Shown: positions 1-64,000, numbered from the stretch's first letter. The stretch is DNA of 64,000 nucleotides from Candidatus Cloacimonadales bacterium (GCA_963665815.1 OY762463.1:3616001-3680000); one strand, 5' to 3'. The notes: generated by a model not told the origin, from the sequence alone. Made by a program: numbers and translations.

Positions 1-1147
1 CTTTTCGCTTAACATTCAGAAAATCTTCAACAGCCTTGTTTATGAAAGTCCAATTCATGTCCATATCGGTTACAGAAATTGGAAATGCTATTGAATCCAG
101 AAGCTGTTCATACCAGAACATCTTGGCAACAATAATATCCAAGGTTGTATGAACACCATGTATTATTTCTCGGAATGCTCCGTTATGTCTTCCTTCACTG
201 GCTCTGGAGTTGAAGTCTTCGTGTTTAGCGGCATCTGTGAGGAATTGAGCATCGTCAATCAATGCTTGAATAGAATCAATCGCTTGATTCAGGTTATTCT
301 TAATCTCATTAAAGTCACCATGATAGTCTTCTTCAATTTTCGGTGGCATAGATCCTTTGGAAATTCTGTCAATATATTCTGCTACAAGTACAATAGGTCC
401 AACAAATGTATCAATAAGGTTATTTGTACTGTCCACAATATCCTTGAAATCTTCACTGACCATTTCAGGGTCTGCTCTGGAGTCAAGCTGACCATTTACA
501 ACATCTGTACTAATACCGTTGATTATACCAACAGTTTGCTTAATTGGTTTAACAACAAACTTTGAAACCAGATAGTTTAATATTAAAATACTTACAACTA
601 AAGAAATTATGGAAATTGTTAAAACAAGAATAAGGAATTTTGTTCTGGCAGCGAACAATTCACTTTCTGAGATTCCTATGGCAATTATCCAGTCCCATTC
701 CTTAAAGTAATAGAAACTTGCAAGTTTCTTATCTCCGTTGTATGTATACTTAAGGATTCCAGATTCCTGTGCCAGCATTTTGTTTAATGTTTCAGGTATT
801 GGACTTTCATCACCTTTATTCAGAACCTTATGGAAAACAAACTTATTATTGGAATCAATTACAAAAATGTATCCGGTTTTTTTGAATGTGAAGCTTTTAT
901 ACTCGTCTGTAAGTTCCTTCTGAGTATTCTCCACATAGGCGGGAATCCCCATTAATCCACTGTCTTTCAGTATATTGTATTTGAGTTTTATCTCCTTTAC
1001 TTTATCCTGAAGCGATAATTGAAGTATCTCCTTGTTTGTTTCCTCAGTAATTGAACTGATATTAAATGCAGCAATCCACACAACCACTATCATTAATGCA
1101 ACAATTAAAATCCCCCCTGCGAGCAGGATGTTCTTTTGCAGTTTCAT
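1..1147 (-). CDS. Methyl-accepting chemotaxis protein, 5' part (TM-Cache-TM-HAMP-PAS start; runs off the left edge); paralog of 1921-5178
   Basis: Not in the ORF track. Manual translation from ATG 1147 (RBS AAGGGAG) gives MKLQKNILLAGG...FYYFKEWDWIIAIGISE...[31 protein letters not shown]...[28 protein letters not shown], collinear with the 1085-aa MCP. Confidence 0.9.
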   Translation of the reverse strand, partial: MKLQKNILLAGGILIVALMIVVVWIAAFNISSITEETNKEILQLSLQDKVKEIKLKYNILKDSGLMGIPAYVENTQKELTDEYKSFTFKKTGYIFVIDSNNKFVFHKVLNKGDESPIPETLNKMLAQESGILKYTYNGDKKLASFYYFKEWDWIIAIGISESELFAARTKFLILVLTISIISLVVSILILNYLVSKFVVKPIKQTVGIINGISTDVVNGQLDSRADPEMVSEDFKDIVDSTNNLIDTFVGPIVLVAEYIDRISKGSMPPKIEEDYHGDFNEIKNNLNQAIDSIQALIDDAQFLTDAAKHEDFNSRASEGRHNGAFREIIHGVHTTLDIIVAKMFWYEQLLDSIAFPISVTDMDMNWTFINKAVEDFLNVKRK

Positions 1148-1165
1148 ATTACTCCCTTAAATGAA

Positions 1166-1672
1166 TTATTTATCCTTGTTTACCTTTTGAAGATTAATGA
1201 GTTCATCCTGTGTGAGAACATTTTGTATATCAAGCAGGGTCACAACATTTCCTTTCATTTTAGCCATTCCAAGGATATATGACGTTTCCAGTTCAACACC
1301 AAATTGCGGAGAATCCTCAATCTGACTATTTTCTATATCAAGAACTTCTAGTACAGTATCTACAATAATACCTATAAAAATATTTGATTTGTTACTGGCT
1401 TTCACTTTGATAATGATAATACTTGTCCTTTCATCATAATCAGTTGTTTCCAGAGAAAATCTTAATCTTAAGTCTATTACGGGTATTATCTTCCCTCTTA
1501 AGTTGATTACTCCCTTAACAAAATCAGGTGTTCTGGGAATTGGAGTAATCTGCGGTATTGCAATAATCTGCAATATAGCATCGACATTTATCCCGTAATG
1601 CTCATCAAGAAGTCTGAAAGTAAGATATTTACCACTTAAATTATCAACATTAGCTTGAACATTGGGTTCCAT
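1166..1672 (-). CDS. cheW: Chemotaxis coupling protein CheW
   Basis: KYLTFRL..E.YGI...ITPIPRTPDFVKGVINLRGKIIPVIDLRLRF...GIIVDTV.EV; RBS AAGGAGG; lies between two MCP genes. Confidence 0.96.
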   Translation of the reverse strand: MEPNVQANVDNLSGKYLTFRLLDEHYGINVDAILQIIAIPQITPIPRTPDFVKGVINLRGKIIPVIDLRLRFSLETTDYDERTSIIIIKVKASNKSNIFIGIIVDTVLEVLDIENSQIEDSPQFGVELETSYILGMAKMKGNVVTLLDIQNVLTQDELINLQKVNKDK

Positions 1673-1920
1673 TGTTCCTCCTTAACAGTAAATAGATTTT
1701 TTATTTATTTTTTAATTTTTAAAACTAAATATAAATTAATAACTTGAAAGAAAAAAAACAAGAAAATTTGTTTACAATGATGCTTATACTCATATTAATA
1801 TTTGATATTGTAATGATTTTGACAAGGAAAAAATATGCAAATAATCATTAATCTACATATACACAATGAATTTTTATGTACAGTAATTTGCATACCTGCA
1901 TAAAACTTCAAGTTAAATCG

Positions 1921-4900
1921 TTAAAAATCGTCGAAATCTTCATTTACTGTGATTTGCTCTTCAGCATCTACTTCATATATTTTCACTGGCTCAACGGATA
2001 ATATCGATTTTTCTGAAGAAGAATACCCGGATTTACGCCTGTCGGTTATTCCATTTGAACCATTCAATGTGAATTCTGCTACCATCTCCTTGAGCTCCAT
2101 AGATTGACTGCTGAGTTCTTCTGCTGCACTTGCTGATTCTTCAGCATTAGCTGCGTTTCTCTGAGTTAATCTGTTTAATTCGGAAATAGCTGTGTTTACC
2201 TGAGTTATACCTTGAGCCTGTTCATCTGATGCAGCAGAAATCTCTTTCACGATTGTGTTAACTTTTTCAAAACTATTTCTGATTTCTGTAAATGAAGCTG
2301 AAACATCAGCTACTATCTTTCCACCATTTTCAGAGTTCTTCATTGATTCTTCTATCAGCCCATTTGTGTTTCGAGCAGCTTCAGCACTTCTCATGGCGAG
2401 ATTCTTTACCTCTTCAGCAACAACTGCAAAGCCCTTGCCTGCTTCACCGGCATGAGCTGCTTCAACTGCTGCATTCAATGCTAAAAGATTTGTCTGGAAG
2501 GCTATCTCATCAATTGTTTTTATTATTTTTCCTGTTTCCTCAGCTGACTTACTTATTGCTGTCATTGCATCAAACATTCGTTTCATTGCTGAATCCCCTC
2601 TTTCAACATTGAATATTGCTTCTTCCGAGAGAGAGGCTCCATTTTTCGCATTATCCGTATTCGTCAGAGTGAGAGAGTTCATCTGTTCAAGACTGGCAGA
2701 TACTTCTTCCAAAGATGATGCTTGTTCCGATGTTCCTTCTGCAAGACTCTGAGATCCACCGGAAATTTCATCAACTGCGGATGTTATTTGAATTACTGCA
2801 TTATCTACCTGAGATAATGCTTCTTCAAGCTGAGTTCCGGCTTTGTTGATATCTTCCTTGAACTCATCAACCTGACCTTTATAATTGTTCGTCATCCGAG
2901 CTGTAAGATCTTTATTGGAGAGTTTTTTCATTACTTCCATTGCTTCGAGAATCGGATTCACAATTTCGTCAAGCAGATCATTTAATCCGGATATCATTTT
3001 ACTCCAGTCATTTGTAAACTTCTTATTATCTCCTCTATGGGTTAAATCTCCGTTTCTTACAGGTACTATAAGTCTTTCAATTTCATTTGATACTGCAAGA
3101 AGATTATCTAGCAATCTGTTTATATAATCATTTGCAACACCTTGTTTACCTGGAAGCTGTTCCAGTACAACCGAGAAATCTCCTTTCGCATAACTTTCAA
3201 CTGTATTGAGAATCTTGAATATATTGCCTACATGCATCTCAACATTTTTATTCACACCGTCTGCCATTTCCTTGTACATGCCTTCAAAATCACTTAGATC
3301 AATTAGAGCATCCATGTCTCCTGCTTTCTGCTGCTCATACATGCTTTTCATTTTATTGATAAAATTACCAAGATTCTGTATAACTCTGTTTACACTTCTT
3401 TTAATATCATTGAAATCACCCTTATACTCATGAGAAACCAGTTCAGGCAGTCTGCCATCAGCAATATCTGAGAGGTATTCTGCGGTTACTACGAAGGGTT
3501 CAACAAATGCATCAGTAAGCTGATTGAATCCCTTAACAACATCTTTATAAGCTCCGTTGTGCTTTTCAGGATTCGCTCTGTTGTCCAGTTTACCTTTCAG
3601 AACACTGGATATCATAGCTTTTGAATCTGTTATCAGTGCTTCAAGAGAAACTCTTACAGAATCAAGGTTCTGGTTAATCTTACTGAATCTTTCATGATTC
3701 TTTTCTGTGTGTTGATCAGCGGAGGCAATCTTAGTGTCTAATGCCATATCTCCCATTGCCAGCTTTTCAAGGTTTTCTGCCAATCGTTCTACTTCAGCTT
3801 TATCATATTTTAACTTGTGATTTTCTCTTGTTACATCCTGAATAACTTCGATATACCCCATAACTTTACCGCTGAGATCAAGCAGTTCATTTGTCGTAGC
3901 TTTATAATCCTTATTAGTACTGTGATTCGTAAATTCCGCCAGAGGATTTCCATTTTTTAAATGCTGTATGGAACAATCCGGTGTATTACAGATTTCAGTA
4001 TTCCAGTAGTTACATTTCTTATCTTTCATACTGCTTCTGTCTATCCCAATAACATCAGTTCCTGCTTTGTTAATAAAAGTCCAGTTCATGTCTTTATCAG
4101 TTACTGAAATCAGGAAAGGTATAGAATCAAGTATCTGCTCATACCAGTGCATTTTGTCGATAATGAGGTCAAGTGTATTGTGAAATCCTGAGATAATATC
4201 TCTATATGCTCCCTGATGTTTTGTTTCATCAGCTCTTACATCAAAGTTCTCATTTTTTGCTGTGTTTGTTAAAAATTCAGCATCTTGAATCAGTTCATCT
4301 ACTGAATCAATAGCTCTGTTTATATTGTTTTTAATCTCATTGAAATCTCCTCTGTATTCTCCAGTTATTCTTGGTGGAAGACTTCCTTTTGAGATTCTAT
4401 CTATGTACTCTGCTACAAGATTGATTGGTTCAACAAAAGAGTCTATTAAATGGTTTACACTGCTTGCCAACTGTCGGAAATCACTGCTCACATCATCTTC
4501 ATTAGCTCTTGTATCCAGTCTACCTTTCGTAATATTGTCTGCAATTACATTTATTGATTCTACAGATTTCAGAATAGGCTTTTCAACAAAAACAGTTAAT
4601 AAAAAATACAGAATTACCGCACTGATCAGCAAGCTTATAATTGCAATAAGTGATACTTGGAGAAGAAAAGATGTACTTTCCTGATATAATTCTTTCTCTG
4701 AAATTGAAATACCGATTATCCAGTCCCATGGTTCAAAGTAATAGAAAGTTGACATTCGCTTTGTGTCATCAATCGTATAGCTTGTGATGCCTTCCTTTTC
4801 CTCACTCATTAATTTTATAACTTGCGGTACAGATGATTTTGAACCGGGTTTAACACCTTTTTTGAAGATATATTTATTATCTGGTTTGATTACGAACAAG

Positions 4901-5178
4901 TAACCACTTTTTTTATAACTAAAATCTTCATAAGATTCGATCAATGCTGTTTTAACTGGATCAACATAAGATTTTATCTCATCAAGTCCTGTTTCGTGAA
5001 GCATATCATATTTTACTTGTATCTCTTTAATCTTGTCTTTCAAAGAAAGACTGAGATTTTCTTTGCTGCTTGACCTTGCAACATGATTCATATCAACAAC
5101 TGCTTTCCATGAAATTGTTAAAGTTAATGCAATTAAAAGTCCAATACCTGCAAACAAAATGTTTCGCTTTAATCTCAT
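1921..5178 (-). CDS. Methyl-accepting chemotaxis protein (Cache, poly-HAMP, PAS, MA signalling domain)
   Basis: Two TM segments around a Cache-like region; repeated 'EY.GDFN.IK' HAMP units; signalling tip [34 protein letters not shown]-terminal pentapeptide DFDDF. Confidence 0.95.
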
Positions 5179-5500
5179 TTAGTACCTGCCTGATGTAATT
5201 AATATTGTTATTTAACGAGTCAAAAATTATCAGATTACAATAAGAACTATGAAGTACACAGTTCTCTCACACTTTGGTTGCACAACAATATTATACTGAA
5301 TTACTCTCAATATGCAAAATAATTTACATCAGTTTGTTTATGAATAAGATTCATTAAAATATGCGTTATAGCTTAAATATTCAATGCAAATTTAGAAAAT
5401 GGAAGTTAGTACGTTTGACTGCATGATCCTGCGAAATTTGTTTCCATATTATTTCCTTGACCTGCATGACACATATTTAAGATAGCAAAAAGGATGAAAA

Positions 5501-6337
5501 ATGAACGGTATAGTATTTTACAAAACAATAAAGTATAAGAGTATAAGGGATTTCTACGAGAATGTTATCGGATTGGACATCTGGATTGAGCAGAAAGAGT
5601 GTGTCATCTATCAATATGGAAACTTTCTGCTTGGCTTTTGCAATAGAAGTAGTTCTGATACACAATCAATGATTACAATGTTCTTTGATAGCCGATTTGA
5701 AGTAGACAATTTTTACAATAAACTCAAGAATATTGCACACGATAAACCTAAATACAATCCGGATTACGAGATTTACCATTTTTTTGCTGAAGACCCGGAA
5801 GGCAGAGTTCTGGAATTTCAGTATTTCGAAAACGAGATTAGACCTTACAATTCTGCAGCCGATGTTTTAACAAAACGTAGATCAGCAAGAAGCTTTACAC
5901 AGAAAGTAGTAAGTGATGATTTATTGAGATCAGTATTTGAGCTTTGTAGATACAGTCCGACATCAATGAATACGCAATCGTATTATTACGTTGTGATAAG
6001 AGACCAGAAAACCATAAAGACTCTCAGTGAAATCAGGGATAGTGCTTCCTCACCATTAGTACAGAGCCAGCTTAATATTGCAATATGCGTTGATCCTGCC
6101 AAAACCAGAAGAAAGGAGGAAGACGGAATTATTGCAGCCTATCATTTTATTCTTTCATGTGAAAATCATGGTTTGGGAACATGCTGGATAGCTGATATGA
6201 ACAGAGATAATGTGAAGGAAATGCTGAATATTCCTAAAGAACATTATATTGCAACAATTACTCCCGTAGGATACAGTAAGATCAAAAGCCGGATGCTTCC
6301 GAGAAGAAGAGAAATTTCTGAGTTTGTAGTCTGGTAG
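5501..6337 (+). CDS. VOC/glyoxalase-domain and nitroreductase fusion protein
   Basis: N-terminal half has FYENVIGL...HFFAEDPEGRVLEFQ (VOC). C-terminal half has RRSARSF...SPTSMNTQ...GLGTCW...PVGY (nitroreductase). Confidence 0.82.
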   Translation: MNGIVFYKTIKYKSIRDFYENVIGLDIWIEQKECVIYQYGNFLLGFCNRSSSDTQSMITMFFDSRFEVDNFYNKLKNIAHDKPKYNPDYEIYHFFAEDPEGRVLEFQYFENEIRPYNSAADVLTKRRSARSFTQKVVSDDLLRSVFELCRYSPTSMNTQSYYYVVIRDQKTIKTLSEIRDSASSPLVQSQLNIAICVDPAKTRRKEEDGIIAAYHFILSCENHGLGTCWIADMNRDNVKEMLNIPKEHYIATITPVGYSKIKSRMLPRRREISEFVVW

Positions 6338-6348
6338 AGAGAATAATT

Positions 6349-6945
6349 ATGGATTTTTTTACACTGAATAAAACAAAAAGAACCGAGATAAAGATTAAAA
6401 GATCAAGATTCATAGGAACAATCAAGCCTGTTTCAACAATTGATGAGGCAAAGAGTTTTTTTTCAGAAATGAATGCTGAATTCAAAACAGCAAACCACAA
6501 TTGCTGGGCTTATATTGTTGGAGATAAAGGCGAAACCTTTCATAGTTCCGATGCAGGTGAACCCGCAGGAACAGCCGGGAAACCAATATTGCAGACTATG
6601 CAGAAGCATAACCTTTCGAATGTTGCCTGTGTGGTTACAAGATTCTTCGGTGGTGTTAAGCTGGGAATAAGAGGTTTAATTGATGCTTATTCAGAATCCG
6701 TCGAAGAGACTCTGAAAATATCTGATGTTAAAAGGATCGTTAACATTCTGGAATTCAAAGTAGAATTAGGCTATGGGTTTGCAGAAACTTTTTTATACAA
6801 TGCAAATAACATGAACGCTTTGATAGTTAATCAGGATTACAGTGATGTTGTTAAGATTACTCTATCCTGTGAAGAAGATTTATCTGAAGAGTTAGCAAAT
6901 TACATAAAAGAACTCAGCAATAGAGGATCATTGAAAGTACTATAA
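6349..6945 (+). CDS. yigZ: YigZ/IMPACT family protein
   Basis: IKRSRFIG...ANHNCWAY...SDAGEPAGTAGKPIL...VTRFFGGVKLGIRGLIDAY. Confidence 0.92.
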   Translation: MDFFTLNKTKRTEIKIKRSRFIGTIKPVSTIDEAKSFFSEMNAEFKTANHNCWAYIVGDKGETFHSSDAGEPAGTAGKPILQTMQKHNLSNVACVVTRFFGGVKLGIRGLIDAYSESVEETLKISDVKRIVNILEFKVELGYGFAETFLYNANNMNALIVNQDYSDVVKITLSCEEDLSEELANYIKELSNRGSLKVL

Positions 6946-6972
6946 AAAAGACTGCTGAATCTTCAGCAGTCT
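6944..6972 (-). terminator. Intrinsic terminator between convergent yigZ and trxA
   Basis: Inverted repeat AGACTGCTGAA/TTCAGCAGTCT with an A-run on the left (U-tract on the minus strand). Confidence 0.7.
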
Positions 6973-6995
6973 GCAAAAGTGTAAAGTCAAAAGGT

Positions 6996-7307
6996 TTAGA
7001 TTATTGTTTTGATTTTGCTTTCAAGCATGTCTTTACTTAATACACCAATAGATGTATCTTTTAATTCGCCATCTTTAAAAATAAGAATTGTCGGAATACT
7101 CATTACTTTGTATTTCATTGAGACATCCTGATTCTGATCAACATTAAGTTTATAAAAATCAACATTATCCAGTTTATCCGCTAATTCTTTTACTGCAGGT
7201 TCCATCATCTTGCACGGACCACACCACGGGGCCCAGAAATCAACAACAACAACTCCTGATAATATAGCATTATCAAAATCTTGAGAGTTTAGTTCTTTTA
7301 GTGCCAT
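6996..7307 (-). CDS. trxA: Thioredoxin
   Basis: VVVDFWAPWCGPCK active site; SIPT cis-Pro motif; 103 aa. Confidence 0.96.
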   Translation of the reverse strand: MALKELNSQDFDNAILSGVVVVDFWAPWCGPCKMMEPAVKELADKLDNVDFYKLNVDQNQDVSMKYKVMSIPTILIFKDGELKDTSIGVLSKDMLESKIKTII

Positions 7308-7419
7308 TCTTTTCTCCTCTTAATAACTCGCATTCAGTATTCATTTCCTAAATAAATTCATTTTTAGTAAAATATAACTGATACAAGATATAGAAACAAA
7401 AACTATTTGAAAATAAACT

Positions 7420-8391
7420 TCACTGAGCAAGAATTTCAAAAAAACTTTCTAATCTCAGTTTCGTTCTTTCATCAAGAGAAGAAGGTTGATCACCTTCAAT
7501 AATAATTAATGGCTTGTTGAGATATTTTTTAAACAATATGTTATCAATCTGCCTGTGACAAAATGCCTGAGAATAACTCAAGATAGCCTGAATATTCCTG
7601 ATTTTTGATTCGGAGTTTATTTCTTTTATTCTTTCTTCGATCCCATATGGATAAGAATATCTCAAATACTGTTCAACAATATCCTTCTCGAGAAACGGCA
7701 TGCTGAACTGTCTTTGAATTTCGTTAAAAACAACTGCATAATTCTGCTCATCAAGAAAATCGTAAAGGTCTTTAAAAATTGGAGGAACTCCAATATAGCC
7801 GAGAACTATCTCTGGTTTTCGAGAAGGTCTACACCTGACTTCATTAAGAAAGCCATCCAGATCTTTCTCGTACTTTTCGGGATCGCCTCCAAAATCTGAA
7901 GAATTGACCAGCCATAAATGATTTTCAAGTCCTGTAGCTTTGAATCCGGAATACGTAAGTCTATCCAGTTCAATAAGTTTTGTGCGAATAGAATCAAGAT
8001 ATTGTTTTGTCTCATTAACTTTTGCCTCAGAGACCGAAAATTCGCTTCTGAACCTATCTATCTCAGTTTTAAGATCATTGTAGCTTCGTCTGTGAGGGAA
8101 AGCAAAAGAAATAGTTTTCAGGCCCTGATCAATCAGAGTTTCAGTTAGAGATTTTGTATTGGAACAATCTCCCTCTGTAACTGGAATAAAAACATCAAGA
8201 TTTTCTTCCAAAGCAACAGAATATAAACCTTTTATCCATGAGCATGTATTGCGCGGAAATCCTGCATGCTCAGCCATATCAATATATTTTGTACTATCCC
8301 CTGTAATGAACAAGTTATTAAGATCAACAGGAGTATGACCGGCAGCAATTATTATTTCCACCGGAAGTGTTGTGGTGAATCCGACTCTCAT
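7420..8391 (-). CDS. 2-hydroxyacyl-CoA dehydratase family (HgdB/FldC-like) Fe-S protein
   Basis: VGFTTTLPVEII.AAG..PVDLNN; GFPRNTCSWIKG; EGDCSNT; QAFCHRQ; C-terminal IEGD...RTKLRLESF.E. Confidence 0.8.
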   Translation of the reverse strand: MRVGFTTTLPVEIIIAAGHTPVDLNNLFITGDSTKYIDMAEHAGFPRNTCSWIKGLYSVALEENLDVFIPVTEGDCSNTKSLTETLIDQGLKTISFAFPHRRSYNDLKTEIDRFRSEFSVSEAKVNETKQYLDSIRTKLIELDRLTYSGFKATGLENHLWLVNSSDFGGDPEKYEKDLDGFLNEVRCRPSRKPEIVLGYIGVPPIFKDLYDFLDEQNYAVVFNEIQRQFSMPFLEKDIVEQYLRYSYPYGIEERIKEINSESKIRNIQAILSYSQAFCHRQIDNILFKKYLNKPLIIIEGDQPSSLDERTKLRLESFFEILAQ

Positions 8392-10289
8392 GATATCTCC
8401 TGATCTTCATCTGTCAGCATTAAATACTTCATTTCGAGATCTTCTATTTTTGAACTCAGTTCCTCTGATTTCTTTTTATCTTCAGCAATTTCAGTTTTAA
8501 GTTTATCCATCTTTTCGTGATTCTGATAATATTCAGGTCTTGAATAGCAGGCTTCTTTTTCTGCTATCTTAATATGCATTGAATCTTTTTCATCTTCAAG
8601 TTCTGAAATTTCTTCAAGCAGCTTTTCAATTACCTGCGGATTAACTTTTCTGGATTTACCCTGGTCAGGCTTTCTGTCTGTACTTTTCTTTTTTTTCTTT
8701 GATTCTGTCTGCTCATCAGCTATCTGTTCAATACTTTTATCTGTTTCAGATATTGAGGAGTTTCTAAAAAGCAGTTTACGTTCAGCAACATTATTAATAA
8801 AATACATATCATGAGAAACAAAAATAAGTGTTCCATCATATTCTCTTAAGGCTTTTTCAAGAGCATCAACCATAAAAACATCAAGATGATTGGTCGGTTC
8901 ATCAAGAATAAGCAGATTAGGTTTATCATAAAGAATTCTCAGTAAATACAGTCTAGCTTTTTCACCGCCACTGAGAACATCGGTTTTCTTATCCAGATCT
9001 TCACCGGTAAATCCAAAACCTGCAAGATATCCAATAACCTGACCTTTAACTGCATCCGGCATAATGCTCCATATGTAATCCATAACAGTGATACCATCAG
9101 GTACATGAATATGCATCTGATCATAATAGCCAACTTTAAGATTTGCTCCTTTATAAAGAGTTCCACAAGTCTGTCTTATCTCTCCCATAAGTAGCTTAAG
9201 AAAACTTGTTTTACCGCATCCGTTGCGGCCTATCAGAACAATTTTATCCTGATAATGCACGTTAAGATTCAAGTTTTCAATCAATTTTCTGCCATATAAT
9301 TTAAGATCAAGCTTTTCAATTCTGAAGACATCATTTCCTGATCTGGACTCTGTATCAAATCTAATTTTGATTCTTTTTGACTCAGCAGGTTTTTCTATAA
9401 TATCCATCTTATCAAGCATCTTTTGTCTGGATTTTGCCTGATTTACTTTTTGCCCTGCCATGTTCCGTCTTATAAAATCTTCAGTTTTCTCAATAACTTT
9501 TTTCTGTTGATCAAACATCTTTTTCTGTAGAGCCTTCTGCCTTTCACTTTCCTGAAGATATCCGGAGTAGTTTCCTTTGAATGCATAAATTGTTTTTCTG
9601 TCAATTTCCCATATCTGATCAACAGTTCTATCCAGAAAATGTCTGTCATGAGATATCAGAATGTAAGGTTTACCCATATTGTATAGATATCGCTCAAGCC
9701 ACAGAATCATAGAATAGTCCAGGTGATTGGTTGGTTCGTCAAGCAGAAGCAGATCAAAAGGTTCAAGAAGTATTCTGGCAAGCTGAATACGCGTTTTCTC
9801 TCCACCACTGAAATCAGATAATTTTTTATGCCATAAATCTGTATCGAATCTCAGATGGGTCAGCACCAGCTTTCTTTCAGTAGAAAAGCTGAAGCCTCCA
9901 AGCGTTTCAAACTCATGAGTAAGGTTCTCATATTTCTTTAAAAGTTCTTCACTGTGGTCATGTTCCATTTCATCGTGCAGTTTCTCAATCTCCTTGTCCA
10001 ATTTCAAAATATCACTTCTTGATTCTGTCACATATTGTAACAAAGTCTTGGAGTTATCGAACTGCGGATCCTGAGTCAGGAAAGAAATTTTCAATCCTGA
10101 GGATGAATTTATCATTCCTTCTGAAGGTTCAAGACTTCCATGCAGGATTTTCAGCAATGTTGTCTTGCCCGATCCGTTTAAGCCTATCAAGCCTGTTCTG
10201 TGATGTTTTTCCACATTCAGATTTACATTGCGAATAATGTCAAAACCACCATAACTATGTCTAAGATTCTGAATTTGCAGAATACTCAT
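8388..10289 (-). CDS. ABC-F family ATP-binding protein
   Basis: Two NBDs (GLNGSGKTT, GRNGCGKTS; FSGGE/LSGGE; LDEPTNHLD twice), no TM segments, C-terminal coiled coil. Start placed at ATG 10289 after GAGG. Confidence 0.92.
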   Translation of the reverse strand: MSILQIQNLRHSYGGFDIIRNVNLNVEKHHRTGLIGLNGSGKTTLLKILHGSLEPSEGMINSSSGLKISFLTQDPQFDNSKTLLQYVTESRSDILKLDKEIEKLHDEMEHDHSEELLKKYENLTHEFETLGGFSFSTERKLVLTHLRFDTDLWHKKLSDFSGGEKTRIQLARILLEPFDLLLLDEPTNHLDYSMILWLERYLYNMGKPYILISHDRHFLDRTVDQIWEIDRKTIYAFKGNYSGYLQESERQKALQKKMFDQQKKVIEKTEDFIRRNMAGQKVNQAKSRQKMLDKMDIIEKPAESKRIKIRFDTESRSGNDVFRIEKLDLKLYGRKLIENLNLNVHYQDKIVLIGRNGCGKTSFLKLLMGEIRQTCGTLYKGANLKVGYYDQMHIHVPDGITVMDYIWSIMPDAVKGQVIGYLAGFGFTGEDLDKKTDVLSGGEKARLYLLRILYDKPNLLILDEPTNHLDVFMVDALEKALREYDGTLIFVSHDMYFINNVAERKLLFRNSSISETDKSIEQIADEQTESKKKKKSTDRKPDQGKSRKVNPQVIEKLLEEISELEDEKDSMHIKIAEKEACYSRPEYYQNHEKMDKLKTEIAEDKKKSEELSSKIEDLEMKYLMLTDEDQEIS

Positions 10290-10392
10290 AATAACCTCGT
10301 AAATATTCAAATATCAACTCAGGCAAGGAAATAAGTTACTACTCAGCTGTAAAGCTAAATGTTAATAACACCGGCATTCAGGTTTAAAACTT

Positions 10393-10536
10393 GAGAGCAC
10401 TGCATAATAGCATACTCAAGTAGTTTTGGTTAAAAACTGATATTTTTGTATTAAACAGAAAGGTTTTTCTGAGAGGCTCATTTGAGTCAGAATTTGATAA
10501 ATCAAAAATCGAGTCAAATACGCCTAATATGCAAAT
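10393..10536. repeat. Dispersed non-coding repeat 'S', copy 1 (inverted relative to 19485-19705)
   Basis: Its reverse complement aligns with 19485-19705, e.g. ATCAAATTCTGACTCAAA and ACCAAAACTACTTGA.TATGCTATTATGCA. Confidence 0.8.
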
Positions 10537-10645
10537 ACCTCAACCTGTATTGTGAAGAGAAGTATCTAAAAAATAAATTATTTTCTTGATACAAAAACAC
10601 AATTATCGAAATTTGCAGTCAAACATATAAATTAAAGGAGTTACC

Positions 10646-11647
10646 ATGGCTTTTAACTTAAGAAATCGTAATTTTTTAACACTGCTTGACTTCACACCAA
10701 AGGAAATCCGTTTTCTTCTTGAATTGTCAGCAGATTTAAAAAAAGCAAAATATAATGGTACTGAGCAACCTAGACTTGAAGGCAAAAACATTGCTCTCAT
10801 TTTTGAAAAAGCTTCAACAAGAACACGTTGTGCATTTGAAGTTGCAGCATATGATCAGGGAGCTCATGTTACATATCTTGGTCCTACCGGATCTCAGATT
10901 GGTAAGAAAGAAACTATGAAAGACACTGCAAGAGTTCTTGGTAGAATGTATGATGGTATTGAGTACCGTGGCTTTGGTCAACCAATCGTAGAAGAACTTG
11001 GTAAGTACGCTGGTGTACCGGTGTGGAATGGTTTAACTAACGAATATCATCCAACTCAAATTTTAGCAGATCTTCTCACAATTATGGAAAACATCTCCAA
11101 ACCTCTGGAAAACGTTATCTTTACATACGTTGGTGACGGAAGAAACAACATGGCAAACTCATTGATGATTGGTTGTGCTAAAATGGGAATGGATTTCAGA
11201 CTTGTTGCTCCGAAGGAAGTTCATCCTGAAGCTGGACTTGTTGAACAATGTGAAGAAATTGCTGCACAAACAGGTGCTAAAATCATGATTACAGACAATA
11301 TTGATGCCGGTGTAAAAGATACTGATGTAATATATACAGACGTATGGGTATCAATGGGTGAACCTGAAGAAGTATGGAAACAGAGAATTGAACTTCTTAT
11401 GCCTTATCAGGTAAATATGGAAATGATGAAAAAATCTGGTAAAAAAAGCACATTATTCATGCACTGCCTTCCTTCATTCCATAACACAGATACTGTTATA
11501 GGAAAAGAAATTTTCGAGAAATTCGGAATTGATGCAATGGAAGCAACAGATGAAGTTTTTGAATGTGAAAACTCTGTAGTTTTTGATGAAGCAGAAAACA
11601 GAATGCACACAATTAAAGCAGTAATGGTTGCTACTCTCGGTAAATAG
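10646..11647 (+). CDS. argF: Ornithine carbamoyltransferase
   Basis: STRTR carbamoyl-phosphate motif, HPTQ, DVWVSMG, HCLP, EAENR; RBS AAGGAG. Confidence 0.96.
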
Positions 11648-11678
11648 TCTTTTAGACTGCAATAAAAAAGAATTTTAA

Positions 11679-11709
11679 GCCTGTCCAGATTATGGACGGG
11701 CATTTTTTT
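11679..11709 (+). terminator. Intrinsic terminator after argF
   Basis: GCCTGTCCA-gatta-TGGACGGGC followed by ATTTTTTT. Confidence 0.75.
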
Positions 11710-11812
11710 CAAATATGTCTATTATTGGATAGATGATTTTTCACCCTGAATAATGTTGATTCCATTAACCAATTTATAACTTTAAAGAAATACTAGTTTT
11801 TTTAAAAAACAT

Positions 11813-11842
11813 TTGACTTATCCTTTTTTTAGTGCTTATATT
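11813..11842 (+). promoter_or_regulatory. Putative sigma-70 promoter for gene A
   Basis: TTGACT-N18-TATATT about 60 nt upstream of the RBS (AAGGAG) and ATG 11905. Confidence 0.45.
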
Positions 11843-11904
11843 TTCCTCTGCTTCAAGAAGTAAAATATTTACTATGTAAAATAAATTCTAAAAAGGAGAG
11901 TTTA

Positions 11905-14900
11905 ATGAGTAAGAAGCTAGTTTCAATAATCTTACTAACTTTTGCATTCTTTGCTTTGCATGCGCAGACTGCAGGAGGTCCGGATGCCTTCGGGTATTCA
12001 TGGCGAAACAGCAATGATCCGAGTGGTCCAACATATGGTTGGATAACTCCGGACACGGTAAATGGAAATCTTGTAACGGGACAGGCCGATGACAACATGG
12101 TCGGACCATTCCCTATAGGATTCCAATTCCCATTTTATGCTAACACCTATACTGATTTCTATTTGAGTTCAAATGGATTTATATCTTTCTCAGGTGATTC
12201 AAACAGTCTTTCTAACTATACAATTCCAACTTCCGGAACCCCAAATGCTTTTATCGCGTGGTTCTGGGATGATATGGACCCTGTAAGTTCTTCAACGCCA
12301 GCAAACAATGCAACAGTGATATACGAAAATATTACTGTTGACAATGCTAATGCTATGTTGATCTCTTTTGTTAATTATCATGAATATCCTGGTGAAAATG
12401 CTGGTTATGTAGATTGTCAAGTAATACTGAAAGCCAATGGTGAAATTATTATTCAGTATGATCATATTGATAATTCAATTGATAGAAATGGTTGTACAGT
12501 TGGTATTGAGAACAGTGTCGGTACAATTGGTCTTGAATATCTATTCAACAATGGAGCAAACTTCAGTGATCAGCTTGCAATACGATTCTACACAATCGAA
12601 CCGGGTTATCCTGAGTTTCCAAGAAATGCAAGTCCTGCAGATAATTCACAAGGTGTTGCTGTAAATGGCAACCTCACATGGGATTTCGGTGCTGATACCG
12701 ACAGCTATGACTTATGGTTCGGACCTGCCGGAAACATGACACAGGTTGTAACCGGAGCTACTGCCGGAGCTAATGCTTCATATGCATACACCGGATTAAA
12801 TACTCTTACAGATTACGAATGGCAAGTTGTTTGTCATAACACTAACACACGTTTGACAACTCCCGGATCTGTATGGGGTTTTACGACTCAATGTGGAACT
12901 GTATCAACATTCCCATTCAATGTAGACTTCGAAAATGGTGGAGCTGAACCATCATGCTGGAATCAGGATCCTGGCAACCTTGATCCATGGACTTTCGGAA
13001 CATCAACTCCATCGGTCAATACAGGTCCTCAAAGTGGTGACCATACTTCCGGCTCAGGATACTTCATGTATACTGAAGCATCAGGTAATCTGAACCAGAC
13101 TTTCACAATTGAATCACCGGTATTTGATGTTTCAGGAGCAACTTCTCCATCACTTGAATTCTGGTATCATATGTATGGACAGACAATGGGATCTCTTCAG
13201 GTCAACATACATAAGCTTACATCAAACATTTATATTAACGACGTTGTTCCTGCCATTTCAGGAGATCAAGGAGATGTATGGAATGTTCAATCGATAGACC
13301 TTACACCATATAATGATGAACCAATTGCAATTCAATTTATTGGAACAACCGGAAGTGACTACTATAGTGACATTTGTATTGATGATTTCTCAATCATTGA
13401 TCTTGTTAATCCTCCGGGATGTACAACTATAAATTTCCCTGTTAATATGGGAATAGATGTTCTTGAAGATGGTATGTTAAGCTGGAATGCTTCTGTAGCA
13501 ACTTCAGGATACAAAGTCTATCTTGGTACAGATAATCCTCCAACAAACATGATTGATGGTCTTGACGTCGGGGCCAATACAACATACACATATACAGGTC
13601 TTTCATATGCAACAAACTACTACTGGAAGATTGTACCTTACAATGCAAATGGCGATGCAACAGGTTGTCCTGTAAACAGCTTTGTGACACGTGGAGATCC
13701 TACAGTAACAACATATCCTTATACTGAAGATTTCGAAAGCGGCACAATACCTACTAACTGGTTAAATCTGACTGATGTTGACAATAATGACTGGACATTC
13801 ATTTCTAATCATAACTATGGTGCTACATTTGACCACACATCAGGTTCAGGACTTTTCGCTGCATTTGATGATGCCGGTGGAGATGACTGCTGGCTTATGT
13901 CTACAGTATTTGATATTACAGCATTAACTAATCCTAGTCTTGAGTTTTACTATTGGATTGGTATAGATACACAAGCAGCACAGGCTCAATCAGTACTTCA
14001 TATTGATATAATCTCTGGAGACAGTGTTTATTATGATGTTTCAACATTATCATATTCTTCTCACTGGACAGCTTATTCACTTGATTTAACTCCTTACAGT
14101 TCAGACAGGGTCAAAGTGTTATTCAGAGGAGAAGGAAGTTCATCAATTTACAGTGATGTGGCAATAGATGATTTTCTTATTCATGATATTAATACTGCAC
14201 CTGTTTGTAATACACTCCTTGCTCCAGCCGATCAGGCAACATTCGTAAGTATTGATGAAGTACTTTCATGGGATGGTACTCCCGGAGCATCAGGATACAA
14301 ACTTTATCTTGGAACAGATAATCCTCCAACAAATATTGACAATGGTACTGATCTTGGAAATGTATACTCATATTCATTACCATTCGTAAATTATGACACC
14401 GTATTCTACTGGTCAATTGTACCATATAATCCAATAGGAGAAGCAGCAAACTGCTCAGTAAGGTCTTTCACAACAAGAACAGATCCTACTGTAAGCACAT
14501 TCCCTTATAACGCATCATTCTCAGACCAATCCCTTCCTCTGGACTGGATTAACATGACAAATGATTCTGACGAATGGATATTATCTCCATCTCAAACATA
14601 TACATGTTCATCTGAACATACTGGAAATGGCGGAAACGCTTTAATTTTTGATGATAGTGGTACAGGTGTGGATTCAGCTGTTGTTCAGACAACTGTTTTT
14701 GATATCACCGGCATGACAAATCCTGTTGCAGCTTTTTATTACTGGATTGGTGTTCAGTCACAACAGGCTCAGTTGCAGTCTAACTTATACGTAGATGTAT
14801 TATCAAACGGTGTATGGGATTATAATGTTGTTTCCTATACATACACCGGAGCATGGGCAGTTGCATCTATTGACTTGATTCCGTATATGGGTAATGATGT

Positions 14901-17900
14901 TAAACTTCAATTACGCGGTGTTGGAACATCTAGTTTCTATAGTGACATAGCAGTCGATGACTTCATAATTTATGACGCAACTACCCCTCCTGGCTGTGCT
15001 CTTGCAATTAACCCACTTAATGGACAGGGAGAAGTTGTAGAAACCGGTTCTCTAAACTGGGCAGCAGCAATGGGAGCTACAGGTTATTATTTAAGTTTCG
15101 GTTCTGACAACCCTCCAACTGACATTGTTGATAATGTTGATCTTGGTAATGTTTTAACTTATGACTTTACAAACCTTAATAGAGAGACAACATATTACTG
15201 GTCTGTCACCCCTTACAATGGTAACGGAACAGCAACAGGCTGCCCTATATGGCACTTCCAGACAATACCGGACTCTGTTGTTACAACTTTCCCATGGGTT
15301 GTTACATTCGACAACGGTCAAATACCTATGTGGTGGGAAGATGATCCAACTAATCTTGATCCATGGTCTATAGGTTCTTCAACTTCATCAGTAGATACAG
15401 GACCGCAATCCGGTGACCATACTTCCGGTGGTGGACAGTTTATTTATACTGAAGCATCAGGAAACCTTAATCAAACATTTAAAATGAAAACTTCAGGATA
15501 CGATATTACCGGTTTAGTTGCACCTCAACTTGTATTCTACTATCACATGTATGGTCAGTCTATGGGATCACTTGCTGTGAATATCATCCAACCTGGTTCA
15601 GGAACAATTCATACTGATGTAATGACTCCTGTCACAGGTGATCAGGGTGATGTATGGAATGAAGCCGTTATAGACCTTCTTCCATACAATGCAGAACCAT
15701 TCATTGTTGAATTCGTCGGAACAACTGGAAATGACTTTTACAGTGATATCTGTATTGATGATGTCATTGTTTATGATAACACAATGCCTCCGGGATGTAT
15801 CTCTGAATCAACTCCAATTCACATGGCAATTGATGTTGTTGAATCCAGTAACCTTTCCTGGAGTAGTACTCTTGGAGCAACCGGATTCAATATCAGTCTT
15901 GGAACAGACAATCCTCCAACAAATATTCTGAGTAATGTAGATCTTGGAGATACATTAATGTATACTCTTTCAGGTCTCAGCTACTCAACAACATATTTCT
16001 GGCAAATTATACCTTACAATGACAATGGAACAGCTACAGGCTGTCCTGTATGGAGTTTCACAACTCGTGGTGATCCCACAGTAAACATATTCCCTTATGT
16101 TGCGGACTTTGACAATGGTACACTTCCACAATGGTGGTATGATGATCCAGCTAATCCTGCTCCATGGATCGTATCATCTTCAACACCAAGTGCAAATACC
16201 GGTCCTCAAGCCGGTGACCATACTTCAGGAACCGGTAACTTTGCTTATGTAGAATCAAATAACCACATAAATGAAGCTCATACACTTACTTCAACAGTAT
16301 TTGATATTACAGGATTACAGTCTCCTCAACTTGGGTTATGGTATCATATGTATGGAAATGACAATGGTTCTTTCCAGGTTCATATTTATCAACCACAATC
16401 CGGAACTTTGCATTCAGACGTAATGACACCTGTTAATGGTAATCAAGGTTCTGTATGGCAATGTGCAAACATCGACCTTACACCTTACGCTGCTGAACCA
16501 TTCGTTGTTCAAATGGTTGCTACAACCGGTCAAAATGGTCTCAGTGATATTGCAGTTGATGACTTTACTATCTATAGTAATACTGTACCTCCTTCATGTG
16601 TTACCCTTAACGCTCCTGCTGATCAGGCAGTTGAAGAGACCGAATACGGTGAACTTAATTGGAACAGTGTTCTTGGAGCAACAGGCTACAGACTGTTCTT
16701 CGGTACAGATAACCCTCCAACTGACATTGAAAACGGAACTGACATAAGCGACAGTACATATTTTGCTTTTGCCGGATTAACTTATGGTACAACATATTAC
16801 TGGCAAGTAGTACCTTACAATGGTAATGGCAACTCAACAGGATGTCCTGTATGGAGCTTTACTGTTCGTGGTGATCCTACTATCACAGCTTATCCATATT
16901 CAGTAGACTTTGATGATGGATCTCTTCCAACCTGGTGGTCACAAGACACAACTGATGATATGGACTGGACAATGAATTCAGGTACAACAAATTCGACTAA
17001 TACCGGACCTACAGGTGATCATACTTCCGGAGCCGGATATTACTTATACACAGAGGCATCCGGATATAACAATATGACAGCTAACCTCGAAACAAGACCA
17101 TTTGATTTTTCTAACAATGGATACCCTGTACTTTCATTCTGGTATCACATGTATGGACAAACAATGGGAACTCTCAGTATTGATGTTTATAGTCACACAA
17201 ACAGCAGCTGGACAAATGATTTCTTCTCAATCAGTGGAGATCAGGGTAATCAATGGTTAGAGCAACAAGTTGATCTGACAGTATTTGTTGGACAAACTGT
17301 TCACATCAGATTCAGAGGACATACCGGTGATAACTATTACAGTGACATCTGTATTGATGATGTCAGTATGCTCAATATGATTCCACCGGATGATGACCTT
17401 GCAGCATTGACTATAGTTGGTAATGCAACCCCACGAGTTGGTATTACAAGTACATATACCGTTACAGTAAGAAATATTGGTTTCAATGATCAATCTACCT
17501 ACGATGTTAAGTTAATGGAAAATGGTAATGAACTTGCAACTGTTACTGGACAGGCAATTACTCAAGGTCAGAATATTGATTTTGATATTGACTGGACTCC
17601 TACTGTAGAAGGCGTAACCGATATTTATGGTAAAGTCGTTCTTGCAGGTGACGAAGCAACACCAAATGATGAAACAGAACTATTACGGGTTGATGTTCAA
17701 CCTTCACAAACAGGTATTGCAGGTACAGTAACTGACGTACTTGGTAATCCTCTTGATAATGTTCAAATACTTGTAGAAGAACTTGCATCAGTTGTTTATA
17801 CTGATGAAACAGGACATTACGAATACCTGGCTATGCCACCTGAATCCTACACAGTAACAGCTTCACTTACAAATTACACAAGCCAGACTATTGGCGGTGT

Positions 17901-19074
17901 TCAAGTTGTTCAGGATCAGACAACCATAATTGATATTCAACTTGGTCAAGGTGCTATCATCAGCGGATTTGTAAGAGATACTTATACTAATCCGGTTCCA
18001 AATGTTGAAATGACTCTCAGTGACAGTACAGTTGTTTATACCGATGATTCAGGATTCTATATTATCCTTAATCTTCCAACAGCAACATTCAGCCTTACTG
18101 CATCAAAAGATGGTTTTGAATCAGTTACAACTGATAACATCAATGCGGTTGATGGACAAACTGTTGATGTTGACTTCAATATTCTTGAATTTGGTAGACT
18201 TCATATTGACTTCACATCAAATACAGGAAACAACGCCGGTGCTGTAGCTGTAATGACAGATACTTCTGACAATACAGAATACACTGCAACATCTGATGCT
18301 GATGGTAATATTGACATTGGTGGAATGTATCCCGGAACTTATAACCTTGTTGTTACAAAAGCAGATCACGATCCATATACACAAGATGGAATCCAGATTG
18401 TTGCAGGTGACAATACAGGCTTAAATGTTGATCTGTTTGAAGTGTTGATTGCTCCTACTAATGTAGAATGGATATCAAATGGTGGATACTTGAGATGGAC
18501 TCATGGTGGTAGACTGTACGAAACAAGAGCAGGCGATAATGATGTTCTTGCTGATGGTGAATCCTACACAGAAAGAGATTCTGATAATGAAGAAGACGAA
18601 CGTGCATTCCTTTATTTCAGAGTTGAAGTTGATATAGTAAATCAGACAACACAAGATACATTCTTTGTATTGCAGGGATTTGCTGAGAATGAAGAATTAA
18701 CAGCCAGAATTACAGCAATCTATGAAAGTGGAACAGCTGCAGCTCCTGATTATACATTTAATTATGTTGTTGCAAATGATCCTGATGATGTAAATCTTGT
18801 AACAGAACTTAAAGGTAACTATCCTAACCCATTCAATCCTACTACACACATTGAATTCTCACTTAAGAAAGCCGGAAGAGTAGAACTCGCTGTCTACAAT
18901 ATTAACGGACAGAAAGTAAGAACACTTGTAAGTGAAGAAATGGAAGCAGATAACCATAAGGTTACCTGGAATGGTAAAGATGACAGAGGAAACTCAGTAT
19001 CAAGTGGAGTATACTTCTACAGACTGCAAACCTCTGAAGTATCACAAACTAAGAAAATGCTGATGCTTAAATAG
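11905..19074 (+). CDS. Large secreted surface protein A: signal peptide, NIDO-like domain, 6x(Ig/FN3-like + MAM-like), CARDB-like, 3 carboxypeptidase-regulatory-like domains, FN3-like, FlgD-Ig/T9SS-like C-terminal domain
   Basis: Signal peptide ending ALHA. GGPDAFGY...IGF.FPFY...SNGFISF...IAWFWDD. MAM motifs TGP..DHT.G.G...YTEAS and FWYHMYG...GDQG..W...SDICIDD. Ig motif GTDNPPT...YYW...PYN..G...CP. C-terminus NYPNPFNP...WNGKD...SSGVYFYRL...KMLMLK. Confidence 0.88.
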   Translation: MSKKLVSIILLTFAFFALHAQTAGGPDAFGYSWRNSNDPSGPTYGWITPDTVNGNLVTGQADDNMVGPFPIGFQFPFYANTYTDFYLSSNGFISFSGDSNSLSNYTIPTSGTPNAFIAWFWDDMDPVSSSTPANNATVIYENITVDNANAMLISFVNYHEYPGENAGYVDCQVILKANGEIIIQYDHIDNSIDRNGCTVGIENSVGTIGLEYLFNNGANFSDQLAIRFYTIEPGYPEFPRNASPADNSQGVAVNGNLTWDFGADTDSYDLWFGPAGNMTQVVTGATAGANASYAYTGLNTLTDYEWQVVCHNTNTRLTTPGSVWGFTTQCGTVSTFPFNVDFENGGAEPSCWNQDPGNLDPWTFGTSTPSVNTGPQSGDHTSGSGYFMYTEASGNLNQTFTIESPVFDVSGATSPSLEFWYHMYGQTMGSLQVNIHKLTSNIYINDVVPAISGDQGDVWNVQSIDLTPYNDEPIAIQFIGTTGSDYYSDICIDDFSIIDLVNPPGCTTINFPVNMGIDVLEDGMLSWNASVATSGYKVYLGTDNPPTNMIDGLDVGANTTYTYTGLSYATNYYWKIVPYNANGDATGCPVNSFVTRGDPTVTTYPYTEDFESGTIPTNWLNLTDVDNNDWTFISNHNYGATFDHTSGSGLFAAFDDAGGDDCWLMSTVFDITALTNPSLEFYYWIGIDTQAAQAQSVLHIDIISGDSVYYDVSTLSYSSHWTAYSLDLTPYSSDRVKVLFRGEGSSSIYSDVAIDDFLIHDINTAPVCNTLLAPADQATFVSIDEVLSWDGTPGASGYKLYLGTDNPPTNIDNGTDLGNVYSYSLPFVNYDTVFYWSIVPYNPIGEAANCSVRSFTTRTDPTVSTFPYNASFSDQSLPLDWINMTNDSDEWILSPSQTYTCSSEHTGNGGNALIFDDSGTGVDSAVVQTTVFDITGMTNPVAAFYYWIGVQSQQAQLQSNLYVDVLSNGVWDYNVVSYTYTGAWAVASIDLIPYMGNDVKLQLRGVGTSSFYSDIAVDDFIIYDATTPPGCALAINPLNGQGEVVETGSLNWAAAMGATGYYLSFGSDNPPTDIVDNVDLGNVLTYDFTNLNRETTYYWSVTPYNGNGTATGCPIWHFQTIPDSVVTTFPWVVTFDNGQIPMWWEDDPTNLDPWSIGSSTSSVDTGPQSGDHTSGGGQFIYTEASGNLNQTFKMKTSGYDITGLVAPQLVFYYHMYGQSMGSLAVNIIQPGSGTIHTDVMTPVTGDQGDVWNEAVIDLLPYNAEPFIVEFVGTTGNDFYSDICIDDVIVYDNTMPPGCISESTPIHMAIDVVESSNLSWSSTLGATGFNISLGTDNPPTNILSNVDLGDTLMYTLSGLSYSTTYFWQIIPYNDNGTATGCPVWSFTTRGDPTVNIFPYVADFDNGTLPQWWYDDPANPAPWIVSSSTPSANTGPQAGDHTSGTGNFAYVESNNHINEAHTLTSTVFDITGLQSPQLGLWYHMYGNDNGSFQVHIYQPQSGTLHSDVMTPVNGNQGSVWQCANIDLTPYAAEPFVVQMVATTGQNGLSDIAVDDFTIYSNTVPPSCVTLNAPADQAVEETEYGELNWNSVLGATGYRLFFGTDNPPTDIENGTDISDSTYFAFAGLTYGTTYYWQVVPYNGNGNSTGCPVWSFTVRGDPTITAYPYSVDFDDGSLPTWWSQDTTDDMDWTMNSGTTNSTNTGPTGDHTSGAGYYLYTEASGYNNMTANLETRPFDFSNNGYPVLSFWYHMYGQTMGTLSIDVYSHTNSSWTNDFFSISGDQGNQWLEQQVDLTVFVGQTVHIRFRGHTGDNYYSDICIDDVSMLNMIPPDDDLAALTIVGNATPRVGITSTYTVTVRNIGFNDQSTYDVKLMENGNELATVTGQAITQGQNIDFDIDWTPTVEGVTDIYGKVVLAGDEATPNDETELLRVDVQPSQTGIAGTVTDVLGNPLDNVQILVEELASVVYTDETGHYEYLAMPPESYTVTASLTNYTSQTIGGVQVVQDQTTIIDIQLGQGAIISGFVRDTYTNPVPNVEMTLSDSTVVYTDDSGFYIILNLPTATFSLTASKDGFESVTTDNINAVDGQTVDVDFNILEFGRLHIDFTSNTGNNAGAVAVMTDTSDNTEYTATSDADGNIDIGGMYPGTYNLVVTKADHDPYTQDGIQIVAGDNTGLNVDLFEVLIAPTNVEWISNGGYLRWTHGGRLYETRAGDNDVLADGESYTERDSDNEEDERAFLYFRVEVDIVNQTTQDTFFVLQGFAENEELTARITAIYESGTAAAPDYTFNYVVANDPDDVNLVTELKGNYPNPFNPTTHIEFSLKKAGRVELAVYNINGQKVRTLVSEEMEADNHKVTWNGKDDRGNSVSSGVYFYRLQTSEVSQTKKMLMLK
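18065..18435. repeat. Near-identical coding tract shared by gene A and gene C (inverted copy at 32341-32711)
   Basis: About 2 mismatches in 371 bp by eye. Shadow ORFs 18020-18247 and 32529-32732 share an identical peptide, confirming nucleotide identity. Confidence 0.9.
18769..19074. repeat. 306-bp C-terminal-domain repeat shared by genes A, B (20162-20467) and C (31699-32004)
   Basis: Near-identical DNA encoding VANDPDDVNLVTELKGNYPNPFNP...KMLMLK in all three genes. Confidence 0.92.
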
Positions 19075-19084
19075 GCTTTAGCTG

Positions 19085-19171
19085 TTTACACCGTCCAAAT
19101 GGTCTTTAGACCTTTGGAATGATGTGTAAATTAGATTTCGAAACAGCCTCTCATTCGGGAGGCTGTTTTTT
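19085..19171 (+). terminator. Conserved 3' UTR of gene A: long hairpin then intrinsic terminator
   Basis: TTTACAC..TCCAAA.GGTC-ttta-GACC.TTTGGA..GTGTAAA, then AAACAGCCTC-tcattcgg-GAGGCTGTTTTTT. Confidence 0.85.
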
Positions 19172-19214
19172 ATCTACGCTTTTAGTAGATCGGTTGAGTG
19201 TGTGACGTAACGTC

Positions 19215-19329
19215 CAACTAACGTTCAGAGGCAGACTGTATACGTTTCTCCTGACAGGAGGAAAGATTTTCAAATGAAAATCAAGGAGGTTAATTACTTT
19301 TTACGATTTTTCCCAATAACTCAAGTCCC
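19215..19329. repeat. Dispersed structured repeat 'R', copy 1
   Basis: Direct repeat of 19942-20052: CAACTAACG...CTCCTGACAGGAGGAAAGATTTTC.AATGAAAATCAAGGAG.TTAATTAC...CCAATAACTCAA.TCCC. Confidence 0.85.
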
Positions 19330-19484
19330 TGCATATCTATTCTGATAGAACTGGGTATATGATGGGCGAGCAACCTGCTCCCTTTATCTTACTCTAATAA
19401 GTTCATCAAACTTATCATTCGGCATAGATCAATTAGTTTCTAATAATGGTTTATCTGCGGACAACAGTCTTGACTTAGTGAAAC

Positions 19485-19705
19485 ATTTGCATAATTGGTG
19501 TAGTTGACTCAATTTTTGAATTCATCAAATTCTGACTCAAAATGAGCTTCTCTGAAAAGCTTTTTTATTGAATCCAAAAATCACATCAATACTTTTTAAC
19601 CATCGTAGGAGTGTCCTGTTAAAAGATTCAATAAACTCATCTATATTTTTTTAATTTTTTTCATTATACCAAAACTACTTGATTATGCTATTATGCAAAG
19701 CTCTC
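19485..19705. repeat. Dispersed non-coding repeat 'S', copy 2, with about 70 extra nt
   Basis: Aligns to the reverse complement of 10393-10536, with an extra segment at about 19602-19670 bounded by ACC on both sides. Confidence 0.8.
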
Positions 19706-19941
19706 TTATTGCAAGATTTTAGATGAAATTCAGGCTATATTGGAGTGCATTGACTGATTCACCAGTGCGATGAGTAAGATCACAAGAAAAACTGTAGATT
19801 GTAACACAATTTGCACTTCTCTGTTTGTATTCTTTCAGAAACATCTAATGTTTTTCAATCATTCCAAAGGTGTTCCACATGAGTCAATCGTCCGGTTGTC
19901 TCTACGTGTTTTGGCAGAGAATTTCTAAGTATGTAAAGTCT

Positions 19942-20052
19942 CAACTAACGATCAGACCGTATAAGTTCCTCCTGACAGGAGGAAAGATTTTCGAATGAAA
20001 ATCAAGGAGATTAATTACGTTTCTACGATTTTCCCCAATAACTCAATTCCCC
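19942..20052. repeat. Dispersed structured repeat 'R', copy 2
   Basis: Direct repeat of 19215-19329; contains palindromes TTCCTCCTG-A-CAGGAGGAA and GATTTTC-gaat-GAAAATC. Confidence 0.85.
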
Positions 20053-20058
20053 TAAAAC

Positions 20059-20146
20059 AAAAAAACAGCCTCCCGAATGAGAGGCTGTTTCGAAATCTAA
20101 CTTACACATCATTCCAAAGGTCTAAAAACCATTTGGAAGGTGTAAA
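20059..20146 (-). terminator. Conserved 3' UTR hairpin and terminator of gene B
   Basis: Reverse complement is nearly identical to 19085-19171. Confidence 0.85.
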
Positions 20147-20161
20147 GAAACTGATATTGAA

Positions 20162-23100
20162 TTACTTCAGCATCAGCATTTTCTTAGTTTGTGTTGTTTC
20201 AGAGGTTTGCAGTCTGTAGAAGTATGTTCCACTTGAAACTGAGTTTCCTCTGTCATCTTTACCATTCCAGGTAACCTTATGGTTATCTGCTTCCATTTCT
20301 TCACTTATAAGTGTTCTTACTTTCTGTCCGTTGATATTGTAGATAGCAAGTTCTACGTTTCCGGCTTTCTTAAGTGAGAATTCAATGTGTGTAGTAGGAT
20401 TGAATGGGTTAGGATAGTTACCTTTAAGTTCTGTTACAAGATTTACATCATCAGGATCGTTTGCAACTTCTTCAAATGTGAAATCAAAATCTGGAGCTGC
20501 TGCGGTACCTGTTTCATATACTGCTGTGATTGTAGCAGTAAGTTGTTCTCCAATGTTAAATCCTGTCACTGTGAAGAATGTATCTGATGTTGTTTGATTA
20601 ATAATATCAATTTCAACTCTGAAATACATGAATGCACGTTCGTCTTCTTCATTATCAGAATCTCTTTCAACATAAGATGATCCTTCAACAAGTGCTGTTT
20701 CACCATCTGCTCTGGTTCCATAAATTCTGTCACCATGTTGCCAAACAAGAATACGATCATTGTTAAGCCATTGGATGTTTGTTGGAGCAATAAGGATTTC
20801 ATCAAGAGTAACATCAACAGGAGTATTGTCACCATTTACAATAACAATATTCTGTTGTTCGTGAATGTTACAGTCCGGAAGTGAAGCTGTAAGATTGTAT
20901 GTTCCCGGAAGAACCTCGTTGAGAAGAACAACACCGGTATCATCTGATGTTTCAGTATATGTGTTTGTTCCGTCAGTAAGTTCAACAATTGCACCGGTTG
21001 GTGAACTGAGGTTTGTTGTTATATTAACTGTGAAATGACCATATTCGTTAAGAATAATATCAAGATCAACAGTTGCATCCGCAGCTATAACTACGTTAGA
21101 TTCAGTTTGATCAATATAACCATCTTTAGTTGCATTAACAGTATATGTTCCCGGTGTAACCTGTACAAATGTGTAGTTACCTTGTGCATCTGTTGTTGTT
21201 GTAATAGCAAGTTGTTCGATTTCAACAAGAGCTCCGGCAACTTCAACATTAGCATGATCGTAAACAGTACCCATGAGGATTGCACCCTGAGTCATTGTGA
21301 AGTTTACGTCAGTAAGGTTGTCCTGAGTTACTACGACATTAGTTTGTGTATTGTTATCATAATTTGTCAAACTTGCAGTTACTGTATATGTTTCAACAGG
21401 AACATTAAGGAATTGATAGAATCCATTATTACCTGTATATTGAACAGACTGGAGTTCTTCAATCAGTACTTGAGCGTTAAACAGTGGGTTGCCGTTAATG
21501 TCACGTACATAGCCCTGAATACCTGTTTGTGATGCTTGAACGTTCACTGGAAGTGGTGCAGAAGCATCATTACCAGGACCTTCGTCACCGGCAAGAACAA
21601 CTTTACCGAAGATATTCTGATTTCCTTCCATTCCTGCTTGAGGAATCCAGGTGATAACATAATCATTAATCTGATCATGTGCAATTGTAGTACCTGCAAT
21701 AGTTCCGAGTTCGGTATCAGGAGCAAGCATAAGTTTTACATCATAAGTTGATTGTGTGTTAAGACCATTATTTCTTACGGAAATTGTATAATCTGAAGGT
21801 GATCCAACCATTGGAGTTGTGTTACCAATAACTGTAATAACTGTAAGATCATCGTCTGGTGGTGTTGTAATATTAACTCCAACATCATCAAGGTATAGGT
21901 TAGGACCGTATCCTGAAATACCATCAAACTTAAGATAGATTGTCTGACCACTATATGCATCAATATTTACGGTTTCCTGAACAAAAGTACCAGGAGCTGT
22001 ACTTTGAGCACCATCATTAGATTCAAACAGAGAATCCTGAATTGACCATACAACAGTCCAGTTTGATTGATCTGTTGATACTGACACTTCAAAAGCATCA
22101 TCCGGATATGAAGTATTGAATGTGTGTGACCATTTGAAAAGAAGGTCTGCGTTTCCTGTTAATGCGATTGGTGGTGAGTATAATTCAGCATTACCAGTGC
22201 TCCAGCTCCAGAAGTTTGCGAATATACTTCCTGAACCTGCATCTTCAGCCCATTGCTGAGTACCACCATAGCTCCAGCCACGTGGCTCAAGTGGGAATGA
22301 TGAGAAATCTTCTGTCCATGGGAAGTTAGTAACTGTTGGATCAGGTCTTGTTGTGAATGACCATACAGGGCATCCTGTAGCATCACCATTAGTGTTATAA
22401 GGTACTACAGTCCAGTAGTAAGTAGTATTGAATGCAAGTCCTGAGAAGTCGTAAGTTTGTACGTTACCAAGATCTGTTCCATTTTCAATGTTTGTAGGTG
22501 GGTTATCTGACCCAAAGAAGAGTTTATAACCGGTTGTTCCTCCAGTAGTATTCCATCTGAGTGTGCCCATTTCGATAATTTCATTAGCACCATCAGCAGG
22601 AGTATCAGCTGTTGAGCATCCAGGAGGTGTTGAAACGCTGAAAACAGTAGCATTATCAACGTAGAAGTTAGGACCATAGCCTGTGTAACCTACTACATCA
22701 ATGTATATCGTTTGTCCAAGATAACTGTCAAGATTGAATTCAGCATAAGTAAATGTACCTGGAGCAGTGTTCGCAGCTCCATCGTTTGAATCGAAGTTAG
22801 TTCCACCAAGAGTCCATTCCATGTTCCAGTTAACTCCATCAGTAGAAACTAATACTGCTGCAGAGTCTGTAGGATATGTAGTGCTGTATAAGTGAGACCA
22901 GTTGAAACCAAAGCTGTAAGAACCTGTAGCAGGGAGGGCTATTGGAGGTGTAACCATATGAGCTTCACCATCGCTCCAACCCCAGAAATTACAGTATGCG
23001 GATCCTGATCCTGAATCTTCTGCCCACAGTCTTGATCCAGCAAAGACCCAGTCTTGTAGTGGCCATACGCTGAAATCTTCAGTCCATGGGAAAGTAGATA

Positions 23101-25627
23101 TGGTTGGATCAGCTCTTACAGTGAATGATCTTACAGGACATCCTGTAGGTTCACCGTTTGTATTGTAAGGAGTTACCATCCAGTAGTAAGTTGTTCCGAA
23201 AGTTAATCCTGAGAAGTCATAAGATAAAGCTGCTCCAACATCAAGACCATCTTCTATGTTAGTAGGAGGATTATCTGTACCAAGAGAAACTTTATAGCCT
23301 GTTGCACCTTGTGATCCACTCCAAGTCAGTGTTCCAGCTTCAATAATGTCAACAGCCATATCAGCAGGAGTATTCAGTGCGTTACATGCAGGTGCTGTAA
23401 CATTATCATAAATAGCAATATCATCTATCGCTATATCACCATAAAAACTGTCTGTACCAATTGCATTGAATCTCAAGGTCAGGTCGCTTGCAGAGAAAGA
23501 TGTTAAATCAATATTAACTTCTGACCATGCAGGAGAATATCCGTATGTAGCAACGCCATTATTCCATGAACCATTTGAATATATATCAATGCTCAATGTT
23601 GATTGAGCCTGCTCAGCCTGAGCTACATCACCATTCCAGAAAAAGAATGATACTACAGGACTTGTTAGACCGGTAACATCAAACGGAGAAGTTGCAATAG
23701 CTGCGTTGTCTTGACCTGTACCGCTGTCATCAAATCCAAGGAAGTTACCTGAACCTGTTGTATTATCCATATCTGCAGCGTAATCAATTGTTGTTAAAAT
23801 ATTCCACATATCTTCAAGACTTTCATCATGTGTCCATGCAGTTGGGATACCATTTTCAAAGTCTTCATTATAAGGGAAGGTATTAATTGTAGGATTACTT
23901 CTTGTTGTGAATGTCCATTCAGGACATCCTGAAGCATCGCCTGAAGCATTCTGAGGTATCACTTTCCAGAAATACTGAGTATCATAAGCTAATCCACCGT
24001 AATCAAGTGTTAATGAATCAACTACAACATCGTTGTAAACATCGTAATTACCTGTGGATGATCCAAGAGAAACTTTGTAGCTTGTTGCAAGCTGGGCAGA
24101 GTTCCATCTTAATGTTCCAAATTCAGTTACTGTTGTGGTGTCTGTTGGAGCAACGCTGGTTGTACAACCAGGAGGGTTAGCTACATTCATAACTGAAACG
24201 TTGTCAATAAACACATCAGGACCATATCCTGAAGCTGCGTAGAAGTTAACAATTACTGTTTGTCCTGCGTATGCAGAAAGATTGTATGAGTAATTTACAA
24301 AAGTACCAGGAGTAATATTACCTGCACCGTCATTTGAGTCAAGGTCAGGACCAACTTCTGAGAAGATTTCAGTCCAGTTTACACCATCAGTAGATATAAG
24401 CACTGCAAGTGAGTCGTTTGGATATGTTGCGCTATAAAGACTTGACCAGTCGAACATAAAGCTGTAGTTGCCTTGTGCAGGCACAGCTATTGGAGGTGTA
24501 ATCATTTGAGCAATGCCGTCACTCCAACCCCAGAAATGACAATATGCACTAACGGAAGCAGAATGCTGAGCCCAGTCTCTATCACCGGCAAAAGTCCAGT
24601 CAACCGGAGGCCATACTGAGAAATCTTCTGTCCATGGGAAAGTAGAAATTGCACCGGCTTGTGTTCTGAAAGTCCATGTAGAGCCTTCAGTAGTGAATCT
24701 TGTGTTAGTGTTATGTAAAACAAGCTTCCACTCATAATCAGTTCCTGCTGTGAGACCTGAATATGAGTAAGAACCTGTTGTACCAGCAGCTGCACCTGTA
24801 ACAACTTCTGTCATGTTTCCTGCAGGTCCCAGCCACAGATCATAAGTATCTGTATCAATTCCGAAATCCCATGCAAGGTTTCCGTCTAAAGGTAATCCTT
24901 CACTACCATTTGCAGGAACAGGATTCTGAGCAAAACCGGGATATCCGGCTTCAATTGTATAGAATCTGATTGCAAGGTTGTCTGATAAGTTAGCTCCATC
25001 GTTGTAACAATATGTTAAACCGGTTGAGCCATCGGCATTTTCTATACCTACAGAACAACTATTTCTATCAATGATATCATCAATTTGCTGATACTGAATG
25101 AAGATTTCACCATTCTCGGTAAGAATAACCTGAGCAGTAACTTTACCACCACCATTATAAAGGTATTCATAATAATCGATAAATGAGATCAGGAAAGCAT
25201 TACCGCCATCAAAAGTGATGTTCTCATAATAAACTTGGGTTGCAAGAGTATCAAATCCCGGATCCATGTCATCCCAATACCATGCAATGAGGTTATTAGG
25301 GTTTGATGGATCAGGCATATCCTGATTTGATAGTGAAGATGTTCCACTGAATGATAAAATACCATCAGAAGAAACTGTAAGTGAATCATAAGAAACACCA
25401 TAAAAATTGAAGTTAAAACCAATAGGTACAGGATGTGTAGTCGTGTCATCCATACCTGTAATTAGTGTCGCATTAGCATTTGGTGTTATCCAATTGTAAG
25501 CAGGTCCGTTAACATCGTTACTGCTTATCCATGAATATCCAAAAGCATCCGGTCCACCTGAATTCTGACCGAATAAGATAGTACTGATTAACAAAGCTAT
25601 AGCGATTATAAATAGCTTTTTATTCAT
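20162..25627 (-). CDS. Large secreted surface protein B: NIDO-like, 4x(Ig + jelly-roll/MAM-like), CARDB-like, carboxypeptidase-regulatory-like, FN3-like, FlgD-Ig/T9SS-like C-terminal domain
   Basis: Start placed at ATG 25627 (RBS AAGGAGG; signal peptide MNKKLFIIAIALLISTILFG). Same architecture and same C-terminal domain as A. Confidence 0.88.
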   Translation of the reverse strand: MNKKLFIIAIALLISTILFGQNSGGPDAFGYSWISSNDVNGPAYNWITPNANATLITGMDDTTTHPVPIGFNFNFYGVSYDSLTVSSDGILSFSGTSSLSNQDMPDPSNPNNLIAWYWDDMDPGFDTLATQVYYENITFDGGNAFLISFIDYYEYLYNGGGKVTAQVILTENGEIFIQYQQIDDIIDRNSCSVGIENADGSTGLTYCYNDGANLSDNLAIRFYTIEAGYPGFAQNPVPANGSEGLPLDGNLAWDFGIDTDTYDLWLGPAGNMTEVVTGAAAGTTGSYSYSGLTAGTDYEWKLVLHNTNTRFTTEGSTWTFRTQAGAISTFPWTEDFSVWPPVDWTFAGDRDWAQHSASVSAYCHFWGWSDGIAQMITPPIAVPAQGNYSFMFDWSSLYSATYPNDSLAVLISTDGVNWTEIFSEVGPDLDSNDGAGNITPGTFVNYSYNLSAYAGQTVIVNFYAASGYGPDVFIDNVSVMNVANPPGCTTSVAPTDTTTVTEFGTLRWNSAQLATSYKVSLGSSTGNYDVYNDVVVDSLTLDYGGLAYDTQYFWKVIPQNASGDASGCPEWTFTTRSNPTINTFPYNEDFENGIPTAWTHDESLEDMWNILTTIDYAADMDNTTGSGNFLGFDDSGTGQDNAAIATSPFDVTGLTSPVVSFFFWNGDVAQAEQAQSTLSIDIYSNGSWNNGVATYGYSPAWSEVNIDLTSFSASDLTLRFNAIGTDSFYGDIAIDDIAIYDNVTAPACNALNTPADMAVDIIEAGTLTWSGSQGATGYKVSLGTDNPPTNIEDGLDVGAALSYDFSGLTFGTTYYWMVTPYNTNGEPTGCPVRSFTVRADPTISTFPWTEDFSVWPLQDWVFAGSRLWAEDSGSGSAYCNFWGWSDGEAHMVTPPIALPATGSYSFGFNWSHLYSTTYPTDSAAVLVSTDGVNWNMEWTLGGTNFDSNDGAANTAPGTFTYAEFNLDSYLGQTIYIDVVGYTGYGPNFYVDNATVFSVSTPPGCSTADTPADGANEIIEMGTLRWNTTGGTTGYKLFFGSDNPPTNIENGTDLGNVQTYDFSGLAFNTTYYWTVVPYNTNGDATGCPVWSFTTRPDPTVTNFPWTEDFSSFPLEPRGWSYGGTQQWAEDAGSGSIFANFWSWSTGNAELYSPPIALTGNADLLFKWSHTFNTSYPDDAFEVSVSTDQSNWTVVWSIQDSLFESNDGAQSTAPGTFVQETVNIDAYSGQTIYLKFDGISGYGPNLYLDDVGVNITTPPDDDLTVITVIGNTTPMVGSPSDYTISVRNNGLNTQSTYDVKLMLAPDTELGTIAGTTIAHDQINDYVITWIPQAGMEGNQNIFGKVVLAGDEGPGNDASAPLPVNVQASQTGIQGYVRDINGNPLFNAQVLIEELQSVQYTGNNGFYQFLNVPVETYTVTASLTNYDNNTQTNVVVTQDNLTDVNFTMTQGAILMGTVYDHANVEVAGALVEIEQLAITTTTDAQGNYTFVQVTPGTYTVNATKDGYIDQTESNVVIAADATVDLDIILNEYGHFTVNITTNLSSPTGAIVELTDGTNTYTETSDDTGVVLLNEVLPGTYNLTASLPDCNIHEQQNIVIVNGDNTPVDVTLDEILIAPTNIQWLNNDRILVWQHGDRIYGTRADGETALVEGSSYVERDSDNEEDERAFMYFRVEIDIINQTTSDTFFTVTGFNIGEQLTATITAVYETGTAAAPDFDFTFEEVANDPDDVNLVTELKGNYPNPFNPTTHIEFSLKKAGNVELAIYNINGQKVRTLISEEMEADNHKVTWNGKDDRGNSVSSGTYFYRLQTSETTQTKKMLMLK
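20523..20743. repeat. Near-identical coding tract shared by genes B and C (direct copy about 32060-32280)
   Basis: Encodes WQHGDRIYGTRADGETALVEGSSYVERDSDNEEDERAFMYFRVEIDIINQTTSDTFFTVTGFNIGEQLTATITA in both; only a few mismatches by eye. Confidence 0.88.
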
Positions 25628-25752
25628 ACTGATCCTCCTTTGTTTAGTTTGCATGCTAAGAGTAAAATTTGTTTTTTTGTAAAATGTAGTCAAATATTAA
25701 GATGGATATTTTTACTTATTGAAGTGTAAATGTATAATCAGAGCGACACTAT

Positions 25753-26631
25753 TTATTTACTCTTTTTTGAACGCATTTTAAATAATACCAAGTATAACCC
25801 CGGGATTGCAGGAAGAAATGCATTGAAGAAAAATATTGTCAATGCTGCAGTTACTGAGATCTCAGGAGAGATACTCAAATGCTTGAAGAAATATACTGCA
25901 AATACTTCTCTGAATCCAAGTCCACTATATGACACAGGAATGGTGTTTGATGCCATTATCAGGGATACAGAAAGGAATACATTCCAGAAGCTGATTTCAG
26001 CAAACTGATTAAGTATTACATAATATTGAATAAAAGTAAGGAGGACAAATATCATATGTGAGATAGTGATATTAGGTATAATTCTCAAAAAATTTATTGC
26101 CATATCGTCAATTTTCAGGAACTTAAGTCTGATAATCAAGTAAAGGATGAAAGGAGCTAAAGCACATAATACAAAAGCTGACAATTTAACTGCAAAATGT
26201 ATTTGAGGGAAAAAGTAAAATGAAGCAAATAACGCAAAAATTAAAGTCTTCCAAGTCAGAAAAAAAAGTTCAAAAAAAATCAAAATTGCAGAGCGCTTCT
26301 TGCTGTGATTTAAAAAGAATACTTTTCCAAAAGCTGCCTGAGTACCTGGTATAAGGAACCTTAAAGATAAACCGATCAAATGAGTTTTGAAGGCCTCATA
26401 CTTATTTTTTACATAAGAATTATCAACCCTGAGCAGACATTTCCAGTTGTAGTATTGAGAGTAAAGCTTAACTGAAGATGTCAAGATGAGAATTAACACG
26501 ACTGATAATTTGTATTCTGAAACAACGGTGATAAGTTCTTTGAAGTCAATTCTCCGGAAGACTAAGTACAACAGTACAACAGAAACTATTATCTTAAGAA
26601 GGAAGAATAAATTTTTTCTGTTAAACTTCAT
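25753..26631 (-). CDS. Lysylphosphatidylglycerol-synthase-TM / flippase-like membrane protein (YbhN/AglD2-like)
   Basis: LKIIVSVVLLYLVFRRIDF, multiple TM segments, IPVSYSGLGFRE motif; ATGA overlap with the upstream GT2 stop. Confidence 0.78.
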   Translation of the reverse strand: MKFNRKNLFFLLKIIVSVVLLYLVFRRIDFKELITVVSEYKLSVVLILILTSSVKLYSQYYNWKCLLRVDNSYVKNKYEAFKTHLIGLSLRFLIPGTQAAFGKVFFLNHSKKRSAILIFFELFFLTWKTLIFALFASFYFFPQIHFAVKLSAFVLCALAPFILYLIIRLKFLKIDDMAINFLRIIPNITISHMIFVLLTFIQYYVILNQFAEISFWNVFLSVSLIMASNTIPVSYSGLGFREVFAVYFFKHLSISPEISVTAALTIFFFNAFLPAIPGLYLVLFKMRSKKSK

Positions 26632-27698
26632 TTCCATTTCCAATTGCCTGTGTTACCCATAATTGAAAAGAATATAACAAAATATGGGAAGATGATCATA
26701 TATGGATAGTTCATGAAAGAGAAATTATGATTGTGTTTTTTACATGTTATGTAAATTAGATGATAGAATAACAGAGCAGTAAATATTATTGATGAAAGGA
26801 AAAATATTGAGGTCAGGTATTCTCCTTTCAGGATGTAAGTGAAAAGAAAAACAGGACTGAGCATATAGTAAAGAAATATACATATTGATAGAATCTGATA
26901 TGGAATATTACTCATCTTGAATTTTCCGGTATACCTCTTTACTCTGTTGAAATAGTTAGAACTTTCATGGGCTTTTACCATTGATAGGTAATTATAACTA
27001 ACTTTTCCACTGTTAGCTGCAACTTGCTTGAGGGTCAGTTTATCATCTCCTGATACATAGTTTTTTATCTTGTCGTAAACATTGTATCGGATAAGGAAAT
27101 CTCTCCTGACAGCCATGTTTCTTCCAGAACAGCTCATAGGTCTTCCTACTCCGACAGTACTGGCAAAAACTGACGTGCTGAACCAACGAAAAATCTGCAT
27201 GAAAAATCTACAGCCTACCTCTATTGATGCTCCTATTGACATGGTAATAGACGAATCCATAAAATGATTATAAGATTCTAACCAGTTATTTTCCGGAGAG
27301 CAATCAGCATCTGTAAAAACAACAATATCTTTCACTGCTTTTCCAACAGCAAATTTAAGAGCAGCTTTTTTCCCCTTATACTCAGTGCTTTTTTTTTCAA
27401 GCCGGAAGCATTTTGCATAGGGATTTTCTTTGCAGAAATTCTGCATTAAATCAAAGGTAGTATCTGTTGAAGCATCATCCACAAGTATTATCTCATAATC
27501 ATCATAAGCAAGTTTGCCTAAGCCATCAAATAGAACACGGATTCTGGATTCTTCGTTTCTTGCAACAGCAATAACGGAATATGAGTTATGTGTCATTTTC
27601 AATTCTTTCAGTCGATATACACCACTGATAAAGAAAATGATCATAAACCAGAACAGAACCGAAAATAATGTATATACTATTAATAATGATTGATCCAT
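26628..27698 (-). CDS. Glycosyltransferase family 2, membrane-bound
   Basis: SVIAVARNEE, IILVDDASTD.T, GKKAAL, FTDADC, SGDD; N- and C-terminal TM segments. The start could be 27740 instead. Confidence 0.88.
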   Translation of the reverse strand: MDQSLLIVYTLFSVLFWFMIIFFISGVYRLKELKMTHNSYSVIAVARNEESRIRVLFDGLGKLAYDDYEIILVDDASTDTTFDLMQNFCKENPYAKCFRLEKKSTEYKGKKAALKFAVGKAVKDIVVFTDADCSPENNWLESYNHFMDSSITMSIGASIEVGCRFFMQIFRWFSTSVFASTVGVGRPMSCSGRNMAVRRDFLIRYNVYDKIKNYVSGDDKLTLKQVAANSGKVSYNYLSMVKAHESSNYFNRVKRYTGKFKMSNIPYQILSICIFLYYMLSPVFLFTYILKGEYLTSIFFLSSIIFTALLFYHLIYITCKKHNHNFSFMNYPYMIIFPYFVIFFSIMGNTGNWKWK

Positions 27699-27870
27699 GA
27701 TACTCTCAATGTTTGTAGATAAAAATCTGATGAGTTTCATCAGCTTTCAATTTATTCTCAAAAGTGTTTTTTTAATGAATATGTCAAGGTACAAAATGGA
27801 GTTCCGAATAATCAGCATTTTTTATTGACTTTTTTGGGCAGTACTCAATATGTTTTTTCAGGAGAAAAAT

Positions 27871-28578
27871 ATGAAAAAGACTTTTTTACTGCTGGCACTG
27901 TTTTCAGTGCTGTTATGGGGCTGCAAAAGCAGTGGATCTACAGAACCATCAGGGAACAACAATTCTTCGGATTTTTCTGATTATGACTATCAGCTGGATT
28001 TGAGTATTGTACAAGTACCTTACATGGATGGGCTGAGAAGTTATGGATATACTGATATTTTCATGAGATGTAAGGATGATACGGAGTTAACTAATTTCAC
28101 CTGTACAATAAATGGTGTTCAATGCAGTACAGAATGGGTTGTATATACAATCTCAGATAAAAAAGGATACAATATCTGGGGTGTTGAAATGTTTGCTGAC
28201 TCAATATATTCTGTCAGTATTCAATCGGATGAACTCAATAAGGAACTAACTGTCAGTCTTCCATCTGCAACAGAAGCAGTCTGGCCGGTTGATTTTGATT
28301 CTGCTGGTGATTTTACTGTCAGCTGGGCATCTGATCTTGATTGTGAAGTTCAGAGACTTTTATTAACATGCTATGAAGATTCTTATGTGAATGGGATAGA
28401 GTTTAACTATGAAATTGATACTGCAGAAAGAGGATACACAATACCTGCAAACACAATTAGTTCATCATATACTACTCAGGAGTTTGAACTGAGAAGAATA
28501 AATTTCAAAGCATCCGGAGAATTTGTTCTCACGGCAAGGATAGTTGATAAGTTTTCATATTCGTGTATAATCTGCTGA
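27871..28578 (+). CDS. Hypothetical lipoprotein
   Basis: RBS AGGAG; MKKTFLLLALFSVLLWG-C lipobox-like signal followed by a Ser/Asn linker. Confidence 0.72.
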   Translation: MKKTFLLLALFSVLLWGCKSSGSTEPSGNNNSSDFSDYDYQLDLSIVQVPYMDGLRSYGYTDIFMRCKDDTELTNFTCTINGVQCSTEWVVYTISDKKGYNIWGVEMFADSIYSVSIQSDELNKELTVSLPSATEAVWPVDFDSAGDFTVSWASDLDCEVQRLLLTCYEDSYVNGIEFNYEIDTAERGYTIPANTISSSYTTQEFELRRINFKASGEFVLTARIVDKFSYSCIIC

Positions 28579-28657
28579 TTTCACTACATGGAAGCGTGAC
28601 TTCCTTAAGAATGAAACTGTAATAAATGCTGTTAATTTGATTTTAGTATTATAAATG

Positions 28658-28685
28658 AAAAGCCTGCTGTATGACCAGCAGGCTT
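28658..28685 (-). terminator. Intrinsic terminator between the convergent lipoprotein gene and leuS
   Basis: AAGCCTGCTG-tatgac-CAGCAGGCTT with an A-run on the left. Confidence 0.68.
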
Positions 28686-28708
28686 CAACTTTATGTGATG
28701 TTATCGTC

Positions 28709-31189
28709 CTAATTTCCTGTAACTATACTTACCAGTTTCTTAGGTACAACAATTATCTTTCTGATTTCTTTACCATCAGTATATTTTTTTACATTTTCCT
28801 GAGCCAGAGCAAGTTCTTTCAGTTCATCCTGGCTGATAGAAGCGGAAACTTCAAGTTTTCCCCGTACTTTACCCATCACCTGAACAACATATGTGATTTT
28901 ATCTTTTATAAGGTAAGCATCATTATGTCTGGCAATACCATGTGTATGAAGCATTTGAGTGTGTCCAGCCATTTCCCATAGCTCCTCACAGATATGAGGT
29001 GCAAAAGGATACATAAGCTGAGGAATAACATTAATCGCTTCTGCAAATACCATCTGATCATCAGCAGAAAGCTTTTCAGGATTCTTTATGGCAGTAATAT
29101 TGTTAAGATGTTCCATTACTGCCGCAACAGCTGTATTGAACTGCATTCTATCCTGAATATCCTCATTAACTTTCTTTATAGTATAATGAGTACTGTATCT
29201 AAGTTTCTTCATCTTATCCGAAATTTCTTCACAAGGGAATGAAACTCTATACTCTTTTAGGATATCAATATTTTTATCAAATACTCTCCAAATTCTGTTA
29301 AGGAATCTGAATGCTCCGACAACACCTTCATCACTCCATTCCACATCTTTTTCAGGTGGGGATGCAAACAGCATGAATGTACGTACAGTATCTGCACCGT
29401 AACGATCAATGTAATCTTTAGGATCTACAACATTACCTTTTGACTTTGACATTTTAGCACCATCTTTAATAACCATACCCTGAGTAAGGAGTCTTGCAAA
29501 CGGTTCGTCTGTCTTCACTAATCCGAGATCACGCATGAATTTGTGGAAGAATCTTGCATAGAGCAGGTGCATGCAGGCGTGTTCAATACCTCCGATATAC
29601 TGGTCAACCGGCAGCCAGTAGTCAGCATTACCTTTGCTGAATGCTTCATTGCTGTTAGAAGCATCGCTGTAACGTGCAAAATACCAGGAGCTGTCTACGA
29701 ATGTATCCATTGTATCAGTCTCTCTTCTTGCAGGTTTACCACATTTTGGACATTTTACATTAACCCAGTCTTCAACAGAAAGCAGTGGATTTTGTGTAGT
29801 TTTTCCAATGGCTACGTTTTCCGGAAGTTCAACAGGGAGATCTTCATCCGGTACAAGAACTACACCGCAGTCATTGCAATAAACAACAGGAATAGGATTG
29901 CCCCAGTAACGCTGGCGGGAAATACCCCAGTCTCTGAGTCTGTAGTTTATTGTATTCCTACCTTTAAGCTGGTCTTCTAACCAGAGAGAGATTTCATCCT
30001 TAGCATCACTGCTTACTTTATTATTGAATTGTCCTGAATTAACCATTATTCCGGGTTGGGTATATGCTTCAACCATATCATCAAGTTCAAGATCACCTTC
30101 AGGAGTCTGAATCACTATTTTCATGGGGATATCATATTTTGCTGCAAATTCAAAGTCACGTTGATCATGTGCAGGAACAGCCATTACAGCTCCTGTTCCA
30201 TAGTCCATTACAACATAGTTTGTTACCCAGATCTGTACTTTATCACCATTAGCAGGATTAATACAGTATCTCCCGGTGAAGAATCCTTCTTTCACGGTTT
30301 CATCGGAAGTTCTGGCAATCTTATCTTCATTCATGATTTTCTGACAGAATTTTTTGAATTCACTGTCTTCCGGTTCTTCTTGAAGCCATTCAGAAACAAA
30401 TGGATGTTCAGGAGGAACTGCCATGAAAGTTACACCGAAAATCGTATCCGGTCGTGTTGTGAATACAGGGATTATTTTATCTGCTCCTTCGAGAGTAAAG
30501 TTAATTTGTGTACCAATACTTTTACCAATCCAGTTAGTTTGCATTGTTACAACTCTCTCCGGCCAGTCTATTACATTATTGAAATCAAGAAGTTCTTCGG
30601 CGTATTCAGTGATTTTGAAAAACCACTGCTCCAGTTCTTTCTGTACAACTTCTTTACCACATCTCCAGCATGATCCGTCTTCTACCTGCTCATTGGCAAG
30701 AACAGTCTGACACTCTTCACACCAGTTCTGGAAGGACTTTTTCTTATAGGCCAGTCCTTTTTCATACATTTTCTTGAAGAACCACTGTCCCCACTTGTAG
30801 TAGTCCGGACGGCAAGTACTGACTTCGCGGTTCCAATCAAACCCGAATCCCATACTCTCAAATTGCTTTTTCATGATACTGATATTATCTTCGGTGGTAA
30901 TTTTCGGATGAGAATTATGCAGAATTGCAAAGTTCTCTGCCGGCATACCGAAAGAATCGTATCCCATAGGCTGCATGACATTGTAACCCTGCATCATTTT
31001 GTATCTTGAAACTGCATCTCCAATAGAATAATTAGAGACATGTCCCATGTGCAGAGCTCCGGATGGGTATGGGAACATGGAAAGAACGTAATACTTCTTT
31101 TTATCTTTATCTTCTGTTGGATTGAAAATATTTTCATCTTTCCATTTCTGCTGCCATTTTTTTTCTATTTTATTGAATGGATATTCCAT
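28709..31189 (-). CDS. leuS: Leucine--tRNA ligase
   Basis: MFPYPSGALHMGH (HIGH motif), FTTRPDT editing domain, GTGAVMAVPAHDQRD, YIGGIEHA, KMSKS. Confidence 0.98.
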   Translation of the reverse strand: MEYPFNKIEKKWQQKWKDENIFNPTEDKDKKKYYVLSMFPYPSGALHMGHVSNYSIGDAVSRYKMMQGYNVMQPMGYDSFGMPAENFAILHNSHPKITTEDNISIMKKQFESMGFGFDWNREVSTCRPDYYKWGQWFFKKMYEKGLAYKKKSFQNWCEECQTVLANEQVEDGSCWRCGKEVVQKELEQWFFKITEYAEELLDFNNVIDWPERVVTMQTNWIGKSIGTQINFTLEGADKIIPVFTTRPDTIFGVTFMAVPPEHPFVSEWLQEEPEDSEFKKFCQKIMNEDKIARTSDETVKEGFFTGRYCINPANGDKVQIWVTNYVVMDYGTGAVMAVPAHDQRDFEFAAKYDIPMKIVIQTPEGDLELDDMVEAYTQPGIMVNSGQFNNKVSSDAKDEISLWLEDQLKGRNTINYRLRDWGISRQRYWGNPIPVVYCNDCGVVLVPDEDLPVELPENVAIGKTTQNPLLSVEDWVNVKCPKCGKPARRETDTMDTFVDSSWYFARYSDASNSNEAFSKGNADYWLPVDQYIGGIEHACMHLLYARFFHKFMRDLGLVKTDEPFARLLTQGMVIKDGAKMSKSKGNVVDPKDYIDRYGADTVRTFMLFASPPEKDVEWSDEGVVGAFRFLNRIWRVFDKNIDILKEYRVSFPCEEISDKMKKLRYSTHYTIKKVNEDIQDRMQFNTAVAAVMEHLNNITAIKNPEKLSADDQMVFAEAINVIPQLMYPFAPHICEELWEMAGHTQMLHTHGIARHNDAYLIKDKITYVVQVMGKVRGKLEVSASISQDELKELALAQENVKKYTDGKEIRKIIVVPKKLVSIVTGN

Positions 31190-31547
31190 TTATCCTCCAT
31201 ATTTTGATTTTACAATTGAAATGAGAAAATTGATACAACTCCCCTAAGGGAGTAAAAGGAAAATTGTATTGCGAATATATTTTTTATTTTGTATCATAAT
31301 GGTCAAAGAATTAGATTCCAGTATTTTGTCAATTATTTCCTATTTCAAAATCCACTCTCTCGATTTTGCATTAAGCCTTACAATAAATTTATAAATATCA
31401 AACATATAAAAAAGTAATTACATAGTGTATTAAAAAAAATAGAATATTTACGGAGGATTAGTGACCAGGAACAGGAAGCATGAAAATGGTGATAAGCTGA
31501 TGAAAGAGGAATATAGCTTTAACAAAGGTTGTGAATTGTTTAATAAT

Positions 31548-31594
31548 GGAGATTAATTCCGTTTCTACGGTTTCTCAAAATAACTCAATTCCCC
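31548..31594. repeat. Partial copy of repeat 'R' next to the gene C terminator
   Basis: GGAGATTAATT.CGTTTCTACG.TTT....AATAACTCAATTCCCC matches about 20006-20052. Confidence 0.75.
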
Positions 31595-31600
31595 AAAAAC

Positions 31601-31690
31601 AAAAAAACAGCCTCCCGAATGAGAGGCTGTTATAGAAGTTTAATTTACACACCATTCCAAAGGTTCTGAGACCATTTGGAAGGTCTGAAA
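31601..31690 (-). terminator. Conserved 3' UTR hairpin and terminator of gene C
   Basis: Same terminator (CAGCCTCTCATTCGGGAGGCTG on the minus strand) and TTCCAAATGGT....ACCTTTGGAA hairpin as genes A and B. Confidence 0.85.
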
Positions 31691-31698
31691 CATCTGAG

Positions 31699-34600
31699 TT
31701 ATTTAAGCATCAGCATTTTCTTAGTTTGTGATACTTCAGAGGTTTGCAGTCTGTAGAAGTATACTCCACTTGAAACTGAGTTTCCTCTGTCATCTTTACC
31801 ATTCCAGGTAACCTTATGGTTATCTGCTTCCATTTCTTCACTTACAAGTGTTCTTACTTTCTGTCCGTTAATATTGTAGACAGCAAGTTCTACATTTCCG
31901 GCTTTCTTAAGTGAGAATTCGATGTGTGTAGTTGGATTGAATGGGTTAGGATAGTTACCTTTAAGTTCTGTAACAAGATTCACATCATCAGGATCGTTTG
32001 CAACTTCTTCAAATGTAAATTCATAATCTGGAGCTGCAGCTGTACCACTTTCGTATATTGCTGTAATTGTAGCAGTAAGTTGTTCTCCAATGTTAAATCC
32101 TGTCACTGTGAAGAATGTATCAGACGTTGTTTGATTAATAATATCAATTTCAACTCTGAAATACATGAATGCACGTTCGTCTTCTTCATTATCAGAATCT
32201 CTTTCAACATAAGATGATCCTTCAACAAGTGCTGTTTCACCATCTGCTCTGGTTCCATAAATCCTGTCACCATGTTGCCACACAAGAAGCCTTTCATTGT
32301 TCAGCCAATGTATGTTAGTAGGAGCAATCAACACTTCAAGCAGATCAACATTTAAACCTGTATTGTCACCTGCAACAATCTGGATTCCATCTTGTGTATA
32401 TGGATCGTGATCTGCTTTAGTAACAACAAGGTTATAAGTTCCGGGATACATTCCACCAATGTCAATATTACCATCAGCATCAGATGTTGCAGTGTATTCT
32501 GTATTGTCAGAAGTATCTGTCATTACAGCTACAGCACCGGCGTTGTTTCCTGTATTTGATGTGAAGTCAATATGAAGTCTACCAAATTCAAGAATATTGA
32601 AGTCAACATCAACAGTTTGTCCATCAACCGCATTGATGTTATCAGTTGTAACTGATTCAAAACCATCTTTTGATGCAGTAAGGCTGAATGTTGCTGTTGG
32701 AAGATTAAGGAATAAATAATGACCAGTATCATTTGTATAAACTACAGAGCTGTCACTAAGTGTCATTTCAACATTTGCAACAGGGTTGTCGAATGTATCT
32801 CTTACGTACCCACCGATCATCGCACCTTGTCCAAGCTGGATGTCTACAATAGTAGTATGATCTTGAGTTACAACTACGCCTGAAACAGTTTGTGTTGAAT
32901 AATTTGTCAGTGTTGCAATTACAGTATAAGTAGCAGGAGGCATTGCAAGATATTCATAATGTCCTGTGCCGTCTGTATAAACAACTGATGCAAGTTCCTG
33001 GACAAGTACTTGAACATTTTCAAGTGGATTACCCTGTGTATCAGTTATTGTACCGGCAATACCTGTTTGTGAAGGTTGAACATCAACCCGTAATAGTTCT
33101 GTTTCATCATTTGGTGTTGATTCGTCACCTGCGAGAACGACTTTACCATAAATATCGGTTACGCCATCTACAGTAGGAGTCCAGTCAATATCAAAATCAA
33201 TATTCTGACCTTGAGTAATTGCCTGTCCAGTAACTGTTGCAAGTTCATTACCATTTTCCATTAACTTAACATCATATGTAGATTGATCATTGAAACCAAT
33301 ATTTCTTACTGTAACTGTATATGTACTTGTAATACCAACTCGAGGAGTTGCATTACCTACAATAGCTAATGCTGCGAGGTCATCATCAGGTGGAATAAGG
33401 TTAAGCATACTGACATCATCAATAGCTATATCGCTGTAATAGTTGTTTCCGGTTGCTCCACTGAATCTGATGTGAATGGTCTGACCAGAGAATGCTGTCA
33501 AGTCAACTTGTTGTTCAATCCATTGATCCCCTTGATCTCCGCTGATTGTGAATACATCATTAGTCCAGTTATTGGTTCCATGGTTGTAAACATCGATACT
33601 GAGAGTTCCCATTGTTTGTCCATACATGTGATACCAGAATGCAAGAACAGGATAACCATTATTTGTAAGGTCAAATGGTCTTGTTTCTATGTTCGCTGTC
33701 ATATTGTTGTATCCGGAAGCCTCAGTGTAAATATAGTAACCTGAACCTGTAGTATGATCCATAGATGGACCGGTATCAGTTGAACTTGTTGAACCTGTAT
33801 GTACAGTCCAGTCCATATCATCAGTTGTGTCTTGTGACCACCATGTAGGTATTGTTCCACCGTCAAAGTCTACAGTATAAGGATAAGACGTTATTGTAGG
33901 ATCACCACGGACTGTAAAGCTCCATACAGGGCAGTTTGCTGCTGTTCCATTGTTATTATATGGAGTAACTTGCCAGTAGTAAGTTGTATTATATGTAAGT
34001 CCTGCATAATTGTAGAATAAACTGTCTGCTCTGTCTACATCATCAAGAATATTAGTTGGAGGGTTGTCTGTTCCAAAGCTGAGTCTGAAACCTGTTGCAC
34101 CAATTGTGCCGCCCCAGTTCAATGACCCCATCTCTAAAACTTCCACTGCTTGATGGATAGGTGAGACTGGACTCACACATCCCGGAGGTGTTGTGTTATC
34201 ATAAACACTCACATCATCAATGGAGATATCACTGTAAAAATCTGTTCCGGTTACACCAATGAATTCAACAACGAAAGATTCAGTATTGTATGGTAGAAGG
34301 TCTACGGAAACATTAAACCACTGATCTCCCTGATCTCCAGATATTGGTTGAATGACATCTGAATGCAATGTGCCGGAACCTGGTTGCAGGATGTTTACCT
34401 GAAGAGTTCCCATTGTTTGTCCGTACATATGATACCAGAATACCAATTGTGGAGATGTCATTCCGCTAACATCAATAACTGGTGATGTCATTTTGAATGT
34501 CTGGTTGCTATTCCCCGATGCTTCAGTATACATGAAGTATCCTGAACCATTAGTATGGTCTCCGGATTGAGGACCTGTGTTTGATGAGGATGTTGAAGTT

Positions 34601-35694
34601 CCAAATGACCATGGGTCAAGATTGTTTGGGTCGTCGCTCCAGCAGGATGGAATTGCACCTGCGTTTTCAAAATCTTCAGTCCATGGGAAAGTATTGATAG
34701 TACCACATTGTGTTTCAAAAGACCACACAGCTCCAGGAGTTGTTAATCTTGTATTAGTATTATGACAAACAACCTGCCATTCGTAATCTGAAAGAATATT
34801 AAGACCTGTAAAAGCATATGATCCTGTTGTGTCTGCCTGAGCACCTGTAACAACTTCTGTCATATTTCCTGCCGGTCCAAACCATAAGTCATATGTGTCT
34901 GTGTCTGCACCAAAAACCCATGAAAGTGTTCCATCTACAAGAACTCCTGATGCATTATGGGATGGTGATGGATTTCTTGGAAATTCAGGATAGCCCGGTT
35001 CGATTGTGTAATATCTGATTGCGAGCTGAGCTGAAAGATTTGATGCATCATTGAAACAATACTCAAGACCAATTGTACCATCGCTGTTTTCCATACCAAT
35101 TGTACATCCAGCCAGATCAATACCTCCGTTGAAGGAATCATACTGCATGATTACTTCACCGTTTTCTTTAAGAATAAGTTGTGCTTCAAGATAACCGGAG
35201 CCTTCACCTGAGTATTCGTGATAGTTCAGGAAAGAGATCAATAAAGCATTAGTACCGTTAATTGTAGTGTTCTCGTAGTATATTCTGGCATTATGAGCTG
35301 GAGTAGTGGTACTAACAGGATCCAGATCATCCCAGAACCAGGCAATAAGATTATTCGGTATACCAGTCGTTGGGATAGTGACATTGGACAGAGTACTTGA
35401 GCCTGATCCAAAAGAAATGAATCCGTTTGAACTCATGTAGAAATCTGTGTAAGTATTGTTATAAAATGGAAAGTTAAACCCAATAGAATAAGGTCCACCA
35501 AATGAATCATCAGTTAAGGATGTAATCTGATTAGCATTAACTGTATCCGGTGCAATCCAATTGTAAGTCGGTCCGCTTGGGTCATTGCTGTTTCGCCATG
35601 AATACCCAAAAGCGTCCGGTCCCCCTGCAGTCTGCGCATGCAAAGCTAAGAAAGCAAAGAGGAGAAGGCTAAATAAAACTAGTCTCTTTCTCAT
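31699..35694 (-). CDS. Secreted surface protein C: NIDO-like, 2x(Ig + MAM), CARDB-like, carboxypeptidase-regulatory-like, FN3-like, FlgD-Ig/T9SS-like C-terminal domain; mosaic of A and B
   Basis: Signal peptide ...ALHA|QTAGGPDAFGY as in A; RBS AAGGAG; segments nearly identical to A and to B. Confidence 0.88.
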   Translation of the reverse strand: MRKRLVLFSLLLFAFLALHAQTAGGPDAFGYSWRNSNDPSGPTYNWIAPDTVNANQITSLTDDSFGGPYSIGFNFPFYNNTYTDFYMSSNGFISFGSGSSTLSNVTIPTTGIPNNLIAWFWDDLDPVSTTTPAHNARIYYENTTINGTNALLISFLNYHEYSGEGSGYLEAQLILKENGEVIMQYDSFNGGIDLAGCTIGMENSDGTIGLEYCFNDASNLSAQLAIRYYTIEPGYPEFPRNPSPSHNASGVLVDGTLSWVFGADTDTYDLWFGPAGNMTEVVTGAQADTTGSYAFTGLNILSDYEWQVVCHNTNTRLTTPGAVWSFETQCGTINTFPWTEDFENAGAIPSCWSDDPNNLDPWSFGTSTSSSNTGPQSGDHTNGSGYFMYTEASGNSNQTFKMTSPVIDVSGMTSPQLVFWYHMYGQTMGTLQVNILQPGSGTLHSDVIQPISGDQGDQWFNVSVDLLPYNTESFVVEFIGVTGTDFYSDISIDDVSVYDNTTPPGCVSPVSPIHQAVEVLEMGSLNWGGTIGATGFRLSFGTDNPPTNILDDVDRADSLFYNYAGLTYNTTYYWQVTPYNNNGTAANCPVWSFTVRGDPTITSYPYTVDFDGGTIPTWWSQDTTDDMDWTVHTGSTSSTDTGPSMDHTTGSGYYIYTEASGYNNMTANIETRPFDLTNNGYPVLAFWYHMYGQTMGTLSIDVYNHGTNNWTNDVFTISGDQGDQWIEQQVDLTAFSGQTIHIRFSGATGNNYYSDIAIDDVSMLNLIPPDDDLAALAIVGNATPRVGITSTYTVTVRNIGFNDQSTYDVKLMENGNELATVTGQAITQGQNIDFDIDWTPTVDGVTDIYGKVVLAGDESTPNDETELLRVDVQPSQTGIAGTITDTQGNPLENVQVLVQELASVVYTDGTGHYEYLAMPPATYTVIATLTNYSTQTVSGVVVTQDHTTIVDIQLGQGAMIGGYVRDTFDNPVANVEMTLSDSSVVYTNDTGHYLFLNLPTATFSLTASKDGFESVTTDNINAVDGQTVDVDFNILEFGRLHIDFTSNTGNNAGAVAVMTDTSDNTEYTATSDADGNIDIGGMYPGTYNLVVTKADHDPYTQDGIQIVAGDNTGLNVDLLEVLIAPTNIHWLNNERLLVWQHGDRIYGTRADGETALVEGSSYVERDSDNEEDERAFMYFRVEIDIINQTTSDTFFTVTGFNIGEQLTATITAIYESGTAAAPDYEFTFEEVANDPDDVNLVTELKGNYPNPFNPTTHIEFSLKKAGNVELAVYNINGQKVRTLVSEEMEADNHKVTWNGKDDRGNSVSSGVYFYRLQTSEVSQTKKMLMLK

Positions 35695-35980
35695 GTAGTT
35701 CTCCTTAAGTATTTGATAGTGTAGATATTTGATCTACGTAACGTATCTGATAATTATCACAGACTTTTAAGATTAGTCAAATTATTTTCTTTATTCTTTA
35801 AAAAAATAATTTACAGCAAATGAAATTAATTTGAAAGTTTCATGTTACTGTACTACTATGCTTACAAACTGGAATCAGGTTTAAAGTATAATAAAACAAT
35901 GGTTTAAACTAAAATATCATGTGGCAGTCTCAGACATTTGATATGAACATTGATTATACGACTCTGAAATTGTTACATTG

Positions 35981-36060
35981 AAAAAAACAGCCTTCCGAAT
36001 TGGAAAGCTGTTCTATGAAACTATATTTGATGCCAATGTGTATTAATCCGGCATCGAAAT
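35981..36060 (-). terminator. 3' UTR hairpin and terminator of the CapA-domain gene
   Basis: On the minus strand: GATGCC...GGCATC hairpin, then AACAGCTTTCC-aattc-GGAAGGCTGTTTTTT, related to the A/B/C terminator. Confidence 0.75.
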
Positions 36061-36067
36061 TACTAAA

Positions 36068-39058
36068 CTATTTTAAGAGTACACATTTTCTGACATTCAC
36101 TGTCTTACCGTCAGCTTTAAGTTTATAGAAATATACACCTGATCCCACTTTCTTATTATGAGAATCATCTCCAGTCCATGTTACGGAATGTTTGCCTGCA
36201 ATGTATTTTTGTTTTGTCAGTTCTTTAACCATTTGCCCCTTAATATTATATATCTTTAATTCAACATCGGAATCCTTTTTCAGTGTAAAACTGATATTTG
36301 TTGAAGGATTGAATGGATTTGGATAATTCTGGTGTAATTCATGTCTATATCCGGGAACGTTATTGTCGTCTTTTGCGACATACTCATAATTGTAACTTCC
36401 AGTTATATAGCTTGCACCCATATAAGAAGTGTTATCAGTTGTTCTGAACTGCACATGAGAATAAGCGTTTGGTACATCGAATTCCATAGTATTTGTAACA
36501 GGAATCCATGGAGTCCATTTAATAAGCCCTACATCGTCGAAAGCAGCAAATGAATTGGAATTGCTGTTGAAATCTGTCTTGCATTTTACTTCGTAGTAAC
36601 CTGCATTAGATGGAGGAGTTGCATCTCCGAAGAAGTATTGCCAGTTTCCTGTGTTACCATTATTGCATACTACTTCATCTTCCTGAGTAGGATAGTAAGA
36701 TGTTCTTCCTGTTAACCAGCAGGCTGTAATTTTCGCATAGTTTACATTAGATGTTTTCATCCATCCGTGTATAGTATAATCTGATTGATTATCCCATAAT
36801 TTGTAATTTTTTTCATAGCCTGTACTTACGGTATTATTGTTCGAAAATGAATGATAGAGAGATCTTTGACCTCTGTAAGCTTCAGCGTCTGAATAATCCT
36901 CATAGTTTGAATTAAAATTCCAGAGTGTGCATCCTTCATCTTCCATATTACCAAACCATTGCATTTCTTCACCTAATCTGTAATAGACTGTTCCCGGTGA
37001 GCTGCTTGAGTGTACTTGTCGGAAATACCCATTTTCTATTGGCAATGGTTTTGTGACATAGTATGAACCTGACTGCTGCATCTCATAGAAATCACTGTTA
37101 TATTCAGTTCTGAGAACATAGTGAGTTGTATCCATAACGGGATGAGCTTCAAGGTTTATATCGTCCATCTGAACAATTGTGCCCAGCTCTCTTGATTTTC
37201 CAATAATATATCTCAGTATGTGCCTACCAAGTTCGCCTGTGGCTTCTTCAGGGAAATAGTCATCAATGAAAACAGGTTTAATCCAGAAATCCTTGAATCC
37301 TTCGTCATCAGCTTCTGCATAGAGTATCATTGTAGCCATTGTCTCAGGGTAGTTAAGATCAAAAGCAAAGTTTCCGATTGAATGAGCAATAAGTTTATTA
37401 TTATATACTTCCAGTCCCTGAATAATATGTGGATGATGACATACAACCAGGTCAGCACCATTATCTATGGCAGCATGTCTGTAGTCAAGATCCCACATCT
37501 GAGGAATATCAGAGAGGGGGAGAAATACTTCATCTTCATTATCATCAATATAATCTGCTCCGGGATACTCGTAAGAGAATCTGTCATAACCACTTCCGGG
37601 GGCAGTGGAATATTCACTACCACAATGTATTTCAACAATTTTCAAATCTGCAAAGTTTTCGACTTCCTGAATTTGCTGAGAAACATAATAAGGAGTCATC
37701 ATAGCAAAGCCCGGTTTATCATATCCTGAATTAAGGTAGGGTTGAGCATTGTTGTATTGCCCGGTTCTGTCACATGATCTCAGAAATGCAAAATTGATAC
37801 CTGATTTGTTGATGAAAGCCGGTCTGTAAGCTTCCTGAGAATTCATTCCTGCTCCCGAGTAAAGAATTCCTGCATTGTCAAGAGTTTGCTGTGTTTCAGC
37901 TAAACCTGAATCCATATAATCGTAAGAGTGATTATTAGCAAGACTGACAATATCTACACCTCCGGCTGTAAGGCAGGCAACCGTAGGAGGGTCAGACTTG
38001 AATGCAACTGATTTGGTAGGGTGCATCGTAGTGCTGTAAGTTAAAGGTGTCTCAAGATTCATAACAGTAATGTCTGCAGCGTCTCCAAGAATACTGTTTA
38101 CTCCGGCAAAAACTCCTGCATAACCTTCAGAACTGATTCTTGTGTCCATTCTTCTGGTAAACATAACATCACCTGCAAAGTTCAGTACAACAGGATAGGT
38201 TGTTTCCCCATAATCAACGTCAACATGATGAGTAGCATAACCAGACATTTCAGTCTGGTCAGTTACAATAAGAGTAACTACGTATTCATGATCATCCATA
38301 ACTGTATATGCATGAGTTGGAGATTCGTCAGTGCTGTAGTTTCCATCTCCGAAGCTCCATAAATAAGAGAAAGTATCACTGTCTGGATCGAGGACATTGG
38401 CAGTGAATGTATAACTTACTCTTTCAGAAGTATCTCGGGTGAATCTGGAAACAAGGCTGTCTGAAATCGTCACTTGTGGAACAACAGGTAAGTCGTCAGT
38501 GATATTCACAATACTGTCGAAATAAATGTTGGTTGTATATGAGTTACTTTTTTCATTAACAAAGACAATTTTATCTATATCCGGAACATATTCAAATCTC
38601 GCTATCCAATCATCCCATATCGGGAATCTTACATTGTTCCATGTATTAGAAGGGAATGCTCCCTGATATACAGTGAGGAAATCATCATAAGACAGGGTTG
38701 AAGTTCCCTCAAGTGAATAATAAAGGACGTTTGTAGAATCACCAAATCCAATAGCCTGATAACTGCCGTAACTGGAAGAGTAAAAGGCTGTTGTGAAAAC
38801 AGCTCCTGTGTCCAGAGTAGCAGGAGTAATACTGAGCTGCAGCCAGGTATCTCCATAAAGTCTGATAGATCCGGTAGAACCATTATGGGTTGTCGAAGAG
38901 CTTATTTCCCAGTCTGAAGGATTAGAACCCTGGGTTCCGAAAGTTGAAATATTGTAGATTCCATCATCAAAATCTTCTATAGGAACCGATCTTTCATTAA
39001 TGGCAAAAGCACTACAAATCACGAATAAAAAAATGGCAATGAGAGAGAAATTTTTCAT
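36068..39058 (-). CDS. Secreted CapA/PgsA-family metallophosphoesterase-fold protein with PKD and carbohydrate-binding-like domains and a FlgD-Ig/T9SS-like C-terminal domain
   Basis: Signal peptide; PKD motif SYLWSFGDG....ESPTHAY; CapA motifs FAGDVM, NLETP, SLANNHSYDY, HCGSE, GADLVVCHHPH, HSIGNF; C-terminus NYPNPFNP...SGVYFYKL. Confidence 0.85.
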   Translation of the reverse strand: MKNFSLIAIFLFVICSAFAINERSVPIEDFDDGIYNISTFGTQGSNPSDWEISSSTTHNGSTGSIRLYGDTWLQLSITPATLDTGAVFTTAFYSSSYGSYQAIGFGDSTNVLYYSLEGTSTLSYDDFLTVYQGAFPSNTWNNVRFPIWDDWIARFEYVPDIDKIVFVNEKSNSYTTNIYFDSIVNITDDLPVVPQVTISDSLVSRFTRDTSERVSYTFTANVLDPDSDTFSYLWSFGDGNYSTDESPTHAYTVMDDHEYVVTLIVTDQTEMSGYATHHVDVDYGETTYPVVLNFAGDVMFTRRMDTRISSEGYAGVFAGVNSILGDAADITVMNLETPLTYSTTMHPTKSVAFKSDPPTVACLTAGGVDIVSLANNHSYDYMDSGLAETQQTLDNAGILYSGAGMNSQEAYRPAFINKSGINFAFLRSCDRTGQYNNAQPYLNSGYDKPGFAMMTPYYVSQQIQEVENFADLKIVEIHCGSEYSTAPGSGYDRFSYEYPGADYIDDNEDEVFLPLSDIPQMWDLDYRHAAIDNGADLVVCHHPHIIQGLEVYNNKLIAHSIGNFAFDLNYPETMATMILYAEADDEGFKDFWIKPVFIDDYFPEEATGELGRHILRYIIGKSRELGTIVQMDDINLEAHPVMDTTHYVLRTEYNSDFYEMQQSGSYYVTKPLPIENGYFRQVHSSSSPGTVYYRLGEEMQWFGNMEDEGCTLWNFNSNYEDYSDAEAYRGQRSLYHSFSNNNTVSTGYEKNYKLWDNQSDYTIHGWMKTSNVNYAKITACWLTGRTSYYPTQEDEVVCNNGNTGNWQYFFGDATPPSNAGYYEVKCKTDFNSNSNSFAAFDDVGLIKWTPWIPVTNTMEFDVPNAYSHVQFRTTDNTSYMGASYITGSYNYEYVAKDDNNVPGYRHELHQNYPNPFNPSTNISFTLKKDSDVELKIYNIKGQMVKELTKQKYIAGKHSVTWTGDDSHNKKVGSGVYFYKLKADGKTVNVRKCVLLK

Positions 39059-39275
39059 AGATCCTCCAATCTTCTCTGTGGTTATAATCTCAATGTTCCT
39101 AAATCATAGTATTTTAAAGAAATATGTCAACAGCAAAAAAAATATTTTTCTGTTTGTTGACTTAGGATCAAACTTAGTAGATTTTTGCTTGAGTTATACT
39201 GTACTCACATCAAATAAATTACTTTGATTAAATAAATTTTTTTTATAAAGATTCAGGTCAGAATTTGAGGATAAA

Positions 39276-39950
39276 ATGAATGTAAGCGAACTTGTTTCAA
39301 AATTAGCATCTGTAAGGATGAAATCGGGATCAATAATGGATATTGATCTGCTTAAAGAAGCTGCAGTAATTGTTCCTTTCGTTGAAATTGACAATGAGCT
39401 TCATGTTATTTTGGAGAAGCGATCATCTTCGGTAAAACAACCTGATGAAATTTGCTTTCCCGGTGGAAGAGTGAATCAGTCTCTTAATGAAAGACCGATA
39501 CAGGCAGCAATAAGAGAGATGTTTGAAGAGACGGGATTGAACATTGATGAATCTGTTATTTTCTTAGAATTGAAAAGCTTAATTTCTCCATTTAACATGC
39601 TGATATTCCCATTTGCGTGTTTTCTGAATAACTTTGACCCGGAACATGTTAAGCTGAATCCTGATGAAGTCTCGGATTTATTAATACTCCCTTTTGACTT
39701 TTTTATTAAGAAAAAACCTGAGAAGTATATGATTCAGGTTAAAATGCATTCTGAAGTTAAAGCTGTTAATGGTGATAAAAGAGTATTGTTACCTGTGGAA
39801 GCTCTGGAATTACCATCATTCTATAACAAACCCTATGGAAACATTGAGCAACCGGTTTACGTCTGGAAATATGAAGATGAGAAAATATGGGGCTTGACTG
39901 CCAGAATAATTGTTGAAATTCTAACACTCCTTGATCAGAAAATTAACTGA
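39276..39950 (+). CDS. Nudix hydrolase, CoA pyrophosphatase-like
   Basis: AAV.VP, KRS...QPDEICFPGG, Nudix box AAIREMFEETG, NPDEV, IWGLTA. Confidence 0.88.
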   Translation: MNVSELVSKLASVRMKSGSIMDIDLLKEAAVIVPFVEIDNELHVILEKRSSSVKQPDEICFPGGRVNQSLNERPIQAAIREMFEETGLNIDESVIFLELKSLISPFNMLIFPFACFLNNFDPEHVKLNPDEVSDLLILPFDFFIKKKPEKYMIQVKMHSEVKAVNGDKRVLLPVEALELPSFYNKPYGNIEQPVYVWKYEDEKIWGLTARIIVEILTLLDQKIN

Positions 39951-39961
39951 TCGAATAATAA

Positions 39962-41953
<1,992 letters not shown>

Positions 41954-41955
41954 CT

Positions 41956-42546
41956 TTACTCGGAAAGCATACTATACAGCTTATTAACGCATTCCGGGCA
42001 TATTCCCTGCAAGAACTTTATATTGTATGTTCTTGAGAAATATATTTCAGGTTCTTCCCAGATGTCTGTTCCTGATTCACCTTTTGTGTCTGTTCTGACT
42101 TTTTTACAGAAGGAACATAGATTTATAAATTCACGATTATTATCTTTGCTTAGTATATCTTCATGAACAATTTTATTGATTTTATATTGCTTAACCGAAT
42201 CAATCAAAGTTGTTTCTATTGTTTCCTGTGGAGTAGGCTTTATCAGAAATCTGAAGACATCACATTCATTAACAGCTCTAATGGCAACATTCATGTCGGT
42301 TTGTTCAGTGATAATAATTTTCACTGAAAGTGGAGCAATCTTTGCAGCTTTATTGAGGAAATCTATACCATCATGTCCATTGAGTCTGTAGGAAGATAAT
42401 ATTACAGGAAAATTTTCTTTTTCCAGAAGACTAAGAGCTTCATCTATTGAAGTAGTTGTAATAATATCGAACTTTCTTCTGAAAACTCTTTTGAAAGAAT
42501 TAAGAGTTATTGAACTACTGTCAAGGTATAGGATTTTCTCAAACAT
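41956..42546 (-). CDS. Atypical (pseudo-receiver) response regulator with a C-terminal CxxC...CxxC domain
   Basis: Receiver fold (ILYLDSS...VILSSYRL..DGIDFL...FRFLIKP) with Ser at the phospho-Asp position; C-terminal LCSFCKKVR...W...E.YF...GICPEC. Confidence 0.8.
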   Translation of the reverse strand: MFEKILYLDSSSITLNSFKRVFRRKFDIITTTSIDEALSLLEKENFPVILSSYRLNGHDGIDFLNKAAKIAPLSVKIIITEQTDMNVAIRAVNECDVFRFLIKPTPQETIETTLIDSVKQYKINKIVHEDILSKDNNREFINLCSFCKKVRTDTKGESGTDIWEEPEIYFSRTYNIKFLQGICPECVNKLYSMLSE

Positions 42547-42547
42547 A

Positions 42548-45253
42548 TCAATTCTCCCGTAGTTTTTCTATCATGGCATCATTATCCGAAGACTTAACCG
42601 GTATAGTTATCTGATAAAGTGTGGAGTTTGCATTATTCAAGTCAACAGAAAAATTTCCTTTATGATTTATAGTAATTATTTTTGATACGGATGTGAATGG
42701 ATTACTGAAATTTTCGAATGAGCTGCACTCAAACTTGTTTTTCATTTTTTCTTTGTAATCTAATAAGAAACTTTGATTCATGTACTCTATTACTGATTGG
42801 GAGCTACATGTTCCGGAATGTTCAATTTCAACATCATAATATGTTTCTTTAAATGATGTTGTGACTTTAAGGTAAGGTGAATCTGTCGAATCCATGTTTT
42901 TAAGATGAGTAAATGTCTCCTTGAAGAGAATCAGAAATACTTCGTTGATCTGATTTGGAAATCCTATTGTAAACGGAATGTTATCGTCCAGAATAGTAGT
43001 TATATTTACAGTACAATCGTACTCTGATTTAGCTAGTAATAAGGCATTCTCCAGTAATTTATTAACATTGTAGTATGTGTAGGTGTCTTTATCCGGTAGT
43101 GATATTTCTTTTACTGCATTTATTACTGTAGATATTCTTTCAACCTCTTCAGTTGTTTCATTTATGGCTTCAGGTATTTCTTTCAACAGTTCCAGAATAT
43201 CCAACTCATTATAGCTTTCAAGTATTTGTCCTATTTCTTTCTGGTTAACAGATTTATTATTTTTGTTAAGCAAAAAATATATGTGTTTAAGGTTTTCTGA
43301 AATATCACTAAAGGCATCTTTTATAAAGCTGGTGTTATTAATAATAATCTGAGCAGGAGTACTGAAGTTGTCAGCAATGTTTTTTACAAGATTCCAGCTT
43401 GTTTCGATTTTCCGGTTTTCAATTATTTTCCCTTCAAGTTTCGCTTTGTCAGAAACATCACGGATTGTAGATACATACATCACAGATTCCTGAATACATA
43501 CTTCAGTTGATTTAACTTCAATATCAAGAAGATTTCTTGTCTTGGTAATGCCGATTGTTCTTGTTGTCTTTGTTTTAGAAGAATACTCGTCTGAGATAGG
43601 TTTATGTTGTATTTTAATATGTTCAGGTTGAAGGTCTGACGTTTTGAGCTGCAGGAGTTCCATTTCTGTGTAGCCAAACATTTCTGAAGCTGCTTTGTTT
43701 GCAGCAACAATTACTGAATCACCGTTTTCTATAAATATTGCTACATCACTTGTGGCAAACAATACATCAAACAGTGAATCATTAAATTTATCTGCTTTCT
43801 CAACTGTTTTTCTGGGAGTAATAAACCTGATATTTGTATGCACAAGATGTTTATCATAGTCAATGATGCATATGCTGACTTCAACGTCTTTATCTTTTCC
43901 AAACCTTGTTATGAAGGTTGTGTCATAACGAGAAAACCCATTTTCTATTGCTTCGCTCAAATGTTTCGAATACAATTTGAGCTTATCAAGTTCATCAATT
44001 GAGTTATGGGTCAATTCGTAATAATCATACTCAAACATTTCAATGGCTTTCTGATTGACATCAATTATTTTCATGTCAAAAGAGTGGATGACAATTGCAT
44101 CATTGGAAAACTGGAATAATGCCCGGAATTTTTCTTCATTAAGCTTCAGTTTGTTTTGTAACTGAATATGGTCTGTTATATCTATGAGAATCCCTATTAT
44201 TCCAGTTTCGTCTGATTCCGGGAATGTAAAAACAGTTTTATGGTTTAATATATTCTTATCAGAGTGCTTGGGTTTTGTAATATCAATTCGATATTTAATA
44301 TCGGAATTAGTTGCCAGAATCTTGTTATCTGAAAGTGTACATTTAGTAGAAAATTCTGCTGGCATCAACTCAAATATTGTACTACCAATAATATTATTCA
44401 TGTCTTTGCCAATGAAATCACAATATTTGTCATTACACATCCTGAAAACGCCATCACCATCTTTGAGGTACATGGGATAGGGAAGAGCATTCAGTATTTC
44501 CTGAAAAAATATTTCTTGATTCTCAATTTTGCTGAGAGTTTCATTATTAGTCTTATTCTTAAATGAAACCATATATAATTTCTTCTCTGAACATCTGATT
44601 CCTGAAATTTTTACTTCTGATTCAATGTTAATAAACTCATTCTTAATTTTTATCTGAGACTCTTTTTTGCTTATATCCAGAGGAAGTAAAATTCCTTTCA
44701 GCTCTTTCTCACTTGTACTGAATGCGTTTTCTGCCATCTTGTTCGAATATTCAATATTTCCGTTTGAATCAATAACAATAACCGGTTCTTTCATATTTGA
44801 AATGATTTCATAAATCCCATGCTGATATTCTTCCAGCTTAGTTTTTAAGTGATTGTTATTACTGTTCAACTCGCGTTTATCCCTGAGAATGTTTATCATA
44901 ACTCTGAATAAAGCAGAACTGACTTCGTTATGAGAAATACACTGAACTTTGACTACTCTGCAAAAATCTATAATACTTTTTTTTATTGATTCCTCATAAA
45001 CAACTATTACTTCATGAGCCCCTGATAACTCCGAGATTTTCCTTAAGACATTTTCTTTAAGAGTTTTTGTACTCTGAAAACTGAAGACCAGTATATCATT
45101 GCTTCTGGTGGTTAATGCGTGGTCAAGAAGATCGTCATTTTGCACCGGAAGAATGCTGTCCCCTTTTTCTGCAGATTGCTTGATTATTTTTTTTATTCTC
45201 TGCAGGGATGATTTATTTGAATCATATACTAAAATATTCAAATTGCTGTTCAT
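42548..45253 (-). CDS. Multi-PAS sensor protein with a degenerate histidine kinase core
   Basis: N-terminal receiver-like segment and several PAS domains (ILNALPYPMYLKD; KFRALFQFSNDAIVI; AIFIEN..IVAANKAASEMFGY). HisKA-like IADNFSTP has no His; HATPase boxes are degenerate. Confidence 0.8.
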   Translation of the reverse strand: MNSNLNILVYDSNKSSLQRIKKIIKQSAEKGDSILPVQNDDLLDHALTTRSNDILVFSFQSTKTLKENVLRKISELSGAHEVIVVYEESIKKSIIDFCRVVKVQCISHNEVSSALFRVMINILRDKRELNSNNNHLKTKLEEYQHGIYEIISNMKEPVIVIDSNGNIEYSNKMAENAFSTSEKELKGILLPLDISKKESQIKIKNEFINIESEVKISGIRCSEKKLYMVSFKNKTNNETLSKIENQEIFFQEILNALPYPMYLKDGDGVFRMCNDKYCDFIGKDMNNIIGSTIFELMPAEFSTKCTLSDNKILATNSDIKYRIDITKPKHSDKNILNHKTVFTFPESDETGIIGILIDITDHIQLQNKLKLNEEKFRALFQFSNDAIVIHSFDMKIIDVNQKAIEMFEYDYYELTHNSIDELDKLKLYSKHLSEAIENGFSRYDTTFITRFGKDKDVEVSICIIDYDKHLVHTNIRFITPRKTVEKADKFNDSLFDVLFATSDVAIFIENGDSVIVAANKAASEMFGYTEMELLQLKTSDLQPEHIKIQHKPISDEYSSKTKTTRTIGITKTRNLLDIEVKSTEVCIQESVMYVSTIRDVSDKAKLEGKIIENRKIETSWNLVKNIADNFSTPAQIIINNTSFIKDAFSDISENLKHIYFLLNKNNKSVNQKEIGQILESYNELDILELLKEIPEAINETTEEVERISTVINAVKEISLPDKDTYTYYNVNKLLENALLLAKSEYDCTVNITTILDDNIPFTIGFPNQINEVFLILFKETFTHLKNMDSTDSPYLKVTTSFKETYYDVEIEHSGTCSSQSVIEYMNQSFLLDYKEKMKNKFECSSFENFSNPFTSVSKIITINHKGNFSVDLNNANSTLYQITIPVKSSDNDAMIEKLREN

Positions 45254-45506
45254 TAAACTCCCTTTTAAAACTCCATTGAATTATACAATATATTATAGTG
45301 AGATTTTGCTTAAGACCTAAATAAAAAAAATGATTAAGTAGATTATTTGGTTATCCTGTTAGAGGACTAAAGTGAAATCAGGATAATTAGAAGGCTTACC
45401 GTTATTGCTGAGAATTTTATCTTTCTGAAGGAAATGAACAATTTTATTGACTCAATTCATATTCAGTAAAAAAGTATAGTACTATAATGAGAAATATGGA
45501 CACAAA

Positions 45507-46823
45507 ATGAAAATACTGGAAAAATATATATTAAGAGAAAACCTGAAGCCCTTTATTGTTTCGCTTCTGGTTATTACATTTGTGCTATTGCTGGATCATT
45601 TAATTGATCTGCTGAATATAATTATTGAGAAGCGACTGAACGGAATGACAATTGTACAGATTCTTGTTTACAGCCTGCCTTTTCTCATGGCTATGTCAGT
45701 GCCCATGTCGGTGTTAACAGCATCAATAATGTCATTCGGCAGGTTATCTGTTGATAATGAGGTGACAGCATTCAAGTCCTGCGGGATAAATGTTTATACT
45801 CTACTAAGACCTACAGTAATAAGTGCAATTCTGCTTTCCATTTTTATGGTTTATTTCAATAATCAGATATTACCAGATTCTAACTACAATCTGAAGCGGC
45901 TCAGAGATAAGATTATTACCCGAAAACCAATTTCAGCATTGAAACCAGGCGTTTTCACAGAGATGGAGCGTTACACCATATACGTAAAATCCCATGATGA
46001 TAAGTATATGAGAGGTATTGTGATTTATGACAGATCTGAAGGAGTTCTTCCTCAGGTTATTACTGCTGAGTACGGTGAGATAAATCTGTTTAATGGTGGT
46101 AACAGCCTTAAAGCCATACTTTACAATGGGGAAATGAGACATACTGACAGACAACATAAAAATCTGGCTCAAGTAAGAACATTCAAGAAATTTACTCTTA
46201 ATCTGCCTGATCTGGGTTTCTCTGATCAAAGTCAATCCAGTACGTTTCGTGGTGATAGAGAATTAAGTTCGGCAGCAATGAGGGAAAAGATTGTTCATAA
46301 AAAGGAACAGATGGGTAAATACGTTAAGAAGTTATCTCGTATTATTAATGAGCATAACACTTTGGCAAATAAAGAGAATCTAACTACTGAAGAGAAAAGA
46401 GAGCAAAAGAAGTTATCAAGGGAAATGAGAACTACAAAAAGCAGAATTTCTGACTTTCAGAGAGGCATAAAAATTTATCAAGTTGAGATTCATAAAAAAT
46501 ATGCAATTGCTTTTGCCTGTCTTGTGTTTGTGCTTGTAGGTGCACCAATTGGAATGATGACGAGAACAAGTGGTGTCGGAATGGCTTTCAGTGTGAGTTC
46601 GGTTGTTTTTCTTATATATTATATATCCCTGTATATGGGAGAGGAATTAGCGGATAGAGGTTATGTTCCACCTTGGATTGCAATGTGGATAGCCAATATT
46701 CTGCTTGGTGTTGTAGGAATTTTCCTGATTATTTTTACTGTAAAGGAATCGAGGTTTATTGATCTTAATAAGTATATCATGAAAGTTGTAAATATCTTTA
46801 AAAGGAAAAAGCATGCTGCATAA
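45507..46823 (+). CDS. LptF/LptG family LPS export permease
   Basis: KYILRE..KPF; P.SVL.AS..SFGRLSVDNEVTAFKSCGI; EIHKKYAIAFACLVFVLVGAPIG; three plus three TM segments. Confidence 0.9.
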   Translation: MKILEKYILRENLKPFIVSLLVITFVLLLDHLIDLLNIIIEKRLNGMTIVQILVYSLPFLMAMSVPMSVLTASIMSFGRLSVDNEVTAFKSCGINVYTLLRPTVISAILLSIFMVYFNNQILPDSNYNLKRLRDKIITRKPISALKPGVFTEMERYTIYVKSHDDKYMRGIVIYDRSEGVLPQVITAEYGEINLFNGGNSLKAILYNGEMRHTDRQHKNLAQVRTFKKFTLNLPDLGFSDQSQSSTFRGDRELSSAAMREKIVHKKEQMGKYVKKLSRIINEHNTLANKENLTTEEKREQKKLSREMRTTKSRISDFQRGIKIYQVEIHKKYAIAFACLVFVLVGAPIGMMTRTSGVGMAFSVSSVVFLIYYISLYMGEELADRGYVPPWIAMWIANILLGVVGIFLIIFTVKESRFIDLNKYIMKVVNIFKRKKHAA

Positions 46824-47403
46824 ATATCTTAAACGGAAAAAGATAGTTCTGGCTTCCGCATCACCGAGAAGAAAACATATATTCGATATGGTTGGTATCA
46901 AATCTTTACAGAAACCTGCTGATGTCGACGAAACAATACATACAACTAATCCCCGTAAATTAGTTCTGGATCATGCTTCGGCGAAAGCTCGGGCTATTGG
47001 GGATATGCTGGATCAGGATTGTCTGGTTGTTGGCTCTGACACGATTGTATATCATGATGGAAAAATACTTGGAAAACCTGAGGATGTTCAGTCAGCACAG
47101 GAGTATCTGCAGAAGTTGTCGGGGGATTCACACTCAGTATATACAGGTGTATGTATTATTTACAGAAACCGTGAATATAAAGATTATGCCCGTACAAAGG
47201 TGAAGTTTCAAGTATTGAGTGATAAAGAGATTTCTGATTACATCATGACTCATGAACCTTTCGATAAAGCCGGTGCATACGGCATTCAGGGTTTTGGCGG
47301 TCAGTTCATAGAATCCATTTCAGGATGCTACTTCAATGTTATGGGATTCCCAATTTCTCTTTTCTATAAAATGATTAAAGATATTTTTGATAAGAATGAG
47401 TGA
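46813..47403 (+). CDS. maf: Maf/YhdE nucleoside triphosphate pyrophosphatase
   Basis: IVLASASPRR, GSDTIV...ILGKP, DKAGAYGIQG, NVMGFP. Confidence 0.94.
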   Translation: MLHKYLKRKKIVLASASPRRKHIFDMVGIKSLQKPADVDETIHTTNPRKLVLDHASAKARAIGDMLDQDCLVVGSDTIVYHDGKILGKPEDVQSAQEYLQKLSGDSHSVYTGVCIIYRNREYKDYARTKVKFQVLSDKEISDYIMTHEPFDKAGAYGIQGFGGQFIESISGCYFNVMGFPISLFYKMIKDIFDKNE

Positions 47404-48872
47404 TGAAAATACTATTTTACAACGCTTTTGTTTATACAGGACAAGAGAAATACACTATTCATGCTTTAGTAGTTGAGAATGGTGTTATAACCGAATTGTT
47501 CGAAGCTAAACCTTTTTTAACAGATGTCAAAGAAATAAATCTGGATGGAAAATATGTTTATCCCGGATTTACAGACACACATACACATTCGTTTGAAGGT
47601 GGACTCTACAGCCTTTGTGCGGATACTTACAATTGTTCAACAATTAGTGAAGCTCTTGATGTTCTGTCCCAGGTGGAACCTGTAGGGGGAATGGTTTTCG
47701 GATGGAGATTTGACGAGAACAGAATAACTGAAAAAAGATTTCCAACTCTGTCTGAACTTGATAAATTGTATCCGGATATTCCTATTATCCTGAGAAGGAT
47801 TGATGGACACTCTGCAGTTATAAATTCCTGTGCAATGAAGAGAATTGGCAGGGATATCAAGCATGAAAACGGATTAGTAAGAAAAGAGTACAATGATGTT
47901 GCTGCTCACTGGTTTCATAGAAATATCTCAGAAAATGGCGTTTTTGCTGCCTATGCCAAAGCTGCGGAAATAGCTCTCAGGGGAGGATTTACATGTATTC
48001 ATACAATGGCAGGAGATGCGGATTACGATTTATTGACTTATCCGGTATTAAAGAATAATCTTAACAGATTCCCTGTAGAATTTGTGCCTTATCCACAAAT
48101 GTTTGATATTGATAAAGCTGTGAATTTCGAATCAGGAAGAATCGGGGGGTGTATACTGGCGGATGGCTCTTTTGGCTCTTATACTGCAGCTCTGAATTCT
48201 CCGTATTCTAACACTGACATCAGGGGAATTCTATATCAGACTGATGAATTCTGGGAGAAATTTGTTGCACAAGCTCATGAGAGAAATCTGCAGATTGCTG
48301 TTCATGCAATAGGTGACAGGGCCACGGAACAAATAATTAATGCAGTTGAAAAAGCTCAATTGAAGAAAGAAAAAGATCTCAGGCATGAACTTATACATAA
48401 CGAGCTGATCACTGATCGTAATATTGACAGGATGAAAAAACTGGGCATGAGTGCGGTAATGCAGCCGATGTTTGACAGATTATGGGGCGGCAGGAATCAG
48501 TTCTACTCTAGAGTACTTGGTGTTGAGAGAGCCTGGAAGACAAACAGGTTTAAAACCATTTATGATAAAGGAGTTTTACTTACGGGTGGATCAGATTGGT
48601 ATATTACAGAACTGGATGTTATACAACAACTTTATGCTGTTACACATACTCATAATCCAGCACAAAGTCTGTCTGCTTCTGAAGCAATAAAAATATACAC
48701 TGAGAATGCGGCAAAACTTAACTTTGAAGAAGATAAAAAGGGAAAAATTGCAGTAGGCTATATTGCTGATTTCTCTGTTGCAGATTCCGATTTACTGGAT
48801 GTAGATAGAATCAGGGAAGCTTCAATAACAGATGTGATCAGGTCAGGGAAAATAGAATATCATGCTGAATAA
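47403..48872 (+). CDS. Amidohydrolase 3 (YtcJ-like) metal-dependent hydrolase
   Basis: PGFTDTHTH, RIDGHS, DGSFGSYTAAL, HAIGDRA, GGSDW; TGATG overlap with maf. Confidence 0.88.
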   Translation: MKILFYNAFVYTGQEKYTIHALVVENGVITELFEAKPFLTDVKEINLDGKYVYPGFTDTHTHSFEGGLYSLCADTYNCSTISEALDVLSQVEPVGGMVFGWRFDENRITEKRFPTLSELDKLYPDIPIILRRIDGHSAVINSCAMKRIGRDIKHENGLVRKEYNDVAAHWFHRNISENGVFAAYAKAAEIALRGGFTCIHTMAGDADYDLLTYPVLKNNLNRFPVEFVPYPQMFDIDKAVNFESGRIGGCILADGSFGSYTAALNSPYSNTDIRGILYQTDEFWEKFVAQAHERNLQIAVHAIGDRATEQIINAVEKAQLKKEKDLRHELIHNELITDRNIDRMKKLGMSAVMQPMFDRLWGGRNQFYSRVLGVERAWKTNRFKTIYDKGVLLTGGSDWYITELDVIQQLYAVTHTHNPAQSLSASEAIKIYTENAAKLNFEEDKKGKIAVGYIADFSVADSDLLDVDRIREASITDVIRSGKIEYHAE

Positions 48873-49401
48873 AGAATTTGTTGAATTGCTTGTTGGTGAG
48901 AAGAAAATGTATCCACAGGCACAATTAATTGATTACTTTAAAGTGATATTTCAGGCTTGCTATGGTCCCGGGCATGGGATCTCTAACTATTCTGCTGCCA
49001 GAGAATATTATCTTAATGAATTTGCATTGTTAGATAGTGATCAGAGTGAGCAAAATTGCATGATTCAGGATCTAAGTTATCCTAATGGTTTTTATCGAGT
49101 GAATCTTGCTGCAGTCAAACAAGAACTGATAAGCAGGGATGAATTGTTTGAAGGCTTTGTTCATAGTTCAAAGATAAAGTGTGATAGCTGTCAGTTCGAT
49201 CAACTTTGGGCGAAAGCTGTCAGGTTTGTTGTCGAGGAGTTGGGAATTAATGAGGATAAGGATTCTCTTGAATCTATTACTCGGTTTTTCACATCAGGAT
49301 CATTCCCGAGTCATTCAAACTTTTATAGGAAGCACTATTCTCCTCATTACAGGCTTCTGTACAGGGAATTTATTCCTGAAAGACTGCTTCGATTGTTATA
49401 G
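48862..49401 (+). CDS. Conserved hypothetical protein
   Basis: Overlaps the upstream gene; motifs YP...D..K..FQ..YGPGH, RVNL, HS..YR.HY.PHYRL. Confidence 0.7.
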   Translation: MLNKEFVELLVGEKKMYPQAQLIDYFKVIFQACYGPGHGISNYSAAREYYLNEFALLDSDQSEQNCMIQDLSYPNGFYRVNLAAVKQELISRDELFEGFVHSSKIKCDSCQFDQLWAKAVRFVVEELGINEDKDSLESITRFFTSGSFPSHSNFYRKHYSPHYRLLYREFIPERLLRLL

Positions 49402-50733
49402 TGTTCTCTCAAGAAAAATCTTTAAGTCATCTATTGCCCGTTCAGCCATTTTAGTTTTTTTCAACTTTTTATCTCTGATTCTTTCCGGTAATGCAGGCAA
49501 AAGCCCAAAATTAGCATTCATTGGCTGATAGTTTTTCGATTCAGTAATCAGGTGTTTCCATAATTTACCGCTGATAGTTGTCTCGGGAAGTATAGTCAGT
49601 TTGTCGGAGATAGTAAATGCTGTTAGCATCCCGCTGAGAATGGATTCAATGTAGCCTTCCACACCTGCAAGCTGACCCGCAATATACAGATTCGGGCTAT
49701 TCTTGAATGAGAAATCAGTATTAATCAGTTCAGGAGAATTAATGTATGAGTTTCTGTGAATTGATCCGTAGCGAACAATAACAGCGTTTTCAAGACCGGG
49801 AATCATACGAATTACTTCTTTCTGTGATTTCTGTTTCATCATTGTCTGGCATCCAACAAGGTTGTAAGCAGTTTTATCATTGTTCTCTGCTCTTAACTGA
49901 ATTACTGCATAAGGTCTTTTGTCTGTATCAGGTAAGTTAAGTCCAACTGGACGCATTACACCATACCGTAACGTATCTATGTTCCTTCTTGCCAGTTCTT
50001 CAATAGGAATGCAGCTTTCATAATAGCGGAAATCAATGTTCTCAAAGAAATCATTTTCGAATTCCTTACTTTGATATTTTTCGCTTTCTCTCAGAGCATC
50101 CACGAAATTTTCATATTGCTCTTTTGTGAATGGACAGTTTATGTAATCTGATTCACCTTTATCATATCTGGATTTGCTGTAGCAAGTATCCATATTTATA
50201 GATTCAGCAGAAACAATTGGAGCAATAGCGTCGAAGAAATAAAGCTGGTTTTCTCCGATCAAACTCATGAGACTTTCAGTAATAGAATCTGATGATAATG
50301 GACCTGTTGCAAGAATACACTTAGAGGAAGGGAGTGATTTGACTTCTTCTCGAATCAAGTTTATTGATGGATGTGATTCGATAGCTGAAGTTACAGCATC
50401 AGCAAATTTATCTCTGTCAACTGCCAGTGCATTTCCTGCCGGAACAGAACATGATTCAGCAATGGGAAGAAGCTTGCAACCGAGTAATCTCATCTCTTCC
50501 TTAAGAAGCCCTGAAGCCGTACTGATTAACATGGACTTCAGTGAGTTACTACAGACTATTTCCGCAAGCTTATCTGTGTTGTGTGCAGGTGTTTTTGCAA
50601 CCGGTCTCATTTCGTATAAATTTACATCCCAGCCTTTATCGGCAAGCTGCAGGGCTGCTTCGGTTCCAGCAAGCCCACCTCCGATAATAGTTATCTTTTT
50701 AATGTTTGCATTCATTTTCTGAGTTTCTTTCAT
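49396..50733 (-). CDS. trmFO: Folate/FAD-dependent tRNA (uracil-54) methyltransferase TrmFO
   Basis: IIGGGLAGTEAA, EMRP...TPAH....AEIVCSNS, VPAG.ALAVDR, FFDAIAP, AGQLAGVEGY.ES, QPMNANFGL. Confidence 0.96.
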   Translation of the reverse strand: MKETQKMNANIKKITIIGGGLAGTEAALQLADKGWDVNLYEMRPVAKTPAHNTDKLAEIVCSNSLKSMLISTASGLLKEEMRLLGCKLLPIAESCSVPAGNALAVDRDKFADAVTSAIESHPSINLIREEVKSLPSSKCILATGPLSSDSITESLMSLIGENQLYFFDAIAPIVSAESINMDTCYSKSRYDKGESDYINCPFTKEQYENFVDALRESEKYQSKEFENDFFENIDFRYYESCIPIEELARRNIDTLRYGVMRPVGLNLPDTDKRPYAVIQLRAENNDKTAYNLVGCQTMMKQKSQKEVIRMIPGLENAVIVRYGSIHRNSYINSPELINTDFSFKNSPNLYIAGQLAGVEGYIESILSGMLTAFTISDKLTILPETTISGKLWKHLITESKNYQPMNANFGLLPALPERIRDKKLKKTKMAERAIDDLKIFLERTL

Positions 50734-50817
50734 TATAATCTGACTCCATTAAGATTGGATACTTGACATTTTTTTATATGATTAAATCTTGTAAACAAAA
50801 AGCTGACGGGAGCAGTA

Positions 50818-51795
50818 ATGAAAAAGAGAATTCTCATAATAACAACAGGTGGAACCATTGCCATGAATTACGATATGAGTAAGGGAATGGTGCCTTCAGA
50901 CGATCTGGTTGGTTTTCTTCAATCTTTTCCTCAATTAAAAGAAATAGCAGATATTGAGGTTTTTGAATTTTCAAATGTGCCAAGTCCGTTTATGACCCCG
51001 GAGACAATGTTTAAGCTGGCAAAACTGGTAGATCTTAAAATCGTTGATTATGATGGAGTTGTTATTACTCATGGTACAGATACCCTTGAGGAAACATCTT
51101 ATATGCTTGATCTTGTTCTTACAACGAGAAAACCGGTAATAATAACTGCTGCAATGAGAGCAGGGCAGGATCTTGGACTTGACGGCCCCAGAAACATTGT
51201 AGGAGCAGTGAGGGTTGCATGTCATCAGAATTCTATTGATAAAGGTGTTCTGGTTGTAATGTATGATGAAATTCTCCCTGCAAGAGATGTTGTTAAAACA
51301 GATACCGGTAAGCTGGATTCATTTGAATGTGTAGATTATGGAATTCTTGGAATCGTGGATCCTGACAGAATAGTGTATCACCGTCAGATGATGAAGAGAG
51401 ATTGTGTCTGGACAGATAAAATTGATATAGACGTTGATCTTATAAAGGTTGTTTCAGGGATGACTGATGATTATATCAGGACATCAATGGCGCGAAATGT
51501 AAAGGCTATCGTTATTGAAGCTTTTGGAAGAGGAAATGTCCCTCCCGGATTAGTACCGGCAATTAAAGATGCAATCAATGAAGGCATCATGATTGTAATT
51601 GTTTCCAAAGCTCATTCCGGTCGTGTTCTGCCTGAATATGGTTATGAAGGTGGAGGAAGGTCTCTTCTGGAAGCCGGTGCAATTATGGGAGGGGATATGA
51701 GAGGTCACAAAGCCAGAATAAAATTGATGACTCTTCTCGGGAAATATGGTGATCCCGCTATTGTGCGAAAGTTCTTTGTGAATTCTTTGTCATAA
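50818..51795 (+). CDS. L-asparaginase family protein
   Basis: TTGGTIA and VITHGTDTLEET catalytic motifs; DGPRN. Confidence 0.92.
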   Translation: MKKRILIITTGGTIAMNYDMSKGMVPSDDLVGFLQSFPQLKEIADIEVFEFSNVPSPFMTPETMFKLAKLVDLKIVDYDGVVITHGTDTLEETSYMLDLVLTTRKPVIITAAMRAGQDLGLDGPRNIVGAVRVACHQNSIDKGVLVVMYDEILPARDVVKTDTGKLDSFECVDYGILGIVDPDRIVYHRQMMKRDCVWTDKIDIDVDLIKVVSGMTDDYIRTSMARNVKAIVIEAFGRGNVPPGLVPAIKDAINEGIMIVIVSKAHSGRVLPEYGYEGGGRSLLEAGAIMGGDMRGHKARIKLMTLLGKYGDPAIVRKFFVNSLS

Positions 51796-51932
51796 GTGAT
51801 CAAGCAACTGAAATAAATGCATTGCTGAATTATCCTCATAAATAATTCTGATTATAAATAAAAATTTTCTTATAGACAATTATTGATAATTATGCTTGGT
51901 TTGTCGCAAAGAAGAAATCACAAGGAGGAAAA

Positions 51933-52352
51933 ATGAAGTTTTCAGCAATCTTACTATTTGTTATTTCAGTTCTATTATTAACCGGATGCGGTCCTAAAGA
52001 ATTTGTAGGAGAAACAATTGAGCACAGTCTTGCTAAGGAAAGAGTTTTCAGTTTGATTAAAGACTGGTGCGAAGTTAATAATTCTGCTCAATTAGGCAGA
52101 CAAATCAAAATAACTGAAGAAGAAGAAGGTAAAGGTACTCTTAAAGCGGAGTTTAAGTATATTTATCAGACTGCAACAGAAAAAGTTACAGTTTATTTTT
52201 ACATGTCAGTCAAGGTAAAGGAAGATACAGTTGAAATATCAATGAGTTTACCAAAGAGAAAATCAAACAGAGGAATTCCTGATCAGCTTCAAACTGAGAT
52301 TGAAGACACAATTTCCAGAGTTCCGGGCAATATTGGTTCTACTCTGAACTAA
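51933..52352 (+). CDS. Hypothetical lipoprotein
   Basis: RBS AAGGAGG; lipobox LLTG-C. Confidence 0.75.
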   Translation: MKFSAILLFVISVLLLTGCGPKEFVGETIEHSLAKERVFSLIKDWCEVNNSAQLGRQIKITEEEEGKGTLKAEFKYIYQTATEKVTVYFYMSVKVKEDTVEISMSLPKRKSNRGIPDQLQTEIEDTISRVPGNIGSTLN

Positions 52353-52376
52353 TTGAATATTCCGATTAAATTTTAC

Positions 52377-52406
52377 AAACCTGCTGTTTCCCGGCAGGTT
52401 TTTTTT
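52377..52406 (+). terminator. Intrinsic terminator
   Basis: AAACCTGCTG-tttcc-CGGCAGGTTT followed by a T-run. Confidence 0.75.
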
Positions 52407-52499
52407 ATTCATTATTCTGAATCTACTTGATTTTGCTTTTTTGTAATAATTTCGAATACAACGATTTATACATTTCTGTTACAATTTGTTTTTTTTATC

Positions 52500-52526
52500 T
52501 AAACATATTCATGGTTTCGACGATAT
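52500..52526 (+). promoter_or_regulatory. Sigma-28 (FliA/SigD)-like promoter
   Basis: TAAA-N15-GACGATAT versus consensus TAAA-N15-GCCGATA(A/T). Confidence 0.5.
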
Positions 52527-52566
52527 ATATTGTGCATGGATGCAAATTAATTTCAAGGAGGAAATG

Positions 52567-52716
52567 ATGGAAAGCCTACGACCTATTACAGATGTGGCAT
52601 TGTCTAATGTTACGACGTTGGTTGATCAGTTGAAAAGAACGGTTTTAAAAAATAAAGTTGAAGCCGTTCATGCTCAGGTCTTAAAAATTCCAGATCGTGT
52701 TAACGGCTTCAAATGA
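52567..52716 (+). CDS. Small protein (49 aa) of unknown function
   Basis: Perfect AAGGAGG 5 nt before ATG 52567; has its own candidate promoter and a downstream hairpin. Confidence 0.6.
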   Translation: MESLRPITDVALSNVTTLVDQLKRTVLKNKVEAVHAQVLKIPDRVNGFK

Positions 52717-52736
52717 TCATTTCCAATCAAACTGCA

Positions 52737-52782
52737 AGGATGTTCAGTACTATTTTGTTACTGAACATCCTCACTTTTTTTT
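52737..52782 (+). terminator. Terminator hairpin between the small gene and the ABC exporter
   Basis: 13-bp stem AGGATGTTCAGTA/TACTGAACATCCT followed by CAC and a T-run. Confidence 0.7.
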
Positions 52783-54586
52783 ATGACAATAATTCCATTT
52801 CTTTTTCTTCCATAAACTGGTTAGTATACAATTTATAATAATAACCTTCACTATTGATCAGACTGGTATGGTTACCTGCTTCAATTATTTCACCTTTCTT
52901 CAGTACTATAATTTTATCAGCAGACCTGATTGTAGAAAGCCTGTGAGCAATGATTATACTTGTTCGGTTTTCCATAACTCTGTCTATCGCATCCTGTATA
53001 AGGAATTCTGTTTCTGTATCAACAGATGAAGTTGCTTCATCAAGAATCAGGATTGCAGGGTCAGCCAGTATAGCTCTGGCAAAGGAAACCAACTGTTTCT
53101 GTCCGGTAGAAAGCAGGTTCCCGCTTTCACCAACTTCAGTGTTATATCCATTCTCCAGCTCGGTAATAAAATGATGGGCATGCACTGTTTTAGCAGCTTT
53201 TATAACTTCTTCATCTGTTGCTTCCAGCTTACCATATCTGATGTTCTCCATAACTGTTCCACTAAACAAATGAGGTGTCTGCAGTACAATACCGATATTA
53301 GATTGAATCACTTCCAGAGGTATAGTCTTGTAATCCTTATCATCTATTAGTATACTTCCTGAAACCGGTTCGTAAAACCTGCATGCCAGATTCACAAGTG
53401 TTGTTTTACCGGATCCTGTTTCTCCCACAAGTGCAACTTTCTCACCTTTTTTGATATTCAGATCAAAGTCTTTCAACACGTATTCCCCTTTTTTGTAATA
53501 AAAGGATACATTGCTGAAGCTTACACTTCCATTAATCTGCTGATTCTGATCTCCATTATGGTTATTAATGAAGTTATCTTTAATCTCAATATCTGAATTA
53601 AGCAGAGAAATTACTCTTTCTGCCGAAGCCTGTGCATTCTGCAGTTCGGCAAACATCCTTGATACTTCATTAACAGGTTCGAAGAAGTGGATCATATAAG
53701 AAACAAAAGCGACCAGGGTTCCGTAGGTCATTATTCCTGCTATCACACCTTTTCCTCCGAACCAGATTGCCAGCGCTGAACCTGCAGCACCAATCAATAA
53801 TATGATAGGAAAATACATGGATGACAGAATAGAAGCTTTTACAGAAGCCGAATACAAACTTGATGATGTATTCTGGAATTCCTTCAGATTCTCATCCTCT
53901 CGTACCAGGGTTTTTGTTGTCTTTGCTCCGTGAATTCCTTCATTGTAACTTCCTGTCAGTTTTGAGTTTTCCTTTCTGGATTTTCTGTAACTGCTGAGGA
54001 TACGTCTTTGGAAATACATGCTTATCCAGACTAAAACAGGGATTACGGATAATACAATTAAAGCAAGCTTCCAGTTCATGTAAAGCATGATTCCACAGAT
54101 GATAAGCATCATAGTGAATCCCCAGGAGATATCAACCATTCCCCAGGCTATTACACTTCCTAGTTTTTGACAGTCAGATGTCATTCGTGCCATAATCCAA
54201 CCTACAGGTGTCTTGTCATAATAAGAGAATGACAGGTGCTGCAGCTTGTTGAATGTATCTCTTCGAATATCGTATACAAGCAGAGTCTCTACCCGACCTG
54301 CCAGATCAATGAACATGAATATATTAGCTGTCTGTACTAATAATAGTCCTATGAATATTGCGATAAAAGTTCCGATATTTTCTGTTGTTTTTTCTGCAAT
54401 GAAATGATCTATCGCATATTTAGTCATATAAGGAAAAGCCCCTTCTATGGCTGCCGTGAGAATCATAACAAGAATGATCATCACCAGGTATTTTCTGTAA
54501 TTCAATGCATAGCGGAATATCTGTTTCCACAATTTCAGATCAAATCGTTTTGTATATTCTTCTTCTTTATAGAAAGTCTGATTCAT
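52781..54586 (-). CDS. Heterodimeric ABC exporter subunit (TMD+NBD)
   Basis: Six-TM region; GETGSGKTT; degenerate signature LSTGQ; ILDEATSSVD; IAHRLST. Confidence 0.93.
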   Translation of the reverse strand: MNQTFYKEEEYTKRFDLKLWKQIFRYALNYRKYLVMIILVMILTAAIEGAFPYMTKYAIDHFIAEKTTENIGTFIAIFIGLLLVQTANIFMFIDLAGRVETLLVYDIRRDTFNKLQHLSFSYYDKTPVGWIMARMTSDCQKLGSVIAWGMVDISWGFTMMLIICGIMLYMNWKLALIVLSVIPVLVWISMYFQRRILSSYRKSRKENSKLTGSYNEGIHGAKTTKTLVREDENLKEFQNTSSSLYSASVKASILSSMYFPIILLIGAAGSALAIWFGGKGVIAGIMTYGTLVAFVSYMIHFFEPVNEVSRMFAELQNAQASAERVISLLNSDIEIKDNFINNHNGDQNQQINGSVSFSNVSFYYKKGEYVLKDFDLNIKKGEKVALVGETGSGKTTLVNLACRFYEPVSGSILIDDKDYKTIPLEVIQSNIGIVLQTPHLFSGTVMENIRYGKLEATDEEVIKAAKTVHAHHFITELENGYNTEVGESGNLLSTGQKQLVSFARAILADPAILILDEATSSVDTETEFLIQDAIDRVMENRTSIIIAHRLSTIRSADKIIVLKKGEIIEAGNHTSLINSEGYYYKLYTNQFMEEKEMELLS

Positions 54587-54599
54587 TTTTCTTACTCCG

Positions 54600-56438
54600 T
54601 TATGAAGCAGGTTTTATTGAATTAACCTCTTCACTGTTAGCTTTTTCAATGTCTTTTTGGATATCTTTCTCCAGATAATTCTGGATGGTCCATATCCTTT
54701 TATAAAGACCTTCTTCATCTATCAATTGAGCATGAGTACCAGCCTGAGTAATTTGACCATGCTCAAGTACAATAATTCTATCACATTCTGCCAAAGTTGT
54801 CAGCCTGTGAGCAATGATGATAGTTGTTGCATTTCCATGTCTCTGTTTTAATGCTTTTCTGATACTGCTGTCTGTTTCAGTATCAACAGCACTCAGCGAA
54901 TCATCAAAAATGATGACCGGAGTTTCTTTCATCAAAGCTCTCGCTATGGCAACACGCTGTTTCTGTCCTCCGGACAGCGTAACGCCTTTTTCTCCGACAA
55001 GAGTTTCATATCCGTCCTCGAACTTCTTGATCGAGTTATGGATACAGGCAATTTCCGCAGTTTCATAAATCTGTTCATCTTCGGGATTATCCGACCCCAT
55101 TCTGATGTTGTTCTTGATTGTTCTGGAATACAGGAACGGTTCCTGAAGAACAATGGATATCTGTTTGCGCAGTTCATGCTTATCTATATCTTTTATGTCC
55201 TTTCCATCAAGCAGTATGGAACCTGATCCGGGTTCGTAAAGCCTTGGAAGCAGATGAACAAGGGTCGATTTACCCGATCCTGTGGCACCAAGGATTGCAA
55301 TGGTTTCTCCTGCTTTAATCTTAAGATTTATACCTTTCAGTACATTATCATTATCGTAGCCGAAAGACACATCACGGAACTCAATATTACCTTGAAGTCT
55401 TCCCGGAGTATGTCCTTCTGTTTCTTCTTCAGGTCTGTCCAGAATCTCTTTAATCCTGTCTATTGCTACGGAGGTTTTACCCATGTCTGTCAGAGTTCTC
55501 CCCATCTGCCTGATAGGCCATAGCAGGTTTCCTTCGTATGTTATAAAGGCAACCAGAGTTCCGATTGATATCTTCCCTGATATTGCCCAGAGTGTTCCGA
55601 TAATTGTAACGATGAATATCTGTCCAATTGCCAGAAAGTCAGATATCGCCCAGTAATAGGCAAGTAGTCTTATCACTCTGTAGTTTTTATCTCTGTAGTG
55701 AGAATTTCTCTCATCGAACTTATCTATCTCGTAGTCCTGTCTGTGAAAGGCTTTTACTACTCGTATACCGGATAGATTCTCCTGTAGTACTGCGGACATA
55801 GCTCCTTCTGCTTCGTCTGATTCTTTGAATGACTTCTTAACCTGCAGGAAGAAGAAGTATGAAAAACAGAACAGTGCTGGTATGACTACCATCGAAATCA
55901 TGGTCATAGATTTATCTAATGACAGCATGACCGGAATAATCAGTATAATCATGAAAATTGCTCTGCCTATTTCCACAAGTTGGGCAGACATGAATATCCT
56001 GATTGTTTCCACATCAGATGTACATCTCTGAATGATATCTCCGGTTTCCATTTTCACGTGATAGGCAAACGGAAGTCGCTGAATGTGGTTGTATAACCTG
56101 TCCCTGAGTCGCTTAGATGCAGACTCTGAAGCTGTAGCTGACCACTTACCTTTTAAATACCCGAAGAATCCACTGATCGCTGTTGTAAGGATAATCGCTA
56201 TAGCAATAATCCAGAGGTTACTACGGAAATACTCGTTTCCTTCAGTGAATTCAAGTACTGACTTAAATAATTTTATTTTAGGTATTTCAGTTCCTATAAC
56301 ATTGTCTATGGCAAATCGTATAAGCAACGGAGAAATGAAGCCAAACAATGTTGAAATGACAATTGCGATAACAGAATATACATAGAGTTTTCTGTATCCA
56401 TGTAGATAAGAACTAACAAATTTCAGTTTTTCTCTCAT
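54600..56438 (-). CDS. Heterodimeric ABC exporter subunit (TMD+NBD)
   Basis: GATGSGKST; LSGGQ; degenerate Walker B IIFDD. Start placed at ATG 56438 after AAGGAG. Confidence 0.93.
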   Translation of the reverse strand: MREKLKFVSSYLHGYRKLYVYSVIAIVISTLFGFISPLLIRFAIDNVIGTEIPKIKLFKSVLEFTEGNEYFRSNLWIIAIAIILTTAISGFFGYLKGKWSATASESASKRLRDRLYNHIQRLPFAYHVKMETGDIIQRCTSDVETIRIFMSAQLVEIGRAIFMIILIIPVMLSLDKSMTMISMVVIPALFCFSYFFFLQVKKSFKESDEAEGAMSAVLQENLSGIRVVKAFHRQDYEIDKFDERNSHYRDKNYRVIRLLAYYWAISDFLAIGQIFIVTIIGTLWAISGKISIGTLVAFITYEGNLLWPIRQMGRTLTDMGKTSVAIDRIKEILDRPEEETEGHTPGRLQGNIEFRDVSFGYDNDNVLKGINLKIKAGETIAILGATGSGKSTLVHLLPRLYEPGSGSILLDGKDIKDIDKHELRKQISIVLQEPFLYSRTIKNNIRMGSDNPEDEQIYETAEIACIHNSIKKFEDGYETLVGEKGVTLSGGQKQRVAIARALMKETPVIIFDDSLSAVDTETDSSIRKALKQRHGNATTIIIAHRLTTLAECDRIIVLEHGQITQAGTHAQLIDEEGLYKRIWTIQNYLEKDIQKDIEKANSEEVNSIKPAS

Positions 56439-56491
56439 TTTTGCTCCTTTGTAGTCGGACAAAACATTGGGTGACTTCTATTCTCAGGCAC

Positions 56492-56579
56492 AAAAAAAAG
56501 CCACGGCTCAATGTTGTCCGTGGCTAAATTTATTTATTATATAAAATCTTATTGCTTCATAAAACTTAACAACGGATAA
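56492..56579 (-). promoter_or_regulatory. Transcription attenuator (terminator/antiterminator) upstream of the ABC exporter
   Basis: Terminator AGCCACGG...CCGTGGCT plus U8 at 56525-56492; alternative helix between 56562-56579 and 56514-56531. Confidence 0.72.
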
Positions 56580-56647
56580 TAAATTGATGGATTTGTATTG
56601 AATACATGCATATTTGCTTCAAACCATTTTCTAATGATTAAGTTCAT
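56549..56647 (-). CDS. Putative 32-aa leader peptide MNLIIRKWFEANMHVFNTNPSIYYPLLSFMKQ
   Basis: RBS GGAGG before ATG 56647; the stop codon is 23 nt upstream of the terminator stem. Confidence 0.62.
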   Translation of the reverse strand: MNLIIRKWFEANMHVFNTNPSIYYPLLSFMKQ

Positions 56648-56808
56648 TATCTTACCTCCGTTGTTTTTTATTTGTTTCCAAAAAGAATAATCCTGAAAAT
56701 TTGTCAAGCAGAAAAGATGGAAAATTGAGGATTGCTCAGTATTAGCTATTGTCAGCATTTTAAAATAGAGTATATAACAGGTTGCTTTGATATAAGTTAA
56801 ATATTGCT

Positions 56809-58011
56809 TTAAAAAAAAGCATGTCTGATGAAAACTTCCATTCCCGATAAGCTGTATTCTATTTCGGGGAGATATAGTTCCTCAACAGCATTCACTTCCT
56901 GTTGCGGGATAACCAGTTTCTTTCCGACAGCGTTGTATCTCAGACCTATGTCAAAGTTCTTGAAGTTGAATAAACCTCCAAAAACAAATCCGAAGTATTC
57001 TTTATCAACACCGGTAAGTGATTTTGTGTAATGAAGACGGGGAGATTCGTAATTGACATCAACAGTCTGCTCCGTATTGAAAATATGACAGAATTTAATA
57101 CCGCCCAATATGGTAACCATATCCATAAAATTTATTTCTGCTGTAACAGGGAATTCAAGAAAACTTGCCATGCTCATTTCTTCATATTTCAAATCACTAT
57201 CAAAAAATCCATCAGAAGCCATGATGTATGGTCTACATAATAATCCTGCTCTTAAAACAGCAATATCAAATACTGATAAACCATAATTCATCCCCCCAAA
57301 GACACTTGGGAATCTACTTTTATACATTCCATACTCAAACTTGAAGCCGGTATGGTTGAGTGAGTCAGAGGGGACAATTGGGTTAAAGGATTGTTTATAT
57401 TTGTCGGAGAAAGGGAATTTGACGCTGATTGTCAGCATATCTACATCCAAGAAAATGAACCTGTCCTGAGAATAGAGATACGCAAGATCTGTTTGAGAGA
57501 TAAAATGCGATTTTCCCATGAAATACATTCCGAACTTATATCCTGAAGATATGCTGAAATACTTGTAATCACAATTACTCCCATGAAGTGTAACTCCTAT
57601 TGCTTGTTTATCATGACTGATAACCGGTCCTTCATTGAATGGATCATCACCAGGACCGTCAAAAAGAGTAAACTCTCTGTCATACCCCTTAATACCTTCT
57701 TCTTTACAATATCTGTAAAATACACCTACGTTATAGGTAGACCTGAAAAATGGAAGTTTAACTTTGTATAATTGGATGGATGACTTTAAGTCGATAATAT
57801 CAAACTTATATTTTGTCGATTTGTTCTCAAAATGAGCAAATTTAGCTGATAAGCCGGTTCTATTCTCCTGATCAAACAGTTCAGCTTCGATGTTAAACGG
57901 GGTAAACATTGTAGCTTCATATTGTAGATTAAAATCCACAGATTTTTTTTCATCCTCGGCAAACATACTTGCCAGAAGTATAGTTAACAGCATAAAAAAT
58001 AGTAATCGCAC
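56809..58011 (-). CDS. Hypothetical exported protein, probable outer-membrane beta-barrel
   Basis: GTG start; signal peptide ...ASMFA; alternating aromatic/Gly beta-strand pattern; C-terminal Phe. Confidence 0.6.
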   Translation of the reverse strand: MRLLFFMLLTILLASMFAEDEKKSVDFNLQYEATMFTPFNIEAELFDQENRTGLSAKFAHFENKSTKYKFDIIDLKSSIQLYKVKLPFFRSTYNVGVFYRYCKEEGIKGYDREFTLFDGPGDDPFNEGPVISHDKQAIGVTLHGSNCDYKYFSISSGYKFGMYFMGKSHFISQTDLAYLYSQDRFIFLDVDMLTISVKFPFSDKYKQSFNPIVPSDSLNHTGFKFEYGMYKSRFPSVFGGMNYGLSVFDIAVLRAGLLCRPYIMASDGFFDSDLKYEEMSMASFLEFPVTAEINFMDMVTILGGIKFCHIFNTEQTVDVNYESPRLHYTKSLTGVDKEYFGFVFGGLFNFKNFDIGLRYNAVGKKLVIPQQEVNAVEELYLPEIEYSLSGMEVFIRHAFF

Positions 58012-58302
58012 AATTTTTCCTTTTTAAATCAAACTAATGTATACCCATAGCATTTATAAAGGCTTTCGGGCATTCGATAAATCTACTATTAAAACAAAGT
58101 AAATTTTTGAAGACTGAAAGTACATGAATACTGCATTGTATTATCTATCCTAGAAAAGTAATGACTTATGCAAATTGTCAAGATTATTGAAGCTGTGCAA
58201 GTATTTAAGTTCTATATTCAATTTTTTATTGTTCCCTGTGTTAATGATGTTTGTCATCGGATCCAGCTGCTCATTATTTCACACCGTTTTTTGCAGAGTG
58301 TT

Positions 58303-58332
58303 AAAAAAAAGCCTGCTGAAGATCAACAGGCT
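58303..58332 (-). terminator. Intrinsic terminator
   Basis: AGCCTG.TGA/TCA.CAGGCT stem with an A8 run on the left. Confidence 0.65.
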
Positions 58333-58360
58333 ATAAATTGATAGTAGTAACAAATTACAA

Positions 58361-59761
58361 TTAGAAGTAGAACATCAGGCTGAGTTCAAATCTTCTTTCG
58401 TTGGTCAACGTGTTCTTATATACGACAAAATCATCATCAAGCAGGTTGTATGCTTTAAAGCTGATATGGAAGTTTTTCTGCATCATATAGATCATGTTTG
58501 CATGAACAAGAAATGCGTCATCCATTTTCTTTGCAGCATAATCTTTTCTCTGAGATATCGCATCGAATGAGATTCCGGCTTTAATCTGGTCCTGCTCATA
58601 AGATACATCAAGGTTGTTTACTATTCTCGGTTGAAACGGAACGGAATTAGAACCTGATCCTATCACATCATAAGAAAGATAACTTCCGGAATATTTGAAT
58701 GAGAACTGTTTGTATTTGTTATAAACTGATAATTTAACATATTGAGTGTGTACGTCAATAGTTCTACTCTGGTACGGAGAATTCGGAGTCAATTGATAAT
58801 ATACTCTGAAATCGTCTGAAGTTTTGTAATTGTATTCCAGAGAGACAGGGAGATAAAGGCTGTGATGCAGAACAGTATGGAAGTCCACAAGGTTCTTTTC
58901 TTGTTCTTTATCAAAATACAGTGTATGATAAGGATTTGTCTCCAGATTCTCATATCGTTTTCTAACAGTAATTCCCGGTTCATTAAATACTTTTACGCCC
59001 ATGTATTCATTGAACTGTTTGCTGTATGCAAAGATAACTGATGGATAAACATGAAACTTATCTGCACCAAACCAGAGACCGAACTTATCAAGCTGAATTA
59101 CATCCTGACGTTCTGCTGAAATTGTACAAGCTCCACTGGAAGCGATAAAGAATGGATTAAGCTTAACATTGGAGTTCCTGTATTCGGTTTCCAGTATTAA
59201 GTCAATATCTAGATCGCTTACAGTTACATCTTTAGTGTTTTCCTGTTTGAAAGTGGACATGCCTACTTCAGCTTTAGCATCAATATCTGTGTAGAATGTA
59301 AAGCTGTGCCGTCCAGACGCAAAAAGTCCTGCCTGAGTTGTTTTTGTCTCCTGCAGATCAAACTCTCTGGTTTCAAAGAGAGAATAGAAATCTGGTTTAT
59401 AACCGCTAATCGTTGGTCTCCACAAGGCATTCATGCCTGAGTATTTCCACTTTGATTCCTGTTCGTTTACATATATACTGCTTCCCAGATTAAGGTAATC
59501 AGAATCCGGTTTGTATAGATCAAAATCTACCTGCAGGTGAGAGTTAGTACCTACCATCAGACGGAATAAACTTTCATCTGATGCAAGTCTTTTTTTTACA
59601 GGAACAGGATTTAGTTCCGGAATGAAGTTTTCGGCAAAACGATCATAATTTTTATCATTCCAGTATTTGGCAATTTCCTGTTTGTCAATTGAGGGGTTAT
59701 CCTGACAAAACAGGAAGGCTGCAGTTATGAGTAAAGCTGTGATTAATACTTTGACTTTCAT
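58361..59761 (-). CDS. Outer-membrane beta-barrel protein with a TonB-dependent-receptor-like C-terminus
   Basis: Signal peptide; C-terminal ...KAYNLLDD.F.......RRFELSLMFYF resembles TBDR barrel ends. Too short for a full plug-plus-barrel TBDR. Confidence 0.62.
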   Translation of the reverse strand: MKVKVLITALLITAAFLFCQDNPSIDKQEIAKYWNDKNYDRFAENFIPELNPVPVKKRLASDESLFRLMVGTNSHLQVDFDLYKPDSDYLNLGSSIYVNEQESKWKYSGMNALWRPTISGYKPDFYSLFETREFDLQETKTTQAGLFASGRHSFTFYTDIDAKAEVGMSTFKQENTKDVTVSDLDIDLILETEYRNSNVKLNPFFIASSGACTISAERQDVIQLDKFGLWFGADKFHVYPSVIFAYSKQFNEYMGVKVFNEPGITVRKRYENLETNPYHTLYFDKEQEKNLVDFHTVLHHSLYLPVSLEYNYKTSDDFRVYYQLTPNSPYQSRTIDVHTQYVKLSVYNKYKQFSFKYSGSYLSYDVIGSGSNSVPFQPRIVNNLDVSYEQDQIKAGISFDAISQRKDYAAKKMDDAFLVHANMIYMMQKNFHISFKAYNLLDDDFVVYKNTLTNERRFELSLMFYF

Positions 59762-59775
59762 TTTTACTCCACAAA

Positions 59776-62595
59776 TTATTTTATTAAAATTTTATCTAAT
59801 TCTTTGATTCTTTCATTACTTAAATTATCCCTGATCATACTGTACATATTATCTGCTTTATTCTTTTCTCCGGTTTGGAGGTAACATTTAATCAGATAGT
59901 ATTTTCCCTCAATGCTGACTTCTTTATTACCACTGAACATGTAAGAGATTTTGAGCAGCTCTACGATTGCTTGTTCATAGTTATTCTTAAAGTAAAACAG
60001 CATCCCAGTACGAAGTTGGATCTCAGCTTTAATATTATCGTCATCATTGAGTCTATTTGACGCAAGAAGAGGTTCAATACCGGAGTATCTTTGCTGAGCA
60101 AACAGAAAATCAATCATTTCAATATCTGCCAGAGCTTTGTAACGTGAGTCACCGACAGCTTTCAGCTTTTCATAAGTGTCAGAGAAACCTGAAAATTGGT
60201 TTGCACTCTGGAGTTTCAGAATACTCAGAAGAATGTCTGGATCTTCAGCATAAACACTGGCGCTATCCAACTGAATTTCTCCTTTTTTTAAGAATCGGTC
60301 TTTAAGCAGCAGTTTACCCCAGTGAGCGTAAATTCCCGCATTGAGTTCATTGCTGTTTTCGTATAGTTCGTATGCTTTATGATTAAGATCGAGTTTTCCG
60401 TAAGCTTTTCCAAGACTGAGAACAATGTCAGGATTATCTGAATTTTTAAGATAGTTTTTACAAAGACTTATTACCTTGTTCCAATTACCGGAATCTTCTT
60501 CAGACATGATAATGTATTCGGCTATGATTGCTTTCATTTCGGAATCTGTTACTTTTGCTGATATTGATTCCAGAACCGGAGCATAGCTTATTTCTCTTGC
60601 AATATTCGATTTTACAACGCCTGTCAGAGATTCTTCAAAATCATCTGTAGAAGCGGCTTTCAATGCTGCTTTTACGAAAAACTCAGATGCTTTGGCATAA
60701 TTTCCCATATTGTAATATGATTCAGCCAGTCTGTTCTGAATTTTATACAATCTACCACCTTTCTGACTCTTCATGTAGTCAGTGTAGAAATCTATTGCGC
60801 TGGCATAATCCTGATTAACATATGCAGCTTCAGCTCCCGCTTCAAGGAATTCCTGACCATCTTCGTTTACACTGTTATTCTTCAGGTATTTCGATGCTTG
60901 AGAAAAATTATCCATATTATAGTAGCACCATCCGATCTGTGTTTCGGCTTTACTTTTTTCTTTCTGGCTTGAAGCGACTTTCAGGGCTTCTTTATATTTG
61001 TCTAAAGCCTTCTGGTAGGACTTTCCGGAATACAGAATGTTTGCTTCAGTATAAATACGGTTGAACTTGTATTTATCAATATCTTTTATCTGATCGAGAG
61101 CATCAAGAGATTCTTTATTGTTCCCAAGCTTCTGCTGCACTTCCGACAATCTGTTAAGCAGGTTATCCTTTCTATTGCCGGCAATGTAAGACTCGTGTAA
61201 ATAGTTAACTGCCGTACCGAGATCTTTCCGGGAATAATAAATCTCACCGATGTAATAGCAGGCATCAGCGTAAAATTCAGAATGTTTATAATTGTCTACA
61301 ATCTTTTTGAACACATTCAAAGCTGTATCACTATTCTCTTCAAGAAGATGAATCAAACCGGTCTTAAAGTATGCCTGATCTGTATAAAAACCGTCTATTG
61401 TTTCGGTTATGTATTTATTGTAAAATGCCTTTGCTTCCTTCAGATTATTCAGATAGTAGAAGGATTCTGCTATAATATATTGAGCATCATAATAATATTT
61501 GGAATTATCAAGCTTCATCAGTTGAGAAATACAGCTCTCGTAATCATCATTTTTCAAGTAAGCAAGTCCTTTATAGAACATTGCCATTGGTTTCATTACC
61601 GGATCATTGCTCTTGATGATTTCATCATACTTGTTCATTTTCATTTCTTCAGAGGAGAACAAAGAAACTGATATAATTTCTGTTTTTCTCTTTATTTCTT
61701 CGTTTGAAATATTACTCAAATTCTCGGTGATGTGTTTTTCAGCACCTTTATAATTCATTCCTTTTAGAAGCACCAATAACTTAAAATAATTCTTCAACTC
61801 AGAATCAAGCGATGAATCGTTCAGCATTGTTTCGGCTTCATTCAGATTGCCCGACAGTATAGATGCTGTTATTTTCTGACCGATGAAGTCAGAAGAAAAC
61901 TGAGAATTGTTATCCATATCGTCAGAATCGATAACCTTACTGTACATTCCTTTTTTCAGATAGAAATTATTGATCAGGATTCTGGCGTAATCTCCATAAT
62001 CAGGATCTTTCTCATAAAGTGTATTGATATATGAAGCTGCCTGCTCATACATATTGTAAGCAATAAGATTTTTAATGTGGAGAGTAAGGACAACGGTGGA
62101 TGGATTGCTGTCAACAGCTTTCGAACTCATTTCGTATGCTTTTGAATACAGGGATTCAGAATAATAAATTTCAGAAAGATAATAGAATGCTTCCCAGGAA
62201 TTAGAAGATCCGGAATATCTTATAGTATAATCTTTGAAGTATTTTTCCGCTTTTTTATAGTTTCTCAACATAAAATGGTTTTTACCCTGAAGAAGAACTA
62301 TCTGTTTAATTACATCCGGATCAGTTTCATTAAACTCCATATCATTAAGGGTTGTTCTGACTTCCGAATAGTTACCGTTGAGAAAGTCTATGTAAACAGT
62401 TTCCAGATTATGAGACTTTACCATTATGTAATCCGGTTGTCTGAGAAGGTTTCGTTCTATTTTTCGGATCTCTGAACCTGCTACATGCGGCATGTCTTTT
62501 CCCATGAGGATATCTACAATGATATGATCGGTGTTATAAGAATTAAGTGAGACAAAGGCAGATAACATTAAAATTACATAAATGAGATATTTCAC
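59776..62595 (-). CDS. Tetratricopeptide repeat protein (exported)
   Basis: Many TPRs (AFYYLSEIYY, AQYIIAESFY, AYFKTGLIH, ACYYIGEIYY, IGWCYYN). GTG start at 62595 after AGGAG. Confidence 0.85.
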   Translation of the reverse strand: MKYLIYVILMLSAFVSLNSYNTDHIIVDILMGKDMPHVAGSEIRKIERNLLRQPDYIMVKSHNLETVYIDFLNGNYSEVRTTLNDMEFNETDPDVIKQIVLLQGKNHFMLRNYKKAEKYFKDYTIRYSGSSNSWEAFYYLSEIYYSESLYSKAYEMSSKAVDSNPSTVVLTLHIKNLIAYNMYEQAASYINTLYEKDPDYGDYARILINNFYLKKGMYSKVIDSDDMDNNSQFSSDFIGQKITASILSGNLNEAETMLNDSSLDSELKNYFKLLVLLKGMNYKGAEKHITENLSNISNEEIKRKTEIISVSLFSSEEMKMNKYDEIIKSNDPVMKPMAMFYKGLAYLKNDDYESCISQLMKLDNSKYYYDAQYIIAESFYYLNNLKEAKAFYNKYITETIDGFYTDQAYFKTGLIHLLEENSDTALNVFKKIVDNYKHSEFYADACYYIGEIYYSRKDLGTAVNYLHESYIAGNRKDNLLNRLSEVQQKLGNNKESLDALDQIKDIDKYKFNRIYTEANILYSGKSYQKALDKYKEALKVASSQKEKSKAETQIGWCYYNMDNFSQASKYLKNNSVNEDGQEFLEAGAEAAYVNQDYASAIDFYTDYMKSQKGGRLYKIQNRLAESYYNMGNYAKASEFFVKAALKAASTDDFEESLTGVVKSNIAREISYAPVLESISAKVTDSEMKAIIAEYIIMSEEDSGNWNKVISLCKNYLKNSDNPDIVLSLGKAYGKLDLNHKAYELYENSNELNAGIYAHWGKLLLKDRFLKKGEIQLDSASVYAEDPDILLSILKLQSANQFSGFSDTYEKLKAVGDSRYKALADIEMIDFLFAQQRYSGIEPLLASNRLNDDDNIKAEIQLRTGMLFYFKNNYEQAIVELLKISYMFSGNKEVSIEGKYYLIKCYLQTGEKNKADNMYSMIRDNLSNERIKELDKILIK

Positions 62596-62824
62596 AAGAA
62601 CTCCTGCAATTATATTTTGTAAGTATTTGATACTTTTCTGTACTATCAATACAGATACATAAATTCAAAGTAAAAAATATATATCTGGTTAACTTGTCAA
62701 TATTTGAAGTAAATTCTTCCGGTTAATCTTCTCTTTCCATATTTTAATAACAAATTCTAACGAAAATACTTGCCAGAAATTTTTCTTTACTCTTATTTCT
62801 CTGCATTGTTATGAAGGAGGAAAT

Positions 62825-63649
62825 GTGAGTAAGTTTGAGTACGAACTGTTAGTAAAACCTTTGAATGAACTGCCTTTGAAAAGCTGGTTTCCTGAAGAAA
62901 CTGAGCAAAGAACTATGGTAGATTTGTTAACCAGATCATATGTCTGCTCAATTGTAATTAACGGTAGCATCACTGGCTTTTTTACATTCGAAACTTATAT
63001 GACTACGGTCAGTTTCAAGATTTTTGTGAGAGCACAAGTTGATACACATGAAAATGATCTGCTTATGCTGTTGAAGGTGTTCTGCAATGAAAATTTTACA
63101 GCTGAGCAAGCTGAGTATTTCACAGTTGCATTTTTCAAGAAATCGAGTCATTTTGAATTAAATGAATATATTGATAGAACCTTCAGAATGGAATATACAC
63201 CGGAATCTCAAAGAAAGTGTACATCCTCATCTATGGTGATAGTGCATAGTAATGACTTGGATATAAACCTCTTAAAAGAGTTTCATTACGTTTGTTACGC
63301 AGAAGATTCTCCTTATATGCCAGGAGACTGGGATAAGATGCTGGTAAATTTCAATAATACTGATCTGCCTTCTTACAGTTTCTCTACAGTAAACAAAGAT
63401 AAGTTGAGTGGTGTATGCATAGGTATGTTTATTCCGCACAGAGATTTCAAATATCTGTATTCAATTTGTGTTCATCCGGAGTATAGAAATTCCGGAATTG
63501 GTTCTGCATTGCTGGATGAGTTTCTTAAGGCAGAACCGGAGAAACCTGTAGTGCTGAATGTTTTTGAGTCTGCTGTATCTGCATGTAATCTGTATAGGAA
63601 AGCCGGATTTGTTGAAAAGGCAGTTACATCTCACATTTATAAGGTCTAA
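62825..63649 (+). CDS. GNAT family N-acetyltransferase (C-terminal domain)
   Basis: YLYSICVHPEYRNSGIGSALL...LNV...A.NLYRKAGF; RBS AAGGAGG; GTG start. Confidence 0.85.
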   Translation: MSKFEYELLVKPLNELPLKSWFPEETEQRTMVDLLTRSYVCSIVINGSITGFFTFETYMTTVSFKIFVRAQVDTHENDLLMLLKVFCNENFTAEQAEYFTVAFFKKSSHFELNEYIDRTFRMEYTPESQRKCTSSSMVIVHSNDLDINLLKEFHYVCYAEDSPYMPGDWDKMLVNFNNTDLPSYSFSTVNKDKLSGVCIGMFIPHRDFKYLYSICVHPEYRNSGIGSALLDEFLKAEPEKPVVLNVFESAVSACNLYRKAGFVEKAVTSHIYKV

Positions 63650-63657
63650 ATGTCGGA

Positions 63658-64000
63658 TTAGCTGTATTTCTTTTCTATTTCTTCCCAGCGTTCAAGCAAT
63701 TCAAGAAGTTTTTCTTCTACTTCATTCTGTTCATTCGTAATATCTTCAAAATCTTTTGCAGATAATGAGGCAGCCTGATTTTCTATTTTATCCGTCAGTT
63801 CCTGCTGGCGAGTTTCCAGTTGTTCAATCTCTTTTTGAATAGACTCAAGCTCAAGTTTTTCCTTATATGATATCTTAGTACTTTTCTTCTTTTCTCTTTT
63901 TACCGCAGGTTCTTTGATTTCCGATTCTTTATAACGCTTTACAAGAAGGTAATCTGAATAATTTCCGGGAAATTTGATGATTCTGTCTTCTTCAAATATA
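63658..64000 (-). CDS. ABC-F (Uup-like) protein, C-terminal part (start lies beyond the right edge)
   Basis: Manual translation gives IFEEDRIIKFPGNYSDYL...KISYKEKLELESIQKEIEQLE...LLERWEEIEKKYS*, the typical Uup/ABC-F C-terminal coiled coil. Confidence 0.8.
   Translation of the reverse strand, partial: IFEEDRIIKFPGNYSDYLLVKRYKESEIKEPAVKREKKKSTKISYKEKLELESIQKEIEQLETRQQELTDKIENQAASLSAKDFEDITNEQNEVEEKLLELLERWEEIEKKYS

Follow-up and report, generated by a model that had tools for sequence, protein, structure and literature searches.

Patchwork genes and probable interlocus gene conversion in a dispersed family of T9SS cargo genes from an uncultured Cloacimonadales bacterium

Three large genes in a 64,000-nucleotide stretch of DNA from an uncultured Cloacimonadales bacterium (the window; host genome G000) share a common plan but resemble one another only in patches at the DNA level, which raises the question whether such genes evolve independently or exchange DNA. 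The open reading frames are those given by an initial annotation made from the sequence alone, and the single architecture that it proposed for them is upheld by a Pfam profile search: gene A (11905..19074, + strand; ORF of 2389 aa), gene B (20162..25693, − strand; ORF of 1843 aa counted from a TTG), and gene C (31699..35694, − strand; ORF of 1331 aa) belong to one family, in which MAM domains recur and each gene has three CarboxypepD_reg stretches and a T9SS Por_Secre_tail domain at the C terminus (CTD). Besides its signal peptide, the CTD, and the three CarboxypepD_reg stretches, gene A carries FN3, CARDB, six MAM stretches, and an unassigned N-terminal domain; gene C also has CARDB. The true start of B is likely the ATG at 25627, which lies behind an AAGGAGG site. 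Scores for Por_Secre_tail (TIGR04183 / PF18962) exceed the curated cut-offs in A, B, and C, the N terminus has, by inspection, the features of a Sec signal peptide (a hydrophobic helix at residues 2–18, ending in AQ), and G000 encodes T9SS machinery, as judged by SprA_N, the component searched, which matches above cut-off in a 2065-aa ORF. We conclude that A, B, and C are predicted to be large cell-surface proteins of the T9SS type A cargo class. The genes upstream of B were considered as T9SS partners and rejected; they encode a glycosyltransferase and an LPG_synthase_TM-like membrane protein instead.

Gene C is a mosaic that has putatively received four or more conversion tracts, all given here on the − strand. 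Tract A2 (32341..32711) differs from A at 18065–18435 by exactly 2 mismatches in 371 bp (99.5% identity), a count that had been given earlier as approximate. Tract A1 (33056..33351) differs from A at 17425–17720 by 9 mismatches in 296 bp (97.0% identity); the near identity first reported for this tract stands, but its C coordinates were one base off and are shown here in register. Both donor tracts lie in one stretch of A (17425..18435, + strand) together with the segment that separates them, and this segment is as clearly diverged between C and A as had been described, with 94 mismatches in 344 bp (72.7% identity). The switch of C to near identity with B is likewise seen, at 32060..32280 versus B 20523–20743, with 4 mismatches in 221 bp (98.2% identity); the tract is of a type common to B and P1, a paralog outside the window. 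A further tract (33647..33750), within a MAM domain, has 1 mismatch in 107 alignment columns versus P5, a paralog at genome positions 3602318–3607003, also outside the window. The pre-tail and T9SS tail of C (31699..32016) are 94–99% identical to those of all G000 paralogs, the best match being P2, with 7 mismatches in 319 columns. For this tail the initial annotation had proposed an alternation of A-type and B-type residues; all six of the peptide motifs that it quoted occur as described, but the pattern is better explained by the third paralog, P2, because five of the six motifs occur in P2, which over the last 319 alignment columns shows 97.8% identity to C. The edges of the tracts fall within domains, not at module borders. 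We conclude that C is built from A-type, B/P1-type, P5-type, and P2/P3-type pieces.

Synonymous sites are homogenised within the tracts, as had been claimed: dS is 0.012 in tract A2, 0.106 in tract A1, 0.048 in the B/P1-type tract, and 0.045 in the P5-type tract, versus 0.6 to saturated in the flanks. The profile of dS along the genes, which had been put forward as a check, is strongly non-uniform, low in the tracts and high elsewhere; dS between C and A is 0.64–1.49 in stretches that lie upstream of the tail and belong to no tract, and dS between C and its ortholog in a sister species (genome G001; G001 orthologs are marked with a prime, hence C′) is 0.9 to saturated. The significance of the pattern was assessed by per-pair permutations and analytic run probabilities; the global permutation score is dominated by the near-identical B–P1 pair. 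Runs of 169 (C–A), 82 (C–B), and 56 (C–P5) consecutive concordant polymorphic sites were matched in 0 of 2000 site permutations for each pair and have analytic probabilities of ~2e-24, ~2e-31, and ~1e-9, respectively. The mosaic pattern of C exceeds chance.

The sister species provides the comparison with a related genome that had also been suggested, and its orthologs are without the tracts. G001 has one ortholog apiece of A, B, C, P1, P2, P3, P5, and P6, and trees of successive segments show that the phylogeny shifts along C. For the segment between the A-type tracts, C groups with C′ (support 99); for tract A2, C groups with A (98), nested in the A/A′ clade; for the B-type tract, C joins B/P1 (97); and for the tail, G000 and G001 form separate clades (100), that is, sequences group by species and not by gene. 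AU tests reject the C+C′ grouping for each of the four tracts (p = 0.0002, 0.038, 0.014, and 0.027) and reject the C+A grouping between tracts (p = 0.0007), with groups that were named post hoc, so that the p-values are optimistic. Grouping of C with a paralog inside the tracts and with its ortholog between them points to DNA exchange after speciation, an interval that, with a single sister genome and saturated between-species dS, spans a long time; the tract dS values of 0.01–0.1 are small beside it. Gene A is the probable donor of tract A2, because C nests there inside the A/A′ clade. Exact-identity runs of at least 100 bp, counted in one alignment, are present in 13 of the 28 paralog pairs within a genome versus 1 of the 56 pairs between species. 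The gene order around A, B, C, and P5 differs between G000 and G001; a paralog-mediated inversion was considered for this difference, and its breakpoints could not be placed inside family members.

The picture of a three-gene locus, which was the starting point, proves too narrow. The family has nine clear members and up to thirteen related genes, with at least nine full members dispersed over ~2.4 Mb (genome positions 1.27–3.70 Mb). Among the donors of C and B are P5, P1, P2, and P3, all of them outside the window. The largest tract is in B itself: a 3267-nt stretch (20162..23429, − strand) has 99.1% identity, with 28 mismatches by BLAST, to P1, which lies 2.3 Mb away (genome positions 1273307–1278037), and identity along these 3.27 kb is 99–100%. 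P1 is the probable donor and B the recipient, because the middle part of B is 85–97% identical to P1′ and just 40–47% identical to its own ortholog, B′. In G001, B′ and P1′ are 99.25% identical over 1473 nt, which is an independent homogenisation in that species. Across the family, BLAST finds 20 pairwise tracts (≥95% identity, ≥80 bp) among 13 genes; for the 15 tracts in which a G001 ortholog was identified for the members, each member is just 75–89% identical to its ortholog, versus 95–100% identity within G000. Several recipients are seen, namely C, B, P2/P3, and every tail.

Homogenisation of the family is polar: the tail and 3′ flank are fully homogenised, the sequence upstream of them only in patches, and the 5′ third not at all. 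Family homology extends 95–155 nt beyond the stop codon, and the secretion tail together with ~130 bp of 3′ flank is homogenised within each species, with flank identities of 84–97%. The 3′ non-coding flank of C (31557..31698, − strand) contains a hairpin and intrinsic terminator and matches best with P3 (96.9% over 129 nt); the flanks of B (20000..20154, − strand) and A (19080..19171, + strand) are 84% identical to it over 156 nt and 86% identical over 94 nt, respectively. An Rfam search of the A–B intergenic region, including both 3′ flanks, returned 5 matches at E ≤ 1, all under gathering scores. The polar pattern suggests that the secretion signal common to the family may also serve as an anchor for recombination.

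The reading that best fits these results, to which we assign a probability of roughly 0.85, is interlocus gene conversion, or concerted evolution, by RecA-type homologous recombination among paralogous genes for T9SS cargo. With low dS in tracts, high dS in flanks, and orthologs that are without the tracts, the initial proposal of recent gene conversion or recombination between paralogs holds up. According to this reading, members of the family would repeatedly exchange DNA by non-reciprocal homologous recombination, probably dependent on RecA (recA is at 2893730–2894701 in G000); the near-identical tail and ~130 bp of 3′ flank would supply the long identity with which exchange could start; and tracts of ~0.1 to 3.3 kb would then copy the sequence of one paralog into another. 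The expected outcomes would be concerted evolution of the 3′ ends within each species and, upstream, patchwork genes such as C, with dozens of amino-acid changes made in one step. Transfer appears to be non-reciprocal for tracts A2 and B–P1, the two for which a donor can be proposed. The variety that results may have adaptive value.

A very different source of near-identical tracts would be the assembly or polishing of a metagenome-derived genome, in which repeats are collapsed or reads cross-correct paralogs. The nearest relative is a metagenome-assembled genome, as the genome of the window may be as well; the runs in which the stretch is present all come from one sample; and contigs of two of them break at tract edges. 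However, the flanks, at 60–80% identity, are too diverged for mis-mapping of reads, mismatches are scattered within the tracts (9 in 296 bp; 28 in 3267 bp), and independently assembled G001 has the same kind of tracts, partly at other places. Moreover, the junctions of C all appear in k-mer contigs made from the three raw runs, and one 1404-nt de Bruijn contig covers 32233–33636 with zero differences, running through two tracts and the diverged segment that separates them. The three runs are from one sample, probably the genome's own source, and k-mer contigs cannot give independent linkage across every one of the identical tracts; the joints listed for them have short sides (23–53 letters), and the variant letters, which sit in the tail common to eight paralogs, most likely come from paralog contigs. 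A fourth run with the same species label has almost none of the stretch's words. We regard an artefact as extremely improbable. We give almost no credence to the proposal that purifying selection or codon-level constraint alone, with no exchange of DNA, keeps the stretches identical: the secretion tail is functionally constrained and its protein sequence is conserved in G000 and G001 alike, but the homogenised sites include synonymous sites and non-coding 3′ flanks, orthologs under equal constraint differ by dS of 0.9–1.3 in these same tracts, and tails cluster by species and not by gene. The earlier argument that selection at the protein level is insufficient agrees with these results.

Two further explanations accept exchange and differ in its source or its purpose. 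Import of the tracts from other strains, by allelic replacement after DNA uptake and not by copying between paralogs in one cell, has a precedent, since allelic exchange of surface-protein genes is documented for T9SS cargo of Porphyromonas gingivalis in the account of PMC5266723, and trees and AU tests do not settle the direction of transfer for the P5-type tract and the tail; yet each tract is matched best, at 97–100% identity, by a paralog from G000 itself, C nests in the A/A′ clade at tract A2, and the middle of B resembles P1/P1′ and not B′. A search of metagenome contigs for conspecific sequence gave 67 pattern-matching stretches, of which 61 distinct loci were compared; none could serve as a donor, the best being 44% identical. 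We consider import very improbable. We judge it improbable, too, that the tracts are the work of a dedicated, programmed system of surface variation, in which segments are copied at high frequency, cassette-like, into expressed genes, so that cells differ from one another. The products are putatively surface-exposed T9SS cargo, C took pieces from at least three to four donors, the B-type tract in C replaced a block with dN of 0.36 relative to the ortholog, and orthologs are unusually diverged (68.6% amino-acid identity for A–A′ versus 82–98% for flanking housekeeping genes); paralog P4, moreover, is frameshifted in an A7 run near the tail. Against it, all nine members have a long ORF, an AAGGAG site, and a signal-peptide-like start, and all except P4 (eight of nine) reach the full secretion tail; recipients are many, with no single expression site; tract edges lie inside domains; and an NCBIfam scan of 30 neighbouring ORFs in the window found no match to a recombinase, integrase, transposase, or reverse transcriptase, in agreement with the initial observation that the window encodes no recombinase.

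In cassette systems of antigenic variation (Neisseria pilE/pilS, Borrelia vlsE, Anaplasma msp2, and Treponema tprK), as here, segmental, non-reciprocal copying between surface-protein sequences yields mosaic genes; unlike those systems, the family is without silent promoter-less cassettes, a single expression site, or a recombinase in the window. The likeness to antigenic-variation loci that had been suggested is generic only: silent truncated donors, a single recipient site, and an in-window recombinase are all absent. In classic concerted evolution, exemplified by tuf and rRNA genes, two-copy housekeeping genes are converted over their full length, whereas here at least nine members of 4–7 kb each, spread across 2.4 Mb, undergo polar homogenisation. 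Gene conversion as a cause of concerted evolution among prokaryotic paralogs is the subject of PMC6053082 and PMC8223754; here too, same-genome paralogs are closer than orthologs and transfer is non-reciprocal; gene conversion, according to PMC8223754, can both homogenise sequences and create variety. The rgpA/kgp/hagA adhesin genes of P. gingivalis, the diversity of which is attributed in PMC5266723 to homologous recombination and gene conversion, likewise encode large T9SS cargo with a conserved C-terminal signal domain, and their adhesin regions are described there as combinatorially modular. The present family differs in phylum and in having MAM, CarboxypepD_reg, and CARDB and no protease domain in the Pfam output; cleaved-adhesin (CAD) and DUF2436 are absent from the Pfam matches of A, B, and C at E ≤ 0.001. 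It differs also in that tracts in the window cut through domains and do not comprise whole modules, and in that the comparison is of two species and not of many strains. The resemblance to gingipain/HagA is one of mechanism, not of family membership. Interlocus gene conversion is an already familiar mode of bacterial gene-family evolution, and what is new here is a further case, in an uncultured phylum.

A more far-reaching reading is a long shot: that Cloacimonadota maintain a standing combinatorial repertoire of surface variation, in which the tail and 3′ hairpin-terminator would serve as a common recombination anchor from which tracts run upstream and continually re-assort the outer domains of at least nine giant proteins. 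Were this so, cells of one population would differ in surface make-up, for example to escape phages or grazers, and the family would represent cassette-free surface variation in an uncultured phylum. For the conversion reading as such, the family exemplifies interlocus gene conversion in that phylum cleanly and with good controls; giant T9SS surface proteins would evolve as a recombining family and not as independent genes. For proteins of this kind, tracts that are left unmasked will distort gene trees, the calling of orthologs, and dN/dS scans, and assemblers and binning tools confront near-identical stretches of 0.3–3.3 kb that lie millions of bases apart.

The N-terminal 340 residues gave no match in a PDB sequence search and weak leads alone in a language-model atlas (top score 0.80). 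Residues 20–232 have a model with pLDDT of 90, for which Foldseek returned no match at E ≤ 0.001 and the top VIA Z was 5.0, results that, for this predicted structure, indicate neither a new fold nor a function. Residues 232–333 fold as FN3 (VIA Z ~10).

The three paralogous surface-protein genes A (11905-19074, plus strand), B (20162-25693, minus strand), and C (31699-35694, minus strand) are long ORFs, and unrelated genes, among them leuS (28709-31189), separate B from C. The likely start codon of B is an ATG at 25627 with an AAGGAGG site ahead of it. All three proteins contain repeated MAM domains (six stretches in A), three CarboxypepD_reg stretches, and a C-terminal Por_Secre_tail/TIGR04183 domain, that is, the sorting domain of type IX secretion (T9SS), with scores that exceed curated cut-offs; CARDB is present in A and C, and each N-terminus carries a signal-peptide-like helix. 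Directly upstream of C lies a T9SS cargo gene (36068-39058; 996 aa; PKD and PGA_cap domains) that resembles the family in the tail only, and genes for CheW and for two chemotaxis proteins of the methyl-accepting type open the window (2-5178).

Sequence comparison confirms the observation in the initial annotation that C is nearly identical to A in two tracts with a diverged segment between them, and then switches to near identity with B. The first A-type tract (C 33056-33351 vs. A 17425-17720) differs at 9 of 296 bases and the second (C 32341-32711 vs. A 18065-18435) at 2 of 371; the segment separating them has 94 differences in 344 bases (72.7% identity). The C range originally quoted for the first of these tracts was shifted by one base. 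The B-type tract (C 32060-32280 vs. B 20523-20743) differs at 4 of 221 bases. A further tract, C 33647-33750, has 1 mismatch in 107 columns to P5, a paralog elsewhere in the genome. The six peptide motifs quoted in support of alternating A-type and B-type residues are all present, but another paralog, P2, has five of the six by itself and is nearest to C over the last 319 alignment columns (7 mismatches). Sliding-window identity shows that tract edges are sharp. The P5-type tract sits inside one MAM domain, and the first A-type tract covers CARDB and the beginning of a CarboxypepD_reg domain; edges inside domains fit homologous recombination, not whole-module exchange. When the last 2.9 kb of eight paralogs are aligned, concordant polymorphic sites form runs as long as 169 for C-A, 82 for C-B, and 56 for C-P5, with analytic probabilities of ~2e-24, ~2e-31, and ~1e-9, and none of 2000 permutations per pair matched them. 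Synonymous sites are homogenized, as had been claimed: Nei-Gojobori dS is 0.106 in the first A-type tract, 0.012 in the second, 0.048 in the tract of B type, and 0.045 in that of P5 type, vs. 0.64-1.49 for C-A outside tracts, upstream of the tail.

Comparison with a sister species of the same genus (G001), which has one ortholog each (marked by a prime) for A, B, C, P1, P2, P3, P5, and P6, places the exchange after the split of the two species and gives its direction for two tracts. Within tracts, the identity of C is 96-100% with its paralog but only 62-89% with C', and C-C' dS is 0.9-1.3. In the tree of the segment between the A-type tracts, C groups with C' (support 99); in the tree of the second A-type tract, C groups with A (98), nested in the A/A' clade (98), which identifies A as donor; in the tree of the B-type tract, C groups with B/P1 (97); and the tail tree splits the sequences into one clade per species (100). 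AU tests, with groupings picked after the tracts were seen, reject C+C' in four of four tracts (p = 0.0002, 0.038, 0.014, 0.027) and reject C+A between tracts (p = 0.0007). In its middle part, B shares 85-97% identity with P1' vs. 40-47% with B'; thus, P1 was copied into B. In the sister species, B' and P1' are 99.25% identical over the last 1473 nt only, an independent homogenization. Exact-identity runs of at least 100 bp are present in 13 of the 28 pairs from the window's genome and 4 of the 21 from the sister genome, vs. 1 of 56 between species. We conclude from synonymous sites, segment trees, and orthologs that lack the tracts that the observation is real and that it was right, at its core, to infer recent gene conversion.

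Gene order also differs (window 1-36000 compared with three stretches of the sister genome): there, P5' and C' are tandem neighbors, leuS' comes after C', A' and B' are ~120 kb apart, and the PGA_cap gene is close to A'; here, ~41 kb containing A and B stands between P5 and an inverted C.

The exchange had been read as a three-gene locus. Searched by BLAST in the complete 3.96-Mb genome, A, B, and C instead prove to belong to a dispersed family, with tracts shared with P5, P1, and P2 outside the window: P1 (genome 1273307-1278037), P2 (1496200-1501758), P3 (3134847-3141113), P4 (3584869-3588841, ~27 kb ahead of the window start), P5 (3602318-3607003), P6 (3690307-3695040), and the more distant relatives P7-P10. 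Thirteen related genes share 20 pairwise tracts (at least 95% identity, at least 80 bp). The largest, B 20162-23429, matches P1, 2.3 Mb distant, at 99.1% identity over 3267 nt; the 28 mismatches that BLAST aligned cluster at the tract's 5' edge. Five same-strand ORFs (1042, 486, 461, 245, and 194 aa; genome 1265698-1273032) lie 275 bp ahead of P1.

Homogenization is polar, toward the tail. The survey of the 13 related genes found no tract of at least 95% identity in the 5' third, where orthologs stay mutual closest relatives (residues 1-340: 85% for C-C' vs. 70% for C-A); upstream of the tail tracts are patchy, and in the tail identity is 94-99% across all members in the genome. Homology extends 95-155 nt beyond the stop codon (C, 31557-31698; A, 19080-19171; B, 20000-20154; C vs. 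P3, 96.9% over 129 nt) into an imperfect hairpin and a strong intrinsic terminator (folding energy z = −4.9). The hairpin part (~36-41 nt) matches four or five other genome sites at 85-87% identity. The genome contains recA, and, in line with the claim that the window encodes no recombinase, recombinase, integrase, and transposase models had no match among 30 neighboring ORFs in the window. We propose that exchange would start at the long identical stretches that members have in common in the tail and 3' flank.

Identical tracts could be an assembly or polishing artefact, but this is unlikely: tract flanks are too diverged for read mis-mapping, mismatches are scattered within tracts, and the independent sister genome behaves alike at partly different places. 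Contigs from three raw runs, which derive from one sample and hence give a check that is not fully independent, contain every C junction, and one 1404-nt contig spans 32233-33636 with zero differences. That selection alone keeps tracts identical is contradicted by homogenization of synonymous and non-coding sites. Import from other strains is improbable overall, less clearly so for tracts whose direction is not assigned, but the best match of every tract is in the same genome. The proposed likeness to antigenic variation is only generic, and a dedicated, programmed system is improbable and lacks the hallmarks that were tested: recipients are several genes, and all nine members have, by sequence, a ribosome-binding site and a signal peptide. 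P4 is the sole broken member: an additional A within an A7 run, ~140 nt before the stop, removes the secretion tail, and this frameshift may mark a pseudogene or a switch prone to slippage, or be a sequencing error in the homopolymer. We conclude that gene conversion here is family-wide and ordinary in mechanism, with no sign of a dedicated system.

Broadly, the exchange is concerted evolution by gene conversion, a process already known in prokaryotes (PMC6053082, PMC8223754). The closest case described is rgpA/kgp/hagA of Porphyromonas gingivalis, a group of T9SS cargo genes whose identical repeats recur inside one gene as well as from gene to gene and whose adhesin modules are combinatorial; this diversity is ascribed to recombination and gene conversion (PMC5266723). 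The workings are similar and the families separate; unlike the rgpA/kgp/hagA group, A, B, and C have no cleaved-adhesin or DUF2436 domains. The main value of the present case is an unusually clear two-species demonstration, with an exchange reach of 2.3 Mb and polarity anchored at the secretion tail.

A review names Cloacimonadota among phyla possibly possessing T9SS (PMC11285876). The genome has a SprA_N match above cut-off, and 135 of its 1044 ORFs of at least 400 aa align with C via both C-termini; for 3.96 Mb, the T9SS secretome so predicted is very large. In the papers found that name both Cloacimonadota and type IX secretion, the link is a mention or a reference, and none of those found that join gene conversion with type IX secretion concerns Cloacimonadota.

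The first ~340 residues match no Pfam family apart from a weak NIDO match in A. In a structure model, residues 232-333 are predicted to form FN3 (VIA Z ~10, rmsd 2.4-2.7 over ~90 residues), preceded by a confidently predicted beta-sandwich of ~210 residues (pLDDT 90.2, pTM 0.90; residues 20-232 of C, window 34999-35637), which has no clear relative of solved structure: Foldseek returned none at E ≤ 0.001 (best VIA Z 5.0). The same conserved domain, in which GGPD..GY, W, and D.D are invariant across a 27-sequence alignment, is found at the N-termini of A, B, P1-P3, P6, and P7, and Calditrichota, Bacteroidota, and unclassified MAGs encode proteins that have it too.
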